DNA from: a virus
Length of the DNA stretch: 64,000 nt
IMG/VR virus record: IMGVR_UViG_3300033146_005596
Coordinates: 1 to 64,000 of that record
Reading direction: 5' to 3' (one strand)
Shown here: one piece after another, positions 1-64,000 of the stretch
Position numbering within the stretch: the first letter of the stretch is position 1
Layout of the letters: each line of letters opens with the position of its first letter
The notes under the pieces: model-generated
Told to the model about the DNA's origin: nothing
Database searches by the model: none
What the model saw: only the letters and a program-made list of their open reading frames with translations
Made by a program: the position numbers and the translations under genes

Positions 1-13
1 TAGTCTATATTTG

Positions 14-346
14 TCATTTCATTTTCTCCAATGCCAGTCTAATTTTTAATCTCTTTAACTCTTCCATAATTATTTGTTTTACCTCATCAGGAAGTCCTAC
101 TGGTAAAAAGTCCCAGCTTATTCTTAGTACACATAATTTTTTACTCTTGTAAGTATAAACTGAGAAGTCGTATTCCCCTTGAAAATCCACGTATTCATGC
201 TCATGTATCTTTCTTATAATAGCTGACTTTGTATATCTAACATATCCAATTAAACTTTCTTTGAACATTATTTCTAATGAATTATCAAGGAAAACTGTTT
301 CCTCTACTGAGCTAATTGTGTTTGTAAATTGCTCTATGTATATCAT
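14..346 (-). CDS. small early protein, C-terminal KLxLExLK-type family
   Basis: 110 aa, ATGA-coupled to the upstream gene; ends ELKRLKIRLALEKMK. Confidence 0.75.
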   Translation of the reverse strand: MIYIEQFTNTISSVEETVFLDNSLEIMFKESLIGYVRYTKSAIIRKIHEHEYVDFQGEYDFSVYTYKSKKLCVLRISWDFLPVGLPDEVKQIIMEELKRLKIRLALEKMK

Positions 347-642
347 TTTAACTCCTCCAATTTACGAGAAAGGTTAGCTCTTTCAAAAGCTTCTAAAAAG
401 TCTCCGTCATAAGTATAAAGATTAAGTCGATATACAGTTTTATCTGGGTTACACCAGACACCGAGTGCCTTATAAGCTATATCTAATAATGAGTCAAACA
501 TCTGAACAAAACTAGTATTTGAAGGTTCAATAAGAATGTATAGTACTCCCTCATACTTCATGAAATCTATTTCAACTCCTTTAAAATGCTTTAGCTTTTT
601 AACCACTTCTTGATAGAGCTTAATACTGATGTTTTTATTCAT
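343..642 (-). CDS. small early protein, same C-terminal family
   Basis: 99 aa, ATGA overlap, ends ANLSRKLEELK. Confidence 0.75.
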   Translation of the reverse strand: MNKNISIKLYQEVVKKLKHFKGVEIDFMKYEGVLYILIEPSNTSFVQMFDSLLDIAYKALGVWCNPDKTVYRLNLYTYDGDFLEAFERANLSRKLEELK

Positions 643-968
643 TTCAACTTCTCCATCTTTATTTTAAGAGTAACCTTGTCTATCTCTTTTTTTAGAAAAG
701 AGCTAGTCTCTTTACTCAGTTGCAAGATTACATGAAACTCTAATAGTTCACCATAAGTCTTACTAAATATAAACTGAGATTCAGACATCACCCATCTATG
801 AATTGAATATCTATGTATTATCTGTTGAATGAATCCTTCATATTTCATAGTTGTAGAAATAACAAATCTTACATTACCAATTATAGTGTACTCACTACCA
901 AGAGTATTAGCTAAACTTTTAAGACTGTTTTTTAGACTAGCCCTTTGTTCAGACTCTTTTAGTTTCAT
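639..968 (-). CDS. small early protein, same C-terminal family
   Basis: 109 aa, SD GGAGGT, ends EIDKVTLKIKMEKLK. Confidence 0.75.
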   Translation of the reverse strand: MKLKESEQRASLKNSLKSLANTLGSEYTIIGNVRFVISTTMKYEGFIQQIIHRYSIHRWVMSESQFIFSKTYGELLEFHVILQLSKETSSFLKKEIDKVTLKIKMEKLK

Positions 969-1314
969 TTCATTACCTCCAATTTTAGTTTAAGATTAAT
1001 CTCTTCCATAAGTTTAAGACAGTCTTTACTGATTTCATTTGATATGTTTAGTTTTATGGATAATTCTACATACTCATGATAATTTTCATTATATGAGACT
1101 TCCAAAGCTTCAAAGCAAGGTCTCCACCCTCTTTTTCCTAGTCGAATATGTTTAAGTATAACCTCTTTATAAAACTTTCCTTTAAACCCTATATATCCAT
1201 AAAATCATAGTTACGCTCTTTACGAGTAATATCAACAGAAGCACTATGTAATCTTGCAAAGGGATAACAATATCGTAATAACTTAGTAGTAGTTGAGTTA
1301 ATCCCTAAATCCAT
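965..1314 (-). pseudogene. frameshifted member of the small early protein family
   Basis: MDLGINSTTKLLRY...RNYDF switches frame at GATTTTATGG (~1201-1204, one T short) to YGYIGFKGKFY...LMEEINLKLKLEVMK*; span is 350 nt, one short of 117 codons. Confidence 0.7.
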
Positions 1315-1610
1315 TTTAATCTCTCCAGTTTTAGACCTGTATCTATTTTCCTAATTTCAGTAGCTACCTCATATAACTCAGGGTAATTTTTACCATAGGC
1401 TACCTTAAACATATAAGTTCCCTCATAGCCCCTATAGTAGTTTACTAAATCACTTGTTATACTAATCTTTCTCAGAGAGTCATCTAATTTAGAACTAAAA
1501 TCTTCGTTATAATAACCCAGCTCCATAACAATCAAACCATTAACTGTATAGCATTTTTTATCAAGAGTTTTAGCTAAATGTTCTAAACTGGTCAGTACCT
1601 TATTTTTCAT
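1305..1610 (-). CDS. small early protein, same C-terminal family
   Basis: 101 aa, ends EIRKIDTGLKLERLKWI. Confidence 0.75.
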   Translation of the reverse strand: MKNKVLTSLEHLAKTLDKKCYTVNGLIVMELGYYNEDFSSKLDDSLRKISITSDLVNYYRGYEGTYMFKVAYGKNYPELYEVATEIRKIDTGLKLERLKWI

Positions 1611-1905
1611 TCTAAAGCCTTTAGTTTTAGTTTAAGGAGTAATTTCTTATCTAAAAGTTCCATTAAGAAACCTCTTTGTTAAACTGGGTTTTTAGGAACA
1701 TAAGAGTATATATAGCAAATCCTAAATCATTATTTTTGATAATAACAACTTCATTAAGTCCCTCTATCCTTACTCCAAAGGAGGGATTATCTCCACCAAC
1801 AATAGTTACTACTTTTATTTCATTACCATACAAACTCTCAGTTCTATCCTGAAATTCTAACCTCTTTAGCTCTAGTTTGGCTTGATTAGCTTTATTCTGT
1901 CCTAC
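1607..1905 (-). pseudogene. frameshifted, start-less member of the small early protein family
   Basis: open frame GQNKANQAKLELKRLEFQ...KTQFNKEV, then a one-base shift at ~1665-1670 to LMELLDKKLLLKLKLKALE*; no clean start codon after SD GAGGAG. Confidence 0.6.
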
Positions 1906-2198
1906 TTCTCCTCAATAAAAGCTCTATGAATATTATAATATTCTGGGTTTTTAAGAACTCCATCAGTTAACAAAGCCTCTTCTCGATTTAGCATTTCTTG
2001 CATGGAATCACAAACTTCGATTTCTTTAATTCTAAAAGCTTCTTTTCCATACTTTTTAAGAGCATTTTCCCAGTAAGTACCACTACCTGAAATCTCTAGT
2101 ACTTCGCCCTCTGCTCCAGACAGAACCGCGGTACCAATAAATTTCTTTCCATTTTTCAAGTTGATTGTCTCAGTAATAACAAATCTTTCTTTTCCCAT
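1902..2198 (-). CDS. Seg-like GIY-YIG domain protein, degenerate active site
   Basis: FVITETINLKNGKKFIG...GSG...ALKKYGKEAF...NREE...YYN follows the Seg/GIY-YIG pattern; both signature Tyr residues are replaced. Confidence 0.7.
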   Translation of the reverse strand: MGKERFVITETINLKNGKKFIGTAVLSGAEGEVLEISGSGTYWENALKKYGKEAFRIKEIEVCDSMQEMLNREEALLTDGVLKNPEYYNIHRAFIEEK

Positions 2199-2225
2199 AT
2201 TTATCTCCTTATGATAAATTATATT

Positions 2226-2660
2226 TTAAACCTCATCAGAAACAAGGTCTATTCCAACATTTAAAAACTCAGCTACATCTACTAAATCATCACAAGTAGT
2301 AGCACCATTTTCATATACCATTTCTTTAACCATCTCTAAAGATTTAATCTGGTGCTCATCAAACTTATTATTTCCGTCTTTATCAAGATAACAAAAAATA
2401 GTTCGGTCTGGAGACTTGATAGAATCCTCTACCAACTCAGCAATAGAATAAACTCCAGTCATTTTAGGCGTAATAACATACAATACCTTATTACAACTTT
2501 CTCTCTGTTTTATCTCTTCCTTCTGAGCTTCTTCTGTCCAGTCATCTACAACGGGATTAAAATATTTTACATCTTTGTGCAACTTTTTAATCAAATCATC
2601 TCGCCACTTGCTGTTATTGCAAGTACCACCTAAAAATACATCATTCATTATTTCCTCCAA
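2226..2660 (-). CDS. nucleoside 2-deoxyribosyltransferase-like protein
   Basis: VFLGGTCNNSKWR...YFNPVVDDWT...GVYSIAE motif. Confidence 0.75.
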   Translation of the reverse strand: MEEIMNDVFLGGTCNNSKWRDDLIKKLHKDVKYFNPVVDDWTEEAQKEEIKQRESCNKVLYVITPKMTGVYSIAELVEDSIKSPDRTIFCYLDKDGNNKFDEHQIKSLEMVKEMVYENGATTCDDLVDVAEFLNVGIDLVSDEV

Positions 2661-2845
2661 TTTACTTGAGCATAGTTCCCACTTTAAGTCTGTTTAATAA
2701 GTTTAAAACTATATTTTTATTATTCTCAGTAACACTTATAGCAAGAATATACTACTAGTTGAGAAGCTTCTTAAACCTCCAGGCTGATTCTTATTCTTTG
2801 TAGTGCCAAAATTAACTAATTTTATAGCCTAGTCACTCTTACACA

Positions 2846-2878
2846 TATAATATAACAAACTTTTTCCAAGCTGTGTAA
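2846..2878 (-). promoter_or_regulatory. class I (early-type) promoter
   Basis: TTACACA-N15-GTTATATTATA, same spacing as six other copies. Confidence 0.7.
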
Positions 2879-2948
2879 TATTCTGGGTTATTTCAATTAT
2901 TACTTATTTAATAGTAATAATAATTAGCTATAAAGGTAGGTTTTAGAT

Positions 2949-4523
2949 ATGGGTAGAGATTATAAGTTTAGTGAAGATATTAGAAAAGATTTACTAAAGG
3001 GTATTGAAATAGTATCAAATGCGGTTAAAGTAACATTGGGCCCAAAAGGTAGAAATGTATTATTGGGCTCTGTTGCTGGAGCACCTATGGTAACCAAAGA
3101 TGGAGTCTCAGTTGCAAAAGAAATTGAGTTGGATTGTCCTTTCCAAAATATGGGTGTTCAGCTATTGCAGGAAGTTGCATCAAAAACAAATGATGATACT
3201 GGAGATGGTACCACAACTTCAACGGTACTGGCTTATGCTATTGCTAGAGATGGAATGAAAGAAGTAGAAAAAGGTTTAAACCCAATTGGTATTAAAAAAG
3301 GTATTGATTTAGCTGTTATTAAAGCGACTAATTATATAAAAGATTTAGCCAAAAGTATAGACAGCAAAGAAGAAATTAAACAAGTAGCAACCATCTCAGC
3401 AAACAATGATAGCTCAATAGGTGAGTTAATTGCAGATGCTATGGAATCTGTCGGAAAAGATGGAGTCATTACAATAGAGAATAGTAATACAGCTAAAACA
3501 TCAATTGATGTAACTGAAGGTATGGAGATTGATAAAGGGTATTTATCTCCATATTTTGCTGGTGATAGTACTAAGGTCGAAATGGAAAATTCTTATATTT
3601 TATTATGCGACCAGAAAATAACCCATATGGAAGAGTTATTACCAGTACTTGGACAAATTGCTCAAGAAGGAAAATCAGTTTTAATCATAGCAGAAGACAT
3701 TGAAGGAGAGGCTTTAGCTACTTTAGTTATGAACTCCCTGAGAGGTACTATAAACGCAGTCGCTATAAAAGCTCCTAGCTTTGGGGATTATCAAGCAGCT
3801 ATACTTGAGGATATTGCTATTTTGACAGGAGCACAAGTTATATCTGAAAGGTATGGATTAAAACTAAAAGAAGCAAACCTAGACTTGCTTGGAAAAGCAA
3901 GTAAAGTAAAGGTTGAAGCAAACTCCACAACTATTGTAGATGGTTTTAATATACCAGAGGTTTTAGCAACTAGGATTGATTCTATCAAAAAAGAAATGGG
4001 GGACTGTACTTCAAATCATGATACTGAACAGCTCCAAAGTAGACTAGCAAAATTAACTGGGGGTATAGCTGTTATAAAAGTTGGTGCCAACACCGAGACA
4101 GAACTTGTTGAGAAAAAACATCGAGTTGAAGATGCTCTCTCTGCTACTAGAGCTGCCATTGAAGAGGGAATTGTATCCGGTGGGGGTTTAACTTTACTCA
4201 GGGCTAGTGCTAATTTAGATATTGATGGAGAGTTAACCTCGGAAGAAGAGGCTGGTTTTAGAATTATAAAAAAAGCATTACTTGAGCCTATGAAACAAAT
4301 AGCTAGTAATGCTGGTAGAAATGGTGAGAGTATAATCGCTACAGGGCTTGAGGAAAAAAATGGAATTGGCTATAATGCCTTGACTGGTAATTGGGTTGAT
4401 ATGATAAAAGCAGGAATAATAGACCCAGCTAAAGTCACACGATGTGCTCTTGAAAATGCTGCCTCAATTGCTTCTTTAGTTTTAACAACAGAGTGTGCTA
4501 TAGCTCCTCCTAAGCTAGACTAA
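2949..4523 (+). CDS. groEL: chaperonin GroEL (Cpn60)
   Basis: VTLGPKGRNV, TKDGVSVAKEI, GDGTTT, RVEDALSATRAAIEEGIVSGGG, GIIDPAKVTR; no GGM tail. Confidence 0.97.
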   Translation: MGRDYKFSEDIRKDLLKGIEIVSNAVKVTLGPKGRNVLLGSVAGAPMVTKDGVSVAKEIELDCPFQNMGVQLLQEVASKTNDDTGDGTTTSTVLAYAIARDGMKEVEKGLNPIGIKKGIDLAVIKATNYIKDLAKSIDSKEEIKQVATISANNDSSIGELIADAMESVGKDGVITIENSNTAKTSIDVTEGMEIDKGYLSPYFAGDSTKVEMENSYILLCDQKITHMEELLPVLGQIAQEGKSVLIIAEDIEGEALATLVMNSLRGTINAVAIKAPSFGDYQAAILEDIAILTGAQVISERYGLKLKEANLDLLGKASKVKVEANSTTIVDGFNIPEVLATRIDSIKKEMGDCTSNHDTEQLQSRLAKLTGGIAVIKVGANTETELVEKKHRVEDALSATRAAIEEGIVSGGGLTLLRASANLDIDGELTSEEEAGFRIIKKALLEPMKQIASNAGRNGESIIATGLEEKNGIGYNALTGNWVDMIKAGIIDPAKVTRCALENAASIASLVLTTECAIAPPKLD

Positions 4524-4586
4524 ACATCAATGCTCTCTTCTGAACTAGCAAATTGGGAAGACCTTTATGTTGGTGACTATCTTTTT

Positions 4587-4623
4587 GAGACTGGAGTGTT
4601 TGGAATTTCCCAGCACTCGAGTC
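4587..4623. terminator. hairpin between convergent genes
   Basis: GACTGGAGTG...CACTCGAGTC imperfect stem between groEL and the next ORF. Confidence 0.45.
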
Positions 4624-4627
4624 AATA

Positions 4628-5038
4628 TTAGACTAGACTAGCTAGTTTATACCTTACTTTAGCTTTTATAAATAAATCCCTGAGGTCTCTATAATTGGAC
4701 CTTGGATTGATTGTACCAATTTCATAAATGTAGGTATTAGTTGGTTGTTCCGTTAATCCATCATTCTTATAGAATTGTCTGACTCTAAACTGGCCTTTTT
4801 GTGCTTCTTGTATGAGGTATGATAAGGCTGTATTTTTTAAGCTATGCTCTTTATCAAATATAAACTCAACATGAATATTATTTGATGTTCCACTATGTAC
4901 TTTTGGTAGAGTAGTGGATTCGGCACCGGGTACCGTTTGATAGATGTTATCTGCTAAATCAACAAGTACAATGGGTACCGTTTGATAGATGTAATCTGCT
5001 AAATCAACAAGTTCAAGTTCAAGAGTATAATCTTTCAT
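4628..5038 (-). CDS. hypothetical early protein with an internal 15-aa duplication (probable start MKDYT at 5038)
   Basis: SD GGAG and ATGA overlap with the upstream stop; LVDLADYIYQTVP/LVDLADNIYQTVP; ends KAKVRYKLASLV. Confidence 0.65.
   Translation of the reverse strand: MKDYTLELELVDLADYIYQTVPIVLVDLADNIYQTVPGAESTTLPKVHSGTSNNIHVEFIFDKEHSLKNTALSYLIQEAQKGQFRVRQFYKNDGLTEQPTNTYIYEIGTINPRSNYRDLRDLFIKAKVRYKLASLV
4928..5012. repeat. 45-bp tandem duplication
   Basis: GGGTACCGTTTGATAGATGT(T/A)ATCTGCTAAATCAACAAGT at 4928 and 4973. Confidence 0.9.
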
Positions 5039-5352
5039 TTTAAAGACTCCAAACTCTTTTGAGCTGGCATTAACTCTGCTAACTTGCTTAATAGTAAGAT
5101 GTCTTTCAGACAAGATAATGCCTCCTCTTGGTATTCTGTTAAGTTAATTTGTAATAAACTAAACGGTAAAATAATAGGAAGAAAACTAAAAGATAATCTG
5201 TCATGTTTAATAACCACTTTATATATTGGCCCTCCAATTCTGCAGTCTATAGCTAAGTGCAATGGAGTGCCATCTCCACTATAAGCTGGAGTATACTTAA
5301 ACCGGTCAAGCTTTACCAATCTGCTGATAACATCATTTATTTCTTTGTCCAT
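5035..5352 (-). CDS. hypothetical early protein
   Basis: 105 aa, ends KSLESLK, coupled to the downstream gene. Confidence 0.65.
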   Translation of the reverse strand: MDKEINDVISRLVKLDRFKYTPAYSGDGTPLHLAIDCRIGGPIYKVVIKHDRLSFSFLPIILPFSLLQINLTEYQEEALSCLKDILLLSKLAELMPAQKSLESLK

Positions 5353-5476
5353 ATCTAGCTCTTTGCTCCATAATTTCTTTATTTCTATTTCTCGGATGAA
5401 AGCTAGGCAACTGAAGCATAAGGCTCTAACTCCATTTATGCCCAGTGTACTTTGGTACCATTACTATTATCTAGTC

Positions 5477-6772
5477 TTAGACAGTAAAAACAGTAGCCTC
5501 ATCTTTATCGGTTCTGATGATAGCTAGCCAAGATGGAAATCTTAGTGAATAACTACCTCGAGCATTTTTAGATACCTCGAAATATTTAATTTCAACTAGC
5601 TGTCCTAGTAACTCTTTCTGACCCTCATCAGACCAGTATTTAGTTCTTTCAGCATCAGATAAACCAGTACCAACTCCAACCTCATAGAGAGAGCCATTAA
5701 CTTCTAGCTCAACTATGATATTTCCGCATTTTCCAGCATATTTTCCTTTGCCTTCTTCAAATCCAGTAACTCTTAAATCAGCAGTATAAAACTTCTTTAG
5801 CTTAAGTAAATTTTTAGTCCTTTTACCTTCATAAGGGGCATCAGCTATTGCAAGCATAAGTCCTTCTTCTCCACTATTAACAGCTTCCTGAAGCAAACCA
5901 TCGATTACTGAAGTATCTTTTCCAGAATAAACAAAATCAATTGGTCTGCAGAATCTGCAACCATTAAGATTTTTTCTACTCTGAGCTTGCCTCTTAGAAT
6001 ATGGTACCAAACATTTATTAGTGCTTAAGTACTTATCAATATCATTGATATAATCAAAAACATGGAATAGTAAACCTTTTTTATTTTCAGATTTAGAGTT
6101 AATAACTTTTACTGATTTTCTATATAAATCAGCACTATTAAGACCATTTGGATTTTCAAGTACTAGCTCACCATCATAAATGCCATTAGGGCAATTGGAA
6201 AGCTCAGCTTTAATATCAACCAAACCTCCAATTACTTTGCCACTTCTAGCATAGCAGGTAACAACTCCATTCTGAACATATGATAAATTTCTAACTCCGT
6301 CTCTCTTGTTTGACAGGATAAACTCTTTTCCTTCAACAAACTTAATATTGTCAAGGTACTTTTGAGCTTTCATAGTCTCAAAAGTTGGAATCATCTTAAA
6401 GCCTCTTGCTTTATTTATAGAAGCAACTCCGCAGCCTAAGCTCAAACTTTTAGTAATAATTTTTTTAAATAAATCTTTTTCTAAATCATCTTTTAAAGTG
6501 CTTTCAAAAGCTTTTACTATACTTACTACTTCTTGTTTTCCAGTATTGTTTTTAAGAACATAGCTCAGAACTTCCTCAGTCTCCACCATGGAGTTTTGAG
6601 TAGAAGCTTTATAGTTATCATAGCTTTTATTTGAAATACCACTAGGGGTCCGACCAAAGGCAAACTTTAGAACCTCATTTATTTCTTGATAATCAAAGCT
6701 TTTTAGTAATGCAACTTTTGCATTTTTACCACTTGTTTTCATAATCTCATTTAAATCTGTATAAACACTCAT
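5477..6772 (-). CDS. lig: ATP-dependent DNA ligase
   Basis: KRDGVR adenylation motif, YDGEL, FHVFD, EGLML, LLKLK, SLRFP. Confidence 0.95.
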   Translation of the reverse strand: MSVYTDLNEIMKTSGKNAKVALLKSFDYQEINEVLKFAFGRTPSGISNKSYDNYKASTQNSMVETEEVLSYVLKNNTGKQEVVSIVKAFESTLKDDLEKDLFKKIITKSLSLGCGVASINKARGFKMIPTFETMKAQKYLDNIKFVEGKEFILSNKRDGVRNLSYVQNGVVTCYARSGKVIGGLVDIKAELSNCPNGIYDGELVLENPNGLNSADLYRKSVKVINSKSENKKGLLFHVFDYINDIDKYLSTNKCLVPYSKRQAQSRKNLNGCRFCRPIDFVYSGKDTSVIDGLLQEAVNSGEEGLMLAIADAPYEGKRTKNLLKLKKFYTADLRVTGFEEGKGKYAGKCGNIIVELEVNGSLYEVGVGTGLSDAERTKYWSDEGQKELLGQLVEIKYFEVSKNARGSYSLRFPSWLAIIRTDKDEATVFTV

Positions 6773-6788
6773 TATAACCCCTTACCTA

Positions 6789-6823
6789 TATAATATAACA
6801 GGCTTTTACTTTTCTGCGCAAAA
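6789..6823 (-). promoter_or_regulatory. class I promoter
   Basis: TTTTGCGCA-N15-GTTATATTATA upstream of the ligase. Confidence 0.7.
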
Positions 6824-6851
6824 TAATAAATAAAATTTTGGTACCATAGTA

Positions 6852-7213
6852 CTAAATATTTTTCAGAGCTAAATAAGCATAAATCTTATTTAATAACTCC
6901 AATAAAGTAATGTCCTTTTTTATGTAGGTTAGCCTACGACAACTCTCACCCGTAGATGTTGTAGCAGTGATACTAAAAATATTGATTGGCTCAAATAAGG
7001 CGCTAAAATTAGGAAAAAGTCCTGGCCTCATATATTTAAAGATAAATTTAGATAGCATCATTTTTTCATAAACATTTGGTCCAAAATGCAACTGCATCTC
7101 ATCTTTATGACCAGTTCTACTAATATAACTTCTTTTGTAGGACTCAGGTGGTAATAGTTCTTTAATCTTAAAAAAAGCTTTCTCCTCCTCAAGAGACACT
7201 TTTAATCTTACCA
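6852..7213 (-). CDS. hypothetical early protein (start near 7213 or 7229)
   Basis: ORF track; ends ELLNKIYAYLALKNI. Confidence 0.6.
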
Positions 7214-7371
7214 TACTTTTTGTCCTCATATCTAGCTATAGCTCGGGCTAATTTTCTAAGAAATCTTATATCAGCTTTATCAGAATCCCCAGCTATGTTA
7301 GCATCCAGCATGTCTTCCACTAGTTCTAATGCTGCATTATACTCTACTTCATGTTTTAGCTTAATTCTCAT
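7189..7371 (-). CDS. HigA antitoxin N-terminal-domain-like protein, no HTH
   Basis: LKHEVEYNAALELVEDMLDA...LRKLARAIARYEDKKY resembles the HigA N-terminal pattern I(K)xExEYxxALxxxExL...LxxLxxLIExYExxxY; SD AGGAG. Confidence 0.6.
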   Translation of the reverse strand: MRIKLKHEVEYNAALELVEDMLDANIAGDSDKADIRFLRKLARAIARYEDKKYGKIKSVS

Positions 7372-7433
7372 ATTTTATTCTCCTATTGTTTCTAACCTAT
7401 TAGAAGGAGCTATACTTAGTTTCTTATCCAATT

Positions 7434-7772
7434 TTATAACTCCCTTTTGATAAGATAGTCTAGTAAAAGCTCTAGTAAATCCTTTGGGCTAAAGCCCTTA
7501 AGTAAATAACCATAATCCACTTTTGCAACTAAGTCTGTAGTTTCCCACCTGATATAATAGCTTGAAATCTTTTTGAACTCATCAGGATATTTAATATAGC
7601 CTTCAAAGTCAGTAGCAAACCCATTCAAGAACTTTTCAAGGTCAGAGTCATATCTAAAAACTATGGTCTGTAAATTACTGGAGTTATGATAAGCTCCTGA
7701 GCTATCGCGTTCAAACTGAGGCTTAACCTCATTTATTTTTTTAATCAATTCTTTATTTGTCATCTTTAGCAA
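7434..7772 (-). CDS. hypothetical early protein
   Basis: 112 aa; C-terminus GFSPKDLLELLLDYL resembles neighbours. Confidence 0.65.
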   Translation of the reverse strand: MLKMTNKELIKKINEVKPQFERDSSGAYHNSSNLQTIVFRYDSDLEKFLNGFATDFEGYIKYPDEFKKISSYYIRWETTDLVAKVDYGYLLKGFSPKDLLELLLDYLIKREL

Positions 7773-8167
7773 GCCTTTACTGCCTTTACTAGATAAGTTC
7801 TAATGGCCTCTAGCATATCTCTAGTTGTTAGTCCTAATCCTTTTTTAAAATTGCAATAGTTAAGCTCTCGTTTGGTCGCAAGGGTAACTACTAACTGCGG
7901 AGACTCCTCAACATTGTCATATAGACTTGGGTTTTTCCTGAGTACTCGGTCAGAGACCATGTACTTTTCAATAAAGTTTCTTAGCCCTCTGTCATAACCA
8001 GGTAGATAAACAACTGCTTTTTCGCAACAGGAATAAGCTGAATAAAAAACAGTTGAATGATTTTTATAATCAGGTAGGTCCATGTTTGTTTGTCTTACCA
8101 ACCCGGTAATCATAATAACATCATCTTCTAAATCTCTTCTATTTTCTAAATCTTTTCTATACTCCAT
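7766..8167 (-). CDS. hypothetical early protein
   Basis: 133 aa, SD AAGGAG, class I promoter; ends GLTTRDMLEAIRTYL. Confidence 0.7.
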   Translation of the reverse strand: MEYRKDLENRRDLEDDVIMITGLVRQTNMDLPDYKNHSTVFYSAYSCCEKAVVYLPGYDRGLRNFIEKYMVSDRVLRKNPSLYDNVEESPQLVVTLATKRELNYCNFKKGLGLTTRDMLEAIRTYLVKAVKAC

Positions 8168-8185
8168 TTAAGTGCTCCTTACTCA

Positions 8186-8220
8186 TATAATATAACGGAC
8201 TCTTACTAATCTGCGTAAAA
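8186..8220 (-). promoter_or_regulatory. class I promoter
   Basis: TTTTACGCA-N15-GTTATATTATA. Confidence 0.75.
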
Positions 8221-8259
8221 TATTTCTACTAATCTTTTAAAAAGTTTAGTGCCAAGAAA

Positions 8260-8592
8260 TTATACCATAGTTCTCAACTGCTGATAAACATATAACTTTT
8301 TTAAAAACTCAGCACTAGATATTCCTGTTTTTAAACATTGAAAACTTCCAGCAAAGCTAGTATCTTCTTTGTAGTATAGGCTTAATCTTGGAGATAAATA
8401 AAAATGTTTATCTGTCTGACCCTTGGCTATGGACTCTCTGAACTCTCTTGAGCTAATAACAAAATTATGAATAAAATTTTTCATGTTCTCATCAGCATCC
8501 AATACTAAAGTCAGAGTACTCCCATCAAAATTAGACTGGCTGTCTTTGTCCAGTTTATCAAAGTATTCTTTAGCTAGGTTAGTGTCCAACAT
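8260..8592 (-). CDS. hypothetical early protein
   Basis: 110 aa, SD AGGAGG; ends GISSAEFLKKLYVY. Confidence 0.7.
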   Translation of the reverse strand: MLDTNLAKEYFDKLDKDSQSNFDGSTLTLVLDADENMKNFIHNFVISSREFRESIAKGQTDKHFYLSPRLSLYYKEDTSFAGSFQCLKTGISSAEFLKKLYVYQQLRTMV

Positions 8593-8619
8593 TTGCTTAT
8601 CCTCCTGTTTAAGTACAAC

Positions 8620-8655
8620 TATAATATAACGAACTTTAAGCTTACTGAGTAAAAA
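8620..8655 (-). promoter_or_regulatory. class I promoter, back-to-back with a class III element
   Basis: TTTTTACTCA-N15-GTTATATTATA; ACTAATTA at 8658-8665 on the + strand. Confidence 0.7.
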
Positions 8656-8685
8656 TAACTAATTAAATATTAAAGGTAGGTAGTA

Positions 8686-9018
8686 ATGAATATTAGAGTT
8701 AAAAGAGATTTTAGGGTACCAGGTACCAATATTTTAATTGAATCTGGTGATGTAATCCATATTAGAGAGGCTGCTTCTACTTGGGATGAAATAAGTAGAA
8801 TTTGCAATAATGAGACAGATGAAAATTTAAAAATTGTAGGTGATACTGTTTTATGGAGTGATTTAGACAATTACTCAAAAGCTTATCTAACTTCAGCTGC
8901 TTGGAAAGCAGGTATTTATGTTCCAAAAAGGCCTAATATATATAAGAATACTTTATCTCTTGGAAATAACCCTGAAAAAGTTTTAGCTTTTCTGAAGGAT
9001 AACTTGGACTTAGACTAA
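8686..9018 (+). CDS. putative capsid-internal protein with FRVPGTNILIESGD module
   Basis: N-terminal motif shared with 23633 and 37774, followed by IRE|A; ACTAATTA upstream. Confidence 0.6.
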   Translation: MNIRVKRDFRVPGTNILIESGDVIHIREAASTWDEISRICNNETDENLKIVGDTVLWSDLDNYSKAYLTSAAWKAGIYVPKRPNIYKNTLSLGNNPEKVLAFLKDNLDLD

Positions 9019-9234
9019 GTCCTTAAGCTTAAGCAGAGCATTTATAGTTTTAAGGTTTTGATATAAAGTTTCAAAGGTCTCTTTAGTATCATCTCCAGAA
9101 GATATATAAACCATCAAGTCATAGCCTGTATTAGTAAGTCCTCTTGAAACAGTAGCTAAACAACTTTTTAAAAACTTTGTTACTCTCTTATGAGATGAAG
9201 GAACTTCTAAATAAACCTTTTTTATTAGGCTCAT
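9010..9234 (-). CDS. small early family protein, possibly N-truncated
   Basis: ends FETLYQNLKTINALLKLKDLV, nearly identical to 9710..10030; the leader ATG at 9259 is out of frame (MGSYF*). Confidence 0.6.
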   Translation of the reverse strand: MSLIKKVYLEVPSSHKRVTKFLKSCLATVSRGLTNTGYDLMVYISSGDDTKETFETLYQNLKTINALLKLKDLV

Positions 9235-9256
9235 ACTATACTTAGAAGTAACTCCC

Positions 9257-9380
9257 CATTTATATTTTCTCCAATTCTGTTTTTAGTCATAACACTTATC
9301 TGGTACCATAGTACCAGATAAAAACGGCTGACTAAAAATAAAAGCAACGCCCAACAGTTTATATCGCCATTCACTTTTAT
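9257..9380 (-). repeat. copy 1 of a ~125-bp structured 5' leader
   Basis: near-identical to 10028..10156; stems ATAAAAG/CTTTTAT and TTTTTAGTCA/TGACTAAAAA, plus hairpin TTATCTGGTAC-TATG-GTACCAGATAA. Confidence 0.9.
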
Positions 9381-9421
9381 AGGTTTTAACCTCAAAGTAG
9401 GTTAGTTTTATTCCTATGCTA

Positions 9422-9713
9422 TTAAAAACTTTTAAGTTTTAGCATAGCTACGATTCTATTAAGCTCTATATCAAGCTTTGGAAGACTGTAAGCCGTTAGG
9501 TGATAATACTAGCTGCTTATAGTGAAAGTAGGCTTTGCATTTAAGAACTCCTGAAGACCAAAAGGGTAAATCACCACTTAACTTACTAGAAATAAAGTCA
9601 AATTCACTTTTCGAGTTGAATGTTAGTACAATTATGGATAGTACTTTTTGGTCTACAAAATCAGCATCAAGACTAGATGCTATAAACCTAAGATTATCTT
9701 CTATACTTTTCAT
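9422..9713 (-). pseudogene. frameshifted member of the small early protein family
   Basis: track ORF ends QSSKA*, but the +1 frame continues KLDIELNRIVAMLKLKSF* (family C-terminus). Confidence 0.65.
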
Positions 9714-10030
9714 GCTAACCCCTTGAGTTTAAGTATACTATTTATTGTTTTAAGGTTTTGATATAAAGCTTCAAAGACCTCTGTAGTTAGTGAGCTATTT
9801 TTAGTATTGCAAAACATGAAAGTCAACCGATGTATAGTCTTTTTTGAAAGTACAAAAACAGGAAGTTCTGGGCCTATTAGCCGATTCAAGGCTTGGAGCT
9901 CTTCTGCTGTTTTAAACTCAATCATTACTTCCAGCATAGGATATTGATAATAATATTTACCATTGACAGCTTTTGCAATCTTGTATACTAAGCCTTTTAT
10001 TAAAGTTGGATGGTTCCTTTCAATACTCAT
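9710..10030 (-). CDS. small early family protein
   Basis: 106 aa, SD GGAG, ends FEALYQNLKTINSILKLKGLA. Confidence 0.75.
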   Translation of the reverse strand: MSIERNHPTLIKGLVYKIAKAVNGKYYYQYPMLEVMIEFKTAEELQALNRLIGPELPVFVLSKKTIHRLTFMFCNTKNSSLTTEVFEALYQNLKTINSILKLKGLA

Positions 10031-10156
10031 TTATATTTTCTCCAATTCTGTTTTTAGTCATAACACTTAACTTCCTTGGTACTATGGTACCAGATAAAAA
10101 CGGCTGACTAAAAATAAAAGCAACGCCCAACAGTTTATATCGCCATTCACTTTTAT
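10028..10156 (-). repeat. copy 2 of the structured 5' leader
   Basis: matches 9257..9380; the hairpin loop is reverse-complemented relative to copy 1. Confidence 0.9.
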
Positions 10157-10197
10157 TATCAATCAGCCGGAGAATGAACTCTTAGCTTCTTAGCTTC

Positions 10198-11256
10198 TTA
10201 TTCCATTGATGCTAAGATTGATTTTCTGAACTCATCAGTAGGATCATAAGCTTTGATGATTGTCTTAACATGTCCAAGATATTTAATATCATCAGAAGAC
10301 TCTAGCCACTTGATAATTAGAAATACTACTTCATCAGCCCGACAAACTTTCAAGAACTTAACAATGTTATTCTTTTGAGTCATAGTAGTTTCATCGACTT
10401 TATACTCAGCAAAATCATGAATTAGTGATGATTTCTTGGAAGCAGGAACCGACTTAACTAGCTTTTTAACATCAGCCCAGTTCTCAACAATGTCCTCAAC
10501 CGTAACCATAGCAGTTTCTTCAAGATAAGTCTTGAAAGCCATTGCTCCAGTACCAACATAATTAAAACCAGCTTCAATAACCTCATTCATTAAATCATTA
10601 GTACTAGGGCTATCTCCTAATACTGACTTAAGATAATTTGATAAATTAGTCCAACTTCTATATGAAGCTGTTGCATCTGAGTTTTCAGAGCTTTCAAAGA
10701 TTTTACCGGGACGAGCCTCAAGAAAATCAACTACTTGACTTAGGACTTTTCCATCAGCCCATTTTTTCCAATCATTAAACTCTAAAACATGCCTGACTGG
10801 AACTAGACGATTCATTAGTGCAGTACCAAGTTCTTCAGTACTTCCTTCATCTGAAGAACCATTTCCAGCGCAACAGAAGTAAACCTCATCATTGAATGCA
10901 AACTCAGTTCCAATAGTTCTCTCGTTCAAAATCTGAAGACTAGCATTTAGAGTAGCTACAGATGCTCTATCAATCTCGTCAAAGAATATAAGAGTTGGTT
11001 GGTCATTTGCTTTTACCAACATTTTAGGTAAAGCCCATTCTACTACCGTGGTTCCTTTATAATCGATAGGTCGAGGTATACCAGCTAAATCTTCTGAAGC
11101 TAGTTGTCCAAGGCGTAGGTCTATAAAGTTCCAGCTATTTCTATCTGCAATCTCTCTAACTATTGCAGATTTTCCTGAACCCGGAACTCCAGTTATGAAT
11201 AATACACCAGCTTTACTCTTAATAATCTTTTCATAAGTTTCAATTTTCATTTTCAT
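10198..11256 (-). CDS. MoxR-family AAA+ ATPase
   Basis: GVPGSGKS, IDLRL, EDLAGIP, FFDEIDRA, AGN, ALMNRL. Confidence 0.9.
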   Translation of the reverse strand: MKMKIETYEKIIKSKAGVLFITGVPGSGKSAIVREIADRNSWNFIDLRLGQLASEDLAGIPRPIDYKGTTVVEWALPKMLVKANDQPTLIFFDEIDRASVATLNASLQILNERTIGTEFAFNDEVYFCCAGNGSSDEGSTEELGTALMNRLVPVRHVLEFNDWKKWADGKVLSQVVDFLEARPGKIFESSENSDATASYRSWTNLSNYLKSVLGDSPSTNDLMNEVIEAGFNYVGTGAMAFKTYLEETAMVTVEDIVENWADVKKLVKSVPASKKSSLIHDFAEYKVDETTMTQKNNIVKFLKVCRADEVVFLIIKWLESSDDIKYLGHVKTIIKAYDPTDEFRKSILASME

Positions 11257-11305
11257 TCTCCATAGTAACCAGTTTAACTTGAGTGTCTTACTCGCTGATT
11301 ACATA

Positions 11306-11340
11306 TATAATATAACGAAGTTCTACAAGTCTGCGTAAAA
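11306..11340 (-). promoter_or_regulatory. class I promoter
   Basis: TTTTACGCA-N15-GTTATATTATA. Confidence 0.75.
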
Positions 11341-11506
11341 AAATAAAAATAAAAGCTGCAAATATTATATAATTATGTTTTAGGGAGCTCTGAATACAAA
11401 CTACTTATCTATAAAAGTACTTCATTATAATATTGAGGGGTGAAAAGAAAAAATCATATCCAGTAAGAATATGATTTAATTAGACTGATATACTATGGGT
11501 CCCATA

Positions 11507-11881
11507 TTATCTTATTTCAGACAATGCTCTCAAGCTCTCAATTAGCTTACGATTCTTGCTCTCAGTTATATTCTGAAATATTTCAGCGTCTAAGTCTTTA
11601 ATCTCAGTGGTATTGGTACCAACAAAAACATTAGTTCCACCACCCTCAGCAGAAGGTTGAGGCATTAGAGGTCGAATTAAAGTCTCGGACTCTTGTATAT
11701 TAAAATCTTTCATTCTGGACCAAAACTCAAGAAGTTCTTCAGTGCTAAATTCTGGTATTCTAGCAAGCATTGCCTCTAGTACTATCTTCTCATTTGTCTC
11801 GCTTTCTGTTACTTTTTCCAGACGTTTCAAATAGAAGTTAGAAAGACTTTGTCGCATATCTGGCTGCTCGTTAGTTGTCAT
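11507..11881 (-). CDS. hypothetical protein
   Basis: 124 aa, SD GGAGGAG. Confidence 0.7.
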   Translation of the reverse strand: MTTNEQPDMRQSLSNFYLKRLEKVTESETNEKIVLEAMLARIPEFSTEELLEFWSRMKDFNIQESETLIRPLMPQPSAEGGGTNVFVGTNTTEIKDLDAEIFQNITESKNRKLIESLRALSEIR

Positions 11882-11883
11882 GT

Positions 11884-12297
11884 TTACTCCTCCAATTTTT
11901 CAATCATAAACTTCTTCAATTGAAATATTTTAATTCCTAGCGCAATTGTATCAAGGTCTGTATTTTTTAATATAGCTTTTATTTCTTTCCAGCTTTTGCC
12001 CTTATGCTCTTTTAAATAGAAGCAAATAGCTAAATCTAAGTCTGATTTGAAGTCTTGAGACTCTGGAAAATAAATGTCTTCTCCAGATAAATAATCAATA
12101 ACAGTCAAAAAATGCTCAGTGGGCAATATGTTATATAACCCTAGAATCTTTTCTGCTGATTTACTTTTCCGCATTTTTTTATTTTTAAATAAGATTAGCT
12201 CAAGAATGGTATTAACCTCTTTAAGTTTATTGCTGTCAATTGTTTCTATGTTTTCTAGTCCTTTTTGGAACATGCTTTTGGGCTTATTGTTTTCCAT
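11884..12297 (-). CDS. possible Mor/C-like transcription regulator
   Basis: DYLSGEDIYFP followed by HTH-like GKSWKEIKAIL. Confidence 0.45.
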   Translation of the reverse strand: MENNKPKSMFQKGLENIETIDSNKLKEVNTILELILFKNKKMRKSKSAEKILGLYNILPTEHFLTVIDYLSGEDIYFPESQDFKSDLDLAICFYLKEHKGKSWKEIKAILKNTDLDTIALGIKIFQLKKFMIEKLEE

Positions 12298-12303
12298 AAT
12301 ATT

Positions 12304-12675
12304 TTACTTTGTATCCTCAAGAAATAAGCCCATAAAGACATAATAGTCAAGAGCTTTTATTTCTAGCTTTTCAACGAACAATGCCTCAAACTCATTGAAC
12401 TCTTTAGTAGCTAATTTTGGAAGCTTAAGTTCAATTGAATTACTTTTTAAGTATTCAGCCCATTCAATATTGATTTCATCTGAACTATCAGAACTTGCTT
12501 CAAAACCTTCTATAATAATTGTATTTGCATCATCTAGTTTTTTCTTCAGCTTTAAAAAAGTTAAAATACTTGGGCTCAGCTTATTACCTTCACTAAGTGC
12601 ATTAAGAATTAAATTGGTAGCTCTATGTACTACTAGTATATCAGTATAATTTATTTTGACCATAATTATAAACAA
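12304..12675 (-). CDS. hypothetical protein
   Basis: 123 aa, SD GAGGAG, ACTAATTA at 12695-12702 (- strand). Confidence 0.65.
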   Translation of the reverse strand: MFIIMVKINYTDILVVHRATNLILNALSEGNKLSPSILTFLKLKKKLDDANTIIIEGFEASSDSSDEINIEWAEYLKSNSIELKLPKLATKEFNEFEALFVEKLEIKALDYYVFMGLFLEDTK

Positions 12676-12719
12676 TCTCCTCTAATATTATTTATAATTA
12701 GTACTACTGAATACTATGC

Positions 12720-14555
12720 TCAAATCATCCCATTGCTCATCTTAAAAATTGAATTCCATTCTTCTTTGGATAAAAAGTCTTTATCAAGAAGTTTGGTATG
12801 TATGGTATTTTTATTTCCCAGAGTTTCATCTTTATAAATATCTAGGGAACCATCAAAAAGGAGAACGTAAGTGTTAACATCCTTGTTCTGCCCATATCTA
12901 TATATTCTTTTTTGAGATTGTTCATATTCAATAAAATTAAAACTTCTCTGGAAATAAATCTGGCAGGTCGCATTAGTAACAGTGATACTAGTGTTTAATA
13001 CTGAGATATTAGCTATTAATAGCTTATGCTTTTTAGATGCTTTAAAACTATCAACAACCTCTTGCTTTATTTCATCTTTTGTCATACCCTTTTTGGAGCC
13101 TTTTGTACCACCAACTAGTACTAATGGATTTAATTTTTTGTACTTATCAGCTATTAAATATGCTTGGCTTGGGTGTGTTACCCATACAATAGTGTCTTCT
13201 TTACTATCAATAGTATGTTGCTTAATTAAATCGTCTAAGACCTCCATCTTATTATTATCAGTAATTTTTAATCGCCTAGCTAAGGCCTTAATATCATCAG
13301 GTACTTTAGGGTTTGGCACCAATAGCTCTGGAGCATCTAACGCTAACATCATATAAGCAAATGAGTTTTTGACTCTTTTTGCCTCTAGCTTTCCATACTT
13401 CTTTTGTATTCCGTTCAAAGTGTGAACAACAAATGACTCGTACAGTTTTTTGTGCTTACCTGACAGCTCAACATACCTCTTTTTGGTATAGTTTTCTGGT
13501 AAGTCCAAATGAGTTTTAGCCTCTCTCTTTTTCATATAGTTTTGATTTAATTTGTCCATAAGAGCTTTTACTTTTTCAGGCTTAAAGTAATTGATTGCAT
13601 AAGCACTCCATTTATTACCTAAAACAGCAATATCTTCAAGCCATACACTATAGGTGGAATTAGACACTAAACTACTATCCAGAACATTTAACTGTGGATA
13701 ATACTTTTCTATAACATCTGCAGGAGTAGCAGAAAATAAATATCTGTATTCAAAGAAATCTTTTATCTGCATGAAAACCTTGGTCTGTCTTGACTGAGCA
13801 TTACCTATCTTATGAGACTCGTCTAAGAACATACACCCAACATTACCATCTAGCCATGATTTTATTGGAATTCTAGTTTTAGTATACTGCTTCGATTTGC
13901 TCTTTTCTTTTTTAAAATAGTAATGGTCACTAATTAACCGCATTGAGCCATAAGTTGCTATAATGATTTTGGCTTTAGTATTAAAAGGCTCTCTAGTCTT
14001 TGCATTTCCAATTACAATATCTTTAGCAGTAAAGTTTTTAGAAAACTTCAAAATCTCATGTTTCAAGTTATAAAGGCCTGATGGGGTTGTTACTAACAAA
14101 AACTTTTTAGCTTTGTTTAAATAGCTCAAGTGTTCCATTAGTGCAACAGTTGCATAGCTTTTTCCAAGACCGCACTCCCAATTATAAAAAAATCTATTTT
14201 GCATTAAGCCTCTTACTATATCAACTTTTTGAAATCTCTCGTTAGGACTAACCCCTTTAATTGGAGGAAATTTCAGAAGGTCTTGATTAAACATTATTCT
14301 TTCTCTTGATTTTATCAGTTCAACTTTACCCTTCAATATTTCTTGGACTTCTTGCTCATCTTCAACATTTATAATGTCTAGCTCGCTTAGACCATCAATA
14401 ACAGAATAGTATTTTGCAGGAGAGATATACCAAGATTTTGTATCTGGTTGGTATATACATTTAAAAGACTTCAGTTTTTCAACAGCTGCTCCAAAATCAG
14501 GCGTGTTTCTAAAATATATTCTAATCTGTCCATTTTCTGGCTTAACTTCTAACAT
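12720..14555 (-). CDS. SNF2/SF2 DNA helicase with HARP-like N-terminus
   Basis: ECGLGKS, LDESH, SATP, QSQKRIYRYGQ; N-terminal YQPDTKSWYI. Confidence 0.88.
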   Translation of the reverse strand: MLEVKPENGQIRIYFRNTPDFGAAVEKLKSFKCIYQPDTKSWYISPAKYYSVIDGLSELDIINVEDEQEVQEILKGKVELIKSRERIMFNQDLLKFPPIKGVSPNERFQKVDIVRGLMQNRFFYNWECGLGKSYATVALMEHLSYLNKAKKFLLVTTPSGLYNLKHEILKFSKNFTAKDIVIGNAKTREPFNTKAKIIIATYGSMRLISDHYYFKKEKSKSKQYTKTRIPIKSWLDGNVGCMFLDESHKIGNAQSRQTKVFMQIKDFFEYRYLFSATPADVIEKYYPQLNVLDSSLVSNSTYSVWLEDIAVLGNKWSAYAINYFKPEKVKALMDKLNQNYMKKREAKTHLDLPENYTKKRYVELSGKHKKLYESFVVHTLNGIQKKYGKLEAKRVKNSFAYMMLALDAPELLVPNPKVPDDIKALARRLKITDNNKMEVLDDLIKQHTIDSKEDTIVWVTHPSQAYLIADKYKKLNPLVLVGGTKGSKKGMTKDEIKQEVVDSFKASKKHKLLIANISVLNTSITVTNATCQIYFQRSFNFIEYEQSQKRIYRYGQNKDVNTYVLLFDGSLDIYKDETLGNKNTIHTKLLDKDFLSKEEWNSIFKMSNGMI

Positions 14556-15380
14556 CTAATCTCCAAACTCTATTTCTTTTCCGGTACCATACATTTCTTT
14601 AGGTCCATTATATCCTCTAATATCTGTAACAACTCCATCAACTGTTATGTTAGTGGTACCATACTCTGGAAAAGGTTTTTCGGCAATAGCACATATTTCT
14701 TGTATTACTGACTCAGCTGTATTTTTAGGTAAAGCCCAACTCATAGAATCATGTACTGACCCAACTAAGTAACCATCAATTTCATTTTCTTGCAAATAAT
14801 TGTCAATAGCAACTATTGCTCGCATTACAAGCACAGACTCAAAGTTTTGAACATCAGTATTAGCTGCTGTATTATTGATTCCAGCAAATATTCTACTATT
14901 CAGCCTATCATCATCTTCACCTTTTAGTATCATTTCAGGAAAATGCCTGAAAGCTCCGTGGTAGCTTCGTATGAAGCCGTCACGTGAAGCGTTGTTTACA
15001 CTCTCTCGTAACCTCCTACCAAAGCCCGGATATGCAGCAAAAAACTTATTCTTCATGTCAATAGCAACAGCTTTTTGTTTTAAGTACAGCAGTGTTTCAG
15101 AGCCTCTTTGATTCTGGGTTAACATATCTAATATGTTTTCAAGGTCATTTTCTTCTATGTATTTGTTACAGTCTTCCATGCTCCAGGTATTGGCCAGAGC
15201 AATCTTAACAAAGGTTGCAGGTTGTGCACCGAACAACAAACCAAAATTACAATTATGTGTTAGATAACCAGCTTTAGTGGAATTCTGTCGTATTATTAAC
15301 TCGTGGTCTTCTACATTCAAGCTATGAACTGACTCTTTGTTTTCTAGCATTTTAATGCTATTTATTTTTACTCTCTTCAT
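14556..15380 (-). CDS. polA: split-intein C-half (43 aa) fused to the C-terminal part of a family A DNA polymerase
   Basis: MKRVKINSIK...VHSLNVEDH...YLTHN|C, then NFGLLFG (half of motif B), GFIRSYHGAFRHFP, AANTDVQ, VHDS (motif C). Confidence 0.9.
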   Translation of the reverse strand: MKRVKINSIKMLENKESVHSLNVEDHELIIRQNSTKAGYLTHNCNFGLLFGAQPATFVKIALANTWSMEDCNKYIEENDLENILDMLTQNQRGSETLLYLKQKAVAIDMKNKFFAAYPGFGRRLRESVNNASRDGFIRSYHGAFRHFPEMILKGEDDDRLNSRIFAGINNTAANTDVQNFESVLVMRAIVAIDNYLQENEIDGYLVGSVHDSMSWALPKNTAESVIQEICAIAEKPFPEYGTTNITVDGVVTDIRGYNGPKEMYGTGKEIEFGD

Positions 15381-15413
15381 ATTATTATAATAAGGTCAAA
15401 AGTAACATTTTTA
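15381..15413 (-). promoter_or_regulatory. class II promoter abutting ATG (leaderless)
   Basis: TAAAAAT-N11-CCTTATTATAATAAT-ATG. Confidence 0.7.
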
Positions 15414-15759
15414 AATTATTTTTATAAATATTTTCAAAATTCAAAAGTTCCACATCACAAAAGTCTACGGGCTTAACCTTGCACATGTCATAGTCAAGTA
15501 TTTCAGTATAGTGGTACAGCTCATAGTCTGTCATATCATAGCCACCTGTTAAAACTTGCACAGGCCTATCCTTTCTTACTTTTTCTATTTTTTTAAGAGC
15601 TCTTTTATACCTTTTATTTTTTATAAGTATTAAGGTATATTTCCCACTGTCTTCTAAAAAGACGAAAAGCCAGTCGTTTACCTTAACAGTAAAACGAGCT
15701 CGCTTTTCAACCTCTTGTGTATGGTCTATTTCAAATTGGCCTATACTGCTTTCTTCCAC
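15385..15759 (-). CDS. hypothetical protein
   Basis: 124-aa ORF, GTG start. Confidence 0.6.
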   Translation of the reverse strand: MEESSIGQFEIDHTQEVEKRARFTVKVNDWLFVFLEDSGKYTLILIKNKRYKRALKKIEKVRKDRPVQVLTGGYDMTDYELYHYTEILDYDMCKVKPVDFCDVELLNFENIYKNNLKMLLLTLL

Positions 15760-15908
15760 TTTATTACATTCCTATTTTCAGACAACCATATAGTCCAAGC
15801 TTTTTGGTCATTTACAATTATGGCCCAGATATTATCCCTTAAATGTTTCCTAGCAAATGGTTCTGTAATAAACTTTTTACCTGGAAGATTTTCAACTAAG
15901 TAATACAT
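15741..15908 (-). CDS. small hypothetical protein, 55 aa (not in ORF track)
   Basis: MYYLVENLPGKKFITEPFARKHLRDNIWAIIVNDQKAWTIWLSENRNVIKWKKAV*, SD AAGGGG, ACTTATTT at 15930-15937. Confidence 0.65.
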   Translation of the reverse strand: MYYLVENLPGKKFITEPFARKHLRDNIWAIIVNDQKAWTIWLSENRNVIKWKKAV

Positions 15909-15967
15909 TGTAAGCAATCCCCTTATATTAAATAAGTCTTTATTGCTTTTTAACTTGCATTAGAAAG

Positions 15968-17359
15968 TTAATCGTCTTTTTCTATATCATATACTTTAAA
16001 TATTGGGCCGTTGAACATATAATCCATTCTGGTACCAATTTTGCCAGATGAGTTTTTAAGCACTGATATTTCCATAATATCGTCAAGGAGGTCAGTCTCT
16101 TCTAAATCGCCAAGGTACCTATCTGCATAGAACTTCGGTCTAAAAACAGATAATACTAGTCTTGCCCTTTCTCCTAAAGCAGCAGCATTTTTAATATCAT
16201 TAAACCCACCTCTCAGCTTGTCAATATCCTCAAGGGAAGTAATCTCTGAGCTATCAGCATTTCTGTTAAACTGCACAACCCCAAAAATATGGCAATTTTC
16301 AGATTTTGCTAAAGCATTTAAATCATTAACCGCAATTTCCATCTGGACTGGTACCGAACTACCAGCATTTTGTCCTGACATGAAATCTTTAACTTGTGTT
16401 AATAAGTCAATAAATACTAGCACATAGTCATTACCAGTTCTTTGTTTATACTCACGGATTAGCTGTTCTAACTTTATTAGGTCTAACTTAGGATTATCAA
16501 TTACATAAAAGTTTTCATTATCTTCCAGCTCTTTTCTTTGCTGCTCAACTTTTTTAAGGATAGGTGCTAAGTCCATTCCAGTTTTGTAGAACTCACTGAT
16601 TGGTATTTCAGTACGCATCGCCATTAATCTATCATATGTATCTTCTGAGCTCATTTCTAATGTTACATAAATACAAGGCTGATTCATATTTATAAGAGCA
16701 TTGACTAGGTTTAGAGTATAGGTTGATTTACCAGAACCGGATGAGCCAGATAAAATAGTAATAGCTCCTGGGTATGCGCCTTTAAAAACCTCTTTGTCCA
16801 GCTGCTTATTACCAAAAGTATACCTTTTTCCTAGTTGTCTATCCTCTAATACTTTCTTATATTCAGTACCCCAGTCTTGAATTGATTTTAAGTATTCAGA
16901 TGAGTCTCCATTCATTATTTTAGTGCTATCTGATAAAACTTTTCCAATAGCAGTCTGGTCAATAGTACCATTTTTTTTGGATAGTTCCTTTAAGAAAACT
17001 TGTGCCTGAGCTTTTAAGTTCTCTTTAATTCTAGCAGCTTTCAATGTGCTAACTACATCTTGATATTTAGTACCATCATTGTCCAAAGATACTATTCGGT
17101 CTATTAAAGAAGCTTCCACCTCAAAGTTTATCTCATTAGCTCTTTGTAATAACGATGATGCTGTAATTGGTATATTTTCGTGGTGTAATTGAGCTATCGC
17201 TTCATAAACATCTTTAGGTAATTTATGAATTAATAGTTCTTTATCAATGCCACTATCTGCTGTGTATATTAGTTTTGGATTATTATAAATAAGATGAAGA
17301 AGCCTCATCTCTGCTACTATAATGTAGTCTGTATTATCTCGTATTTGTTCACTGCTCAA
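15968..17359 (-). CDS. dnaB: DnaB-like replicative helicase
   Basis: SGSSGSGKST, VTLEMS, VFIDLL, VQFNR, VLKN; TTG start with SD AAGGAG. Confidence 0.9.
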   Translation of the reverse strand: MSSEQIRDNTDYIIVAEMRLLHLIYNNPKLIYTADSGIDKELLIHKLPKDVYEAIAQLHHENIPITASSLLQRANEINFEVEASLIDRIVSLDNDGTKYQDVVSTLKAARIKENLKAQAQVFLKELSKKNGTIDQTAIGKVLSDSTKIMNGDSSEYLKSIQDWGTEYKKVLEDRQLGKRYTFGNKQLDKEVFKGAYPGAITILSGSSGSGKSTYTLNLVNALINMNQPCIYVTLEMSSEDTYDRLMAMRTEIPISEFYKTGMDLAPILKKVEQQRKELEDNENFYVIDNPKLDLIKLEQLIREYKQRTGNDYVLVFIDLLTQVKDFMSGQNAGSSVPVQMEIAVNDLNALAKSENCHIFGVVQFNRNADSSEITSLEDIDKLRGGFNDIKNAAALGERARLVLSVFRPKFYADRYLGDLEETDLLDDIMEISVLKNSSGKIGTRMDYMFNGPIFKVYDIEKDD

Positions 17360-17376
17360 TTTGTAAATCTCCTTAT

Positions 17377-17410
17377 ATTATTATAATAAGGAGATTTACC
17401 GGATTTCTTA
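17377..17410 (-). promoter_or_regulatory. class II promoter inside a palindrome
   Basis: TAAGAAAT-N11-CCTTATTATAATAAT; AAATCTCCTTAT...ATAAGGAGATTT inverted repeat. Confidence 0.7.
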
Positions 17411-17414
17411 CTTT

Positions 17415-18062
17415 TTATATTAAATTTAATTCCCTTAATTTTCTATTAGCTGCTTCACTCCAAGCCATACGGCCATAAACATTATTAGGCGCAAACTGAA
17501 CCTCTGCTTTACCTTCTACTAAAGAAAAAGGCCTGTTATTTATTAAAGTTGCATACTTAGCTTTCACTCCAAACTCTCTTTTAGAATAAGGTATTTCAAC
17601 ATCTTTGAATGGCCAAGCACCTTCTTTGGTACCAATTAGTTTTCCGCTATTTCCAAAAGGAATAGATAATATTGCATCTTGGTCATACTCTTCACCCAAT
17701 TGCTTTAGCACTTTTTCTAATTCGTTATTGTCATCGCCATCAACAGTAGTATTAACAACCCAAAAAGCAGGTTCCTTAACAGGAATTTCTTCCAGAGCAT
17801 CAGATTTAAGATTTTTCCCCCATTCATAGTCTGGGGGCTTGTAGTTTTCAATATAAAAACCAGATACTTTAGTAACCCCAAAGCCTAACTTTAATAATAG
17901 TCCTTTAAGCTCCTCCTGTTTCTGTCGGTTAGCTGCATAAGTTCTTTCATCTCTCCAAGCAGTTATTGCTCCGCAAGCATGCTTTTCCATAGCTTCAAAA
18001 GCTCGTGATAAACTTGACTCTTTCATTGCTTCTTGGTCTAAAAACCTCTGTCTCAAACTCAT
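17415..18062 (-). CDS. phage protein of ESSLSR type, possibly head-internal
   Basis: MKE|SSLSR, GAITAWR, GFYIE, LGEEYDQDAIL; pattern recalled from T4-like phage hypothetical proteins. Confidence 0.55.
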   Translation of the reverse strand: MSLRQRFLDQEAMKESSLSRAFEAMEKHACGAITAWRDERTYAANRQKQEELKGLLLKLGFGVTKVSGFYIENYKPPDYEWGKNLKSDALEEIPVKEPAFWVVNTTVDGDDNNELEKVLKQLGEEYDQDAILSIPFGNSGKLIGTKEGAWPFKDVEIPYSKREFGVKAKYATLINNRPFSLVEGKAEVQFAPNNVYGRMAWSEAANRKLRELNLI

Positions 18063-18076
18063 AGTATTTTCTCCTT

Positions 18077-18805
18077 TTAGCCAAAGATTGACTTTATATC
18101 AAACTGTTTGCAGTGCTCTAAATAGTTATCCTCAAATTTAAGATAACAGCCATTCAAAGCACAGTTTCTATGCATTAAGTCCTGTAGCGAAACACTAAAA
18201 TTATTTTGATGTATTCCACTTATTGCTACATTTGAAATAAAAATATTACTTTTTCCATAGGCCTGGATTCTCTCTCTAACAAAATCGTCTAAGAAAGATA
18301 GCTGGTAACCAGACTTATAAATTGCTAGTTTATTTTTATCAAATGACTCATCTATAATAAGTAAGTCTGCTTTTTTTAGTATGTTTATTCTATCTGAGTT
18401 ATTGTTTATAAAATCTGGGAGAAGCAAATCAACTAGTCGTTTCATTGTTATATACTCCACAGTATATTTTTGTTTTAAAAGTTTGTGGGCAACCCATGCA
18501 GCAATAGTTGTTTTCTGGGTACCATTCCCACCATAAAAGTATAATGTTTCTGACTTAAACCTCTTATAGTTATCTGTAAACTCAAGTAGTTTAGGTATAT
18601 TCTTATTTGTATCTAAGCCTTTATAGGATTTTTCTAAATCAAACTGAGGTATAAAATTAGAATATGGTATATTTGATTTCCTCATTTTTATTTCTAGCAG
18701 TTGTGATTCACGCCATTTCTTTTTACATACACATTCTTTAACTGTATTCTCATCTATTTTAATAATTCCATTGTTGCATTTGTTACAACTTCTAAAAGCT
18801 ACCAT
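18077..18805 (-). CDS. DnaC/IstB-like helicase loader with N-terminal Zn site (start MVAFRSC)
   Basis: CNKC...ECVC, variant Walker A GGNGTQKT, LLIIDE, ISN; SD AAGGAG before 18805. Confidence 0.8.
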   Translation of the reverse strand: MVAFRSCNKCNNGIIKIDENTVKECVCKKKWRESQLLEIKMRKSNIPYSNFIPQFDLEKSYKGLDTNKNIPKLLEFTDNYKRFKSETLYFYGGNGTQKTTIAAWVAHKLLKQKYTVEYITMKRLVDLLLPDFINNNSDRINILKKADLLIIDESFDKNKLAIYKSGYQLSFLDDFVRERIQAYGKSNIFISNVAISGIHQNNFSVSLQDLMHRNCALNGCYLKFEDNYLEHCKQFDIKSIFG

Positions 18806-18841
18806 TTTGCTATCTCCTTCTATATAACATTTGCGTAAAAT

Positions 18842-18875
18842 GGTGCCGAATAAGCTTTGGCTTAATCCGGCACCC
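18842..18875 (-). terminator. stem-loop downstream of the SSB gene
   Basis: GGTGCCGGATTAAGC-CAAA-GCTTATTCGGCACC followed by ATTTT. Confidence 0.65.
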
Positions 18876-18894
18876 AAAAACAGGAGTCTAATTT

Positions 18895-20163
18895 TTAAAA
18901 CTCTTGGCCACATCTGGGACAAACAAAGTTTAGCTCAATATCAGAAATAGCTCCACAAACTGGACAGGCTGCGGGTGAATTACCCTCAAAATAGTCTATT
19001 CGAGTTTCATCTGCAAATTTGACATTATCTTTTTCAGCTTGAGTCATTTTATCCCAGCCCTTAAGTGCTGAGGTATCAACAGCTGGTGCTGACTCAACTG
19101 GCTTTCTAGTAGGTACTTCCCTAGTTGAGACTTCAGCTTCAGCTGGAGCTTCAGAAGTTGATGTTACTGGTGCAGCGGTACCAACTTCCTCATTTAGCTT
19201 TTGCATTTCTTTAGGCTCATTCTCTTTAGCATTTGCTTCAGACTCCACAGTCTCTGCATCAACAAGTTCCTTGAGCTCTTCCAAGAAATTTGTGCCTAAA
19301 GCAATATCAATTTGGCTAATCTTTTTCTTAAGGCGGTTATACAACTTTGTAGCTTTTGAAAAGCCATAGACTTTTTCAATGTTTACTTTTTTCCAGGAAA
19401 GCTCTTCTTCAGAAAGAGGCCCTTCAACAACATACTGCTTTTTATCCTCTGGAACTTCCTCCATGTGCTTTTCAGCATTGATAACTCTATAAGGATTTTC
19501 TTTAAGTCCTAGCCTTTCAACTCCAACATCATAGTTTTTCCAGTCGCCATAGTACTGAAATAGATTATGAGCGATTGGTCCTAGAAATCCATAAGCAGGT
19601 ACTCCAGTATCTGCGAATACTCTTCCATCAGGAAGTGTGTTGATATTTTTGCTCAAAATCATCAACTGCTTTTTTTCTTTATGCCAATCCATCTGCTCAC
19701 GGTCTATAACGTTAACAATTACAACTTCTTGTCCACCCCAACCTCTATCCCACATTCCTTGGGGAGTTTTGGAACTGAAACCATTCTTTGTTACCATCTT
19801 CAAAATGTCTTTGTGGGTCTTTTCAAGCTTAAGAATCTTTTTACCATCAACCCAGTCCGATTCAGTAACTCTATTAAGTATCTTCCACATGATATGGTCT
19901 ACTGACTGAGGGTCTTCTTTGGTAGGAAAAATATACCTGAACTTTTTACCATTATCCCCAACAATCATAGTTGTTCTAACGGTTCTAGCACAATACTCAT
20001 CTTTATTAGAGTTTGGTGCTCCACTTACAAATCTTAGAATCTTTGTTGTATTTTTTTCAAGCCCTGAATAAAAAATCTCTTCATAACTTCCAGTCTTACC
20101 TGATGATTTAGGCTTGTTCTCTTCCTGCTTTACTTGTGCGACGTACGCTTCAAAATCGTCCAT
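18895..20163 (-). CDS. gp32-like single-stranded DNA-binding protein with C-terminal Zn ribbon
   Basis: KILRFV, IVNVIDRE, YDV, acidic/Pro-rich linker, CPVC...CPRC; replication context. Confidence 0.6.
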   Translation of the reverse strand: MDDFEAYVAQVKQEENKPKSSGKTGSYEEIFYSGLEKNTTKILRFVSGAPNSNKDEYCARTVRTTMIVGDNGKKFRYIFPTKEDPQSVDHIMWKILNRVTESDWVDGKKILKLEKTHKDILKMVTKNGFSSKTPQGMWDRGWGGQEVVIVNVIDREQMDWHKEKKQLMILSKNINTLPDGRVFADTGVPAYGFLGPIAHNLFQYYGDWKNYDVGVERLGLKENPYRVINAEKHMEEVPEDKKQYVVEGPLSEEELSWKKVNIEKVYGFSKATKLYNRLKKKISQIDIALGTNFLEELKELVDAETVESEANAKENEPKEMQKLNEEVGTAAPVTSTSEAPAEAEVSTREVPTRKPVESAPAVDTSALKGWDKMTQAEKDNVKFADETRIDYFEGNSPAACPVCGAISDIELNFVCPRCGQEF

Positions 20164-20276
20164 ACTATTATGGTTCTCCTTGTTCCTATTACTTTCTAAT
20201 AGGTTTTTCTATTGGTGTGTCAAAACTAAAATTATTATAACTTCTATAACTTAATTTTAGTAGCTACTTACTATTA

Positions 20277-20305
20277 TATAATAAGGCGTTTTTCTGTATT
20301 TCTTA
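20277..20305 (-). promoter_or_regulatory. class II promoter
   Basis: TAAGAAAT-N11-CCTTATTATA. Confidence 0.65.
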
Positions 20306-20312
20306 CAAGACC

Positions 20313-22301
20313 TTATAAAATAATTTCTCCATTTACAACCTTCACAACCTGGCAATTATCCGTACCAGTTAAAATATCAATAACTTTTTCCTTATGGGTT
20401 ATCACAATAACTTGTTGAAAGTCCTTTAAATTAGATAATAAGGCGTAAAACTTTTCTGAGTTCTCCATATCAGCTGCTGAATCGATCTCATCCAATACTA
20501 ATATTTCTATGTTAAACATCTTTGCTAGAGAGGCTTGAAAAGCTAGGGATATAAGCTCAGATTCAAACCCAGAAGCATTTGAAACTTTTGCCCATATTCC
20601 ATTATTTAAGGGTGAATATAAGAAATCGATACCTTTCTTATTAGAAGTTAACTTTACTGGAAATGAAGCTTTAACCTCATTGATAAACCTGTTCATAGAG
20701 TTTTCCAGAACAGTACAAGCTTTCATTATTGCAAAGTTTGGTATGGTAATTTCTATAATATTTTTAGCGGTTAACATATCCTCAATTTTACTATCTATCT
20801 CTTTGATTTCCTTTTTCAGTTTTAATACTTCTTTTTTATTTTTTCGCTTGTCCAACAAAATCTTTTTATTAAGCTTCTCATATAGGTTATTCTTTTCAAT
20901 TTTAGCTTGCTCAGTTTTTAAGTCAATACCTTGAACCTCTAATTTTGCTTTAAGCTCTTTTAATTCTTTGGTACCAGAAAATTCAGCCTTTTCCAAGTCT
21001 TTTAAATTCTTTAGCTCTTTTTCTAAAAAAGATAGGTTGTCAGTTACTGATTTTGTAGCTTCAAATATATCTATATTCAATAACTTTTCTTGTGCTTCAA
21101 TCTCTGTTTTTACTTCAGCTATTCTTTTATTTAATGGCTCAATGCTCTCTTCTAAAACTGTTACTTTTTCAATGTTTTTTGTTAAAACATTTATTTTTGC
21201 TGCAGAACTCTTAATATTTACTTCAAACGCAGATATATAGCTTTTCTTTTCAGAAATCAAATCAGCTAAGTTTTCAACAGATTGTTTACATACTGAGCAT
21301 TTACCATCATGTAAAAAGGTCAAATCATTCTTTAAAGTTTTAATATGAGCTTTTGTATTAGCTAGTATTGCTTTTTCATCTTCCTTTTCTGATTTCAGTA
21401 TTTTACTAGAATCAGCATTTTCAAGAGCGTCTAAAACCTGTTGTAGGCTTAATTTGAGGCCTGATTGCTCGGAAGTTTTATTAGAAATAATTAACTGTAC
21501 ATTATTAGCTTTTGAGATTAAGTTGTTGAGCCGATTTGTATTTTCAAATATTTGTTGCTCGAGGCCATCTTTTTTAATTTTATTATTCTCCACATTAGCC
21601 TGATAGTTATATTCTATTTTCTGAGTCTCTAAATCTTTTACTCTCTTTGCTAAACTATTGATGGAAGACTCTAACCTTTTTATTTGTACCTCAGTTTTAA
21701 CATTTTCTAGTATATGCTCCTTAAACTCTAACCCAGCTATATGTTCAGACTTACTAGCAATTTTTATACTATTATCTCTTGTATCTTGTATATCAGAGTT
21801 AAGCTTAGATACTGGGTCTACAAAATTAAAGCTGATTACCTTCTTTAGAAGTTCCCTTCTTTCTGAGGGTGACATATCAGAAATATTTTGTGAGTTCTGA
21901 TGACTAAATATAATTTTATCTATAAAGTTAATATCAATTAGCTGTTTGAGCATTCTCTTAGCTTCTGAATTTTTATATTCTTTTCCTTTATACTTTATAA
22001 ACTTACCGCCACCTCCGGTGCTTGACTTTTCAGGAACAATTCTTGTCCTTATGAGCATTGGCTCATTATGTACTTCTAGCAATAACTCAGATTCACAATA
22101 ATTGGTACCATGTTTTATATACTCTTTATATGAGCCAGATCGTCTGTAGTCTGATAAACACAAAGCAATACCTTGTAAAACTGTACTTTTACCTGAGCCA
22201 TTCCTGCCTATTATTAAAGTAAATAAATTCTTATCTAGCTCAATTTCAGCATGGTCAATTCGCCCAAAGTTTGTTAATGTTATCTTATTTAATCTCAGCA
22301 T
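20313..22301 (-). CDS. sbcC: SbcC/Rad50 (gp46-like) ATPase
   Basis: GRNGSGKST, coiled coil with CSVC hook, ASGFE signature, LVLDEIDSAAD, ITH. Confidence 0.92.
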   Translation of the reverse strand: MLRLNKITLTNFGRIDHAEIELDKNLFTLIIGRNGSGKSTVLQGIALCLSDYRRSGSYKEYIKHGTNYCESELLLEVHNEPMLIRTRIVPEKSSTGGGGKFIKYKGKEYKNSEAKRMLKQLIDINFIDKIIFSHQNSQNISDMSPSERRELLKKVISFNFVDPVSKLNSDIQDTRDNSIKIASKSEHIAGLEFKEHILENVKTEVQIKRLESSINSLAKRVKDLETQKIEYNYQANVENNKIKKDGLEQQIFENTNRLNNLISKANNVQLIISNKTSEQSGLKLSLQQVLDALENADSSKILKSEKEDEKAILANTKAHIKTLKNDLTFLHDGKCSVCKQSVENLADLISEKKSYISAFEVNIKSSAAKINVLTKNIEKVTVLEESIEPLNKRIAEVKTEIEAQEKLLNIDIFEATKSVTDNLSFLEKELKNLKDLEKAEFSGTKELKELKAKLEVQGIDLKTEQAKIEKNNLYEKLNKKILLDKRKNKKEVLKLKKEIKEIDSKIEDMLTAKNIIEITIPNFAIMKACTVLENSMNRFINEVKASFPVKLTSNKKGIDFLYSPLNNGIWAKVSNASGFESELISLAFQASLAKMFNIEILVLDEIDSAADMENSEKFYALLSNLKDFQQVIVITHKEKVIDILTGTDNCQVVKVVNGEIIL

Positions 22302-22325
22302 AACTATTTATATCTCCTATACTAC

Positions 22326-22397
22326 TATAATAAGGTGGAAAACAAGATTTTTAATTTATTTTGTTAAAAAGTATATGTTTCACCTTATTATAATAAT
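22326..22397. promoter_or_regulatory. divergent pair of class II promoters
   Basis: - strand 22326-22353 TAAAAAT-N11-CCTTATTATA; + strand 22365-22397 TAAAAAG-N11-CCTTATTATAATAAT directly before ATG. Confidence 0.7.
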
Positions 22398-22823
22398 ATG
22401 ATAACGATAAAAAAAGAAAAGAAAAACAGGCCTATTACTGAGCAAGAGTTTAATATTCTTAAAGAGACTAAACCATTTAAGGACTTAAGAAAAAATGCAA
22501 AGCAATGTTTTCCAGTAACAGCTAATACAGAAGTATTGACAGATATTGGGTATATTAATCTAGCACAAATTATTGATAAAATTGATACATCTTGGCTTGG
22601 TTCAGCTAAGGATTTTATAAAGATTATTGGCCGTGATGGTAAACCAAAAAAAGTATTAGGTACTATCAAAGAGGATAACCACTATATAATAGAGTTTAGT
22701 CTTGCAAACGGAGATATACTCAGATATTCTTGGGCTCATTTATGCCCTATTATTAGAGATGATGTTGAAATGTTGGTACCAGCAATTGATGTTCAAAGTA
22801 CAGATGAGTTCTTAGAATTTTAG
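22398..22823 (+). CDS. polA: 36-aa PolA fingers fragment fused to a split-intein N-half (105 aa)
   Basis: ...KDLRKNAKQ|CFPVTANTEVLTDIG (block A)...LRYSWAH (block B)...AIDVQSTDEF; RxxxK supplies the first half of motif B. Confidence 0.88.
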   Translation: MITIKKEKKNRPITEQEFNILKETKPFKDLRKNAKQCFPVTANTEVLTDIGYINLAQIIDKIDTSWLGSAKDFIKIIGRDGKPKKVLGTIKEDNHYIIEFSLANGDILRYSWAHLCPIIRDDVEMLVPAIDVQSTDEFLEF

Positions 22824-22882
22824 CTCTTTTTCAATTTTGTACTTATTTAATAAGAAACAAATTAAAGGACAAAGAGAAGTTT

Positions 22883-23620
22883 ATGAATATATCAAGATTC
22901 TTAGAAGCTGTATCTGGATTTGATGACTACTTAGATAAAAGAAGTATTGAACGGGCAGAAAAATATGCTCAAGACAAAACTGACCTAGAAATATTGACTG
23001 ATGCTAAAGAGGGCAAACGTAATGCTCTGGTATATATTTATCATCAAGGTAAAAAAATTATTACTCATGTGTTTTGGAAATATTTTATGGGGCCAAATAA
23101 ACGATTTGCCCAGAAGAGAATTCTCTCTGGTGATGATAAGTTATTTGCTGCAGAGGCATTTTTATTGTTAGCTGGTAACTCTGATATAGTTGTAGGTAAC
23201 GGGCCATTAGGTACGTTTAACCCAGAAATATATAAGCCACACGACCAGATTAAAAAGTTCAATTATTATTTTGAACGGTATTTAATGCGTATGGCTTTTT
23301 CTATTATTAGTGAGAGAAAAAGACGTGGTATGACAGGACAAGGTGCTGCTGAAAAAGTTTCAATTTCTTCTTATGATACCTATGGTGATAATATTGAGCC
23401 AGAGGGTAATCATGCTAATGACCATTTAGAAATGGAAGATGCTATTAAAGATTTTATTTCTAAGTTAAAAGGAAAAAGAAAAGAGGTTATGTCACTTAGA
23501 ATGAAAGGTAAGGACTATCAAGAAATTGCAGATATTATGGGTTATTCAAATCTAAGAACTGTGGAGAGAATTGTTAAAGATTTAGGTAAAGATTTTAAAG
23601 CTGAGTATGGCTTAGCTTAA
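22883..23620 (+). CDS. sigma70-family-like factor (region 2-like segment plus region 4 HTH)
   Basis: AKEGKRNALVYIY, FNYYFERYL, LKGKRKEVMSLRMKGKDYQEIADIMGYSNLRTVERIV. Confidence 0.7.
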   Translation: MNISRFLEAVSGFDDYLDKRSIERAEKYAQDKTDLEILTDAKEGKRNALVYIYHQGKKIITHVFWKYFMGPNKRFAQKRILSGDDKLFAAEAFLLLAGNSDIVVGNGPLGTFNPEIYKPHDQIKKFNYYFERYLMRMAFSIISERKRRGMTGQGAAEKVSISSYDTYGDNIEPEGNHANDHLEMEDAIKDFISKLKGKRKEVMSLRMKGKDYQEIADIMGYSNLRTVERIVKDLGKDFKAEYGLA

Positions 23621-23632
23621 GGAGAAAGAGTA

Positions 23633-24106
23633 ATGAGAAAAGATTTTAGAGAAGACTATGCACATACTTTAAGTGCAGGCGAAAAACCATGGAGAAAAGA
23701 TGTTAGGGACCAACGAGCTAGAAATCATGCTAAGATGAAAGCTAAGTTTGCTAATCAACCTGCTGAGCCACGGCCAGAATGGTCTGATGAGTTTAGAGCT
23801 AATCATCTGGAATGGCGTAAAAAACTACACAAACTCGGTAAGTTAACCGCTCCACTTGGAAAGTATTCAGACGAGACTCCACAAGAGCGGAGTGAGAGAA
23901 TAAATGCATTGCCTCAAGAGGCTTGGGCTATTCCTGAAAACACAAAAAGAGTACAAGTTAAAATTTTAAAAGAGTTCAGAATACCTGGTACCAACATCTT
24001 AATAGAGGCTGGAGACATTTTAGAGGTTAACTCTGATGTTGATGAGTTTGATGAGTTTGAGACGGACCTACCTGAAGGATTTAAAATGGCTCAATTTGCT
24101 AAATAA
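23633..24106 (+). CDS. putative capsid-internal protein with FRIPGTNILIEAGD module
   Basis: motif shared with 8686 and 37774; SD AAGGAG. Confidence 0.6.
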   Translation: MRKDFREDYAHTLSAGEKPWRKDVRDQRARNHAKMKAKFANQPAEPRPEWSDEFRANHLEWRKKLHKLGKLTAPLGKYSDETPQERSERINALPQEAWAIPENTKRVQVKILKEFRIPGTNILIEAGDILEVNSDVDEFDEFETDLPEGFKMAQFAK

Positions 24107-24131
24107 AATAAATCAATTCTAATTGATTTTT

Positions 24132-24175
24132 GCTCCTAGACCTTAAAGTTATAACAAAGGGTCTAGGAGCTTTTT
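24132..24175 (+). terminator. intrinsic terminator
   Basis: GCTCCTAGACCTT...AGGGTCTAGGAGC-TTTTT. Confidence 0.8.
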
Positions 24176-24197
24176 ATTCGCTGTTTTGAAAAAGAGC

Positions 24198-24227
24198 AAA
24201 AAACTAGGCACTCACTAATGAGTGCCT
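24198..24227 (-). terminator. intrinsic terminator
   Basis: AGGCACTCA-CTAA-TGAGTGCCT with a U-tract on the - strand. Confidence 0.7.
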
Positions 24228-24237
24228 CACTTAACTT

Positions 24238-24468
24238 TTAACCAATTTGTTGTTTTAAGATTAGGCTTGTATAGTTATAGACAGCATTTCTAGGTATGTT
24301 ATTTTTAACTGCGAATCTTTCTATGTCTTCATTAGTCAATTCATAACCATTCAATGCTGGATACAATAAGTCAAACACAACCATATCACTTAGCTCATAG
24401 ACATCTGCAAAAGTTTCTAGTGAATATCTTGCAGCTATTGTCATTTCGTTAAAACCATTTATAACCAT
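24238..24468 (-). CDS. hypothetical early protein
   Basis: 76 aa, SD AGGAGG, class I promoter at 24482-24517. Confidence 0.7.
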   Translation of the reverse strand: MVINGFNEMTIAARYSLETFADVYELSDMVVFDLLYPALNGYELTNEDIERFAVKNNIPRNAVYNYTSLILKQQIG

Positions 24469-24733
24469 TCTTTCCTCCTTTTATAATATAACGTGCTTCT
24501 CAGTAATTGTGTAAAAATCCTCACAATTATTGGATAGGAGGATACTTAATTGTGAAGTTTTTATCAAAACAAAAAATTTCATTTTTTACTTAAACTTTTG
24601 TTTAACTTACACCCCTACTATATAATTTTCGTCTTCATTCACAGTAATATTTTTCCTAATATTTAATTAGCCTTTTTAGAAGTGAGGCTTTAATACCAAG
24701 ATACTTATTAAACATATTACTAGGAGATTAAGA

Positions 24734-25813
24734 ATGAAAATTGAAATGGATAATGAACAAGTTAAAAGTTTAAAAGCAGTTGAAAAAAGCATGAGTACTA
24801 AAATAGAAGCACCAGCTGGATATTATGAGGTAGAGCTATCTACTCAAGGAAAGGTTGGAGCTCCAGCTTCAGTCCTTGTTAAAAACTTTGGAGCTTCTGA
24901 AATATTAACTTTATCAACTTTAGAAAATGAAGATTTGCCTGAAAAAGTTTCTGGAGTACTACAAGGACTATTATGGAATCCAGACAAAGATATAAACATC
25001 TTGGACTGGGACGAACGCGAGATTGTAGAACTATTAGTAAAAATGTACAAAATGTTTTTCGGCCCAGCCTTTACAGGTATTACTTGGGAGATGCAAGATT
25101 CTGACTGGAGTTATATTGAAGAGAAAGAAGGCAAGCAAAAAATGCTTGATAAGAAAGATGCATATATAAATGATAGATGGAAGCCTACTTTTGATATAGA
25201 CCTGACCAATTTACAGTTTTATGAAGTGCCTAAAGAGCATAAGCTAGAATATTCAATCACCTCTAAAAAAAGAAATTTTAGTGTGACATTTGGGTACCCA
25301 AAGTTTGGAGATGTATTAGCTATTAAAAAGTTTATAGAAAAAGCCTTTGAGGTACAAGATAAAAGATGGGCTAAAACAAGAGAAATTTTAGAGTACAAGC
25401 AAAGGGCTATTCAGGAGTTTGAGTCTGGAAAAGATGTTAATCTAAGCCGTATCCCTGATATAACAGAAGCTGATAAAAAAGCTTTCAAAGCTTATGAAAA
25501 TAATAAAATTGATTTTGCAATTCAAGTAACTAAAGCTTTGTATGTAAGAGAATTTGATGGACAAGATTTACGTAATGCAACCTTAGCCGAAAGAGTTGAG
25601 GCTGTAAAAGATGATGTCAGATTTGATTTTGGAATGACAAAAGCTATTGATAGAGCTAATGCTCAATTTAAAATAGGAATAAACGATGAGCTAGTACTTG
25701 ATAATCCTATTACACTTAGAGCTGAAACAAGGAGGTTGCCCTTTCAACTTTATACTATACTTCAGGCCATTGGAAATGACGACTCTGATGACTATACTAT
25801 TTCAACTGACTAA
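24734..25813 (+). CDS. tail assembly chaperone / baseplate hub assembly protein (gp26- or G-like)
   Basis: VELSTQGK, FDIDL, FGYPKFGD; directly upstream of the tape measure gene. Confidence 0.6.
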   Translation: MKIEMDNEQVKSLKAVEKSMSTKIEAPAGYYEVELSTQGKVGAPASVLVKNFGASEILTLSTLENEDLPEKVSGVLQGLLWNPDKDINILDWDEREIVELLVKMYKMFFGPAFTGITWEMQDSDWSYIEEKEGKQKMLDKKDAYINDRWKPTFDIDLTNLQFYEVPKEHKLEYSITSKKRNFSVTFGYPKFGDVLAIKKFIEKAFEVQDKRWAKTREILEYKQRAIQEFESGKDVNLSRIPDITEADKKAFKAYENNKIDFAIQVTKALYVREFDGQDLRNATLAERVEAVKDDVRFDFGMTKAIDRANAQFKIGINDELVLDNPITLRAETRRLPFQLYTILQAIGNDDSDDYTISTD

Positions 25814-26021
25814 ATATACTGGCAATACTTTAGAGTCTTTATTGAGATTGTCAATTGATAAAGTTTTAAATCAGCACAAATGTTTACAGAAGCATATAGA
25901 AAAAGAAAATGAGGAGCAATCTGGAGAGTCCTCAACTATGCCAAGCATGGGTAGTGTTAGCTCTTCTATGAGTTCTATAAGCTCTGGATTTTCTAGTGGA
26001 TTTAACATGCCAAGTATTTAA
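25740..26021 (+). CDS. gp51/T-like extension, probably reached by +1 frameshift
   Basis: +1 frame PFNFILYFRPLEMTTLMTILFQLTKY...LQKHIEKENEEQ; AGGAGG-TTG-CCC-T at 25730-25742. Confidence 0.6.
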   Translation, partial: PFNFILYFRPLEMTTLMTILFQLTKYTGNTLESLLRLSIDKVLNQHKCLQKHIEKENEEQSGESSTMPSMGSVSSSMSSISSGFSSGFNMPSI

Positions 26022-26027
26022 AAAAAT

Positions 26028-26065
26028 AAAAAGACTAGTACTAGTTTCTTAAGTACTAGTCTTTT
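26028..26065 (+). terminator. intrinsic terminator
   Basis: AAAAGACTAGTACT...AGTACTAGTCTTTT. Confidence 0.75.
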
Positions 26066-26103
26066 ACTTTACAACTTTAATCTAAAAAATGGACTAATTA
26101 AGT

Positions 26104-28728
26104 ATGGATAACTTTATAGAAGGACTAACAGCTAAAGCTCAAAGTGCAGCAAACACAACTCGTGATTTATTTAAAAATATAACTACATCTGCATTACCAA
26201 AGCAGGATTTTGACCTAGATGAAATCTCAGAGTCTTTTTCAAAATCCTTTCAAGATATGCTAAGCAATAATGTAATTACAAAGGTAGTAACTGGTGCAAT
26301 GAGTGAGTCGATGAAAAATATTGGCTTAGCTGAAGGGAGCTTGACCAACCTACTTAATTATTTTGAGCCAGTTCCTTCTGTGACTACTCCCAAAACAAGT
26401 AATATATTAGCATTAGATGGAAAAATATCTCTTCCAACATTGTACCTTGGAAATAAACTTGATGATATTATCAAGGCCCTTGGTATTAAAAGTAGCACAG
26501 TTAGCTTGAGTAAAACTAAGTCTCCCCTTTTACAAACTAAATCTGACAAAGATTTAAAAGCACCAATATCTAAAGGAAAAAGCAGTTTATTAGAAGGGTT
26601 GAACCTATTCAAAAATGTTGCACTGGTGGTTGGTACTTTTGTAGTGTCCGCTTTACTTATTCAATCATTTGGCGTTGGGCTAAGTGCTATCTTGAAAGTC
26701 GGGGTTATTTTTGGGTTAGTAGCTACCATCATAAAAATAGTACCCTTGGTAATGCGTGGAGTAAGCCTGTCTGTATTTTTGGAGTTTGCACTAGCTGCTA
26801 GCTTAATAAGCCTCGGGATTATGGCGATTAGCCTTGTTTCTAGGTTTATGCCAGTAAAAATATTATCTTTAATAAAACAGATTTTAGCCATATCTACCTT
26901 AATATGGATTATTGGAACAGTTATAAACCCTTCTGTTTTAGCTGGTGCTGGTACTTTTGCATTAAGTGGTGCACTAATTGGTTTTGGACTTGTAGGCTTT
27001 AGCTTAGGGCTAAAAGCTATTTCTGGAGTTAAAAATATTCTTAATGTAATTGTTATTTTAACAGTAATAACTGTGTTTATGTATGCTATTGGACCTGGAG
27101 CACTATTAGCTTTACCTGCAGGTATAGGCTTAATGGCTGTTGGTATTGGCCTACTGTCTATGTCCCTAGCACTCGATGCTATTAATAAACTAAGCGGTGA
27201 TAATTTAAAGGAAAACCTTACTACCATTGTGCTATTCACTGCAGCAATAGGACTAGTTGGAATGTTTTTTGGTCTAGGCCTAGTGGCTTCTGGCCTTGGT
27301 ATGCTATTTCTTGGAGTTGGCTTGTTATCTATGTACTATGGCTTAGAAAAGTTTTCAACTTTAAAGCTGGATAATAGCATATTTAATTTATTACTTGTTT
27401 TAGCTGCGTTTATTGGTACCATAGGACTAATTGGAATGGTATTTGGAACAGGGCTAGTAAGCGCTGGACTTGGTATGATATTTATTGGTATTGGTTTATT
27501 ATCTATGGCAAAAGGTCTTGATGCAATAGACAAGGTGTCTGCTTCATCTGGGCTTGTGAAAATATTAGTAACAATGAGCGTATTCCTTGGTGTACTTGCA
27601 GTAGTTGGAACCTTCTTAATTCCTGCAGGTGTTGGCCTAATTCTTGTAGGACTAGGACTTGTATCAATGGCAATGGGCTTTAAGCAAATAAGTAAGTCAA
27701 CAGAAAATATGGAAGACTTGAAATCAATATTAATAGTTATGAGCGTATTTTTATTAGCAATGGCTATAGTTGGTTTATTATCACCTCTAATTGCATTAGC
27801 TGGATATGCTATGATAGTGATTGGATTATCATTTCTAGTTTTTGGTCTGGGACTTTGGAAAATAGCCTCAGTTGGTGAAGAGGGTTTTAATACAATTAAG
27901 AATGGAATTATAGGCATTGGTGAAGCTTTCTTGACTTATGGAAATGGAAAAGTAGCGTTAGGTACCATAGTTTTCTTAGTAGCAGCTGCTTCTTTATGGG
28001 TGCTAGGTAAAGCGATGGAACATTTGCTTACCTTTGACTCAGATAGTATACTTAATTTTATAAATGGATTTAGTACTGCTGTTCTTAAATTTAATGAGCC
28101 TGGAGTTTTAAAAGGAGCACTAGGACTGTTTGGTGCTGGGCTTGGGCTAATCTCAATGAGTAAAGCTATTAAAGATATTGATGGTACTAAGCTTGGAACA
28201 TTTGCTGAAGGCCTAGGAGCTATTGGTGATGCTTTCAAAAAGTTTAGCCTCAGAGATACTTTGTTTGCAGCGATAGGACCTTCAATTTCTGCTGCAGCAA
28301 ATGCTATGAAAATAGCTGCAGATGTTGGTACTTCTGCTCTACCCCAATTCATAAAAGATTTAGCAACTAGTGTTAGCTCTATTACAAACTTTGGCCAGTT
28401 TAAGTCTAGACTTAAAACCGTTTCGAAGGGTATGAAAGACCTTGCAAACAGTATAAAGTACCTAGAAGATAGTGCTGAGTTTTTATCTAAGGGAGACGTT
28501 AGCTTAACAAGTAAACAATCAGCTCAGTTTATAAACTCAAATAAAGACTCAGTGACCGAGCTTAAACTGCTTAATACTAAGCTTGATACAGTAATAGGTA
28601 TTATGAATATAGAAACAGGAAAAGAAGGAGAGATTAGTACTACTGAACAAACTGGTTTTTCAGCAAAGGACATCTCAAGTGGTATGGACTTTGAGGGAAT
28701 GGCCTCAAGTATGCTACCTGATTTTTAG
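26104..28728 (+). CDS. tape measure protein
   Basis: 874 aa, Gly/Ala/Leu-rich hydrophobic repeats (GxGLLSM), lies between chaperone and baseplate genes. Confidence 0.75.
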   Translation: MDNFIEGLTAKAQSAANTTRDLFKNITTSALPKQDFDLDEISESFSKSFQDMLSNNVITKVVTGAMSESMKNIGLAEGSLTNLLNYFEPVPSVTTPKTSNILALDGKISLPTLYLGNKLDDIIKALGIKSSTVSLSKTKSPLLQTKSDKDLKAPISKGKSSLLEGLNLFKNVALVVGTFVVSALLIQSFGVGLSAILKVGVIFGLVATIIKIVPLVMRGVSLSVFLEFALAASLISLGIMAISLVSRFMPVKILSLIKQILAISTLIWIIGTVINPSVLAGAGTFALSGALIGFGLVGFSLGLKAISGVKNILNVIVILTVITVFMYAIGPGALLALPAGIGLMAVGIGLLSMSLALDAINKLSGDNLKENLTTIVLFTAAIGLVGMFFGLGLVASGLGMLFLGVGLLSMYYGLEKFSTLKLDNSIFNLLLVLAAFIGTIGLIGMVFGTGLVSAGLGMIFIGIGLLSMAKGLDAIDKVSASSGLVKILVTMSVFLGVLAVVGTFLIPAGVGLILVGLGLVSMAMGFKQISKSTENMEDLKSILIVMSVFLLAMAIVGLLSPLIALAGYAMIVIGLSFLVFGLGLWKIASVGEEGFNTIKNGIIGIGEAFLTYGNGKVALGTIVFLVAAASLWVLGKAMEHLLTFDSDSILNFINGFSTAVLKFNEPGVLKGALGLFGAGLGLISMSKAIKDIDGTKLGTFAEGLGAIGDAFKKFSLRDTLFAAIGPSISAAANAMKIAADVGTSALPQFIKDLATSVSSITNFGQFKSRLKTVSKGMKDLANSIKYLEDSAEFLSKGDVSLTSKQSAQFINSNKDSVTELKLLNTKLDTVIGIMNIETGKEGEISTTEQTGFSAKDISSGMDFEGMASSMLPDF

Positions 28729-28740
28729 GAGTGAGAACAG

Positions 28741-29580
28741 ATGAATAAATTTATAATTGCAAATGGAACGCCAAAAGTAAGCTCTAGCCGTAGAGTTGTA
28801 ATAGGCCCGGTTGGTTCTGATGATAGTAAACCCCTTTATACTCAGAGTGATATAAACTTCCAAGTGTCTAACGTAATGAAAGACCCTTTAGAAATGATTA
28901 GGGGTGTTATAAAAACTTTTAAAAAAGCTAGCCTCGCACTAAAAGTAGTTGGGTTTGCAGGAGATACAGTGGGTTCTGCTGTGTCTCATAAAAATACTAG
29001 GTTTATGTCCCCATATAATAATACCAAAGTTTGGGTTAGTACTAACCCATTAAAGTTTAGTATTGATTTGGACTTTAATCTAGGAATGTGGGGTATGTGG
29101 GATGCACAAAAAGAAGTTGTTGAACCAATCCAACAGTTGTCTAAGTTTGTAGTACCAGAAATAGAAAAAAATGGATTTCAGGTAACAGGACCAGGGCCTA
29201 GTATGGTAGATATGTTAGTTGCTGTTGTCAAAGGCAGCCAATTAACTGAAGTAGTACAGCACCCTGTGAAAGAAACTAAGGCACTCATAACAGATAAAAA
29301 CAGGCTTAGTGGCTTTATGAAAAACTTTAGCGGGTCAATTACAGATTTTTTTGATAATCAAGAGAATATAACTAAAATTTCAATTCTTAATGGTGGTATT
29401 GTGTTAGATAGTTATATAGACAACTGTACTTACAGCTATGGTGATATTGTGGACGACAATGGGAATCCTGTATCTGGCAAAATAAGACTGAGCTGTAGTA
29501 CTTATAAAATGGCAAATACCAGCTATGTATTTAGGGGATTTGATGAGTCTGGACGGTTACAAGAAGGAGCAACTATATAA
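28741..29580 (+). CDS. baseplate / tube-initiator-like protein
   Basis: position after the tape measure gene; KFSIDLDF and GNPVSGKIRLSC beta-rich motifs. Confidence 0.5.
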   Translation: MNKFIIANGTPKVSSSRRVVIGPVGSDDSKPLYTQSDINFQVSNVMKDPLEMIRGVIKTFKKASLALKVVGFAGDTVGSAVSHKNTRFMSPYNNTKVWVSTNPLKFSIDLDFNLGMWGMWDAQKEVVEPIQQLSKFVVPEIEKNGFQVTGPGPSMVDMLVAVVKGSQLTEVVQHPVKETKALITDKNRLSGFMKNFSGSITDFFDNQENITKISILNGGIVLDSYIDNCTYSYGDIVDDNGNPVSGKIRLSCSTYKMANTSYVFRGFDESGRLQEGATI

Positions 29581-29891
29581 TGAAAAATAGATACGATTTA
29601 TACTCTAACTCTATTGTTAAAGACATTGATGGAGAAGATTGGCCCGACCCTCTATCAATAGACTATGACAAGTTCGAGATTACCAACCCAGCTGTATACA
29701 CAAAAATAACGTTTTCAGGTAGAAAGAGGTTTTGGTTATTTGTTTACAACTATTATAAAACAAGTGATTTCTTTGATATTATTCTATCACTTAACAATAT
29801 AGAGTTTACTGAAGATATAACCGAGATTACTGGTGTGTTTCTTCCTGATTATGATGATTTGCTAAACTTTGTAAATAATCAGGGCAACTAA
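29580..29891 (+). CDS. gp53/LysM-like baseplate wedge protein
   Basis: YNYYKTSDFFDIILSLNNI...VFLPD. Confidence 0.65.
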   Translation: MKNRYDLYSNSIVKDIDGEDWPDPLSIDYDKFEITNPAVYTKITFSGRKRFWLFVYNYYKTSDFFDIILSLNNIEFTEDITEITGVFLPDYDDLLNFVNNQGN

Positions 29892-29897
29892 TTAAGT

Positions 29898-31085
29898 ATG
29901 GATATAACAGTAATTTTGAATAAAGGCATGGAGATAGCCTCCCCTTTAATTCATAAGATAAAATTCAAAAATAGTATAGACTCACTACTTTCTAGCGGTT
30001 ATATAATAGTTAATGATTCAGGAAATAACTTTATAAACTCCGGAAATTTAGTTATTGGGACTCAAGTGGATATTCTTTTTCGAGAAGAAGCTGGTGATGC
30101 CATCTTTAAAACTATTAGCTTTAAGGTATCTGGGGTTAGACGAGCTGGACCAAGTGATGAGACCTCCGACTATAATTTAGGGGGCTTTATACAAATATTT
30201 TTTATATCAAGCTTGTACTTCATATCTAAAGAAAACAAGTGCCATAGAGGCTCAGCAACAGAACTTGTTAGAAAGCTAGCTAGTTATGATGGTACGATAG
30301 GACTAGACGAAATAGAAGACTCTGATGATAAAAACTCGGATACTAAACGTTACCAATTAAAATCCAACTATTATAAGTTCTTATTGAATGATGTATTACC
30401 GTTTGCTACAATAAAACAGGACCCTTCTTATTGCTATTTAGATATAAATAATAGACTGAATTTTATTTCGCAAAAGACTTTATTTAGTAAGCCTGTGAAA
30501 AAGACAATAATAAGTGCAGGCTCAAATTTAGATGCTGGTGGCGCCTTGCACTTTGAAAGTGGGGAGTGGTATATTGGACATGGCCTAAACAGTTTATTTG
30601 CTAGTTTGAACTCTGTCAATTTAATAGTTGATAGTGAAACAAGGCAAGTTGAAGGAAATACAGATAATGTTTCAAAGATACAAGCCTCAGACTATTTTTT
30701 TGTAGATAAAAGTTTGATGAGTAATATTGGTACCACCTACTTTGGGCACCTAGACTCAAACTTTTTAAAAAAAGACCTTATTGCCTATAATAAAAATGCT
30801 AAAAAAGAAAGAAACAACTTTTTTGAAATAAGTTTAATAGGTGTTGCAGACTTTGAAATAGAAGCCGGTAATGTTATTAGCCTAGTTATAGAAAATACGT
30901 CTAATAAGGAGTTAGCTATAGGCCATGTTCTCTCTGGACGATATGTAGTAAAAAGTATAGAATATGAGGTATCAACTCAAGGTATTACTCTAATGGAAAT
31001 TCAGCTGGTTCGACCATCCATAGATGAGGCAACTGTTAAATCCCTTGGACTAAGTGTGGATAACCTGTATAAAGGAGTTAACTAA
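29898..31085 (+). CDS. baseplate hub (gp27-like)
   Basis: SGYIIVNDSGN, IEAGNVISL, LSGRYVVKSIEY. Confidence 0.65.
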   Translation: MDITVILNKGMEIASPLIHKIKFKNSIDSLLSSGYIIVNDSGNNFINSGNLVIGTQVDILFREEAGDAIFKTISFKVSGVRRAGPSDETSDYNLGGFIQIFFISSLYFISKENKCHRGSATELVRKLASYDGTIGLDEIEDSDDKNSDTKRYQLKSNYYKFLLNDVLPFATIKQDPSYCYLDINNRLNFISQKTLFSKPVKKTIISAGSNLDAGGALHFESGEWYIGHGLNSLFASLNSVNLIVDSETRQVEGNTDNVSKIQASDYFFVDKSLMSNIGTTYFGHLDSNFLKKDLIAYNKNAKKERNNFFEISLIGVADFEIEAGNVISLVIENTSNKELAIGHVLSGRYVVKSIEYEVSTQGITLMEIQLVRPSIDEATVKSLGLSVDNLYKGVN

Positions 31086-31087
31086 AA

Positions 31088-31732
31088 ATGATTGACAAAA
31101 GTCTAAAGTTTTATTTGGCTCAAGTTGTATCTAATGATAGCTTGAACAAAGGAAAAATAAAAGTTAGAATACTACCACACCTTATTGAGATTGATGATAA
31201 TGATTTACCTGAATTCCCACCTTTTTCTGATGATACTCTGCCCAACTGCATACCAGGTGAGTACGTCTGGGTTATTGCTAATGAGAAATTTACATTTGGA
31301 TTTATTTTTGGAAATGCTTCAGTATATACTGAAGATGAAATGATAGACTATACTAAATTGGTTGATGATTTTGCTACAGTAGTTCTAGATAATGGTGGAG
31401 AGTATATTGCTGCGAAATACTTAAAAATTGTGCATATAAGTAGTCACACTCTAATGTATGTTAATGTTGAGTCTGGGCAATCAGGGATTATAAACATAAA
31501 CGGTCCACATCTTAGCTTGTCCAAAGATAAAGCTATGCTTGGTAATAAAGAATCTAAGATTATTCTTACTGAGGAGGAGGTTTTACTTCAAGGTAAAGTA
31601 ATTAGACTTGCAGGTCAAGTCAGACTTGGTGCAGGTAACTCAGGTTTAGTTGTTAGTACTTCGCTAGGAACAGTTTTAAATATTGGAGAGGAAGGCACAA
31701 AAGCCTATGTCTCAAAGGATATACTAGTATAA
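31088..31732 (+). CDS. baseplate spike (gp5/VgrG OB-fold)
   Basis: AQVVSNDSLNKGKIKVRI...PGEYVWV...FIFG. Confidence 0.7.
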   Translation: MIDKSLKFYLAQVVSNDSLNKGKIKVRILPHLIEIDDNDLPEFPPFSDDTLPNCIPGEYVWVIANEKFTFGFIFGNASVYTEDEMIDYTKLVDDFATVVLDNGGEYIAAKYLKIVHISSHTLMYVNVESGQSGIININGPHLSLSKDKAMLGNKESKIILTEEEVLLQGKVIRLAGQVRLGAGNSGLVVSTSLGTVLNIGEEGTKAYVSKDILV

Positions 31733-33258
31733 TGGATTATTTAGAAAATATTGGTGATTTAGTTCTAAGCCAAGCATTAAAAAATATTGAAGAATTATCA
31801 TTGGAAGAGCAACAAGCTATTAAGGATAAAATAAACTCACCTAATTTTCAAGAGTACGTTTCAGTTTTGAATAGCCAGTCTGACAAAATAAATTATATGT
31901 ACTCATACGGAAGTTTAGATGATATAAATGAATTCATTGGAGATTTATCTAGTAAGTTCATCAAAATGAATAATCCAGAATTAATTAAAGAAATAACCGA
32001 TTTAAAAATAGTTGCCACGTCTAAAGCAACAGATATAGTTAGAGAAGGGGAAAATATTTTAGATAGCTTAGCTAGCTATTTTAAAGATGGTACCTCACTG
32101 ATAAGCAATAGCTATATGCAGAAAATAACTAATTTGGTTGATATTGGTGGAATAAACAAAAGTATTAGCCAAGTTGGAGATATTAAAAATGCAATTGACA
32201 AGGGCGAAACAGGTGAAGCTGGAAAACTAATTGCATCAAACATTTTAGAAGATACGGACCTTATTGTAGCAGGTGTAAAAGAGTTTGAGGCTATAGCTAC
32301 TAATGTTGAAAAGTCGTTATCAAGGCTAGGACTTAACCTTACACCAGCCCTTGCTGAGAAGAAAATTGTTGATATGTCAAATAATTTTATAGAGGCTAAA
32401 GCTAAGGCCCTTGGGGATAATGTTACTGAGCAGTTAGAAGACCTTGGAGCTAAAGGCTTTGATTTATTAAAAGAGTCCATCAAAGAATCGTTTAGTCCAG
32501 AGCTGATGGAAAAGTTTGATAGGCTTGGAGAATACACTGATGCTCTAAACTTAAAAAAAGTAAAGATTAGCTATTTAATGAATGTAGCAGCAAGAGAAAA
32601 CTCTCTAAGTTTTGAGGACTTTGTTAATTATTTTATAAAAGCAGCACCTAAGTTTAATGAAAAAATATTGGATATTGCAAAACTTGTAGGAGAAGAAGCT
32701 AAACTAGATGGGCCAGATAAAGACTCAGAAAGGAAAATAAAGTCTCTAAGCGCTACAGTTGATGCCCTAAAAATTACAGGAACTACTATACTAGTAATTG
32801 CTAATATTATGAAAATAGTGTTATTAACTATGAAAATAATAAAAATAGTAGCTACTGTTCTTAAGCAGCTTGGGCTTGCAAAGGAGATAGGTGCTTGTGT
32901 TTTTAATCCAGCAAATATCCCAGCTCTTGCTGGTAAAATTGCAAAGGAAATATTGAACTATTTAACAAATTATTTAGAAGACTTTTTGAAAAAGATACCT
33001 GAGTTCTTATTAAGCATTAAAGTTCCAGTACCAGAAACAATGGTAGAGCTTATGCTTATGAACACTAGAAAGGGTGCCCTACCCTCTAACCAAAAAATAC
33101 TAGACGCTTTTGATAAAAAGAAAGTACAAGAAAAGTTTAATTCAAGTGCACTAGTTAAGCAGCTAGAAAAGGATAAAGATTGGAATAATTCCCGTGATGA
33201 TTTTTCAATTGATTGGAGTGATATGGAAGGAAATGAAGAGTTTGAGGCAAAAAGCTAA
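31732..33258 (+). CDS. hypothetical structural protein, helical
   Basis: 508 aa, coupled in the baseplate operon. Confidence 0.6.
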   Translation: MDYLENIGDLVLSQALKNIEELSLEEQQAIKDKINSPNFQEYVSVLNSQSDKINYMYSYGSLDDINEFIGDLSSKFIKMNNPELIKEITDLKIVATSKATDIVREGENILDSLASYFKDGTSLISNSYMQKITNLVDIGGINKSISQVGDIKNAIDKGETGEAGKLIASNILEDTDLIVAGVKEFEAIATNVEKSLSRLGLNLTPALAEKKIVDMSNNFIEAKAKALGDNVTEQLEDLGAKGFDLLKESIKESFSPELMEKFDRLGEYTDALNLKKVKISYLMNVAARENSLSFEDFVNYFIKAAPKFNEKILDIAKLVGEEAKLDGPDKDSERKIKSLSATVDALKITGTTILVIANIMKIVLLTMKIIKIVATVLKQLGLAKEIGACVFNPANIPALAGKIAKEILNYLTNYLEDFLKKIPEFLLSIKVPVPETMVELMLMNTRKGALPSNQKILDAFDKKKVQEKFNSSALVKQLEKDKDWNNSRDDFSIDWSDMEGNEEFEAKS

Positions 33259-35192
33259 TGAATAATAAAGACCTTATAAAAACATTTGAGAATGTTTTGG
33301 ACAATAGAGATAATAGTGATAAAAGCAGAACAGCTATTAGTACCGCTTTAAAAAATATTATAGAATATTTATATCAAGATAAAGTAAACTATTTAAAATA
33401 TAAAGGGTTAAATACTGCTATAAATAACCTACAGGATATATTGTCAGTACAATATGATGAAAAACGGTCGTATTTAAATGAAATGTCGTTATTTGAGTAT
33501 GAAGTAGTAAGATATGAGCTAAACGATAGTGGGGAAGAAATTGAAGACCCAGCTCACCAGACTACAGTTAACTTTTTACCAGATGAAGCACCCAAAGATA
33601 TATTGAAGTGGCTGGACTTAAAATGTAGTATAGACAATGGTACCACATGGAAAACCAACTGGGACTATATGACTCTGAGGCTTGGTAGTAAAATATCATT
33701 TGAGCTGAATCCTAGTGATGAGATAGTTAATGTCAATAGCTATATATCAGCAAGTAGTAGTAATTTTTTAAATTTTGCTACATTCAAATCACCTGGATAT
33801 TGGGAGCATACATATAAGTCTGTTAAGAAAGATACTGATGACCCTCTTCCTGTATCAGCTGATTCATTAAAATCTTGGTACCCGTCTACTTTGAACGGAT
33901 ATATATATACTAGTATTGAAAAGAAACTTTTAACAAAGTATGATAGAGAAGAAAGAGAACAACATAAAGCTGAAAAAAGCGGAACATTAGCTCTTAATGA
34001 AGATACAGATGCAAAGCATACCTTTTTATTATTAACATTATTACTCAATGGTCTGCAATCAAGCTTAACTGTTGAAAGCTACACTGCAATAAGTGATGGG
34101 GATAACATTATTTCTGGTCTAAGCTTCCAAGATGAGTATATTGGGGTAATAGAAAAAGTATTACCTACATCAGAATACTATCTAGTTAGAAAAAATAGTA
34201 CTACTTATGAATATGTTTCTATGGGTGCTACCTCATGGAGTGCAGCAAATGCCCCAACCATATTGGACGGAGACGAGTTCAAACTCCACTATAGCCTACC
34301 AGTATATACTGAAGTTGGTGCTGCCTTTGAAAATCCTTTTAACCAGTTTTATAAGACTAAGCTAGAGAGCTTAAACTTTATAGAGTATGCAAATCTCCCT
34401 AGTTATTATCAGAGTAGAGAACCATCTGCGGAAACAAACTGGCTAGCATTAAAAAATACTAGTACTGGAAAATTTGAGATTAGTTTTAATACCTTATCTG
34501 CAGTTAGGAGTACTCAGCCAAACTTTATGAGCTATACTCAAATAGACAGTGTTTTAGGCTACATAAAATCTCAGGAAAAAGATAAACTATCAGACAACAT
34601 AGATGGTTCAGGTATGTACAAAAAAAGATTTGAACTTCTTTATTTACGATTGCACAAAACAGATGGGCTATACGCTAAAGCTGTAGCGGCTGAGATTGGG
34701 AAATACTCCATGACTTCTATGAACAACTTTTCTGAAGACTCTGACAGCATTTCCAAGCAGTATGAAACAGCCGTTAAACTATTTGATTATAGAGTGGATA
34801 ATAAAAAAGATACTTTTTTACTTGAGATGCTTGACTATGAAAAGTATTTAGACCCTAGTCTACCTCCAGAGGTACCAAAGTTTGTTGCTGGTAATAAATT
34901 TTATTTAATATATACTGATATATCTATGACCAAAAAAATAAAAGAGTTTTCTTTTTCAGACCTGATAATAAATACTAATATAGTATATGATACTCATGTT
35001 ATGGATATGAATTATAAAGAAAAGACCTATATTGATGGTATCATGGTACCAAATATGCGGCCTGCAAAATGCTATAGCTTAAAGCTCTTAGAGAATACTG
35101 AAGAAATTGCTCAAGACGAAGATGCAATTTTTGGTATTTTAGTTCCAGAGTCTAGTAGCTCTATTGTCGTACCGCCTAACCCTTGGGCATAA
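33258..35192 (+). CDS. hypothetical structural protein
   Basis: 644 aa, coupled in the baseplate operon. Confidence 0.6.
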   Translation: MNNKDLIKTFENVLDNRDNSDKSRTAISTALKNIIEYLYQDKVNYLKYKGLNTAINNLQDILSVQYDEKRSYLNEMSLFEYEVVRYELNDSGEEIEDPAHQTTVNFLPDEAPKDILKWLDLKCSIDNGTTWKTNWDYMTLRLGSKISFELNPSDEIVNVNSYISASSSNFLNFATFKSPGYWEHTYKSVKKDTDDPLPVSADSLKSWYPSTLNGYIYTSIEKKLLTKYDREEREQHKAEKSGTLALNEDTDAKHTFLLLTLLLNGLQSSLTVESYTAISDGDNIISGLSFQDEYIGVIEKVLPTSEYYLVRKNSTTYEYVSMGATSWSAANAPTILDGDEFKLHYSLPVYTEVGAAFENPFNQFYKTKLESLNFIEYANLPSYYQSREPSAETNWLALKNTSTGKFEISFNTLSAVRSTQPNFMSYTQIDSVLGYIKSQEKDKLSDNIDGSGMYKKRFELLYLRLHKTDGLYAKAVAAEIGKYSMTSMNNFSEDSDSISKQYETAVKLFDYRVDNKKDTFLLEMLDYEKYLDPSLPPEVPKFVAGNKFYLIYTDISMTKKIKEFSFSDLIINTNIVYDTHVMDMNYKEKTYIDGIMVPNMRPAKCYSLKLLENTEEIAQDEDAIFGILVPESSSSIVVPPNPWA

Positions 35193-35445
35193 AAAATGTC
35201 AGCTAAACAAGGTAGAATAGCTGACATAAAATAGTTGAGCTAGCAATTGGATTGTTAGCTTTGTAAGGAGCATCATTCCAGCTCACTATTTTTAAAAAGT
35301 TCTTTTAGAATGCTACTTGTCATCTAATTTAAACAAATAAGCATACCTACTTTGCCAATATTATTATAGAATTCAATAAAAGGCCTATTACTCTCAAAGT
35401 TTTCAACTCTTGCATTTGATTTTCAAGAGGTTGAAATAGCATAAA

Positions 35446-36786
35446 TTACTCTTTTGGAATTATAAAAGATTTAACATTTTTTCCAACGATTTCTGGTAAT
35501 TTTTGAGTGCAAACTACTAATGCTTGTTTTTTATGATTTGAAAAATTCAGAGTATCAACATAACCATCAGATAGTAAGATGGTAGGATTCTTACTAAACT
35601 TTTCATTTACTAAATCAATGGCTGGTTGTAGGTTAGTACCTCCGCAGCCTTTCTGAGTTAATTTCTGAAGCTCTTTATAAGACTTAATAGTTTTTACTAA
35701 GTTTATATTAGAATCAATCATAATTAAGTTTATAGTAACCTCTTGTTTAAACAATATTCCTAAGACCTTCTCAAAATCTGAGTTCTTGCTAGAAAAAGCT
35801 CCACTCATTGAACCACTGCTGTCTACAATAGCGTTAATCATGTTACCTTCTTTTCTACGCCCCTTGAGCATAGGATTTCGTCTGTTATATCTTGCATAAG
35901 TACCAACCTGATGAGTACCTAAAAGTCCAGAAGCAGCTAATTTTATTTTTTTCAAGTAGTTCGTTTTAGTCTTATAAAGAGTATTTATAAGCTTTTCACT
36001 ATTTCCACTCAAAATACCTTTTAGTCTAGCTTCGTTTATTACTGACTTAACAAACTCTTCTTGAAAAGCTTCAGGAACTGTTGACTCAATATGCTCGTCA
36101 AAAGACTTAGGACTTTGCTTGGTACTACTACCATTTACCTTGCTACCTTTTTGGTCAGAGTCATTTCCAGACTGCCCTTCCTGGCTCTCATTACCTGAGC
36201 CCGAGCTAGAGCCCTTGCCAGAGCCCGAGCTAGAGCCCTTGCCAGAGCCCGAGCTAGAGCCCTTGCCAGAGCCCTTGCCATCTTTTGATGAAGAGCCTTT
36301 TCCTTTTTTTTCATCTTGAGAATTTTCTTCATTCCATTTATAAAGAGCCTCCAAGATTTCTAGTCCGTTATAATCTTTTGGAATTTCATAGATACTTTCT
36401 GAAGGTTTTTTTGTTTTATGAGAATAATCATTGATAATTGTAGTATTTATAATCATATCAGCAGCGATATTAGCTTTTTCATGGTCAAAGCCCATTCTAT
36501 TAGCCCTTGATATATGATTTGATATTAAATGCATCATCTCGTGAATAATTAAAAAGTTTACTTGCTCATCGTCTAAGCTATTAACAAACTCAGGATTATA
36601 AATAAATTGAGGGCCTTTCGGAGTAAAACATACTCCAGCAGTTTCAATTGACTTTGTACTTTGAAAGGTACATCTTATTAAAAATTCATAGAGAAAGGAA
36701 TTGTTTATAACTAGGAATTGCGCCGATTTTTCTAATTTTTCATTCCTTATAAAGTTTATAGGTATTATAGATTCATATTTAACCAT
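35446..36786 (-). CDS. metallopeptidase-vWA (DUF2201-like) protein, probable MoxR partner (start MVKYES)
   Basis: TAGV, HEMMH, NIAADMIIN, DEH, MIDAS DSSGS, GGTNLQP, SDG; SD AAGGAG and class I promoter at 36804-36837. Confidence 0.85.
   Translation of the reverse strand: MVKYESIIPINFIRNEKLEKSAQFLVINNSFLYEFLIRCTFQSTKSIETAGVCFTPKGPQFIYNPEFVNSLDDEQVNFLIIHEMMHLISNHISRANRMGFDHEKANIAADMIINTTIINDYSHKTKKPSESIYEIPKDYNGLEILEALYKWNEENSQDEKKGKGSSSKDGKGSGKGSSSGSGKGSSSGSGKGSSSGSGNESQEGQSGNDSDQKGSKVNGSSTKQSPKSFDEHIESTVPEAFQEEFVKSVINEARLKGILSGNSEKLINTLYKTKTNYLKKIKLAASGLLGTHQVGTYARYNRRNPMLKGRRKEGNMINAIVDSSGSMSGAFSSKNSDFEKVLGILFKQEVTINLIMIDSNINLVKTIKSYKELQKLTQKGCGGTNLQPAIDLVNEKFSKNPTILLSDGYVDTLNFSNHKKQALVVCTQKLPEIVGKNVKSFIIPKE
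36197..36279 (-). repeat. 24-bp tandem repeat encoding an (SSSGSGKG)n linker
   Basis: GAGCCCGAGCTAGAGCCCTTGCCA x3 plus a partial copy. Confidence 0.9.
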
Positions 36787-36884
36787 TTTTAGCTCCTTAC
36801 ATATATAATATAACAAAGTTTTAATATAGTGCGTAAATAACTTAAAAATATTTTATAACTAATTAAATAAAGAGGTAAGTAGTA

Positions 36885-37784
36885 ATGACGACAGAAAAGA
36901 TGTTAAAAACTTATAGTTCTGAACTTGATAATAAACGAGTAAGAGAAACAACCATAAGTAATAATTTTACAGCAGATGACTCAATTTGGAATGACCCTAA
37001 AGTACTTCGGAGCAAAGCAGTTAAAAGCATTGTTACTAAGATTTATTTAGATCAGTTTAGAGATGAAACACAAGACCCTGAACAGGACTCTTTTGCAGAG
37101 TTAATGCACCATTATACTACAAGTGAACTAATTGGTTATTTATATGATGCTAACATAGCTGATGCTTTAGATACGCCTGAATTAAATAGAGCTGTTGAAA
37201 AAGCTCTTAGCACTAAAAACTTTTATGGAGAGGCAAGAATGAATAGTAGAAATTTAAGAGAGTCAATCACTGGAAATCCAGAGGATTATGATGAGTGGGG
37301 TTTTGATGATGAAGGCTTTGATGCTGAAGGCTTTGATGAAGAGGGTTTTGATGAGTATGGCTATGATTCTGATGGCTATGATTCTGATGGATTCGATGTA
37401 AACGATGAAAGCCGTTGGGATAAAGAAGATAGTGGGCCTTTTAATGAGTCAGTTAATATGTCAGACTTTAGCAATGTAGATGCTGATGACTGGGATGTTG
37501 TACCACAGGATTTAGACGAGCTAGAATATATTACTTACGAGGATGAGGAAGACTTTGAGGACGACTTTGAGGACGAGGACGAGTGGGAAGTAAATGAACA
37601 GAATGAATATATAAATATGCGAGACCTAGAAGATACTGGTTTTGATTCTGATGGTTATGACCTTGCTGGCTATAACGCAGAGGGGTATGATAGAGCTGGG
37701 TACCATATTGATGATGCAGACATTGATAGAATTGAAGATGAGTATTATAATGACATAGAAGGTTTAGAGGATTATGATAACTAA
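36885..37784 (+). CDS. highly acidic protein with G(F/Y)Dxx pentapeptide repeats
   Basis: GFDDEGFDAEGFDEEGFDEYGYDSDGYDSDGFD; in-frame internal SD and ATG at 37239 (MNSRNLRE|S). Confidence 0.7.
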   Translation: MTTEKMLKTYSSELDNKRVRETTISNNFTADDSIWNDPKVLRSKAVKSIVTKIYLDQFRDETQDPEQDSFAELMHHYTTSELIGYLYDANIADALDTPELNRAVEKALSTKNFYGEARMNSRNLRESITGNPEDYDEWGFDDEGFDAEGFDEEGFDEYGYDSDGYDSDGFDVNDESRWDKEDSGPFNESVNMSDFSNVDADDWDVVPQDLDELEYITYEDEEDFEDDFEDEDEWEVNEQNEYINMRDLEDTGFDSDGYDLAGYNAEGYDRAGYHIDDADIDRIEDEYYNDIEGLEDYDN

Positions 37785-38292
37785 AATTAAATTTACAGAA
37801 GATTTCAGAATTCCCGGCACCAATGTTTTAATTGAGGCTGGGGATATTATTCAGGTTCAAGAAGCTGGAGAGTCAGAGTCTCTTAAAGATGAGCTTAGAG
37901 ATGGTTGGGCTAAACTATATAAAAGAGTTGCGTCTAGAAATGTTAGTATAAGGGGCAAGTACGGAAATATTAAAAGTATTGATGAGTTGGCAGGCTTAAG
38001 CGTGAGGGTACTAAAAAATCTTAATGTAGTAATTACATCAGTAAGTCATTATGATGGATTGGACTATTTTAATAAGTATTCAGCTAATAGACAAATACAT
38101 TTCGAAGTAGTGCCTAGTAAAAAACATTTATTAGTCCTAGGCTTAGAACAAAATGATTTAAGTAAGTATAGCATTTTAGAAATGGCTGATTTTATTGAAA
38201 GACTTTTTAAAGAAGTTGATACTAAAAAAACTGATGCCTATGAAGCGAAGTATAAAAATATTGGTAAACCGCTATATACCAAAGTTAAATAA
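37774..38292 (+). CDS. putative capsid-internal protein with FRIPGTNVLIEAGD module
   Basis: N-terminal motif shared with 8686 and 23633, then VQE|A. Confidence 0.6.
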   Translation: MITKIKFTEDFRIPGTNVLIEAGDIIQVQEAGESESLKDELRDGWAKLYKRVASRNVSIRGKYGNIKSIDELAGLSVRVLKNLNVVITSVSHYDGLDYFNKYSANRQIHFEVVPSKKHLLVLGLEQNDLSKYSILEMADFIERLFKEVDTKKTDAYEAKYKNIGKPLYTKVK

Positions 38293-38296
38293 AAAT

Positions 38297-38330
38297 AAAT
38301 GGTACCAAACTTAATTGGTACCATTTTTTA
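38297..38330. terminator. bidirectional terminator
   Basis: AAATGGTACCAA-ACTTAA-TTGGTACCATTT between convergent genes. Confidence 0.75.
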
Positions 38331-38334
38331 TTTG

Positions 38335-39372
38335 TTACTCTTCAATAACTTCTTTTTTTGCATTTTCAAAGTTAGCTTCATCAATTTTATTTGCTTTTAA
38401 AAAAGACTCATTTACTGTATTTTTTGCCTGTTCAAACAATTCAGGATTATCTGTTAAAAACGCTTTTACCCCATTTATACCTTGAACATTCATATCCCAG
38501 TCTTCATTTTTAAACCAAGCTCCACCCTGTTTAATGACTCCTGCATCTTTCATGAAGTTTACATACTCATCATCAAAATCAAATCCAGTCTCAAAGTTGT
38601 TGGTCATTTCCCCAGTTCTATAAGGAATTCCAGTCTTAGATTTTACATTTCTTACAACCATTGTGACCGCAACTGGAACACCCTTTTCTTTAATTGTTTC
38701 TTTTTTTCTAATTAGAAAAACATTAGAGGCGTAGTAAGGTAAAGCATGCCCTCCAACTTTCCAGTGAGTATCTCCTCCATATAAGCTCATGTTAGCTCTT
38801 AGCTGATTTATAAAAATAGCTGGTGTATCTGTCTTTGACAACCAAGGATTTAAAATTTTCAGGCCTTCAGACATTATCTTGCTCGTGGAACCGAATGAAG
38901 CCTTAAACATATCTTGGATATTTCCTTTAGTTGCAGTGACCGCAACTGAATCCCAAATTATTAAGCCTATCTGTTCTGTTTTAACTAGCTCCACAGCCAT
39001 ATCAAAAGCGTCTTCTCCTGATACAGGCCTTAATAATATAAACTTACCATTTTCTGGTGAGGTATCCAGTCCCAAGACCCTTGCATGTTCTGCATCAAAA
39101 GCATGTTCCATATCTAAAAATACAACAACATTTTTATTTGGCTTTTTCTGAATATCAGCAGCTATTAAAGTTGCTGTTGTTGTTTTACCTCCGGACTCTT
39201 GACCTGCTAAAATTGTTATTCTCCCATCTGGTAAACCACCAGAAAATAAATAATTCATAGTAGGGCTTGTTAATGTAAACTTTTTAATGGTACTCTCACC
39301 TTCACTTAACTCAACCAAATCACCTGGATAATCTTTTTGTATACTTTTTAAAACACTTGCTAAACTACTCAT
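38335..39372 (-). CDS. recA: RecA/UvsX recombinase (start MSSLAS)
   Basis: GGLPDGRI, GQESGGKTT, DMEHAFD, IWDSVA, FINQLR, GGHALPYYAS. Confidence 0.93.
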   Translation of the reverse strand: MSSLASVLKSIQKDYPGDLVELSEGESTIKKFTLTSPTMNYLFSGGLPDGRITILAGQESGGKTTTATLIAADIQKKPNKNVVVFLDMEHAFDAEHARVLGLDTSPENGKFILLRPVSGEDAFDMAVELVKTEQIGLIIWDSVAVTATKGNIQDMFKASFGSTSKIMSEGLKILNPWLSKTDTPAIFINQLRANMSLYGGDTHWKVGGHALPYYASNVFLIRKKETIKEKGVPVAVTMVVRNVKSKTGIPYRTGEMTNNFETGFDFDDEYVNFMKDAGVIKQGGAWFKNEDWDMNVQGINGVKAFLTDNPELFEQAKNTVNESFLKANKIDEANFENAKKEVIEE

Positions 39373-39373
39373 T

Positions 39374-39880
39374 TTATTTGTCTCCTGTACTTCCAAAACC
39401 ACCAGTACCTCTAGTGCTTTTATTCTTTGTTCCTTCACTGTGTAATTCAGTGAAATACTTTTCATTTATTTCTTCTGGTATATTGTATAGAACTGGTACC
39501 AAAATAAATTGTGCTACTTTTTGGTCTGAGTTTATAACAACCATTTTATTACTTGTATTTATAAGAGATAAATGTATCTCCCCTTGATAGTCTTCATCAA
39601 CTACACAAGCACCCATTACTAGGCCCAACTTTGTTGCTATACCAGATTTATTAAAAGCTGTAAGCATAGTTCCATGTGGTAGTACTGATTTTATTCCAGA
39701 AGGTAATAAAACGCGACCCTGAGGCTGTATCATTATTGTGTCGTCGTACACTATAAAACCCTTACCTGCTACGTCTTTAAGGTAGCATTCACTTAGTTTA
39801 GGTACAAAAAAATCAATACCTGCTGATAATAATGTACCTCTTTCTGGACTTTTCACATCTCTCATTTTAACAAATTTCAT
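39374..39880 (-). CDS. dut: trimeric dUTPase
   Basis: SAGID, KSG, VVDEDYQGEI, KVAQ, RGTGGFGSTG. Confidence 0.95.
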   Translation of the reverse strand: MKFVKMRDVKSPERGTLLSAGIDFFVPKLSECYLKDVAGKGFIVYDDTIMIQPQGRVLLPSGIKSVLPHGTMLTAFNKSGIATKLGLVMGACVVDEDYQGEIHLSLINTSNKMVVINSDQKVAQFILVPVLYNIPEEINEKYFTELHSEGTKNKSTRGTGGFGSTGDK

Positions 39881-40628
39881 TTTCTTGTATCTCCTTTAAT
39901 CTTTGCATTTGTTTATCAAACTCTAAATATTTAACTAGTAGCTCTTCTGTAGAGTATAGCTTTGTGTGGTCTGGCATCTTTAAATAACTCTTAAAAATCA
40001 TTAAGTTATCAATACCATCTTTTGAGACAACATTTCCAAAATTTGTAACCCCTAAGGTTTTTACCTTGTAAAATGAACTCCTGTTTAGTATCACGGAAGC
40101 ACCAAAAACTTGCTTAAAAGTATAGAATATCTTAAAAATAGCATTTTTATTCTTTAGTTTATCAGCTTCTGCATCAAATCTTACCTTATTGTCTTCAGCA
40201 ATTGCTTCTTCTAACTCTTGGAAAAAATCCTTGGACTTCTTTCTTTTAGGTTCCATAAACTCTTTCATCTCAGCTTGTTTTAACTTATAGCTATCAATAT
40301 CTTTCTTGAGTAATTCTAAAGCAGGAATATTAAACTTCATAAACTTTTTAGCTGGCCAACCACGTAGGGCTGTTTGTACAAGTCCTAAGTCCTCAAACTC
40401 CTCAAGATATTTCTTCTGTTGGTGGTAGCTTAAGAAAAGCTCACCCTTAATAGCTTCAGCAGTTATATAAAAATAACCATCTTCTAAATAGCCGGACTTT
40501 GCATAGTACTCATAGTTATTTATGAGAAAACTAAAGAAAACAGCCCGGTTTGCATCCTTAAAAAACCTAATTAAGTCCTTATTAACAATCAAGTAGTTAT
40601 TCGTTGAAAATGCTTCTATAACTCCCAT
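39867..40628 (-). CDS. replication initiator-like winged-helix protein
   Basis: YLIVNKDL...AVFFSFL...DGYFYIT...LSYHQQ...LGLV...GWPAK resembles phage replication-protein N-terminal domains. Confidence 0.65.
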   Translation of the reverse strand: MGVIEAFSTNNYLIVNKDLIRFFKDANRAVFFSFLINNYEYYAKSGYLEDGYFYITAEAIKGELFLSYHQQKKYLEEFEDLGLVQTALRGWPAKKFMKFNIPALELLKKDIDSYKLKQAEMKEFMEPKRKKSKDFFQELEEAIAEDNKVRFDAEADKLKNKNAIFKIFYTFKQVFGASVILNRSSFYKVKTLGVTNFGNVVSKDGIDNLMIFKSYLKMPDHTKLYSTEELLVKYLEFDKQMQRLKEIQENEIC

Positions 40629-40630
40629 AC

Positions 40631-40933
40631 TTAAAACAACTCCTCACTTAGTACTGTTAAAAACTCTTCTTTAGTCTTTGAACGATTAACTTTCTTTTTT
40701 AGCTTGAGGTATCTAGGCATCAATTCTTTTGGAATACTCCCAATGTGAATGGTCCCAAAAAATATATTAACCATTTGCTCTAATGAGAAAGATTTGTATG
40801 CTGTATCATGAAATATTTTACTAAATAAATATTCAATAATTTTTTTGAGATATGTAGCTCGGCTAATCTCCTCTTCCCTCTCGTGAATAACCTTCAAGTC
40901 ATCAATGGTTATAATCTTAATCTTTTCGCCCAT
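40631..40933 (-). CDS. hypothetical protein
   Basis: 100 aa in the replication operon. Confidence 0.65.
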   Translation of the reverse strand: MGEKIKIITIDDLKVIHEREEEISRATYLKKIIEYLFSKIFHDTAYKSFSLEQMVNIFFGTIHIGSIPKELMPRYLKLKKKVNRSKTKEEFLTVLSEELF

Positions 40934-40937
40934 GCTC

Positions 40938-42113
40938 TTATGCTCCTTTTACTTGTCGTGTGGGTATATTTCTAGTTGGGATAATATCCTCAACAGTTGT
41001 TAATGGAACCAACTCATTTGAAAATGTTGGCATTTTGTTTGACTCATCTATAAATGAGCACAAAATTAAAATAGCCTCAGATTTGTTCAGATAAGGTACT
41101 CTTGCTTTTTCAATTTCTCTGAAAGTTGCAATCAGGGGAATAAAGTTTTTGTGAGTAGCAATCTCAACAGTAAGTGGTTGTACATTATCATTAAGGTCTG
41201 GAAAGCAACGGTACTGATAAGCTTCACCTAGAATATATAGACCTAGCTTATGAAAATCATTATGATTTATTTTAGAGTATTCAGTAATAAAATCCTGTTC
41301 TTTGTTCAATAACTGAATTAGCATCTTTGCAGTACTTTCCTCTGATACTATTCCAAGATTAGATAACAATGTTTTTGTATCGTAATACTCACCTGATATT
41401 GCCCGCTCTAAAAGCTGAACAGCAGTTCTTGGAATTCCTTCTGATGCGGAAGCTAATATTTTAAGCCCCTCAAATCTAAAGTCCTTTGGTAATTTGTCCC
41501 AAAGGCCTTCAATGTCCAAAGACCTTTTTAATAGACGCATTATATCAGAAGTTTTTAGAGGGTTAAAATAAAATGTTTGGCATCTTGATTTTATAGACGG
41601 TGGAACTCCAGATTTATCCATTGATAATAAAATCCAGTAAACATTTTTCTTTGGCTTTTCTAAAATCTTATGGAAGGCTGCTTTTGCACTTGCAGACAAC
41701 TGGTCAATCTCCTCAATAATGTAAACCTTTGCTTTATCAAGCATAGGTGAAGCATCTATTAAAGATGTGAAATCCACAATATCTGATTTAGAGCCTATTT
41801 GACTTCCATCTAGCATTTGTGTATCTCGTGTAAAAGTCTCATTTACAATTGATTTACAAGCTGGGCATTTACCGCAGGGAACTATATCATCTCCTGATGT
41901 ATCTAGGTCTGTGCATTGCACTATTTGAGCAATAATCTGAGCAGCAGTAGATTTACCAGTACCATAAGTACCTTGAAGTAGCATAACCTGTGGTAAGCCT
42001 TTATCCTTTTTGATTCGTTTAGACATTTCATTTTTTAGAGACTCCGCACCTTGAATCTCACCTAATGTTCTTGGCCTATGTTTTATAGACCATTGCAAAT
42101 TACTCTTTTTCAT
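40938..42113 (-). CDS. dnaX: DnaX (Pol III gamma/tau)-like clamp loader ATPase
   Basis: KHRPRTL, GTYGTGKST, C...PCGKCPAC, IIEEID, ILEKP, IKSRC. Confidence 0.88.
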   Translation of the reverse strand: MKKSNLQWSIKHRPRTLGEIQGAESLKNEMSKRIKKDKGLPQVMLLQGTYGTGKSTAAQIIAQIVQCTDLDTSGDDIVPCGKCPACKSIVNETFTRDTQMLDGSQIGSKSDIVDFTSLIDASPMLDKAKVYIIEEIDQLSASAKAAFHKILEKPKKNVYWILLSMDKSGVPPSIKSRCQTFYFNPLKTSDIMRLLKRSLDIEGLWDKLPKDFRFEGLKILASASEGIPRTAVQLLERAISGEYYDTKTLLSNLGIVSEESTAKMLIQLLNKEQDFITEYSKINHNDFHKLGLYILGEAYQYRCFPDLNDNVQPLTVEIATHKNFIPLIATFREIEKARVPYLNKSEAILILCSFIDESNKMPTFSNELVPLTTVEDIIPTRNIPTRQVKGA

Positions 42114-42116
42114 CTT

Positions 42117-42446
42117 ATCTCCTATGTTATTATAATAAGGGATAAATCAAGATTTTTAGTTTATCTAGAAAATTATTTTTGAAATTGAAAAGTAGTGCTG
42201 CTTTGAGGTTTTTCAATAGCAGCTGCTTTGAGGTTTTTCAAAAACTATATACTATATTAAAATATATTATTATTATAATATTTAAATTATTATAATATTA
42301 AAATTTATATATTAAGAAATTTAGGAAATTTTAAGGTATTTCATAATCTAGAAATTAAGAAATTTAAAAATATTGTAAAATGAATTTTTGCGGTTTTTCA
42401 ATATTAAAAATCCGAGTTTATCCCTTATTATAATAACATAGGAGAT
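42117..42446. other. candidate replication origin between divergent class II promoters
   Basis: perfect 30-bp inverted repeat at 42117-42146 and 42417-42446; 20-bp direct repeats GCTGCTTTGAGGTTTTTCAA at 42197 and 42222; AT-only tract 42254-42315. Confidence 0.6.
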
Positions 42447-42454
42447 TTGAAAAT

Positions 42455-43510
42455 ATGAATCAAAGAAATATATTTACACAAAAGGAAAATGAGCAATTAG
42501 TCAAACTATTAGGCCTTAAGAATATTAAATGGACTAATGACTCTGCGTTAATTAGCTGTCCTAAACATAAAGATAAAACTCCCTCTCTTTCAATAGATTT
42601 AATCAATGGTATATTCAAATGTTTTAGTTGTGGTTATAGTGGAACACTAAACCAGTTGTTTTATGATAATACTGGACAGTCTGCAAACAAAGCACTAGGA
42701 AAATCAACAAAGCTTTCAAAGTTCGATACCGTGTTTGAAAAGACATCTAATTTTGGTAGATTTTTTAACCAAGAAAAAAACAACGATTCTATAGAAGAAC
42801 TTGATGAATCAATAAACATCCTTCTTCCTAGCTTTGACTTAACGTTATTAGATAGAGAAGTACAGAGATACTTAAGAAAAAGGGGTATTTATTTAGAAAC
42901 AGCAAAAGCTATGAATTTTGGTTATATTAAAAATCAAAGTAAAGTTAATTCTATTAAGCATAATACACGTAAAATAATGACTGTCCAGAAAAGACTAGTT
43001 ATACCTATCTTTGAAAATGGTAAGCTTATATCTGCAGAGCTCAGAGATACAACAGGGCTAAGTGGGAAGAAGGTATTGTATCCAGCTGGTTCTTCTACTA
43101 ACACACTCTATAACCATTTTGAGCTAGATAAAAACTCACCTATCTACATTACAGAAGGACTTTTGGATTTAGCTGTACTAAAGAACTCATCTTTTTTCAG
43201 CAATGCGACTAGTACTTTTGGTACCAGCTCTACAACTCGCAAGCTAAATATAATGAAAACTTTTAAGCATATTGTTTTTATTCCAGATAATGATACACCT
43301 GGAAGAAAAGCAATAGAAGAAAAGTATGAAGTTCTCAAGAGCTATAATATTAAAATAGAAGTTTTAGAAGTTCCAGCGTCTATTAAAGACCCGGGAGATA
43401 TACCAAAAAAATATATATCAGTACAAAATTTATTAGATAAAGGCTGGATTGCAAAAAATACAATTTGTATAGATGACTTTTTATTTAAATACAGTCTGGG
43501 TATTTATTAA
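42455..43510 (+). CDS. dnaG: DNA primase (CHC2 Zn finger plus TOPRIM)
   Basis: CPKHKDKTPS, FKCFSCG, YLRKRGI, RLVIPI, ITEGLLD, PDND, KDPGD. Confidence 0.92.
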   Translation: MNQRNIFTQKENEQLVKLLGLKNIKWTNDSALISCPKHKDKTPSLSIDLINGIFKCFSCGYSGTLNQLFYDNTGQSANKALGKSTKLSKFDTVFEKTSNFGRFFNQEKNNDSIEELDESINILLPSFDLTLLDREVQRYLRKRGIYLETAKAMNFGYIKNQSKVNSIKHNTRKIMTVQKRLVIPIFENGKLISAELRDTTGLSGKKVLYPAGSSTNTLYNHFELDKNSPIYITEGLLDLAVLKNSSFFSNATSTFGTSSTTRKLNIMKTFKHIVFIPDNDTPGRKAIEEKYEVLKSYNIKIEVLEVPASIKDPGDIPKKYISVQNLLDKGWIAKNTICIDDFLFKYSLGIY

Positions 43511-43550
43511 AAGTACTAATTAAAAGAACCATAAAATGAAAGGAGATAAT

Positions 43551-43793
43551 ATGGATGTTACTAAGAAAGAGTTAATTGATTTTCTAGGAGAATGCTACAG
43601 CACTAAAGTAGGTATTGAACAACAGAGCAAAGGTATATCTGATGATGTTAAAGAGTTTGCAAAATCAGCAGGGGTTAAACCTAAAGAAATCAAGGCAGCT
43701 CTTAAAAGGTTTTCTGATTATATGAAAGGCAACATAAGTAATGATGATGACATATCAATCTATGTTGATGAATACTTTATTGAGCAGGAATAA
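43551..43793 (+). CDS. DsbA/GapR-like small dsDNA-binding protein (start MDVTKK)
   Basis: ISDDVKEFAKSAGVKPKEIKAALK helix pattern; SD AAGGAG. Confidence 0.5.
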   Translation: MDVTKKELIDFLGECYSTKVGIEQQSKGISDDVKEFAKSAGVKPKEIKAALKRFSDYMKGNISNDDDISIYVDEYFIEQE

Positions 43794-43798
43794 GCAAG

Positions 43799-44383
43799 AT
43801 GATATATAATAATATAGATAGTGTTAGCTATAAAAAAATATTCACTAAGAAGTTTGAGAACTTTTGCAACAAGATAGCAACCCTTGTATCTGTAACAACA
43901 TCTGAAACAGGTGTTACAGTTAAGCATGAGAACTCAGGAAAGATTTATAGATATGACTGGGATTTTGATACACCGGTTAAGATGTTTATTAAAAAAATTC
44001 ATGATGATTTAATTAACCACTTACCTATCATATTTAAAGTTGTAAAAGAAGAGTTGTCTTTGACTGAAGAAGAGAAGGAAGCAGCACTCGAAGCACAAGC
44101 CTCAGCTGTTGAGTGTGGGCTTGAACCTGAAGCAATACCTGAAAAGTACTGGCATACAGTCGAAAATACACCGTACAGAATTGAGAAGGTTATAGTAATG
44201 AAAGATATTTTTATTATTAGAAATCTAGATACTGAGCAACTTTTTCGGTACCATATGAATAAATCCTGTATTCATTTCTTAGCTAATTACAGAAAAGGAA
44301 AGTATGATACACCACAAGCTGCTGGGAATGTATTTTTTGAAACTAGTGAGCTACTTGGTGAAATAACTCCAAAAGGTGAATAA
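43799..44383 (+). CDS. hypothetical protein
   Basis: 194-aa ORF in the operon. Confidence 0.7.
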   Translation: MIYNNIDSVSYKKIFTKKFENFCNKIATLVSVTTSETGVTVKHENSGKIYRYDWDFDTPVKMFIKKIHDDLINHLPIIFKVVKEELSLTEEEKEAALEAQASAVECGLEPEAIPEKYWHTVENTPYRIEKVIVMKDIFIIRNLDTEQLFRYHMNKSCIHFLANYRKGKYDTPQAAGNVFFETSELLGEITPKGE

Positions 44384-44385
44384 CA

Positions 44386-44748
44386 ATGGCAAGAAGAGAC
44401 AGCAACGATAAAAAATGGCAGGAAGTAAAAAAAGATGTAGTTCTTAGGGATATGAACATGTGCCGGTTATTAGCTGTGCTTGACTTAAAAGAGTATGCAA
44501 TTTATAATAAGTTTGCAGGTCGGAGATTTACCAAGCTAGACCCAGCTCATGTTTTTGCTGTTTCTTCTTACCCGCATCTTTGTTATGAGCTAGATAACAT
44601 AGTACTATTGAATAGGTACTCACATACAATGCTCGACAGTTGCAAAAATCCTTTAGATGGTACTAATATTTCAAAGGCAGAAAGAGATAATTGGTGGAAA
44701 AGAATAATAGGTCTGGAGTTGTATGAAAAACTTCAGTACAAAAACTAA
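44386..44748 (+). CDS. HNH/NinG-like nuclease
   Basis: VVLRD..CR, DPAHV, DNIVLLNRYSH. Confidence 0.65.
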   Translation: MARRDSNDKKWQEVKKDVVLRDMNMCRLLAVLDLKEYAIYNKFAGRRFTKLDPAHVFAVSSYPHLCYELDNIVLLNRYSHTMLDSCKNPLDGTNISKAERDNWWKRIIGLELYEKLQYKN

Positions 44749-44773
44749 AAATAGGAAAAAACCCCTTATTATA
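44746..44773 (+). promoter_or_regulatory. class II promoter
   Basis: TAAAAAT-N11-CCTTATTATA followed by ATAATATAGGAG. Confidence 0.7.
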
Positions 44774-44794
44774 ATAATATAGGAGATTAAAAAA

Positions 44795-44962
44795 ATGGCT
44801 GATAAAATAGAAATTGTTGAAGCTGGAAAAATGTTGTTACTAGATGGAGTAGCAATCTCAAAAGAAGACTTAGGAAAAAGAATGCAGGAAGTTGCAGCAG
44901 ACGCCAGAATCAGGGAAACAAAACCCGGAGTATTTAAAACCCTAAAAAGAATGCAGGAGTAG
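44795..44962 (+). CDS. small hypothetical protein, 55 aa (not in ORF track)
   Basis: MADKIEIVEAGKMLLLDGVAISKEDLGKRMQEVAADARIRETKPGVFKTLKRMQE*, SD AGGAG. Confidence 0.7.
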   Translation: MADKIEIVEAGKMLLLDGVAISKEDLGKRMQEVAADARIRETKPGVFKTLKRMQE

Positions 44963-44964
44963 AA

Positions 44965-45906
44965 ATGTATAATGCTATTCTAATTGACGTTATGAATCTT
45001 TGTTATAGAATTTATGATAAAGATTCTGAGTCAAGCATCAAGAAAATTGATGACAAATATGTATACAAGAATTTATTAAAAGACTTCATAGTTAAAGTGG
45101 AATCAATCAAGAAGGTATATGGTCTAAAAGATACTGAGGTTTATCTATTGTTTGATAATCCTATGAGCCGAGATAAAATTCATGACTCTTTTAAGTATGT
45201 AAAAAGAAACGAAGTGTACAATCCGTACAAAGCAAACAGGATTAAAGATAAAAAAAAGGAGTTTTTTAATACTCTAAACCTCTTGAAATATTTTTATATT
45301 CTAGGTGATAAACATTATCATACAATAAAAGTACAAAACTTAGAAGCTGATGATTTTGTTAAGTCTATTCTTGAGCAGAAAACAACAGAAGATGATAAGG
45401 TTTTAATGGTTACTAATGACTTGGACTGGTGCCGTTATCTTACATGCAATGTTGCTTATTTTCCAGACTTCTCAAAAGAGCCAGTCAATGCAGATGGCTT
45501 TGAAAGAAAATATAATTATATACCTTCTGAGTTTAATCTTGTGCTTAATAAAACATTGTTTGGAGATAAGTCTGATAATATTCCAAGAGTATGTACTTTT
45601 AATGATAAATATTTTGGAGAGTTTACTATGCTAATTGAAAAGCTAGAGAGTATTGATGAATTTTGGAAAGCATTTCAAGCTGGTTTATTTGGTACCAAGA
45701 TTTATGATAAGATTAAAGATAAAGAAAGGCAGCTGCAGATAAACTTTGCAATGACTAGTGTTATTGATGTTGATAAAAATATATTAAAAACACATTTGAC
45801 AAGTGGTAGAGAGTCTAGACTTCAAGAAACACTAACTAAGAGTATTTTCGGAATTAAAAAGGCAAAGCCATTTAGTTTTAGTACAATTCAAAAACCAAGA
45901 AAATAG
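44965..45906 (+). CDS. 5'-3' exonuclease / RNase H (FEN-like)
   Basis: ILIDVMNL, LLFD, YKANR, EADD, TNDLD, GDKSDNIP. Confidence 0.9.
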   Translation: MYNAILIDVMNLCYRIYDKDSESSIKKIDDKYVYKNLLKDFIVKVESIKKVYGLKDTEVYLLFDNPMSRDKIHDSFKYVKRNEVYNPYKANRIKDKKKEFFNTLNLLKYFYILGDKHYHTIKVQNLEADDFVKSILEQKTTEDDKVLMVTNDLDWCRYLTCNVAYFPDFSKEPVNADGFERKYNYIPSEFNLVLNKTLFGDKSDNIPRVCTFNDKYFGEFTMLIEKLESIDEFWKAFQAGLFGTKIYDKIKDKERQLQINFAMTSVIDVDKNILKTHLTSGRESRLQETLTKSIFGIKKAKPFSFSTIQKPRK

Positions 45907-45917
45907 TGAGGTAATAA

Positions 45918-46880
45918 GTGGCTGTTATATTTGTTGGTGACCTGCATTTTTCAGATGATAAAGATTGGAAAATTGCAGTAGGACATAAAATGATTGATTG
46001 GATGAAAAACTTTCCAGAGAACAAAAAAGAAAATACTTTAGTCTTGTCTGGAGATATAACAGACAAGTCTTTAAACACTGGTACTGTTTATAAAATGCTA
46101 GAAGATTTCATTAGAGCTTGTACATTTAAAAAAATATATATTATAAAAGGTAACCATGATATACATTATAAAAATGGAGTTCAATCATATACGGGCGACC
46201 ACTTAAGAACAAATCCAAAAATTGTTATTCTGGACAAGCCTGGGGAGGTTCTCGAGATTGAAGGGTTTAAAGTACTAAGTTTGCCACATTATACATTTCT
46301 AGAGGGCTATCCAAATATGGAACACTATTATAGCAACCTCTATAAAAAAGTTAAAGAAGTTGATATAATCGCTGGTCATATATCTGATGAAAGTTTACCT
46401 TTATTTAGTAACATAGACCTGAGTAAAATAACAGCAAAGTGGAGGAGTTTAGGCCATATTCATTCACCAATGAATAATAGCTATCTTGGAAGTTTATACC
46501 CAACGTCTATATCTGAATATGCAGGTAACAGATTTTATCATAAATATGTTCATGGACAGCCAAAAGTTATTGGAAAAATTCCAATTTTACTAAAGTATGA
46601 GCAGGTTATTTACCCACAGAAAGCAAAAATAAATAAAGAGTATATTCAAGTCTTTACAGTCCTGAACTATCCAACTAAAGTCGAGGATAGCACTATCTAT
46701 AAAGATTTGTATATTAAACAAAGAATTTCAGGAAAGCTAATAGATGTTTTTGATGAAGAGCTTGGTACTAGTGATATACTAAAAGAAATAAATAGTCCAA
46801 GAGAAATTATTAACAAGTGTCTAGAAGATAATAACTTTTCTGATTCAGTTAAGCAACTAGTACGAAGCTATTTGCTCTAA
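45918..46880 (+). CDS. sbcD: SbcD/Mre11 (gp47-like) nuclease
   Basis: GDLH, GDITD, GNHD, GHI, LGHIH, YLGS. Confidence 0.9.
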   Translation: MAVIFVGDLHFSDDKDWKIAVGHKMIDWMKNFPENKKENTLVLSGDITDKSLNTGTVYKMLEDFIRACTFKKIYIIKGNHDIHYKNGVQSYTGDHLRTNPKIVILDKPGEVLEIEGFKVLSLPHYTFLEGYPNMEHYYSNLYKKVKEVDIIAGHISDESLPLFSNIDLSKITAKWRSLGHIHSPMNNSYLGSLYPTSISEYAGNRFYHKYVHGQPKVIGKIPILLKYEQVIYPQKAKINKEYIQVFTVLNYPTKVEDSTIYKDLYIKQRISGKLIDVFDEELGTSDILKEINSPREIINKCLEDNNFSDSVKQLVRSYLL

Positions 46881-46891
46881 AGGAGAATAAT

Positions 46892-47248
46892 ATGAAATAT
46901 AGAGGATTTGATTTTTTCTATACTAAAAATGAGTTAAAGTTGTCTAAGAAAGATGGTATTTTAGTTGCAATGGTGATTGATGCTTGGGGACCTGTAAAAA
47001 ATGAGTTACGCAACTGCTCTTATAACTTTGAGGTTGAGCCTAAAGATGTTGATTTGTTCATACTATTTGGGGAGCAATCAGTAAAGGCAGAAATTAGACG
47101 GCTCAAGCCTAGGTTTTACGATTTTATAATAAGACTTTTTTTCAAAATATTAGCTTTTCCAGGTATACACCAAGCAGAAAAATGTTTTAAATCAATGGAC
47201 CAAAATGTTTTAAATCAATGGAGCACGGAGAGTTGGACAAATGAGTAG
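46892..47248 (+). CDS. hypothetical protein
   Basis: 118 aa, SD AAGGAG; QNVLNQW encoded in a short duplicated AAAATGTTTTAAATCAATGGA. Confidence 0.65.
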   Translation: MKYRGFDFFYTKNELKLSKKDGILVAMVIDAWGPVKNELRNCSYNFEVEPKDVDLFILFGEQSVKAEIRRLKPRFYDFIIRLFFKILAFPGIHQAEKCFKSMDQNVLNQWSTESWTNE

Positions 47249-47534
47249 ACTAACATTTAAAATGTTTGATAAAGACATGGACGTATTTGATAGCTCTGAA
47301 CTTTTTTCTTTAGAAGAGATGCGCAGCTTGGAAAAACAAAATAAAAAAGAGACTAGCTTTGAACATTTAATCACTGGAAAATTACTCTATGATGATTATG
47401 GCCAATATATACTAGATTCTAACAACAACAAGCTATTAGAGATAAAGGACTTTGGGGTCTTTAAGAATGAAGAGCTACAAGATGACTTTGCAAAATTTGT
47501 AGTTAAAGCCTTAAATAAAGAACTGAACAGATAA
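47241..47534 (+). CDS. hypothetical protein
   Basis: 97 aa, overlapping start. Confidence 0.65.
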   Translation: MSRLTFKMFDKDMDVFDSSELFSLEEMRSLEKQNKKETSFEHLITGKLLYDDYGQYILDSNNNKLLEIKDFGVFKNEELQDDFAKFVVKALNKELNR

Positions 47535-47556
47535 TTTTTTTGGGACTTATTATAGT

Positions 47557-48654
47557 ATGAGTTACACAGAAGCAATACAATATTATAATCATGAAAACTA
47601 TGCAAATACATATTACACTAGTCAGATGGTCCTTGAGACTTTTCTGGCTAATCAATTATTTAAAGGCGATTTATCTAGAATACAATTTGCGTCTGATGCT
47701 TTTATGTTTAGAAAGCGGCTTGACTCAGTGGACAGTAAATCTGATAATTTTGTTGCTCAGAATTTAAACTTTCCTTTTATGTCCTATTGGTATCAAGGCT
47801 TTTGGGAACATGATGACAGACCGTTTGCAAAAAGTACAGCACAACGTGTACTGGGCCACGAAATTGAAATCCAAGGACAAAACATGAAAGCTATGGCTGT
47901 AAAAACTACAATGAAGTTTACTGTCATGTTTAGTAGAGATGATGATGCAAGGCTAGCTAATGAGATTTTAATGTGGACTCAAGGACCTATAGATATTAGA
48001 TTAAAATCAACTATTCTTTGGAAAAATACCCCAATTGAGCTGCCCTCTTTCTTTAAAATAGATAAGATAGCTTATAATGATAAAGCATATAATGAGGTTG
48101 ATTGGCTAGAAAAAAATAGGATTATTCCTATCACCTTTGAAGTTGTTTTGAGAACTTATGTACTGGGCCCTAACACACAAGACTCTGGACAGTATGTAAA
48201 AGAAGGAAATACTTTTAATTTAACTGAAGAATCAACTTTACAGTTTATAGCTGGAAAAAACTTGTCGGACGACCCAGAAATGATAGAAGATACAGTACAT
48301 GCTTATTTTAACCCTGAGGTTGCCATTACCCTGGATAATGTTTGGATTGATAATCAGGAAACAAATGCCCTAACTTTAAACTGGAGCTACACTGAAGATG
48401 TGCCAGACTCAGTGGGGAAAATTAAAATAGTTGGTAATGGCATCGAAACAATAGAAATTACTGATGATATAATCACAACAATGTCCCAGATAATAACTGG
48501 ATTGAAATCTAATAGCACTTACCGTTTTCATATTTATTTTTATTTAACTAATGGTCAGGTAACTATGCAAGGTGTTAATGGTACCACACTTTTCGACCCA
48601 GAAGAACCAGGAAAGCTAGGACAACTAGAAGACGCAATAGGATTCAAGTTTTAA
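47557..48654 (+). CDS. tail terminator/neck-like protein with C-terminal FN3-like domain
   Basis: NFPFMSY; LTLNW...ITGLKSNSTYRFHI; upstream of the sheath gene. Confidence 0.55.
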   Translation: MSYTEAIQYYNHENYANTYYTSQMVLETFLANQLFKGDLSRIQFASDAFMFRKRLDSVDSKSDNFVAQNLNFPFMSYWYQGFWEHDDRPFAKSTAQRVLGHEIEIQGQNMKAMAVKTTMKFTVMFSRDDDARLANEILMWTQGPIDIRLKSTILWKNTPIELPSFFKIDKIAYNDKAYNEVDWLEKNRIIPITFEVVLRTYVLGPNTQDSGQYVKEGNTFNLTEESTLQFIAGKNLSDDPEMIEDTVHAYFNPEVAITLDNVWIDNQETNALTLNWSYTEDVPDSVGKIKIVGNGIETIEITDDIITTMSQIITGLKSNSTYRFHIYFYLTNGQVTMQGVNGTTLFDPEEPGKLGQLEDAIGFKF

Positions 48655-48719
48655 TACTATTTAAAAATATGACTAATTATAGTATAAGAACCTATACATA
48701 AAGAGGAGATAAATAAAGT

Positions 48720-50546
48720 ATGGAAACATATAGAGTAAAGTTTACAGATATAGACTCAAGCGAGATATTTTTGGATGAGGCTAAAGGACTAAAAGGCTTT
48801 TTTAATATTTCAGCACCTAAAGGTAATAAAGCAGGATTCCTTTTTCCAAAAGGAGCTGAAGCAACTATTAAAAGACTTATTGGTTATCCTAGTGCAACTT
48901 ACCCAGCTATCCAAGATGTTATTGATTATAACGCAAAATATAGCTGTTATATTGCAGCTCCTACTATTGAAACAACTAAAAAAGGATATGCAGCTATTAC
49001 ACAGTTTGGAGTTTATCCATTCCAATCAGTAGATGGTGATATTTCAGGAGTTGGTGAAGAGTCTGTGGTTCCTATCATAGATGGAGAAGATGGTGCTACA
49101 GTTGCACCTATTGCTGATACTTCAGTAACTATAACACTAACTGCAGATGCTTATGCTAAATATAGTAAGATTTCAGGTTTAAAAGTTAAATTAAACAGTG
49201 TAACAGCCGTTGATTTTGCTGATTTTAATGAGACTACTTTTGACCTAACTATTGATGATGCAACGCTAGATGTTGATAATTATACATTAGATTGGCTGGT
49301 ACCAATTACAGCAGCTAATACACTATTTACTATCTCTCAGGTATCACCAACAGCTTTACCATTAAGAGTAAATATAACCGATTTACAATTTGTTGATACA
49401 GCAGCAGCTGGGTTAGATGCAGCAAAGACTAAGTTCGATTTGAAACTTTCTTATGTTGAAGATAATTATCCAAACAAATATGTATCTCAGGAGATTAGTG
49501 GAAACTTAGACTTTACTTCTGAGTTAGAAGATGGAACTAAAAACTATATTGGTGACAAGATTTCAGAGTACTCTTCTATTGAAATTGCTAATATTAACTT
49601 GGAAATACCTATTGAGACAGGCTATACTTCTTTAACTGGAAGTACAACTATAGCAGGGGAAGCAAGAAATACTTCAGACGTTGCAGCAAACTGGGTTGAG
49701 GGACAGAAAGATATTTATGATGATGTCAAAGTATTTATGGACCCTGAGGGAACTTTAACAGAAGAAACAGCAACTTCTTTAAGAGCTAATAACCAAACCT
49801 CAAGTATTATTTCTATTTTTAACAATTACTCAGTTTTAGAAGGTACTAAGCTATCAAAGGCTGATTCTGAAGTTATTTTGACTGGAACACCTCAGCCTAT
49901 TAAAGGAATAAAAGGCTTTGTACAATATCATAATAAGTTTAAAATATCTGAGTCTTTTACTAATACTAGCTATTGGACATCGTTTATTGGTAAAATTGGT
50001 GTTAAGCTGTCAGACATAATGGTAAAAGCACTAGGAGGAGCGTCTCCTATGTTTTTAGATGATGCAAGAGGCTTAGGTGGTCAGTTAGATGTAGACTTTG
50101 ATAAAATCTTTTATACTTATTCTGAAGATGCTCAGAAAAACTTTGATAAGATTGGTGTTAATGCTATATTCTGGGATAAAAATTATGGTGTATACATTGG
50201 CGGACAAAAAACATCTTTTTCAAGAGTTGGAGTTATATCTGACTGGGGCTACATCGGACATTCAATGGCTTTTGATATTTTTAGAGATAGTGTTAAACAA
50301 ACAGTTCTTATACCTCAAATAGGAAAAGCATTAAGCCCTAAATATTATGAGATTCGAGGAGACCAAATGGCTAAGCTAATCAGTCAGCGGGTTGATGGAA
50401 CTAATCCTATCTGGGCTTCAGCAAGATATGAACATGTGAATAAAGACCAAAATAAAGCTCTAAGAAAGTATGTTGTAAAAGTTTGGGTTAAGGTTTATCC
50501 TTTTGCTGAAGAGACCGAACTAATTTTTGAGAATGAAGCACAATAA
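48720..50546 (+). CDS. tail sheath protein
   Basis: IGVNAIF...GVYIGGQKT...VKVWVKVYPFAEETELIF, typical sheath C-terminus. Confidence 0.85.
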   Translation: METYRVKFTDIDSSEIFLDEAKGLKGFFNISAPKGNKAGFLFPKGAEATIKRLIGYPSATYPAIQDVIDYNAKYSCYIAAPTIETTKKGYAAITQFGVYPFQSVDGDISGVGEESVVPIIDGEDGATVAPIADTSVTITLTADAYAKYSKISGLKVKLNSVTAVDFADFNETTFDLTIDDATLDVDNYTLDWLVPITAANTLFTISQVSPTALPLRVNITDLQFVDTAAAGLDAAKTKFDLKLSYVEDNYPNKYVSQEISGNLDFTSELEDGTKNYIGDKISEYSSIEIANINLEIPIETGYTSLTGSTTIAGEARNTSDVAANWVEGQKDIYDDVKVFMDPEGTLTEETATSLRANNQTSSIISIFNNYSVLEGTKLSKADSEVILTGTPQPIKGIKGFVQYHNKFKISESFTNTSYWTSFIGKIGVKLSDIMVKALGGASPMFLDDARGLGGQLDVDFDKIFYTYSEDAQKNFDKIGVNAIFWDKNYGVYIGGQKTSFSRVGVISDWGYIGHSMAFDIFRDSVKQTVLIPQIGKALSPKYYEIRGDQMAKLISQRVDGTNPIWASARYEHVNKDQNKALRKYVVKVWVKVYPFAEETELIFENEAQ

Positions 50547-50563
50547 AGGGAGATTAGAAAATA

Positions 50564-51124
50564 ATGGGAAATAACGTTAAAAGTTTAATAGACTTAGCAG
50601 CTGATTCTGCTAAAAATATGTTTGATGTGTCAATTACTGATTCTGCTATCTTAGCAGGTATAGACACTAATGACGAGCTTAGATTCAGAGCTCAAGGGTT
50701 TACTGTTAAAGAGCCTAAGGCCTCAACCTATGATGTTGATTATAAAACTGTAAAGATTCAGAAGCCTAAGCCTAAAATTGACCTAGACAGAACAATTACT
50801 TTAAAAGTTCGGTTAGATGCTAACTTCGGTTTTTATGACGGTTTCAAGCAGCTAGAGAACAAAGTTTTTGATGGCGAGACTGGTTTTGCAACTAGCAAGA
50901 TGCCAGATACTGGGGATAGATTTACCTTAAAATGTAAATATCTTAACAAAGCTGCGGAAACTGTTGCAGATATAAATGATGAGATTATGAATGGTCGAAT
51001 CTGGAAGTATTCAGACTGCTGGGTATCAGCTATTAACGAGCTTGGTTTTGACCAGAAATCAGCAGACCCTTTTGAGATTGAAGCTACCATCAAGTTTGGT
51101 AACTATGAAATGATAGTGGATTAA
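50564..51124 (+). CDS. tail tube protein
   Basis: follows the sheath gene; NMFDV, WKYSDCWVSAINELGFD, IEATIKF. Confidence 0.8.
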   Translation: MGNNVKSLIDLAADSAKNMFDVSITDSAILAGIDTNDELRFRAQGFTVKEPKASTYDVDYKTVKIQKPKPKIDLDRTITLKVRLDANFGFYDGFKQLENKVFDGETGFATSKMPDTGDRFTLKCKYLNKAAETVADINDEIMNGRIWKYSDCWVSAINELGFDQKSADPFEIEATIKFGNYEMIVD

Positions 51125-51141
51125 ATTTATTTTACAGTCTA

Positions 51142-51177
51142 AAAAGACTTAGTACTACAAAGGGTACTAGGTCTTTT
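51142..51177 (+). terminator. intrinsic terminator
   Basis: AAAAGACTTAGTAC...GTACTAGGTCTTTT. Confidence 0.75.
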
Positions 51178-51217
51178 ATTATATATGGCTTCTTTATAAA
51201 ATTCAACTAATTATAAT

Positions 51218-51754
51218 ATGAGTAATACAATTAGAAATGATATAACACAATTATTAGATATAGCTTTATCTGCAAAAAACATGTATTCAATAGACTTCAG
51301 CAATGCTTGGAGTTCTAATACAAAGTATTTAGCACAAAATTTTATACTAGGTGGATTCAAATTTAATTTTGAACAAAATAAAATATCTGGTTTACCAATG
51401 TTTAAAGGATTTGATTTTAATAACTCAGTATCGTTTACTTTTGACGAACAAGAATACCACAATATTTTAAAGGACCACCTGGACTGGATTAATTCTTGGT
51501 GGAATTTTAAAGATAGATGCTTTAAAACAAATATTAAAAATAAAATTGAAACAGACCTAAAAGTTAGAATAATTAGAGTTGATTCATCTGGCCAAGAAGT
51601 AAACATAGGCACAATTTCGCTTGAAGGTGTTGTTTATACAGGTGAGACCTCGCTGCTATCTGGTGATTGGAGTAGTTCAAATCCACATCAAAGAAAGTTT
51701 TCTTATTTATATAAAAAGTTGACCATTGAGCTAGAGGAGAGTTCTAATGAATAA
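51218..51754 (+). CDS. tube-fold baseplate protein (gp54-like)
   Basis: KNMYSIDF, VSFTFDE, DWIN, resembling the tube protein. Confidence 0.55.
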   Translation: MSNTIRNDITQLLDIALSAKNMYSIDFSNAWSSNTKYLAQNFILGGFKFNFEQNKISGLPMFKGFDFNNSVSFTFDEQEYHNILKDHLDWINSWWNFKDRCFKTNIKNKIETDLKVRIIRVDSSGQEVNIGTISLEGVVYTGETSLLSGDWSSSNPHQRKFSYLYKKLTIELEESSNE

Positions 51755-52178
51755 AAGTGTATTACGTGGTAAAAATGAGCTTTTACAAAAAAAGTTTATT
51801 AACAATATATCTTTTGTTGATTTAAACTTTAAATACATCCATGGTGGAGATATTTCTCTATACAAAGGTGATGCTCTAGAAAATGCTGTTTTATTATGGT
51901 TAACCAGTGGTCCATATGATTATTATGATAACCCTGGAAAAGGTGGACCACTAGATAAAATTAGTGTTGGAACTTTGATGAGTCCTGAAAGTATAACTGG
52001 ATTTGAAAATAGGTTTATTGCAGAGTTTGATGAAGTTTTTGGGGATAAGTTTACTTTAGTACAAGTGAGCTTAAAACCTGATTTGAAACATAAAAAGTTT
52101 AAATTGTATATAATTGTTTTTGATATTCTTTCAAAAGCATACAGTGAATTTAATATAAACTTGAGGGAAGATAGTTGA
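51747..52178 (+). CDS. gp25-like baseplate wedge / sheath initiator
   Basis: DALENAVLLWLTS...NPGKGGPL. Confidence 0.7.
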   Translation: MNKSVLRGKNELLQKKFINNISFVDLNFKYIHGGDISLYKGDALENAVLLWLTSGPYDYYDNPGKGGPLDKISVGTLMSPESITGFENRFIAEFDEVFGDKFTLVQVSLKPDLKHKKFKLYIIVFDILSKAYSEFNINLREDS

Positions 52179-55075
52179 TGAAAAAGTTCGATGTAGAGTC
52201 TATTAAAAATAGAATGGTTGGAAAAATACAAGAGAGTATTAAGGATATAAACACAGAGAATGGGTTAGAAGAAATTGGCTTGGTTTATGAAGACTCCTTA
52301 ATACAAGCCCTCTTTTCAGCAAGTGCTGAAGTAGAAAGCGAAGTAGTTAGATATGCAGAATATTTGTTAAAAGAGAAGAAATGGACTAAAGCAACTAACT
52401 TATCATCAATAGTTTCTCAAGCAAAATATATTTCATATAGCCCTCATAGAAAAGCATCAGCCACAGGTACCGTTTATTTTTCAGCAGATGAAAGAATTAA
52501 AACTTTACCTTTATCTATATTAAGTGGTGCTACACCAATGCTAGTAGGCGATATAAATATTGGCGATATTGTAGTAGATGATAAAAGCAATGAGTTTATA
52601 GTTATTGCTACACCTGAGCTATCTAGCAACTCAGCTTATGTATCAGCACAGGTTATGCAAGGTATTAAAAAAACACAGTACTCTGTAGCAAACGGAAAAC
52701 CTAATGAGTATATAGAAATAAATAACGACAGCGTTGAAGATGCTGATAATATAGTATCTGGTGCTTTTTTCAAAGTTTATGTGAATGGAGTAGAGTGGAA
52801 TAAAGTTAATAGCTTATTAGCTTCCAGTACAGCTTATAGTCAAGATTACCAAATAATCAACTCAGATGATTTTTCTAAAATATTTGTAGCTTTTGGTAAT
52901 GGCAAAGCAGGACAAAAACTAGCAGAAAACGACAGTGTTAAGATAGAATATATAGAAACAACAGGACTGGATGGTAATGTTTTTACAAATGACAAGGTAA
53001 CTGTTATCAAAAGTTTAATTACTAACCTTGGAACAAAAAAAGTTTATTGTTCTAATAAGTCAAGAATTGCTGGTGGAAAAGACTATGATAGTATTGATAG
53101 GATTAAAGAATTAGCACCAATTGAGTATTTAAAGTTTTATACTATTGGAAATGTTGAGTCTTATCATGAGAATATTTTAAGGTTACAACCAGATATTTCA
53201 AAATTAAAGATTTTTGGTGGCTCCAAGGAGTCTCAGGGAATTACACAAAAACTGATATATATGACAGCTTTATCCAGTGCTAGCACCGACATGTACCAAG
53301 ATAACATTAATAGTGGTAACCATATTTTAGAAAGTTTATCAGCTAAACTGGCTGATTTAAAAAATCCGTCAGATATTCTTGAGTTTTATCCTATTACTTT
53401 TATTCCTATACGAATAGGTGCATCTGTATTTATAAACGAACCACGGGATAGTACTGATAAAATACAAAAGGATTTAGAAAGAGCTCTTTTTATAAAGTAT
53501 AATAAGCATGCTAGAAACTTTCAGGAAAACTTTTACTATTCAGACCTAATTGCTTTACTGCATGAAAATGATAATGTGGACTATGTTAAGGTCCAGATGA
53601 GTACTGTTGAAAGTATGACAAATAATAATTTCAATATTTTTGATTACTACAAAATTTCTGAATACCACAAAAATGATGACCTTTCAAAGAATATCTATTT
53701 TTTAGACAAAGCAGTACAATTTGATTTTAAGTTTAACAACATTTTTAGAGAATCTGAGTTTCCGGGCTTTACTGAAAAGGTAAATGAAACCGGAGATTTT
53801 TTGTTAACTGTGTCAATAATAGCTAAAGACCAAGCCTTAGCTAATAAATCAAGAACTCTATTTTACGACCCAACTTTTACAGAGGACTCACTATTTGTAT
53901 ATGGGTACCATAAAGAGTGGGGTGTCTTCTTGGGTGGTACCACCTACATAAATATTTTATTTGCTACTTGGACTGGTAACGGAACTGATGAAGCATATGT
54001 TATAACACTAGAAGACCCCGCTTCAACGGTAACTCTAACCTATGATGCAACCCCAGGTTCAGATTGGCAAGTATTTAATAGCATGGTTAACCCAGATGCA
54101 GCCCTAGCTATATCTGTAGCTCTTCCTAATAAGTATATAGAAAATATAGAAATGTCAGATGTAGCTAGTATTTCCTATGAGGGCTTTGAACAGTCAGAAG
54201 TACTTTTAGCTGGAGAGCTAGAACCCCGACAAGCCTACTTGATGACAGAAATAAACTCTGTATCAGGAGATGTACGGTATAACTACTGCTATACTATGCT
54301 AAATATAGACATAACTACATATTCAGACTTTTGGGCATCATACTTTAAAGTAGAAGATATTCTAATAAACTCAGAGCTGGAAATCCCTGCAAAAACTACT
54401 ATAATAGATATAAAGCTAAAAGATAACACAGTAATCACAATAAATAAACCCTATGAAATAGCTAGCTTTATTAAGGTTTGGAATGCTAGAAAAATAAAAC
54501 AATTTCCAAAGATAAACTTTAATGTAACAAACTCAACTTGGAATAGTAGAATATTACAATCCTCTGTAGCACCTTTTCAAATAGAAAGATATAAAAAAGA
54601 TTCTAATGGTGTTTATATAAAAAAATCTCCAGTAATAACAGAGTCTGGCTCTGGAGTCAAGCTCTCTTATGAGGAAAGATTTGATAAGTTGTATGACTAT
54701 CCTATTAAAAATTCAAAAGAACATGTTTATTCAGGTAATAGCCCACTTGACAGCTTAGGTGATAGCTTCGATTCTAAAGAGCTAGTAGATGGAATTAAAT
54801 TAAAGTTTAATAATGACTATAGCTCGAATGATGATACTCTGTTTAGTGGTACACTGGATTTACCAGTTGCTTCTTTTTTAGCAGACGACCAAAGTACTTG
54901 GCCTGCAACGGAAGATGGTTTGAAAACACATTTCTTAGAGTTATATCATGTTGATATTTCTGCTATACCTAAGAATAAAAATATAATTGGAATCAATCCT
55001 TATACTTTGATTCATTCTGATTATTCAAATAATGATAGTGAGAGCTTAATTAAAGTGGACGTGATGTATGAGTAA
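52175..55075 (+). CDS. baseplate wedge (gp6/J-like)
   Basis: SIVSQAKYISYSPHRKASATG, VYVNGVEW, FGNGKAG, GGKDYDSIDRIKELAP. Confidence 0.85.
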   Translation: MMKKFDVESIKNRMVGKIQESIKDINTENGLEEIGLVYEDSLIQALFSASAEVESEVVRYAEYLLKEKKWTKATNLSSIVSQAKYISYSPHRKASATGTVYFSADERIKTLPLSILSGATPMLVGDINIGDIVVDDKSNEFIVIATPELSSNSAYVSAQVMQGIKKTQYSVANGKPNEYIEINNDSVEDADNIVSGAFFKVYVNGVEWNKVNSLLASSTAYSQDYQIINSDDFSKIFVAFGNGKAGQKLAENDSVKIEYIETTGLDGNVFTNDKVTVIKSLITNLGTKKVYCSNKSRIAGGKDYDSIDRIKELAPIEYLKFYTIGNVESYHENILRLQPDISKLKIFGGSKESQGITQKLIYMTALSSASTDMYQDNINSGNHILESLSAKLADLKNPSDILEFYPITFIPIRIGASVFINEPRDSTDKIQKDLERALFIKYNKHARNFQENFYYSDLIALLHENDNVDYVKVQMSTVESMTNNNFNIFDYYKISEYHKNDDLSKNIYFLDKAVQFDFKFNNIFRESEFPGFTEKVNETGDFLLTVSIIAKDQALANKSRTLFYDPTFTEDSLFVYGYHKEWGVFLGGTTYINILFATWTGNGTDEAYVITLEDPASTVTLTYDATPGSDWQVFNSMVNPDAALAISVALPNKYIENIEMSDVASISYEGFEQSEVLLAGELEPRQAYLMTEINSVSGDVRYNYCYTMLNIDITTYSDFWASYFKVEDILINSELEIPAKTTIIDIKLKDNTVITINKPYEIASFIKVWNARKIKQFPKINFNVTNSTWNSRILQSSVAPFQIERYKKDSNGVYIKKSPVITESGSGVKLSYEERFDKLYDYPIKNSKEHVYSGNSPLDSLGDSFDSKELVDGIKLKFNNDYSSNDDTLFSGTLDLPVASFLADDQSTWPATEDGLKTHFLELYHVDISAIPKNKNIIGINPYTLIHSDYSNNDSESLIKVDVMYE

Positions 55076-58010
55076 AATTTTAGTTTTTAACAATGGTCTG
55101 AACTATCCTGTTGAAACAGACCCTAACTATTTACAGTTATTACAGGAAAATGGTACTAATATCTCATCAGAATTAGCTATTAAATTAGATTTCACTAATT
55201 ATAACTTTATACCTGACGACTCGAAAAAGCTAGTTGTTCAGTTATCGAGCATTAAAGAAAAAACGCCATTTTATAATGAGTTTGTTGACATCGACTTTTC
55301 AGAATTGGTTTTTTATGGTAACCAGGGGGAAGGACATATCAGTATAGCTATTAGCAGCTTACTAGATTTCAACTCAGACTATGCTATAGAAGGGACTTAT
55401 CATTATATTCTATCACCTGCGCCTGGAGCTCCTTTTGAAGAGGTCCCAGGGCTATCCACTATGCCCTTTAGGCTTGAGTTTCGTACAGACACAGAATTGA
55501 CTGAAAAGGACATAAAGAGAGATAAGGACATAAAGACAATAGACTATTACAACTGTTTACATAGTGGTGTAACTAGTAATGTTTGGGAGAACTACTTTAA
55601 TGGTTTGCTTGTTCCAGAACAGAAAAAAGTAATGTATGAAGTAATATACGCACATTTAAACGAAGTTCTTCCTAGCTCAGTTAAATATTTCCAAACAAAA
55701 ATACTAGATGAATATAGTAATTATGATACAGAAAGAGCTATAAAGCAAATAAATGAGCCATACCCTTTAATTAGCCCAGCAGGGTATGAAGATGAAATAG
55801 ATAATTTTGGGGCACTTTTAAACTATAAGCAAGATAGAATTTTTGTTGAAGACTGGAAGTCATTTAGCTTGGGTGATTTCAACTATGATGCTAATGGAGT
55901 TATAATAAAAGATAGTAAATACGAGTCTTTAATAACAGAAAAGCTTAAATGGCTTATCAGTGATATTAAGTCTATTGCTTTTAGGCGTAAGTACGCTTCA
56001 TCTTATCTAGGCTTTAAAATGATATTTGGAGCTTATGCTAATCATGGCTTAGTAGGAGTATCTGGCTTTTTTAATGTTACCAATCCTAATTTACTAAACT
56101 ATAAAAAGACTTATAGATTCTTAGAGGATAATGGGGAAGCTAACTATTTAGAAGGAATTAAAAATGATGTTGATGCTAGGGAGCCTTTTTTTGTAGAAGG
56201 AACTAAAGATTTTTCACTTATTAGAAAGTTTTACCAAGCATATGATGAAGGTAATGTTTATGACACAACTGTTAGATATGATGAAGAATTCCCAGTGATA
56301 AGAACAAATAATTTATTACTGGAGCACACCATTTCCAGTGTTTTGAAGCACAAAAATACCTTGGCCAAATGGAATATATCTCCTTATTATTTTGATAGCT
56401 ATTCAACAGCCTCTGGTAGTGAAGACCCTTTTCATGAAACACCTTACTGCTTATCTGACCTGCCCATCTTGAGCTATGTAAAAAAATCAGCTGATAATGC
56501 AAAAAGAGTTTTAGATAAAATAAAAATTGGAAATCAGTTAAGTGTAGTGACTGATGATTCTGGTTATTATACACAGTCAGATAGCTTATATACAATGGAC
56601 AGTTTAAAGCTAAGGTTTACAATTATAAAATCCAACTTTGATGAGAACAAAAAAGTAAATTTTATTAAACTAGGTACTGGGGGAAAAGCTAAGCAACATT
56701 TATTTATTAAGAAATCTGATATAAAACTACAACAAAATATATATGGAGACCCTAATACTATTTATAACAACACTATCTACTCAAGTGAAGCTCTCAACTC
56801 TGCTAGTTACTTAAGTGACGAAATGGCTTTAATCCAAATAGAGGGAGCTAATTTAGAAAAGCCTCTGTTTGAGCAGTGGGTTGATAAAAAAGAAGTTGGT
56901 ATGATAGGGGTAAGCGGAGCTGTTCTAGATGTAAGCACTATTGTTGACTGTAAAACTTTTGAAGATGAAACACTCAATTCTGACTTAAACCTCAAGATGA
57001 TAGGTAATGAAAGTAGTGATGCATATTCAGAGTTAGATGCTCTAGCTACATACACTGAGATAAAGGAAGATTTGCTTTCAACTGCTTTTCTAGGTAGAGA
57101 TGAAACTGATAAGGTTGCTAAAATTGAAAAAATAACCAATACTTTGAGTCTCCCGTCTACCGTTATTACTGATTTATCCGAAACTTTTGAAATAAAAGTT
57201 TATCCACAGATAACAGATGGCTCGGAGCTTATTAGTTTTATTGACTATAACAAAAGGACCAAAATAGAAAAAATTGAGCTTAGATATAAAGACTTAGTAA
57301 CTTTTAAAAAGGAGTTTTATATTATTTTTTCAGATGATACACCTGATGAAAAAATAAACTTTGGAAGTACAGGTTATAATGAAAACACATTTTATGATGA
57401 TTTTTATATTGATGGAGACTACAAAAACCCTTTTGAAATGATAGTTGAAATAGGATATAATAGTGAGTTTAACCTAGTAATAGCATACTCAATGTGGAGT
57501 AAAGTTATTACTGCTGTTGGTCCAGAATACCGCCTGATACAAGTAGAAAAGCCTTTTATGAAAATATTTCCTGGTTTTGAGCTTGTTAATTATAGCATCA
57601 CAGATAACAGAAAGCTAGGTATAGCAAGAACAAGGATTGTACATAATGATTCAGGAAAACTCTCTTTTATAACTCTTCCTAATGGAAAACTAGACGAAGT
57701 AATAAGCCTGTATGGTATGAACTACGAAATCCAAAACTATGATACAGACGACCATATAATGCTAAGTGATAATATTATAGGAACTAGCAGTGTTTTATCA
57801 GCACTTGATTTTTCATATTATACCAACACCACTAAAAATAGGTTTGAAAAGGATTCTGATAATTCAGCTGTTGTAGGTATAACTGAAATGGGTGTGTTTA
57901 ATACTGAGAACAAGATGATAGCTTATGCTACATTTCCACCAGTTATATATAACTCTTTTTATAACCACTTATCTCTTAATATAATTATTGCAGCTACTTC
58001 TGAAATCTAA
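55068..58010 (+). CDS. baseplate / tail-fibre attachment protein
   Basis: C-terminal GITEMGVFNTENKMIAYATFPPVIY motif. Confidence 0.65.
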   Translation: MSKILVFNNGLNYPVETDPNYLQLLQENGTNISSELAIKLDFTNYNFIPDDSKKLVVQLSSIKEKTPFYNEFVDIDFSELVFYGNQGEGHISIAISSLLDFNSDYAIEGTYHYILSPAPGAPFEEVPGLSTMPFRLEFRTDTELTEKDIKRDKDIKTIDYYNCLHSGVTSNVWENYFNGLLVPEQKKVMYEVIYAHLNEVLPSSVKYFQTKILDEYSNYDTERAIKQINEPYPLISPAGYEDEIDNFGALLNYKQDRIFVEDWKSFSLGDFNYDANGVIIKDSKYESLITEKLKWLISDIKSIAFRRKYASSYLGFKMIFGAYANHGLVGVSGFFNVTNPNLLNYKKTYRFLEDNGEANYLEGIKNDVDAREPFFVEGTKDFSLIRKFYQAYDEGNVYDTTVRYDEEFPVIRTNNLLLEHTISSVLKHKNTLAKWNISPYYFDSYSTASGSEDPFHETPYCLSDLPILSYVKKSADNAKRVLDKIKIGNQLSVVTDDSGYYTQSDSLYTMDSLKLRFTIIKSNFDENKKVNFIKLGTGGKAKQHLFIKKSDIKLQQNIYGDPNTIYNNTIYSSEALNSASYLSDEMALIQIEGANLEKPLFEQWVDKKEVGMIGVSGAVLDVSTIVDCKTFEDETLNSDLNLKMIGNESSDAYSELDALATYTEIKEDLLSTAFLGRDETDKVAKIEKITNTLSLPSTVITDLSETFEIKVYPQITDGSELISFIDYNKRTKIEKIELRYKDLVTFKKEFYIIFSDDTPDEKINFGSTGYNENTFYDDFYIDGDYKNPFEMIVEIGYNSEFNLVIAYSMWSKVITAVGPEYRLIQVEKPFMKIFPGFELVNYSITDNRKLGIARTRIVHNDSGKLSFITLPNGKLDEVISLYGMNYEIQNYDTDDHIMLSDNIIGTSSVLSALDFSYYTNTTKNRFEKDSDNSAVVGITEMGVFNTENKMIAYATFPPVIYNSFYNHLSLNIIIAATSEI

Positions 58011-58045
58011 ACTTATTATATAACTAGATAATAAGGAAAAATAGA

Positions 58046-59053
58046 ATGTTAAGAATAAGTACCAAGTTTAATGCAAGCTTGATTTCTCTTAATGAGAACA
58101 TAGCATTTGAGGGTTTGTACAACCAACAAAATATAATACTAAAATCAGAGTTGAGTGTATCAGGCTCTTCTTTTGTAATTACAGATTTATCAGCAATAGT
58201 ATTTTGCTTGGACACTACAAGTACATTGCGTGTACCAATAAAGCTAGATATTTCAAATGAAACCACGCCTATACCCCCATGTCCCACAGGTCTAGGCTTT
58301 TTATATCTAAAAGTAAAGTATGACTCAGTCTCAAGTAATAACTTCAATTTAGCATCAGCATTAAAATATAAAACGTATAGTGCTGTATTTAATCAAGATG
58401 GCACCAAGGTACTTAACAATAATGAATTATTATTAGCACCAATATATTTTGATGGAGCTAGTCTATACAACTTAAATATAAACTATGGGACACCAAACTT
58501 TGGTACGTATAACAAGTTAGTTAGCTCTAAGAACTCCATAGCTCTTGGGCTTTCAAAAACTAATAAGTTTGCTTTTTTAGTAAATAATAAACCAATATTA
58601 GTAAATGAAAGATACTTTAATATAGTCTATACCAATGTGCAGAAGGTTATAAATGAAGGTACCCCTGAAACATCTGACACAAATTATTATACTGAAATAA
58701 TAACTACAATTACTGCACCAACAGGGATTGAAGAAATAGATATGGGAGAAACTGGAGGTATTACTAAAATTTTAAATGTTTTGTATTTCTCTCCAAGTCC
58801 TGTGGGTGAAGAGAAAACTTTAAAATTATATAACAAAGCATATAAGATAACTAACTGTCTCAGCGCTACAAATATAAAAACTATTTTTGAAAAAGTTAGT
58901 TTACCCCTAGATAAAGGTGGAGTACTACTTGCTGGAGTTATAAGTGAAAATTTGAATAGTTTTAATGAAATTAGAGACTATCTTGATTTAACAGGTATTG
59001 AGAAGCATGGTGAGAACCGTGTTGTAAACTCACTAGTACTAGAAGTAGAATAG
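58046..59053 (+). CDS. structural tail protein
   Basis: 335 aa in the tail module, ACTTATTA upstream. Confidence 0.55.
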   Translation: MLRISTKFNASLISLNENIAFEGLYNQQNIILKSELSVSGSSFVITDLSAIVFCLDTTSTLRVPIKLDISNETTPIPPCPTGLGFLYLKVKYDSVSSNNFNLASALKYKTYSAVFNQDGTKVLNNNELLLAPIYFDGASLYNLNINYGTPNFGTYNKLVSSKNSIALGLSKTNKFAFLVNNKPILVNERYFNIVYTNVQKVINEGTPETSDTNYYTEIITTITAPTGIEEIDMGETGGITKILNVLYFSPSPVGEEKTLKLYNKAYKITNCLSATNIKTIFEKVSLPLDKGGVLLAGVISENLNSFNEIRDYLDLTGIEKHGENRVVNSLVLEVE

Positions 59054-59067
59054 GAGAATAGAATATA

Positions 59068-61332
59068 ATGGCACAAGATAACAGACAATTCAGAACAGGT
59101 TACAACTATTGCTTTGGTGAGTCCAACACAGGCAGTAGTACTACTTACTCAAGTATAGATATGAGAGCGCCCCAGCAAAGTACTTTTTGGAAGAAATCTT
59201 TTAAAAAAGATGGCTATGTTTTTGATGAGTGGTTAACAACAAATAGCAATGACAAAGAAACAGTACTTATTGATTTAAACCAGCCAGAAATGATTACTTC
59301 GTTTAGAGACACTGGAAGCTTTTTACATAGGGACTTAATTTTCATAAATAGTGATGTAGCTAATAGAATGGTTAAGCTCACAAGTGTTGAGTTTGATTCT
59401 GGGACTAACACAATTATAAAACATGCTGAACAGGAGATTGAGTTTTCTCCAGATAGTAGTGTTCCAAGCTCTGCTACAAAAATAATTATTTTTAATAAAG
59501 AAGTGAATACTAGTAATTTAATCTCAGAGGGAAGTGCTTATAAAAACATGTATATACCCGATGACATATATGATGCTTTGAAAACATCTTATGGGTATTT
59601 ACTTGTTGAGTTCTGTTCGGTAGGAGATTTTGTAAGAAAAGAAACATTTGAACAAGATTTAGATGTTACAGCAAAAGTAGTATTTAATGAGGTAAGAGCA
59701 AATACTAAAAGTAGCACGCCTATAGAAGAGATTGAAAATAAACTTAAACTTGCAGATAATGAAGTAACTAATCGAGGTATACCAAACTCTGAGGCTTGGT
59801 TACCTGCTATTAAACATGTTAAAAGCTTGGTTCTAGAAAAACTATATAAAGTAAATGGTACTAGTTATTACAATCTTCCAAAAAATACTTTTGATAACGA
59901 ACTGGGTTATAGCTTTAATACAATAGACCCAAACTATTCAACTGAATCTCCAGGCTTAGCTTTATACTCCAAAATAAAACCTGATTCAGTTATAGGTAGT
60001 ACTTTCGACTCTTTTAATGGTATTATTCAGTACAATTCTAAGCAAAATACTTTGGAGTTTGGACAAGCATTCGAGTTCTATACCGATAACCACAGTAATA
60101 ACCTATTAGGTAATTTACCTTTTGTACCAAAAATTAAAGGTAGTTATACTGATATTTTACCTGGTGGAATCCCTTATTTTATTCAAGAGATTACAAGTGG
60201 AGGTGTATCTCAAGCCCAGTATGAAAGAACCAGAGAGACTTTAAAATATTCTAATATATTTAGAGTAGTTGAAAACGGGGCTGGTACAGAAATAGAAAAG
60301 TTAATACTTCCTAGCCTTTTAAGCGTAACAGACTCTCATACTGCCCCTACTTATTCAAGTAGCCTTGGTAATGGCTTGCTAAAGTTACTAACAGATAGTG
60401 CTACTGCTATTTCATACATGGAATGTATGGATTCTTACTCTGGAGGTTTATTTACCAAAGGCTCTAAAACAACTCTTTTTAGTAGCACAACCTCAGTAGA
60501 TGAGAATAATATTACATTTAATCAGACTATTTTATCAATGGACGATTCAAATAACACATTAGAAATAGGAAGGAAATTTAAAAATGCAGATTTATCAGCT
60601 TTTGTATCTAACTCTATTACTAGAATCTTTGGTAAAACAATCGAACTTGAATCTCAGTTTTTAACAGTTCTAGGTGATTTTAGCTTAAACCCTAGTATGG
60701 GTTATACAGCTCATATTCCTAAGTACCATAAAGTATTAGGAACTCCAGCTGATTATTCTGGTGTGTTTAAAACATTTAGTAAGATTCAGTCACCAACAAT
60801 TGACTATATTCATAATGAGATAGAGAGTATAATCTTAGGTGGAAGGACTTTGGATGATGGTACAACTATAATTCCAGGGGTAAAAAGTACCGCCCCAGCT
60901 TCGTTTAACAGCACTATAAATACTATTTCTGCTTTAACTTACTGGGCTTTACCCACAGCCTTTGCCTTATCTGATTATAATACTGAAGTTCCTAACCCTT
61001 GGCCTGCTATACCAGACAACAAGAAAGTTAGGTCTCTGGTAGATATTACAGATAGCCTCCTTAGAGTGTATTATGATGTTAAGACATTAACTAAGTTTGT
61101 GGAGCTGGAAAAGGCATACAACAGCTTAGGCTCTTGGCAAATTACTAAGAAAACAGATTTAAAAGTAAGTACTAACAATACAGAAGATAAAGTTTTGGAC
61201 TTGTACAAGGCAGACGAGCCATTGAGTAGTATCCAGAGTTTAACAACAGCAGAGTATGGTGCTCAATCTGTAGTTACAGGTGATGGAAAGATAGTACATG
61301 CCTCAAACATGATGATTCTAGCAATAGAATAA
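59068..61332 (+). CDS. structural tail/fibre protein
   Basis: 754 aa, Ser/Thr-rich, SD AGGAG. Confidence 0.55.
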   Translation: MAQDNRQFRTGYNYCFGESNTGSSTTYSSIDMRAPQQSTFWKKSFKKDGYVFDEWLTTNSNDKETVLIDLNQPEMITSFRDTGSFLHRDLIFINSDVANRMVKLTSVEFDSGTNTIIKHAEQEIEFSPDSSVPSSATKIIIFNKEVNTSNLISEGSAYKNMYIPDDIYDALKTSYGYLLVEFCSVGDFVRKETFEQDLDVTAKVVFNEVRANTKSSTPIEEIENKLKLADNEVTNRGIPNSEAWLPAIKHVKSLVLEKLYKVNGTSYYNLPKNTFDNELGYSFNTIDPNYSTESPGLALYSKIKPDSVIGSTFDSFNGIIQYNSKQNTLEFGQAFEFYTDNHSNNLLGNLPFVPKIKGSYTDILPGGIPYFIQEITSGGVSQAQYERTRETLKYSNIFRVVENGAGTEIEKLILPSLLSVTDSHTAPTYSSSLGNGLLKLLTDSATAISYMECMDSYSGGLFTKGSKTTLFSSTTSVDENNITFNQTILSMDDSNNTLEIGRKFKNADLSAFVSNSITRIFGKTIELESQFLTVLGDFSLNPSMGYTAHIPKYHKVLGTPADYSGVFKTFSKIQSPTIDYIHNEIESIILGGRTLDDGTTIIPGVKSTAPASFNSTINTISALTYWALPTAFALSDYNTEVPNPWPAIPDNKKVRSLVDITDSLLRVYYDVKTLTKFVELEKAYNSLGSWQITKKTDLKVSTNNTEDKVLDLYKADEPLSSIQSLTTAEYGAQSVVTGDGKIVHASNMMILAIE

Positions 61333-61367
61333 AAAACGACTTATTAGATAAAGGAGATAAACTTATA

Positions 61368-64000
61368 ATGGCAAAAGTTAATGGTCAAATTTGGCTTAAG
61401 AATGATACTAAACAACTAAAATATAAACTCGACGGGTTAGTAAGGTCTGTAGTTCCTGAAAACGTATATGAAAAACCAGCTGGTGACCCGCTAAGTGTTG
61501 GTACTGCAGTGTCTTTTAACTCTGATGGTAAGCTACGATATACTAACCCAAATATTGACAGGAAAAGTTTAGGTATTATTTTAGCGATAGATGATGATGG
61601 TGTGAGTTGTACAGTACAGTCAAAAGGATTTATCACAATAGAAGATACCTACAATTTTTTTTCAGGCTATGACCCTTCTAAAGAAAATATTATTTATTTA
61701 TACCATATTAGTAATATAACTGCACCCTATGTTGGTTATACCCTATCTAGAGAACAAGCTGAACTAGGTTCAATTAATGTTATAGAAATTGGTACTATCC
61801 AAAGTATTGCTGACAATACTGGACCATATACAAAATACAATATAAATATATCACTAGAAGGAGATGGAAGAGGCCCTGTAGGAATAACCTCTTTAGAGTA
61901 TACCCTTGGTGAAGCTTTACCTGTCAGTGCAATCCCAATTCCAATAGCTCTAAAAAATGATGGAAAAGTTTATACTGGTAAATGGGACCCAGTAAACCCA
62001 AGTGATGAGCTTAGCAATATTGTTGGTTTTTATCTTCCTAGTACAGCTAAGAACATTGGTGATAACATTATTATAAAAACAACTGGGAGAATTAGCTATC
62101 CTGGCCTTTTAATAGGTCCTAAGTTCTTAAGTACTACTGCAGGAGCTATCGTTGACAATTCAGATTTAAACTGGTCTGTTAAGGTTGGTACCTGCTCAGG
62201 GGATGATTATTTAGACATAAACATTGAAAGAACCAAGCTAAACGAAACAGCAATCCCACTAGCAGGTATTAAAAAGACAGTAGGTGGAACTGTTGATAGT
62301 ACCCATGGTTTTGTAGCTTGTGATGGCTCAGCTATTTCAAGCTTAGCAAGTATCCCTTCAGAGAAAACAGCGCTTGAGCTTGTATTTGGAGTAGGCGGAA
62401 ATATACCTAATCAAACTGGCTACGAGATAAAAATAACTTATGCTTATGACTTAACAGAAGCAAAGCAACCTACTATCAAAAAGTTCAAATCAAATGGTAT
62501 AGTAGTAGGAGATTTAACTTCTAACTATGAAATGACTCATAATCTGTTTAACTCTAATATAACAAATCAGCTAACTGGTGATTTTAATGATTTAATTTTT
62601 AAGGCTTATGGTACCCATAGTTCAAAAGAGTATGATGTTACAGACCAGCTAACGTTTAAAAATGGTAGTACTAAAAACTCTGTTTTGATTTCAAGAAAAA
62701 ATACTTATATTTCTATATTAGAGAATACTACCTCTATACAGCTAGATAATACTGATGCTATTGAAATTAAAGTATACCATGCTGAAAATTATTATTTATA
62801 TGATGGTAATGAATTAGCAAGAGCTATTATGGAGCCTGTTGAAACAGAAGCTGAGCTAAAGGCTATAGTAGGTATGACAGATGATATTTTAGTTAATTGC
62901 CGGGATAAAGGTGTTTATAGCTATAGTAGTACTATTAACCCAGTCTTTACTAGTGAAGAACAAATAGGAAATATAAATAGTCTAGGAAGTGTAACACAGT
63001 ATATGAGCGCTTTTGTACTAGAGGGGAGCTTAGCAGATGAGACTGATTTTCATGGAGCTATATACAAGTATACAGCTTCAGATAATTATTATGTTAGACG
63101 GCTAAACTATGGAGCTCCTGATATTACTTCAGTTGCAAGCTTGAGTGGAAACGGGTTACTCTGGCCAAAGACTGACTTAGCAGGTGGTGGAGTATACTTT
63201 TGGGATTCTAGTGATGGAACAGGAAGCATAAAAAAATGGACTGGTGGCTCAAACTTTACAACAATGCAATCTGCAGCTACTTTGAGTGGATTTGGATTTA
63301 CAGAAGAGTCTTTTAAGATTCTACAGATAGCAAATGGTTTTTATTATATGGCTTTGAATGATTTTACTGACCCAACAAAAATTAAATTTGCAAAATGGCC
63401 TCTTAATTTTACTTCTCCATCAGAGCTGGTATACTTAACAGGCTTATGCGAGCCAGGTAATAGCTTGGAGCCAGTTACCTTTGCAGTATTGTCTAATGCT
63501 AAGATTGTTTATAAAACACAAGTTGCTACTTCTGGAACAACTCAATATAAGACTGTTTCAATTAGTAATGGAGGTACAGCAACTGATGTGGATATACCTG
63601 GTTTATCTCACTATTTATCTAGTACTACACAACCAGAAATACTTGGTATAAGTAATAAGCAATTTATTTTTGCAGATGAAGATAGTATGTATGGCTATGA
63701 TTTAGACACAGACTTGAAAACTGTAGTGGCTGAAAGAGCATTTATAGACAAGGGTATGATTTTAATGAACTATTCAGGGGAATACTATACTACTTATACA
63801 TTTAGTGGTGTAAATCAAGTTCAAAACCGTATTTTTGGTCCTAAGGTTCCATCAGACAGTGGTACTGGTGAGTGGGTTCAGGTGGCTAGCAAAGACTATC
63901 CTACAAGGCTAGATGCGTTGGAAACAATGGATTTATCTGGTCATATTGCAAAAAATGGTGGTGATGTCAATGGTACACAACATGTTTCTCAAGCAAACAT
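61368..64000 (+). CDS. tail fibre / receptor-binding protein, runs off the window (not in ORF track)
   Basis: SD AAGGAG, MAKVNGQIWLKND...; collar-like HGFVACDGSAIS...NIPN in frame at ~62300-62410; no stop seen in the segments translated. Confidence 0.75.
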   Translation, partial: MAKVNGQIWLKNDTKQLKYKLDGLVRSVVPENVYEKPAGDPLSVGTAVSFNSDGKLRYTNPNIDRKSLGIILAIDDDGVSCTVQSKGFITIEDTYNFFSGYDPSKENIIYLYHISNITAPYVGYTLSREQAELGSINVIEIGTIQSIADNTGPYTKYNINISLEGDGRGPVGITSLEYTLGEALPVSAIPIPIALKNDGKVYTGKWDPVNPSDELSNIVGFYLPSTAKNIGDNIIIKTTGRISYPGLLIGPKFLSTTAGAIVDNSDLNWSVKVGTCSGDDYLDINIERTKLNETAIPLAGIKKTVGGTVDSTHGFVACDGSAISSLASIPSEKTALELVFGVGGNIPNQTGYEIKITYAYDLTEAKQPTIKKFKSNGIVVGDLTSNYEMTHNLFNSNITNQLTGDFNDLIFKAYGTHSSKEYDVTDQLTFKNGSTKNSVLISRKNTYISILENTTSIQLDNTDAIEIKVYHAENYYLYDGNELARAIMEPVETEAELKAIVGMTDDILVNCRDKGVYSYSSTINPVFTSEEQIGNINSLGSVTQYMSAFVLEGSLADETDFHGAIYKYTASDNYYVRRLNYGAPDITSVASLSGNGLLWPKTDLAGGGVYFWDSSDGTGSIKKWTGGSNFTTMQSAATLSGFGFTEESFKILQIANGFYYMALNDFTDPTKIKFAKWPLNFTSPSELVYLTGLCEPGNSLEPVTFAVLSNAKIVYKTQVATSGTTQYKTVSISNGGTATDVDIPGLSHYLSSTTQPEILGISNKQFIFADEDSMYGYDLDTDLKTVVAERAFIDKGMILMNYSGEYYTTYTFSGVNQVQNRIFGPKVPSDSGTGEWVQVASKDYPTRLDALETMDLSGHIAKNGGDVNGTQHVSQAN

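Follow-up and report, generated by a model that had tools for sequence, protein, structure and literature searches.

The window, by which we mean the whole 64,000-nt stretch analysed here, belongs to a phage record in IMG/VR of 126,585 bp (126.6 kb) and contains 26 exact matches to the octamer TGGTACCA. Its hexameric core, GGTACC, occurs 48 times. Gene calls were obtained with our own ORF and codon-score heuristic. Single copies of TGGTACCA are located as follows:

3206–3213, chaperonin (Cpn60) gene 2949–4523(+), GGT ACC frame (Gly-Thr)
5453–5460, non-coding, directly downstream of the ligase gene 5477–6772(-)
6002–6009, ligase gene 5477–6772(-), GTA CCA frame (Val-Pro)
11614–11621, ORF 11507–11881(-), Gly-Thr frame
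14654–14661, ORF 14556–15380(-), Gly-Thr frame
16030–16037, DnaB-like helicase gene 15968–17359(-), Gly-Thr frame
17627–17634, SAM-lyase-family gene 17415–18062(-), Gly-Thr frame
20969–20976, SMC/Rad50-like ATPase gene 20313–22301(-), Gly-Thr frame
22103–22110, second site in the same ATPase gene, Gly-Thr frame
22774–22781, ORF 22398–22823(+), Val-Pro frame
23986–23993, ORF 23633–24106(+), Gly-Thr frame
30728–30735, ORF 29916–31085(+), Gly-Thr frame
33638–33645, ORF 33258–35192(+), Gly-Thr frame
39494–39501, dUTPase gene 39374–39880(-), Val-Pro frame
43219–43226, DnaG-like primase gene 42455–43510(+), Gly-Thr frame
45690–45697, 5'-3' exonuclease gene 44965–45906(+), Gly-Thr frame
48579–48586, ORF 47557–48654(+), Gly-Thr frame
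49297–49304, 608-aa ORF 48720–50546(+), Val-Pro frame
53935–53942, baseplate-wedge-like gene 52178–55075(+), the last octamer ahead of a 17.5-kb gap

A single protein-level comparison shows no conservation of the 49297 site: the sole known relative (61% identical) is gapped at those residues. The remaining octamers in the window occur as pairs. These are given below with related hairpins and a duplication; z values compare folding with that of shuffled sequences.

6839–6854, tandem double TGGTACCA+TAGTACTA in spacer DNA, upstream of the promoter-like motif of the ligase; no stable RNA hairpin (z 0.0)
9301–9316, tandem double TGGTACCA+TAGTACCA in an early-gene leader; 12-bp stem with a 4-nt loop (z -4.4)
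10077–10092, tandem double TGGTACTA+TGGTACCA, a 16-mer that is the reverse complement of that at 9301, inside a duplicated spacer element of ~120 nt; extended stem lost (z -0.8)
27414–27429, one-mismatch double, TGGTACCA then TAGGACTA, 874-aa ORF 26104–28728(+)
35036–35051, one-mismatch double TGGTATCA+TGGTACCA, ORF 33258–35192(+), Val-Pro frame
38297–38326, two TGGTACCA 16 nt apart (38300 and 38316), one in each arm of a bidirectional terminator-like hairpin that separates convergent genes (z -4.9 on the + strand, -4.2 on the - strand)
26030–26066, strand +, terminator-like hairpin with AGTACT in its arms (TAGTACTA at 26036; z -4.3)
51142–51177, strand +, terminator-like hairpin with loop-closing GTAC on both arms (TAGTACTA at 51150; z -6.8)
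4929–5018, 45-bp tandem duplication, each unit starting with GGTACC (4929 and 4974)

All 26 octamers reported by the initial annotation were recovered at their coordinates, and its estimate of about 45 hexamers is close to our count. The means of 100 dinucleotide-preserving shuffles of the window were 0.61 for the octamer (largest 3; 26 reached in 0 of 100) and 4.79 for GGTACC (largest 10). The entire record holds 44 TGGTACCA and 92 GGTACC, corresponding to 0.35 and 0.73 per kb, where composition predicts about 1 and about 10 (GC 32.9% for the genome, 31–35% by 4-kb bin in the window). GGTACC ranks first among palindromic hexamers at 8.8-fold, followed by a word at 3.2-fold. Under Markov models of orders 2–4, with words of only 1–4 occurrences set aside, the most exceptional 6-, 7- and 8-mer of the genome were all forms of this word. 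AGTACT is also frequent (91 vs 43 by composition), but this excess is mostly lost under a dinucleotide-preserving shuffle (z 1.9), which identifies GGTACC as the specific word.

Synonymous shuffles (200 per null, the 10 non-coding octamers left unshuffled) yielded 15.4 octamers when performed per gene, 13.4 genome-wide, 15.5 with dinucleotides preserved and 16.8 with trinucleotides preserved, compared with the observed 44 (z 10.9–17.4 across the four nulls). For GGTACC the same comparison was 92 vs 31–41. The initial annotation would have been refuted by a loss of the enrichment under a codon- and trinucleotide-preserving null; instead the enrichment survives (44 vs 13–17, z 11–17). Non-coding DNA, 10,457 nt in total, contains 10 octamers vs 0.07 expected, an excess of ~140-fold, and 15 hexamers vs 0.96. 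The over-representation of GGTACC and TGGTACCA in this phage is confirmed. These results describe one genome, the record of which is estimated to be 43% complete, so genes of relevance may be missing.

The preferred form of the word is Y-GGTACC-R, represented mostly by TGGTACCA in this AT-rich genome, and the word must be symmetric to be enriched. With A, G or T as the next base, the half-site TGGTA occurs at or below expectation (121 vs 122, 50 vs 72 and 116 vs 121, respectively), whereas TGGTAC is found 210 times vs 57 expected. The enrichment disappears when the central GTAC is altered and persists when the outer base is altered. Among one-off variants, the counts were 22 vs 7 for TAGTACCA, 13 vs 0.8 for CGGTACCA and 6 vs 6.4 for TGATACCA; the central variant TGGAACCA was scarce (1 vs 4.9).

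Most sites (80–90%) stand alone, dispersed among ORFs across 110 kb. Only 1 of 43 octamer gaps is shorter than 549 bp vs 7.5 expected (P = 0.001), at a threshold picked after the data had been seen; the deficit is weak at 300 bp (P = 0.054) and 1000 bp (P = 0.10). Tandem doubles number five (three exact, two with one mismatch) vs 0 in 100 shuffles. Because two of the three exact doubles lack a stable RNA hairpin, the recurring element appears to be the arrangement of sites and not the stem.

The word is used unevenly among gene blocks, the exception being the following region:

55068–69221 (in-window part 55068–64000), strand +, large ORFs that follow the baseplate wedge and, judged by position only, presumably encode tail fibres

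In this block 0 of 22 compatible positions carry the octamer vs 33 of 94 elsewhere (Fisher P = 0.0004), and 5 of 54 carry the hexamer vs 71 of 253 elsewhere (Fisher P = 0.003). We read this depletion as a lineage signal and count it in favour of a dispersed mark.

Based on these observations, we tentatively favour the view, plausible if short of probable, that the word marks the DNA itself at dispersed sites and has been maintained by selection on behalf of a putative reader with two-fold symmetry. The phage lineage would have accumulated and retained the GGTACC mark along its genome, where the duplex site would be recognised by a dimeric DNA-binding protein or enzyme encoded by either phage or host. 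Such a reader is expected to act genome-wide; it might, for instance, mark, organise, recombine or protect the DNA of the phage. Selection for a sufficient number of well-distributed sites would have bent synonymous codon choice and probably the use of some dipeptides, and the same word may have been built into the tandem doubles of early-gene leaders and the stems of terminator-like hairpins in non-coding DNA. We infer both that a protein reads the word and what this reading accomplishes. The ten small early proteins encoded beside the double sites showed no significant Pfam family, including RHH and HTH families, and the sole two matches in this search fell far under their cut-offs.

The same pattern could have arisen neutrally if a sequence-specific repair or mutation bias turned near-matches into GGTACC, leaving sites without function; with one sequence to judge from, we consider such a directional process unlikely. 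Possible forms include methyl-directed or very-short-patch-like repair tied to a GGTACC or GTAC methyltransferase, as in Elhai's model for the cyanobacterial palindrome HIP1, and template switching that perfects small palindromes. A process of this type is proposed for HIP1 and for alternative HIPs, each word having a cognate methyltransferase (PMC4390886). Its action would fit the graded enrichment from hexamer to octamer in all frames and in spacers, the scarcity of central variants such as TGGAACCA, and the reduced use in one block of genes, which slow amelioration of imported DNA might produce. Also, a hairpin loop is inverted between two copies of a spacer element, which indicates that template-switch-like events occur. 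However, a six-frame search of the 126.6 kb, a possibly incomplete record, detected no DNA methyltransferase of five Pfam families (N6/N4, C5, D12, phage Dam and N6_Mtase), no [DNS]PP[YFW] or PCQ motif by regular expression, and neither Vsr nor MutH. The record does encode a candidate antagonist of methylation:

17415–18062, strand -, SAM-lyase-family gene (PF23780, 32.9 bits vs a cut-off of 28)

If active, this enzyme would drain the methyl donor during infection. Methylation-directed repair is disfavoured by these two results. In addition, repair of deaminated bases should leave transition neighbours of the word scarce, yet TAGTACCA, CGGTACCA and TGATACCA are enriched or neutral, and the non-coding sites are placed non-randomly, in tandem doubles and stems. 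The initial annotation had offered a binding, packaging or recombination mark or a methylation-directed repair bias; a mark is still the best type of explanation, the repair bias is weakened, and the search for a cognate methyltransferase or binding protein suggested there returned neither.

It is quite unlikely that the word is an imprint of a host itself rich in GGTACC, which the phage would mirror through long co-residence or to look like self, much as HIP-rich hosts might shape their phages. The genome is clearly under host pressures: GATC is nearly purged (8 vs 385 expected), and GATATC (0 vs 43) and ATTAAT (25 vs 181) are avoided. However, among 401 genomes of one phylum, that of a Herbinix MAG, which we take to be Bacillota, the highest density of the word was ~0.05 per kb (137 in 2.8 Mb) vs 0.35 per kb in the phage, and a reversed-word control was of similar size in those genomes. 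Five genomes chosen for octamer pairs, one of them unpublished, reached just 0.8–4 times the control, and none of 120 genome loci from a pair-pattern scan showed dispersed enrichment. The presumed tail-fibre block, nearly devoid of the word, nevertheless avoids GATC, with 1 site.

A role as a structural building block, in which GGUACC stems in RNA or ssDNA form terminators, leader hairpins or processing sites and coding copies represent spill-over or long-range pairing partners, appears highly improbable. In its favour, folding was tested for 10 segments, non-coding or at boundaries, that contain the word or the variant AGTACT, and 8 of them are much more stable than their shuffled counterparts (z -4.2 to -6.8); U-tracts accompany several. 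At least five stems have GTAC as the loop-closing sequence, and non-coding DNA is ~3 times richer in the word per base than coding DNA. The terminator stem at 38300/38316 and the 12-bp leader hairpin at 9301 both fold as had been described, and GGTACC does mark the edge of the 45-bp duplication. Against this, ORFs contain 34 of the 44 octamers and 77 of the 92 hexamers; these copies are distributed among 59 of 154 genes and have no partner close by. An 8-nt palindrome, moreover, cannot fold on itself. Hexamer gaps below 100 bp (9 of 91) are near a hand estimate of 6.4 for random placement, and most exact tandem doubles, as noted, form no stable hairpin.

The enrichment is independent of coding constraints. 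Genome-wide, 26 octamers are read as nnT GGT ACC Ann, 7 as nTG GTA CCA and 1 as TGG TAC CAn, in line with the earlier observation of different frames, and 10 are non-coding. Of the protein-compatible positions, GGTACC occupies 49 of 199 in frame 0, 10 of 37 in frame 1 and 17 of 71 in frame 2 (24–27% each), and the octamer 33 of 116; control palindromes mostly fill 0–2% (TGGATCCA 0 of 60, TCTTAAGA 3 of 161). The codon pair GGT-ACC was found 49 times vs 9.6 expected, despite ACC representing just 12% of Thr codons. The Gly-Thr dipeptide excess is 1.58 vs 1.21 ± 0.16 for an imperfect control, a difference of ~2 sd. A repeated peptide motif or codon-pair preference producing the word (Gly-Thr as GGT ACC) is hardly tenable and was rejected for this genome on the basis of the synonymous shuffles, the equality of frames and the non-coding excess, together with diverse flanking residues and dispersed sites (median octamer gap ~2.1 kb), even though the Gly-Thr frame accounts for 26 of the 34 coding octamers and other IMG/VR contigs carry dense TGGTACCA arrays, spaced by multiples of 9, in collagen-like G-X-Y repeat ORFs (SGT/NGT...). 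The HIP1-comparable DNA-level signal originally proposed is therefore supported, and is not a by-product of codons, di- or trinucleotides or a repeated protein motif.

GGTACC is a classical recognition sequence of type II restriction enzymes, that of the KpnI/Acc65I type. The phage shows textbook restriction-site avoidance for GATC, GATATC, ATTAAT and ATGCAT, whereas for GGTACC the sign is reversed; the 8.8-fold enrichment implies that no GGTACC-cutting enzyme has been a lasting threat to the lineage. Chi sites and DNA uptake sequences are short words held dense by selection and read by a DNA-processing machine, and uptake sequences often form inverted pairs in terminators. GGTACC likewise occurs in terminator-like stems of the phage. 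Unlike Chi and uptake sequences, which lack symmetry and depend on orientation, the phage word is palindromic and its half-site alone is not enriched.

The closest comparison is with HIP1 (GCGATCGC), the highly iterated palindrome of cyanobacteria (PMC4390886; PMC5861425). HIP1 is enriched 15–300-fold (Xu, Lawrence & Durand 2018, PMC5861425) and reaches a density of ~1 per kb (Elhai 2015, PMC4390886). Conservation between genomes and long-range periodicity have been shown for HIP1. HIP1 is carried by cyanobacterial chromosomes and centred on GATC, whereas the GGTACC word is carried by a phage that has almost purged GATC, is centred on GTAC and is less dense (0.35 octamers per kb). The phage also differs in having a SAM-lyase-family gene and no cognate methyltransferase detected in the 126.6 kb searched. 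Both words lack an agreed function. Like HIP1, the phage word is an 8-nt palindrome built on a hexameric core, strongly over-represented (~17–40-fold, depending on the null), present in all frames and in intergenic DNA, spread and not clustered, and associated with bent codon choice.

The palindromic octamer TGGTACCA is far more abundant in this phage than composition or local sequence context predicts. All 26 coordinates listed for it in the window by the initial annotation proved exact, compared with a mean of 0.61 and a maximum of 3 copies in dinucleotide shuffles, and its core hexamer GGTACC, estimated there at about 45 copies, occurs 48 times (shuffle mean 4.8). The whole record is one contig of 126,585 bp, classed as linear, with 32.9% GC and an estimated completeness of 43% (CheckV); both of its ends fall inside ORFs and a terminal repeat is absent. 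It contains 44 octamers, 92 hexamers and 506 copies of GTAC. Despite a G+C content of one half, TGGTACCA outnumbers every other palindromic octamer of this AT-rich record, and its 44 copies compare with Markov expectations of 1.2 (order 0), 2.6 (order 2) and 13.8 (order 4). GGTACC is the top palindromic hexamer at 8.8 times expectation (runner-up, 3.2 times) and, in a Markov k-mer analysis of the full genome, the most exceptional word for k = 6-8 at orders 2-4, excluding words seen only 1-4 times.

The core is enriched whatever the outer base. Relative to an order-2 Markov model, the first-position ratios are 17-fold for T, 17-fold for C, 5.6-fold for G and 2.2-fold for A, so that the preferred form is Y-GGTACC-R. 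When the central GTAC is changed the enrichment is lost or the word falls below expectation (TGGAACCA, 1 copy versus 4.9 expected), and the half-site TGGTA never exceeds expectation when the next base is A, G or T; the palindromic centre is thus required. Because TGGTA without a following C is not enriched, we rejected a primase half-site in which TGGTA would template an ACCA primer, by analogy with T7. Nor does the word behave as an oriented Chi-like or uptake-sequence-like element, since it is palindromic, and its centre-less half-site is at expectation, with strand counts of 160 versus 127. The flanks outside the octamer carry little information, the base at position -1 being T in 41 of 88 half-sites. 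AGTACT is raised, yet dinucleotide context nearly accounts for it (z 1.9-2.5), whereas TAGTACTA retains a modest excess under a dinucleotide-preserving null (25 versus 14, z ~4). A broader “TRGTACYA family” was rejected as mostly background, AGTACT not being significant under that null.

The best supported mechanism, to which we give tentative preference, is a symmetric reader of Y-GGTACC-R together with selection on its sites. Duplex Y-GGTACC-R would be the recognition site of a two-fold-symmetric reader acting across the whole genome, and selection would keep sufficient sites; some of them, doubled in early leaders, would be possible operators, and others would have been built into stems. 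Both the existence of this reader and its action are what we infer. The “binding, packaging or recombination mark” suggested initially is still the class of explanation that fits best, but the small ORFs adjoining the tandem double sites gave no protein family for a reader.

The analysis is based on one genome and on our own gene calls, in which a simple home-made heuristic of length and codon score gave 154 ORFs (91.7% coding). The recognised features were as follows.

Genes and elements recognised in the record
Window: Cpn60 chaperonin, SNF2 helicase, SMC/Rad50-like ATPase
Window: ATP-dependent DNA ligase, DnaB-like helicase, UvsX-like recombinase, HNH endonuclease
Window: clamp-loader subunit, DnaG-like primase, 5'-3' exonuclease, dUTPase
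Window: baseplate wedge protein
Window 17415-18062, minus strand: SAM-lyase-family ORF, 215 aa (PF23780, E 7e-8, 32.9 bits versus a cut-off of 28)
Beyond the window: family A polymerase piece, PD-(D/E)XK nuclease
Beyond the window: RtcB, RNA ligase
Beyond the window, whole-record 100720-102867, minus strand: NrdD (anaerobic ribonucleotide reductase) gene
Whole-record 83832-84352, minus strand: cluster of four tRNAs, Tyr(GTA), anticodon TTA, Glu(TTC) and Gln(TTG) (ARAGORN)
Window 6780-6815 and 11300-11340, whole-record ~75.5, 100.5 and 106.2 kb, minus strand: copies of a promoter-like motif

The NrdD gene suggests an anaerobic or facultative host. The tRNA with anticodon TTA would decode UAA, a stop codon. 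In the window itself, Rfam and tRNA scans gave no match. The recurrent promoter-like motif consists of T(T/A)(G/A)CGCA, a gap of ~17 nt and then GTTATATTATAT, and lies near the Shine-Dalgarno sequence of several genes. Between divergent genes at whole-record 111702-112065, an AT-rich spacer of 364 nt contains tandem repeats of 25, 33 and 9 nt (AATTTAGGA units) and resembles a replication origin of the iteron type; one TGGTACCA copy lies at its edge (111982).

The octamer is present in 32 genes and the hexamer in 59 of the 154, on both coding strands, at densities of 0.35 and 0.73 per kb, respectively (the yardstick for highly iterated palindromes, HIPs, is roughly one site per kb). Gaps between octamers range from 549 to 17,479 bp, plus a single 16-bp pair (38300/38316), and show no periodicity; two octamer-free stretches extend over 13-17 kb. 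Only 1 of 43 gaps, that of the hairpin pair, is shorter than 549 bp, compared with 7.5 expected at random (P = 0.001, or 0.0014 when sampling is restricted to allowed positions), at a threshold picked post hoc (P = 0.054 at 300 bp and 0.10 at 1000 bp). We regard the even spacing as a hint, not a result.

Heterogeneity between gene blocks is the firmer finding. In the large-ORF block that immediately follows the baseplate wedge gene downstream (whole-record 55,068-69,221), the octamer takes 0 of 22 opportunities versus 33 of 94 elsewhere (Fisher P = 0.0004), and the hexamer 5 of 54 versus 71 of 253 (Fisher P = 0.003). This low-density block is presumed, from its position alone, to encode tail fibres. 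Five of the six block ORFs tested had no PHROG match, and the sixth, a small ORF of 255 aa, matches an esterase/lipase family. Avoidance of GATC continues through the block, which has 1 GATC site. The simplest reading is that the block is an exchangeable module and a more recent arrival from a phage without the mark, in which case the mark would belong to the lineage and build up over time.

Across the whole record GATC is nearly purged (8 versus 385 expected), and GATATC (0 versus 43), ATTAAT (25 versus 181) and ATGCAT (8 versus 43) are also depleted. Such a set is a classical sign of restriction avoidance and may reflect which restriction enzymes the host has. The genome has clearly been shaped by restriction pressure, while GGTACC runs opposite: that one palindrome is almost eliminated and another reaches 9 to 40 times expectation argues for a positive force on a restriction-type word in a virus. 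That the enrichment comes instead from a directional repair process, neutral and acting in place of selection, is unlikely. Searches of all six frames of the record (126.6 kb; 43% complete by CheckV) for the DNA methyltransferase families PF01555, PF00145, PF02086, PF02384 and PF05869 gave no match at E <= 1, and neither methyltransferase motif IV and PCQ nor Vsr and MutH were detected there. The SAM-lyase-family ORF at 17415-18062, judged by its family match, likely has an anti-restriction or anti-methylation function and, if active, its product would strip infected cells of the methyl donor. Furthermore, words one transition away from the palindrome show enrichment or no bias, where a deamination-repair drive would predict depletion. 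These observations weaken the methylation-directed repair bias proposed in the initial annotation.

An imprint from a host that carries the same word is a rather poor prospect. Among 401 genomes from the phylum of a Herbinix MAG, which we take to be Bacillota, the maximum octamer density was ~0.05 per kb versus 0.35 in the phage. A scan of prokaryotic genomes for octamer pairs returned at least 120 loci spread over many phyla, none of the matches listed showing dispersed enrichment, and in the five genomes with the richest loci the genome-wide count was 0.8-4 times that of a reversed-word control (one of them, G008, is unpublished). No host-like carrier of the word was thus found in the pair scan or the 401 genomes. 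In IMG/VR, at least 118 loci had two octamers within 30 nt; many were locally dense, but in the matches listed these were collagen-like G-X-Y repeat ORFs with spacings in multiples of 9, and among those matches no protein was common to the loci and this phage.

Dense TGGTACCA arrays in unrelated IMG/VR contigs, all in G-X-Y ORFs (SGT/NGT/SGS...)
L092, 8033-14165
L065, 8717-10964
L052, 1433-5263

Such arrays are a trap for k-mer screens, and in the screening of viral contigs dispersed enrichment of a word must be told apart from local protein-repeat arrays. We rejected a protein-repeat by-product of this kind for the phage itself: its sites are not confined to one repetitive ORF, and their spacing shows neither multiples of 3 or 9 nor periodicity. 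Searches for relatives gave little. Megablast of 10 kb and tblastn of a 608-aa structural protein, both against phages, found no relative and no match, respectively; the recombinase matched only unrelated phages at <=35% identity, and the chaperonin search was uninformative. Related-locus searches of viral and metagenome contigs found no relative. The structural protein has one homologue, P0002 (61% identity), on a 33.5-kb contig.

Non-coding DNA (10,457 nt by our calls) contains 10 octamers versus 0.07 expected and 15 hexamers versus 0.96. The presence of the word in terminator stems and in the leader hairpin was confirmed, as was the core at the edge of the 45-bp duplication. The copies at 38300 and 38316 form the arms of a two-way terminator-like hairpin, and stems with GGTAC, GTACC or AGTACT beside the loop occur at 26036, 51150, 83.1 kb, 90.95 kb and 105.5 kb; 8 of 10 segments fold with z -4.2 to -6.8. 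Inside ORF 8686-9018 (plus strand), two cores 7 nt apart (GGTACCAGGTACC, window 8715-8727) are a candidate terminator-like mini-hairpin by consensus scan. The stems are consistent with a structural role in RNA or single strands, which we consider improbable as the origin of the enrichment in view of the double sites, where two octamer-type palindromes stand in tandem over 16 bp. Three of these are exact (6839, 9301 and 10077), all in early-gene spacers, and two have one mismatch (27414 and 35036), compared with 0 in 100 shuffles. The sites at 9301 and 10077 lie in the two copies of a duplicated intergenic element of ~120 nt (window 9260-9380 and 10036-10160). Their 16-mers are mutual reverse complements, the central double palindrome being inverted between copies with identical flanks and an altered left arm of the stem. 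Among the exact sites only 9301 folds stably (z -4.4; 10077, z -0.8; 6839, z 0.0), and the double-site arrangement is therefore retained where the stem is not. A local operator array of a phage repressor was rejected, as only three exact doubles lie in early spacers and the remaining sites are single and genome-wide. No DNA-binding family was found in the small ORFs adjoining the double sites.

The idea that coding constraints produce the word is effectively refuted by the use of protein-compatible positions and by synonymous shuffling. As first noted, the word occurs in different reading frames, and by our ORF calls GGTACC takes 49 of 199, 10 of 37 and 17 of 71 compatible positions in the three frames (24-27% each). 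The octamer takes 33 of 116; for control palindromes the figure is mostly 0-2%. Equal saturation across frames favours a cause at the DNA level over one in codon pairs or peptides. As a codon pair, GGT-ACC is found 49 times versus 9.6 expected, ACC being a rare Thr codon (12%) whose share following AGT is at baseline. The Gly-Thr dipeptide is at 1.58 times expectation, compared with 1.21 +/- 0.16 in an imperfect control set, which is only suggestive of a real tendency. Codons were shuffled synonymously under four schemes, 200 times each: within genes, across the genome, keeping dinucleotides, and keeping trinucleotides, the last of which also fixes each 5-mer centred on a third codon position. 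The 44 octamers compare with means of 15.4, 13.4, 15.5 and 16.8, respectively (z 10.9-17.4), and these means include 10 non-coding copies out of the shuffle's reach; for GGTACC, 92 copies compare with 31-41. The enrichment thus persists under the codon- and trinucleotide-preserving null, against which the initial annotation had proposed to judge it.

Returning to the symmetric reader, it is conceivable, if doubtful, that the phage has a “HIP system” of its own. The reader would be a dimeric protein, encoded by the phage, that uses evenly spread Y-GGTACC-R sites (~0.7 sites per kb in the phage versus <=0.05 octamers per kb in the 401 bacterial genomes) to distinguish phage from host DNA. A genome-wide activity would be loaded at the sites, for example shielding from the phage's own or host nucleases, the start of recombination-dependent replication, or compaction for packaging. 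Tandem doubles would also serve as operators of early genes, and imported tail-fibre genes would not yet be marked. If phage-encoded, such a reader could represent a novel means by which a virus labels its DNA as its own. Avoidance of short palindromes is well known in phage genomes, and the enrichment of a HIP-like word in a phage is the reverse of it. To our knowledge, HIP1 has stayed unexplained for 30 years, in large cyanobacterial chromosomes that are difficult to work with. A phage of 127 kb, with ~90 sites, an internal control block of low density and no methyltransferase in evidence, would be a far smaller system for finding what reads such a word.

In the literature searched, we found no report of hyper-abundant GGTACC or TGGTACCA in a phage. 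The main text of Elhai (2015; PMC4390886) does not mention GGTACC or GTAC; its figures and supplements might list other words. Two properties of HIP words are found here, namely a palindromic octamer far above compositional and low-order Markov expectation, and copies in every frame and in intergenic DNA in excess of codon-preserving nulls. A third, set out in the text of Elhai (2015), is that the genome with the word also encodes a DNA methyltransferase cognate to it or to its core; unlike for HIP1, none is visible in this record (43% complete). A fourth, from the text of Xu et al (2018; PMC5861425), is conservation of sites between genomes beyond neutral expectation, and in the protein-level comparison with one relative, P0002, site 49297 falls within an indel. 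As described in the text of these two papers (PMC4390886, PMC5861425), HIP1 and the alternative HIP words of cyanobacteria resemble the present word in being dispersed palindromic octamers that occur in every frame and in spacers and have no agreed function, whereas the present word differs in its viral carrier, its GTAC centre and its lower density.

Follow-up and report, generated by a model that had tools for sequence, protein, structure and literature searches.

Naturally split class 1 inteins with dispersed halves are described in cyanobacterial DnaE and in the PolB of Nanoarchaeum equitans (PMC2677866). Split inteins also interrupt the fractured genes of metagenomic phages, such as gp41-1, NrdJ-1, IMPDH-1 and others (Dassa et al. 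2009, PMC2677866), and jumbo phage MIJ3 has a split PolB intein together with an HNH gene (PMC6892783). The split family B polymerases of the PhiKZ type are encoded by distant genes, and their halves form one enzyme without ligation. For family A polymerases, a literature search turned up no split intein in print. Here, we describe an uncultured large phage (IMG/VR) whose sole detectable DNA polymerase is encoded by three scattered genes. The products of two of them are most likely joined by a self-splicing split intein, and the third piece probably attaches via the splicing-dead remnant of another intein.

The window, that is, the whole stretch of DNA analysed, covers the opening 64 kb of a phage record that is 126.6 kb long and has a CheckV completeness of 43%. 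Family A polymerases are marked by three motifs, namely motif A (D-Y-S-x-x-E/Q-L-R), motif B (R-x-x-x-K-x-x-x-F-x-x-x-Y/F-G) and motif C (H-D-E/S). In this record, motif A lies in a 673-aa piece and motif C, as VHDS, in the C piece, while motif B is split between ...RKNAKQ in the middle piece and CNFGLLFG in the C piece, and is whole only once these are joined. The features are the following.

14556..15380, minus strand: C-piece gene, Int-C and C-extein, 274 aa (ORF, Pfam, solved Pol I chains)
14559..15251, minus strand: C-extein, 231 aa, with Cys+1, CNFGLLFG (rest of motif B), fingers and palm, and motif C VHDS
15252..15380, minus strand: putative Int-C, 43 aa, with a block F-like ...VHSLNVEDHELII... 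and block G ...GYLTHN
15387..15414, minus strand: promoter-like pair TTAAAA/TATTAT with a 16-nt spacer, its end 7 nt upstream of the C-piece ATG
15385..22301, minus strand: six intervening genes, context only and not polymerase parts (Pfam, PHROGs)
22364..22391, plus strand: promoter-like pair TTAAAA/TATTAT with a 16-nt spacer, its end 7 nt upstream of the middle-piece ATG
22398..22823, plus strand: middle-piece gene, clasp head, N-extein and Int-N, 141 aa (ORF; collinear with P0052)
22398..22505, plus strand: residues 1-36, the basic head MITIKKEKKNR followed by the lead-in to the O-helix, which ends ...LRKNAKQ
22506..22820, plus strand: putative Int-N, 105 aa, with Cys1, block A CFPVTANTEVLT, block B ...YSWAH and an acidic C-terminal end
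96233..98254 of the record, plus strand: piece 1, 3'-5' exonuclease, thumb, motif A and DxH helix, 673 aa

As in DnaE and N. equitans PolB, an essential DNA polymerase is here encoded by separate genes at different loci; the Int-N of about 100 aa and the Int-C of about 35-45 aa meet at the canonical split site, Cys stands at positions 1 and +1, the insertion falls in a catalytic motif, and no recognisable homing endonuclease lies between the halves (PMC2677866). Unlike these two, the host protein belongs to family A, the setting is a phage instead of a cell, and the N-extein has just 36 residues, since a second cut interrupts the gene some 25 residues further upstream. The likeness to the fractured genes and to MIJ3 PolB is that a phage replication gene is cut by a split intein, but here 7 kb separate the halves, which lie on opposite strands, and the space holds six genes of replication and repair and no recognisable endonuclease. 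The arrangement of a fractured gene, in which a free-standing homing endonuclease gene lies between adjacent halves, is therefore not that of the polymerase locus, which corresponds rather to the stage that Dassa's model places late and calls "uncoupled" (PMC2677866). A terminase elsewhere in this record is split in the classical fractured-gene manner. As for the PhiKZ-type enzymes, the cut in PhiKZ itself likewise falls inside a lineage-specific insertion; they are, however, of family B, and the available portion of their description mentions no intein-like module, whereas the cut here separates motif A from motif B in a family A enzyme and lies in a beta module of about 60 residues with a faint likeness to inteins.

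The three-piece layout had been proposed in the first-pass annotation, which also expected the N-terminal part of the enzyme to lie outside the window. Both expectations hold, with genes for 141, 274 and 673 aa in one record, the last of them turning up in a search of the remaining sequence about 73 kb downstream. In a profile search, PF00476 matches the 126.6-kb record in two places only, one being the N part (57.5 bits), whose match spans 97475-98164 within an open frame of 678 aa, and the other the C piece (37.7-39.7 bits), and on PHROG 17 the two cover profile positions 652-1048 and 1067-1227, respectively. The 673-aa ORF (protein P0004, annotated with the 3'-5' exonuclease family PF01612) reads DLETSG for the exonuclease, ...DYSGLQLR for motif A and DIHSRTGFQVF, and it ends before motif B in a beta-rich tail of about 45 residues.

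The C piece is recognizable as a polymerase on its own. It passes the Pfam DNA_pol_A cut-off (E 3.7e-10, 39.7 bits vs 34.3) over profile positions 234-356 of 381, it matches solved Pol I chains (E 6.8e-6), and its PHROG DNA-polymerase match begins exactly at residue 43. The 43 residues of the Int-C can be aligned both with contiguous mini-inteins and with the corresponding Int-C segments of other split C-pieces, and block G shows the penultimate His, the terminal Asn and Cys+1 (...GYLTHN | C), an arrangement identical in P0002. The latter, the one close relative of the C piece, comes from a second metagenomic contig, is 78% identical and of equal length, and keeps the Int-C and the junction with all the splicing residues visible in the C piece. 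The reading of this gene as an Int-C ending in THN, followed by CNFGLLFG...VHDS, thus stands, but its description as basic does so only weakly (net charge +2). Block F is defined by conserved acidic and His positions; in VHSLNVEDHELII the DH pair is present, and one position is a Ser where most relatives have Cys and many class 1 inteins have Asp. With Ser in place of the usual Asp, splicing activity could be reduced.

The 141-aa middle piece is more discreet. It has no match in Pfam or PHROGs, a single-sequence search of it against the PDB returned nothing meaningful (best E 0.62), and the predicted model of the piece alone is unusable (pLDDT 52). Since single-sequence matches are this poor, the intein assignment rests on comparative evidence. 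Intein HMMs had been suggested for both halves, and they gave only a sub-threshold hit of TIGR01445 intein_Nterm on the N half (E 0.0078, 17.2 bits, below the 24.5 cut-off), with no Pfam intein match; among six relatives, PF14890 is found in P0013 only, again sub-threshold (27.7 bits vs 35.8). The division into a 36-aa extein and an Int-N with an acidic end agrees with the ORF, with the position of Cys37 at 22506 and with the charge (-7 net, -5 of it in the last 35 aa). The Int-N starts CFPVTANTEV directly after ...RKNAKQ, and this first Cys aligns with Cys1 in four related sequences, Int-N or mini-intein, that occupy the same site of the polymerase and to which the Int-N is 22-36% identical. 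Its block B S-W-A-H aligns with T-P-D-H or T-L-D-H in the relatives, the His column being invariant in the five Int-N sequences.

The two genes can be read against a contiguous counterpart. P0052 (425 aa, metagenomic) carries a 152-residue mini-intein inserted at the same ...AKx | CNFG site; the middle piece is collinear with its residues 4-138 (BLASTP E 8e-11) and the C piece with its residues 143-378 (E 1e-33), so that the break yields an Int-N of 105 aa and an Int-C of 43 aa that map end to end on this intein. A profile built from the five Int-N sequences, our own included, matches the Pho RadA intein (E 6.5e-5) and the Pab PolC intein (2e-4) among solved inteins, as well as a bacterial intein-like domain (E 9.6e-4). 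The Hint fold was modelled for P0052 only, and the AlphaFold model is a mediocre one (mean pLDDT 59), but an intein or an intein-like domain is found in 42/42 of the Foldseek matches listed against the PDB, among them 2lwy (intein-like, 8.4e-7), gp41-1 (3e-6) and Npu DnaE (7.5e-6), with target-normalised TM values of 0.33-0.68. The same intein site also occurs in full-length (P0065), two-piece (P0013, P0021) and split C-piece forms, and unsplit relatives naturally carry Cys at the +1 position (...AKACNFS, ...AKGCNFS). Taken together, the halves have the canonical look of a class 1 split intein that is divided at the usual split site, with Cys1, SxxH, His-Asn and Cys+1 all in place, and the claim that a split intein lies at ...AKQ | CNFG... 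and that joining would restore motif B is supported by these comparisons.

The genes of the two halves lie on opposite strands, and the 7,017 bp between them hold six ORFs of 124-662 aa plus one of 58 aa. The six comprise a 124-aa ORF without family, a DnaB-like helicase, an S-AdoMet-lyase-like protein, a DnaC/IstB-like loader, a 422-aa ORF with a zinc ribbon and an SbcC-like protein. It had been noted that none of them is a homing endonuclease, which at the level of Pfam and PHROGs families is what we find, two of the six being without any family. The middle-piece gene was also said to have its own promoter and ATG, and a promoter-like site does end 7 nt upstream. A 19-nt stretch, 22382-22400, is identical to the one preceding the C-piece gene. 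Allowing up to 3 mismatches, the motif occurs 12 times in the whole record of 126.6 kb, and only the two at the intein halves run directly into the ATG without a GGAGA Shine-Dalgarno, which suggests that both mRNAs are probably leaderless. Sigma-70-like sites at large are no commoner in this AT-rich region than chance would have it (36 found vs 36.9 expected).

The first break, between the 673-aa piece and the middle piece, is of another kind. To judge from the alignments, it is not an active intein but an old conserved cut common to the relatives. The lack of splicing residues reported for it extends to all 7 tails, 6 contiguous modules and 17 heads aligned, in which block A is absent, as are a conserved nucleophile at position 1, the block B His and any His-Asn accompanied by a nucleophile. 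The same kind of tail ends 6/31 of the other proteins returned in the search for relatives of the N piece and is also found at the end of IMG/VR loci L003-L011, while L012 and L013 match the N piece up to query residue 670. On the other side of the cut, residues 1-36 of the middle piece, which end in the first half of motif B (...LRKNAKQ), align with the N-termini of 16 other C-fragments, P0052 and 15 that are intein-free, the consensus start being MLKI.K....R.IT.EEF..LK..PF...RQ.AK. Such intein-free C-fragments beginning with this head make up 33/150 of the best cluster representatives. Three relative records have the first break, two of 285-306 kb (96-100% complete) and one of 171 kb; each has one N-frame and one C-frame, from 4 kb to about 208 kb apart, with the same head at the start of the C-fragment and no intein, and in the two near-complete ones these are the only PF00476 frames.

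This cut sits inside a small beta module of about 60 residues that is contiguous in some unsplit relatives. The distance from DxH to motif B is 66-98 residues in 8/79 long relatives, vs about 32 usually, and in the 6 of these 8 that were aligned, tail and head are contiguous with a short linker between them. Against the PDB, the module profile gives one notable match (E 0.025), to the split intein NrdJ-1, itself from a fractured phage gene, and the alignment runs from block B over the split site into the start of the Int-C. In hhalign, the module meets the polymerase-intein alignment with E 0.0015 (probability 17%, 35 columns), and the tails alone with E 0.018 (probability 2.5%, 14 columns). 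The module weakly resembles the intein region around the canonical split site, and its intein ancestry is statistically marginal. Complex prediction of the head (residues 1-36) with the 61-residue tail scored 0.50 against 0.02 for the best control, a pass rated weak, with at least 94% of the contacts agreeing between runs and a partner pLDDT of at least 74. The mark is reached by 58/80 solved complexes and 2/110 mismatched pairs, counts which hold only roughly here since we fed the prediction our own alignments. Among passes, scores up to 0.60 include only 7 of the 80 solved complexes and both passing mismatches, and with so weak a pass the odds are against a pairing that was not likely beforehand. 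The prediction is a weak pointer to head and tail binding each other.

We think it probable that the three separately transcribed genes make one polymerase assembled in two ways, by trans-splicing and by a non-covalent clasp. The shared promoter and ATG would give a matched, probably leaderless expression of both intein halves. The acidic Int-N and the Int-C would then associate and fold into a Hint domain, which would trans-splice by the class 1 route, using Cys1, the block B His, the terminal His-Asn and Cys+1. Splicing would release a 267-residue C-fragment with ...RKNAKQ joined to CNFGLLFG... and motif B intact. This fragment may in turn bind the 673-aa piece without a covalent bond, a step that we propose less firmly than splicing. 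The middle piece would consist of a short basic strand, about 25 residues leading into the O-helix and then the 105-residue N-intein, and once spliced, its N-terminal strand would complete the beta module formed by the tail of the 673-aa piece. This module is probably what is left of an older split intein, divided at the canonical split site, that has shrunk and is no longer catalytic.

It is unlikely, in our opinion, that both breaks are non-covalent and that the intein halves at motif B fold together without splicing, leaving a three-chain enzyme. Dead intein-like clasps do exist in this clade, at junction 1, and as they are common there, a dead second clasp at motif B is conceivable; the block F Ser and the poor scores of both halves with curated intein HMMs also speak for it. 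Nevertheless, Cys1, the block B His, His-Asn and Cys+1 are all present, those of the C piece are kept in P0002 at 78% identity, and the dead module of junction 1, by contrast, is without these residues in every sequence examined. Moreover, if the O-helix stayed unjoined, chain ends and a Hint domain of about 150 residues would lie beside the nucleotide-binding residues of motif B. A record rated 43% complete could also hide, in its unsequenced part, a working polymerase or an unsplit C-fragment of which the three genes would be decaying relics. We hold this to be quite improbable, since the three frames are open, full length and promoter-led, the C piece recurs with the same length and junction in the second contig, and the two 96-100% complete relatives manage with just one N-frame and one C-frame. 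The middle piece shares its head with the C-fragments of those relatives, so that the spliced product is the expected partner of the 673-aa piece. Finally, that junction 1 is covalent too, through an atypical intein or some other ligation chemistry, seems to us very improbable. The tail does resemble part of an intein, and Thr is frequent at the block B position, but there is no nucleophile at the equivalent of position 1, another residue stands in place of the block B His, neither His-Asn nor a Cys/Ser/Thr junction conserved across relatives is present in the head, the module is without block A and blocks F and G, and its contiguous versions in unsplit polymerases show that it is retained in the mature protein.

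Relatives of the 141-aa middle piece were sought as such and none was found, so the three-piece layout is known from this record alone. Split-intein C-pieces at the motif B site of this polymerase are fairly common in metagenomes (16/150 of the best cluster representatives, that of the window included), and clasps of the dead, intein-like kind are evidently common in the clade to which the polymerase belongs.

The virus record of which the window is the first 64 kb (126,585 bp in total, rated 43% complete, with a G+C content of about 32%) carries a family A DNA polymerase in pieces located at about 15 kb (minus strand), 22 kb (plus strand) and 96 kb (plus strand). The first-pass annotation had described the two open reading frames that fall in the window, both of which are present at the positions it gave, and had expected a third polypeptide outside the window. 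A PF00476 search of the whole record located this missing part: of its exactly two matches, one is the C piece and the other lies at about 97.5-98.2 kb, in an open frame of 678 aa. The three pieces are the following:

14556..15380, minus strand: C piece, 274 aa, with 43 residues ending GYLTHN, then CNFGLLFG and, later, VHDS
22398..22823, plus strand: middle piece, 141 aa, with a 36-residue stub ending LRKNAKQ, then Cys37 and 104 further residues
96233..98254 of the record, plus strand: N piece, a 673-aa ORF inside the 678-aa open frame

The body of the C piece passes the Pfam DNA_pol_A profile (profile positions 234-356 of 381, E 3.7e-10), and in a PDB search the C piece matches solved Pol I chains. 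In the N piece, the exonuclease is recognised by its signature DLETSG and motif A reads DYSGLQLR; the thumb and the sequence DIHSRTGFQVF are also there, and about 50 residues after the latter the piece ends, short of motif B. On the PHROG 17 profile, the N piece covers positions 652-1048 and the C piece, from its residue 43, positions 1067-1227; the roughly 18 positions absent between them are what the 36-residue stub of the middle piece would supply. Thus, the profile coverage of the two large pieces, together with the stub, indicates a polymerase encoded in three genes. It is interrupted twice, at junction 1, between the N piece and the middle piece, and at a second break inside motif B, between AKQ and CNFG.

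The second break had been attributed in the first-pass annotation to a split intein, of which the middle piece would carry the N-terminal half (Int-N) and the C piece the C-terminal half (Int-C). In the middle piece, the stretch formed by Cys37 and the 104 residues after it opens with CFPVTANTEVLT, shows YSWAH two thirds along and has an acidic end. Single-sequence tools barely detect the halves: among intein profiles, TIGR01445 gave a sub-threshold match (E 0.0078) and the Pfam intein families gave none, and a PDB search with the middle-piece sequence alone returned nothing. The comparative evidence for a split intein is much stronger. With the C piece as query, a full HMMER scan against 1.84 billion cluster representatives yielded 312 proteins at E <= 0.001, the best 150 of which were classified by script. 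Most of these 150 (93) are long (>345 aa), 33 are short, with a conserved head at their start and an uninterrupted motif B, and 16, the window's own among them, are short with an Int-C-like start whose last residue, Asn or Gln, is followed by Cys/Ser/Thr-(x)-NFG; the remaining 8 are truncated or unclear. The metagenomic relative P0052 (425 aa) is a single chain in which head and stub are followed by an uninterrupted insert of 152 residues and by the C-extein. Its residues 4-138 align with the middle piece (E 8e-11) and its residues 143-378 with the C piece (E 1e-33), so that the two window genes are a cut version of a P0052-like gene. In another relative, P0065, the polymerase is full-length and has its contiguous insert at this very site; P0013 and P0021 are N-fragments that read through R..AK and end in an Int-N.

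The intein nature of this insert is also supported by profile and structural comparisons. A profile of five Int-N sequences matches the Pho RadA intein (6.5e-5), the Pab PolC intein (2e-4) and a bacterial intein-like domain (9.6e-4). The predicted model of P0052 is mediocre (pLDDT 59), and all 42 of the 42 Foldseek PDB rows shown for it are intein or intein-like entries, including gp41-1, Npu DnaE and AceL NrdHF. Cys1, the block B His, the His-Asn pair and Cys+1 are all kept in the window's halves, whose net charges are -7 (Int-N) and +2 (Int-C). As a caveat, the block F position is often Asp in inteins, and it is held by Ser in the window's Int-C. As unsplit relatives have a native Cys at +1, the ligated motif B would look natural; after joining, it would have Phe at the position of Tyr766 in Klenow numbering, as in most of the clade.

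Few close relatives of these genes were found in the collections searched. The C piece and the middle piece had no tblastn match in 50,697 phage records, and the N piece matched 1085 records, all at less than 60% identity and none covering at least 80% of the query (23-25% identity among the 30 matches listed). Scans of IMG/VR with the C piece, the middle piece and P0088 returned no relative, nor did a scan of metagenome contigs with the C-piece alignment. In a word-based protein search, the middle piece was without relative and the C piece had only one, P0002, which is 78% identical to it, has the same length and retains both Int-C and junction.

Both intein-half genes share a stretch of 19 bases, ACCTTATTATAATAATATG, which precedes and includes the start codon, and in each of them a TTAAAA-16-TATTAT site ends 7 nt before the ATG. 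These sites belong to a promoter family in which about 13 nt separate TTAAAA(A) from a downstream CCTTATTATAATAATATA, usually with GGAGA directly after. Allowing up to 3 mismatches, there are 12 copies in the 126.6 kb, of which seven are in the window (at 15396, 17392, 22336, 22382, 42141, 42422 and 44763) and five elsewhere in the record; a simple promoter scan performs at chance level in this AT-rich DNA. The two intein-half copies lead straight into the ATG, and the ten others are followed by a GGAGA-type ribosome-binding sequence, with one case lacking an obvious one. A related promoter, accompanied by a Shine-Dalgarno sequence, precedes the N-piece gene. The identical ATG-fused promoters of the intein-half genes may produce matched, probably leaderless mRNAs. 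We rejected a joining of the pieces at the RNA level, as each piece has its own start, stop and promoter. Moreover, no Rfam family, those of group I and II introns included, scored at its gathering cut-off or above, either in the window or in the surroundings of the N-piece gene.

Several other genes of the record deserve mention. At 18895-20163 (minus strand), a 422-aa protein without family match contains a low-complexity region rich in acidic residues and ends in a Cys4 zinc ribbon, and its gene overlaps the start of the DnaC-like gene by 28 nt; it may be the single-strand DNA-binding or primase-like protein of the phage. At 17415-18062 (minus strand), within the replication module, a 215-aa protein matches the S-adenosylmethionine lyase family PF23780 (E 7.3e-8) and possibly has an anti-restriction function. 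Outside the window, the terminase large-subunit gene (G000:C1:86067-90930, minus strand) is seemingly cut by a second split intein, with a 519-aa N-half that has an Int-N-like end, a 631-aa gene in between, and a 455-aa C-half that starts with about 37 residues ending ITHN, then SPEF. Compared with the polymerase intein, its Int-N has no detectable similarity (best E 0.81) and its Int-C is 30% identical over 40 residues (E 0.034). Family A polymerases of the clade also carry inteins at a further position, immediately upstream of the PN(I/L)QN motif. Two metagenomic relatives are examples: P0172 has an N-terminal Int-C that ends in VHN and is followed by CSAPNIQQ, and P0100 has a large insert ending IIKN, then CQNIPSHG.

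Junction 1 is of a different kind. The six closest relatives of the N piece (691-710 aa, 31-37% identical in alignment A2) end with the same kind of C-terminal tail. P0013 and P0021 carry a true Int-N further downstream, and the 880-915-aa relatives aligned are unsplit. The IMG/VR loci L003-L013 match the N-piece query to residue 670, and the tail could be read in L003-L011. Within 10 kb, a C-fragment is absent in 10 of these 11 loci. Searching five of the records in full revealed one in three of them, at about 208 kb from the N part in a 305.8-kb record rated 100% complete, about 40 kb in a 170.6-kb record and about 4 kb in a 284.7-kb record; none was found in the two others, which are fragmentary. 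PF00476 matches a single N-frame and a single C-frame in each of the three, whose C-fragments lack an intein and share their N-terminal head with the middle piece (alignment A6 was used for its first 36 columns only, as it misplaces the Int-N against polymerase sequence beyond; alignment A8, with the same fault, was left out). This indicates that junction 1 is an old, conserved and intein-free break, and that the window phage has an additional split intein within what is a single C-fragment elsewhere. In another locus, L015, the N- and C-fragments of a relative's polymerase are adjacent, as would be the case shortly after a mobile element had inserted, with a 195-aa ORF exactly between them (L015:8293-8880, plus strand) in which a GW..G..-type motif is repeated three times. 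This ORF belongs to no known family and has no match in Pfam, so an endonuclease label cannot be assigned to it; it may be the remnant of a mobile element behind the first break.

What the tail and the head form together can be seen in unsplit relatives. From DxH to the Arg of motif B, 71 of the 79 long relatives have 31-57 residues and the other 8 have 66-98; in 6 of these 8, tail-like and head-like sequences are contiguous, with a joint of a few residues (alignment A10, tails plus the window head). The cut therefore falls in a loop, within a small beta-rich module that the fingers contain as an insertion, and the head supplies the last strand of this module. When the module profile was compared with the PDB, one match stood out, the NrdJ-1 split intein (E 0.025), aligned from block B, across the natural split site, into the start of Int-C. 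With hhalign, the module matches the polymerase-intein alignment at E 0.0015 with a probability of only 17%, and the tails alone match it at E 0.018 and 2.5%. A MAFFT alignment had suggested that the tail is a block A plus an Int-N end; we discarded this, as in the profile comparisons the tail starts shortly ahead of block B and extends to the split site. The position-1 nucleophile, the block B His and the His-Asn junction are absent in all aligned tails, contiguous modules and heads, which bears out the first-pass view that the first junction has no splicing end. Complex prediction of the head (residues 1-36) with the tail (61 aa) scored 0.50, the best control reaching 0.02, which we rate as weak support. 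We consider it likely that junction 1 is a module completed non-covalently; that this module derives from a dead split intein is close to an even call.

Comparable systems are known. Split inteins with dispersed halves occur in DnaE and archaeal PolB, and metagenomic phages have "fractured genes" (PMC2677866). A jumbo-phage PolB has a split intein and an HNH gene (PMC6892783), PhiKZ has a non-covalent two-gene B-family polymerase (PMC13648687), and cyanophages have split T7-like polymerases without intein (bioRxiv 10.1101/325100). In the part of PMC4760082 considered here, DNA polymerase I appears simply as an entry in a list of bacterial proteins with inteins; tables S5 and S6 of that paper, which list such proteins including DNA polymerase I, may bear on inteins already catalogued at this site. 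A full-text literature search found neither a split intein in a family A polymerase nor a dead-intein clasp.

Overall, the observation of the first-pass annotation stands and its interpretation is supported. Judged from sequence, a class 1 split intein, probably live, would sit in an enzyme that is new as its host, about 25 residues from what is probably a dead clasp, and the polymerase is spread over three distant genes whose promoters match. A more ambitious scenario, which we find doubtful when all of its parts are taken jointly, is that the same fingertip was invaded twice by split inteins, the older being now a domesticated dead clasp that joins two chains and the younger being live. The 141-residue protein would then be an adaptor that must both dock and ligate, the identical ATG-fused promoters would set the stoichiometry of the halves, and Cys1/Cys+1 splicing could gate polymerase activity, and thus the onset of phage replication, post-translationally, for example by redox.

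Such pieces are easily overlooked or labelled as fragments during annotation, the 141-aa gene having no family match at all. Split inteins are the main protein-ligation tools and new natural pairs are sought; the window intein would, with no fewer than 15 other cluster representatives that have theirs at this site, constitute a family in a host protein without a printed case, within the literature searched. The junction, AKQ / CNF, falls in the most closely studied motif of the polymerase family that has itself been studied most. A live and a probable dead split intein about 25 residues apart would offer a natural before-and-after pair for the passage from selfish element to structural clasp. 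For the biology of phages, the case shows that an essential replicase can exist as three genes over 80 kb with co-ordinated promoters.
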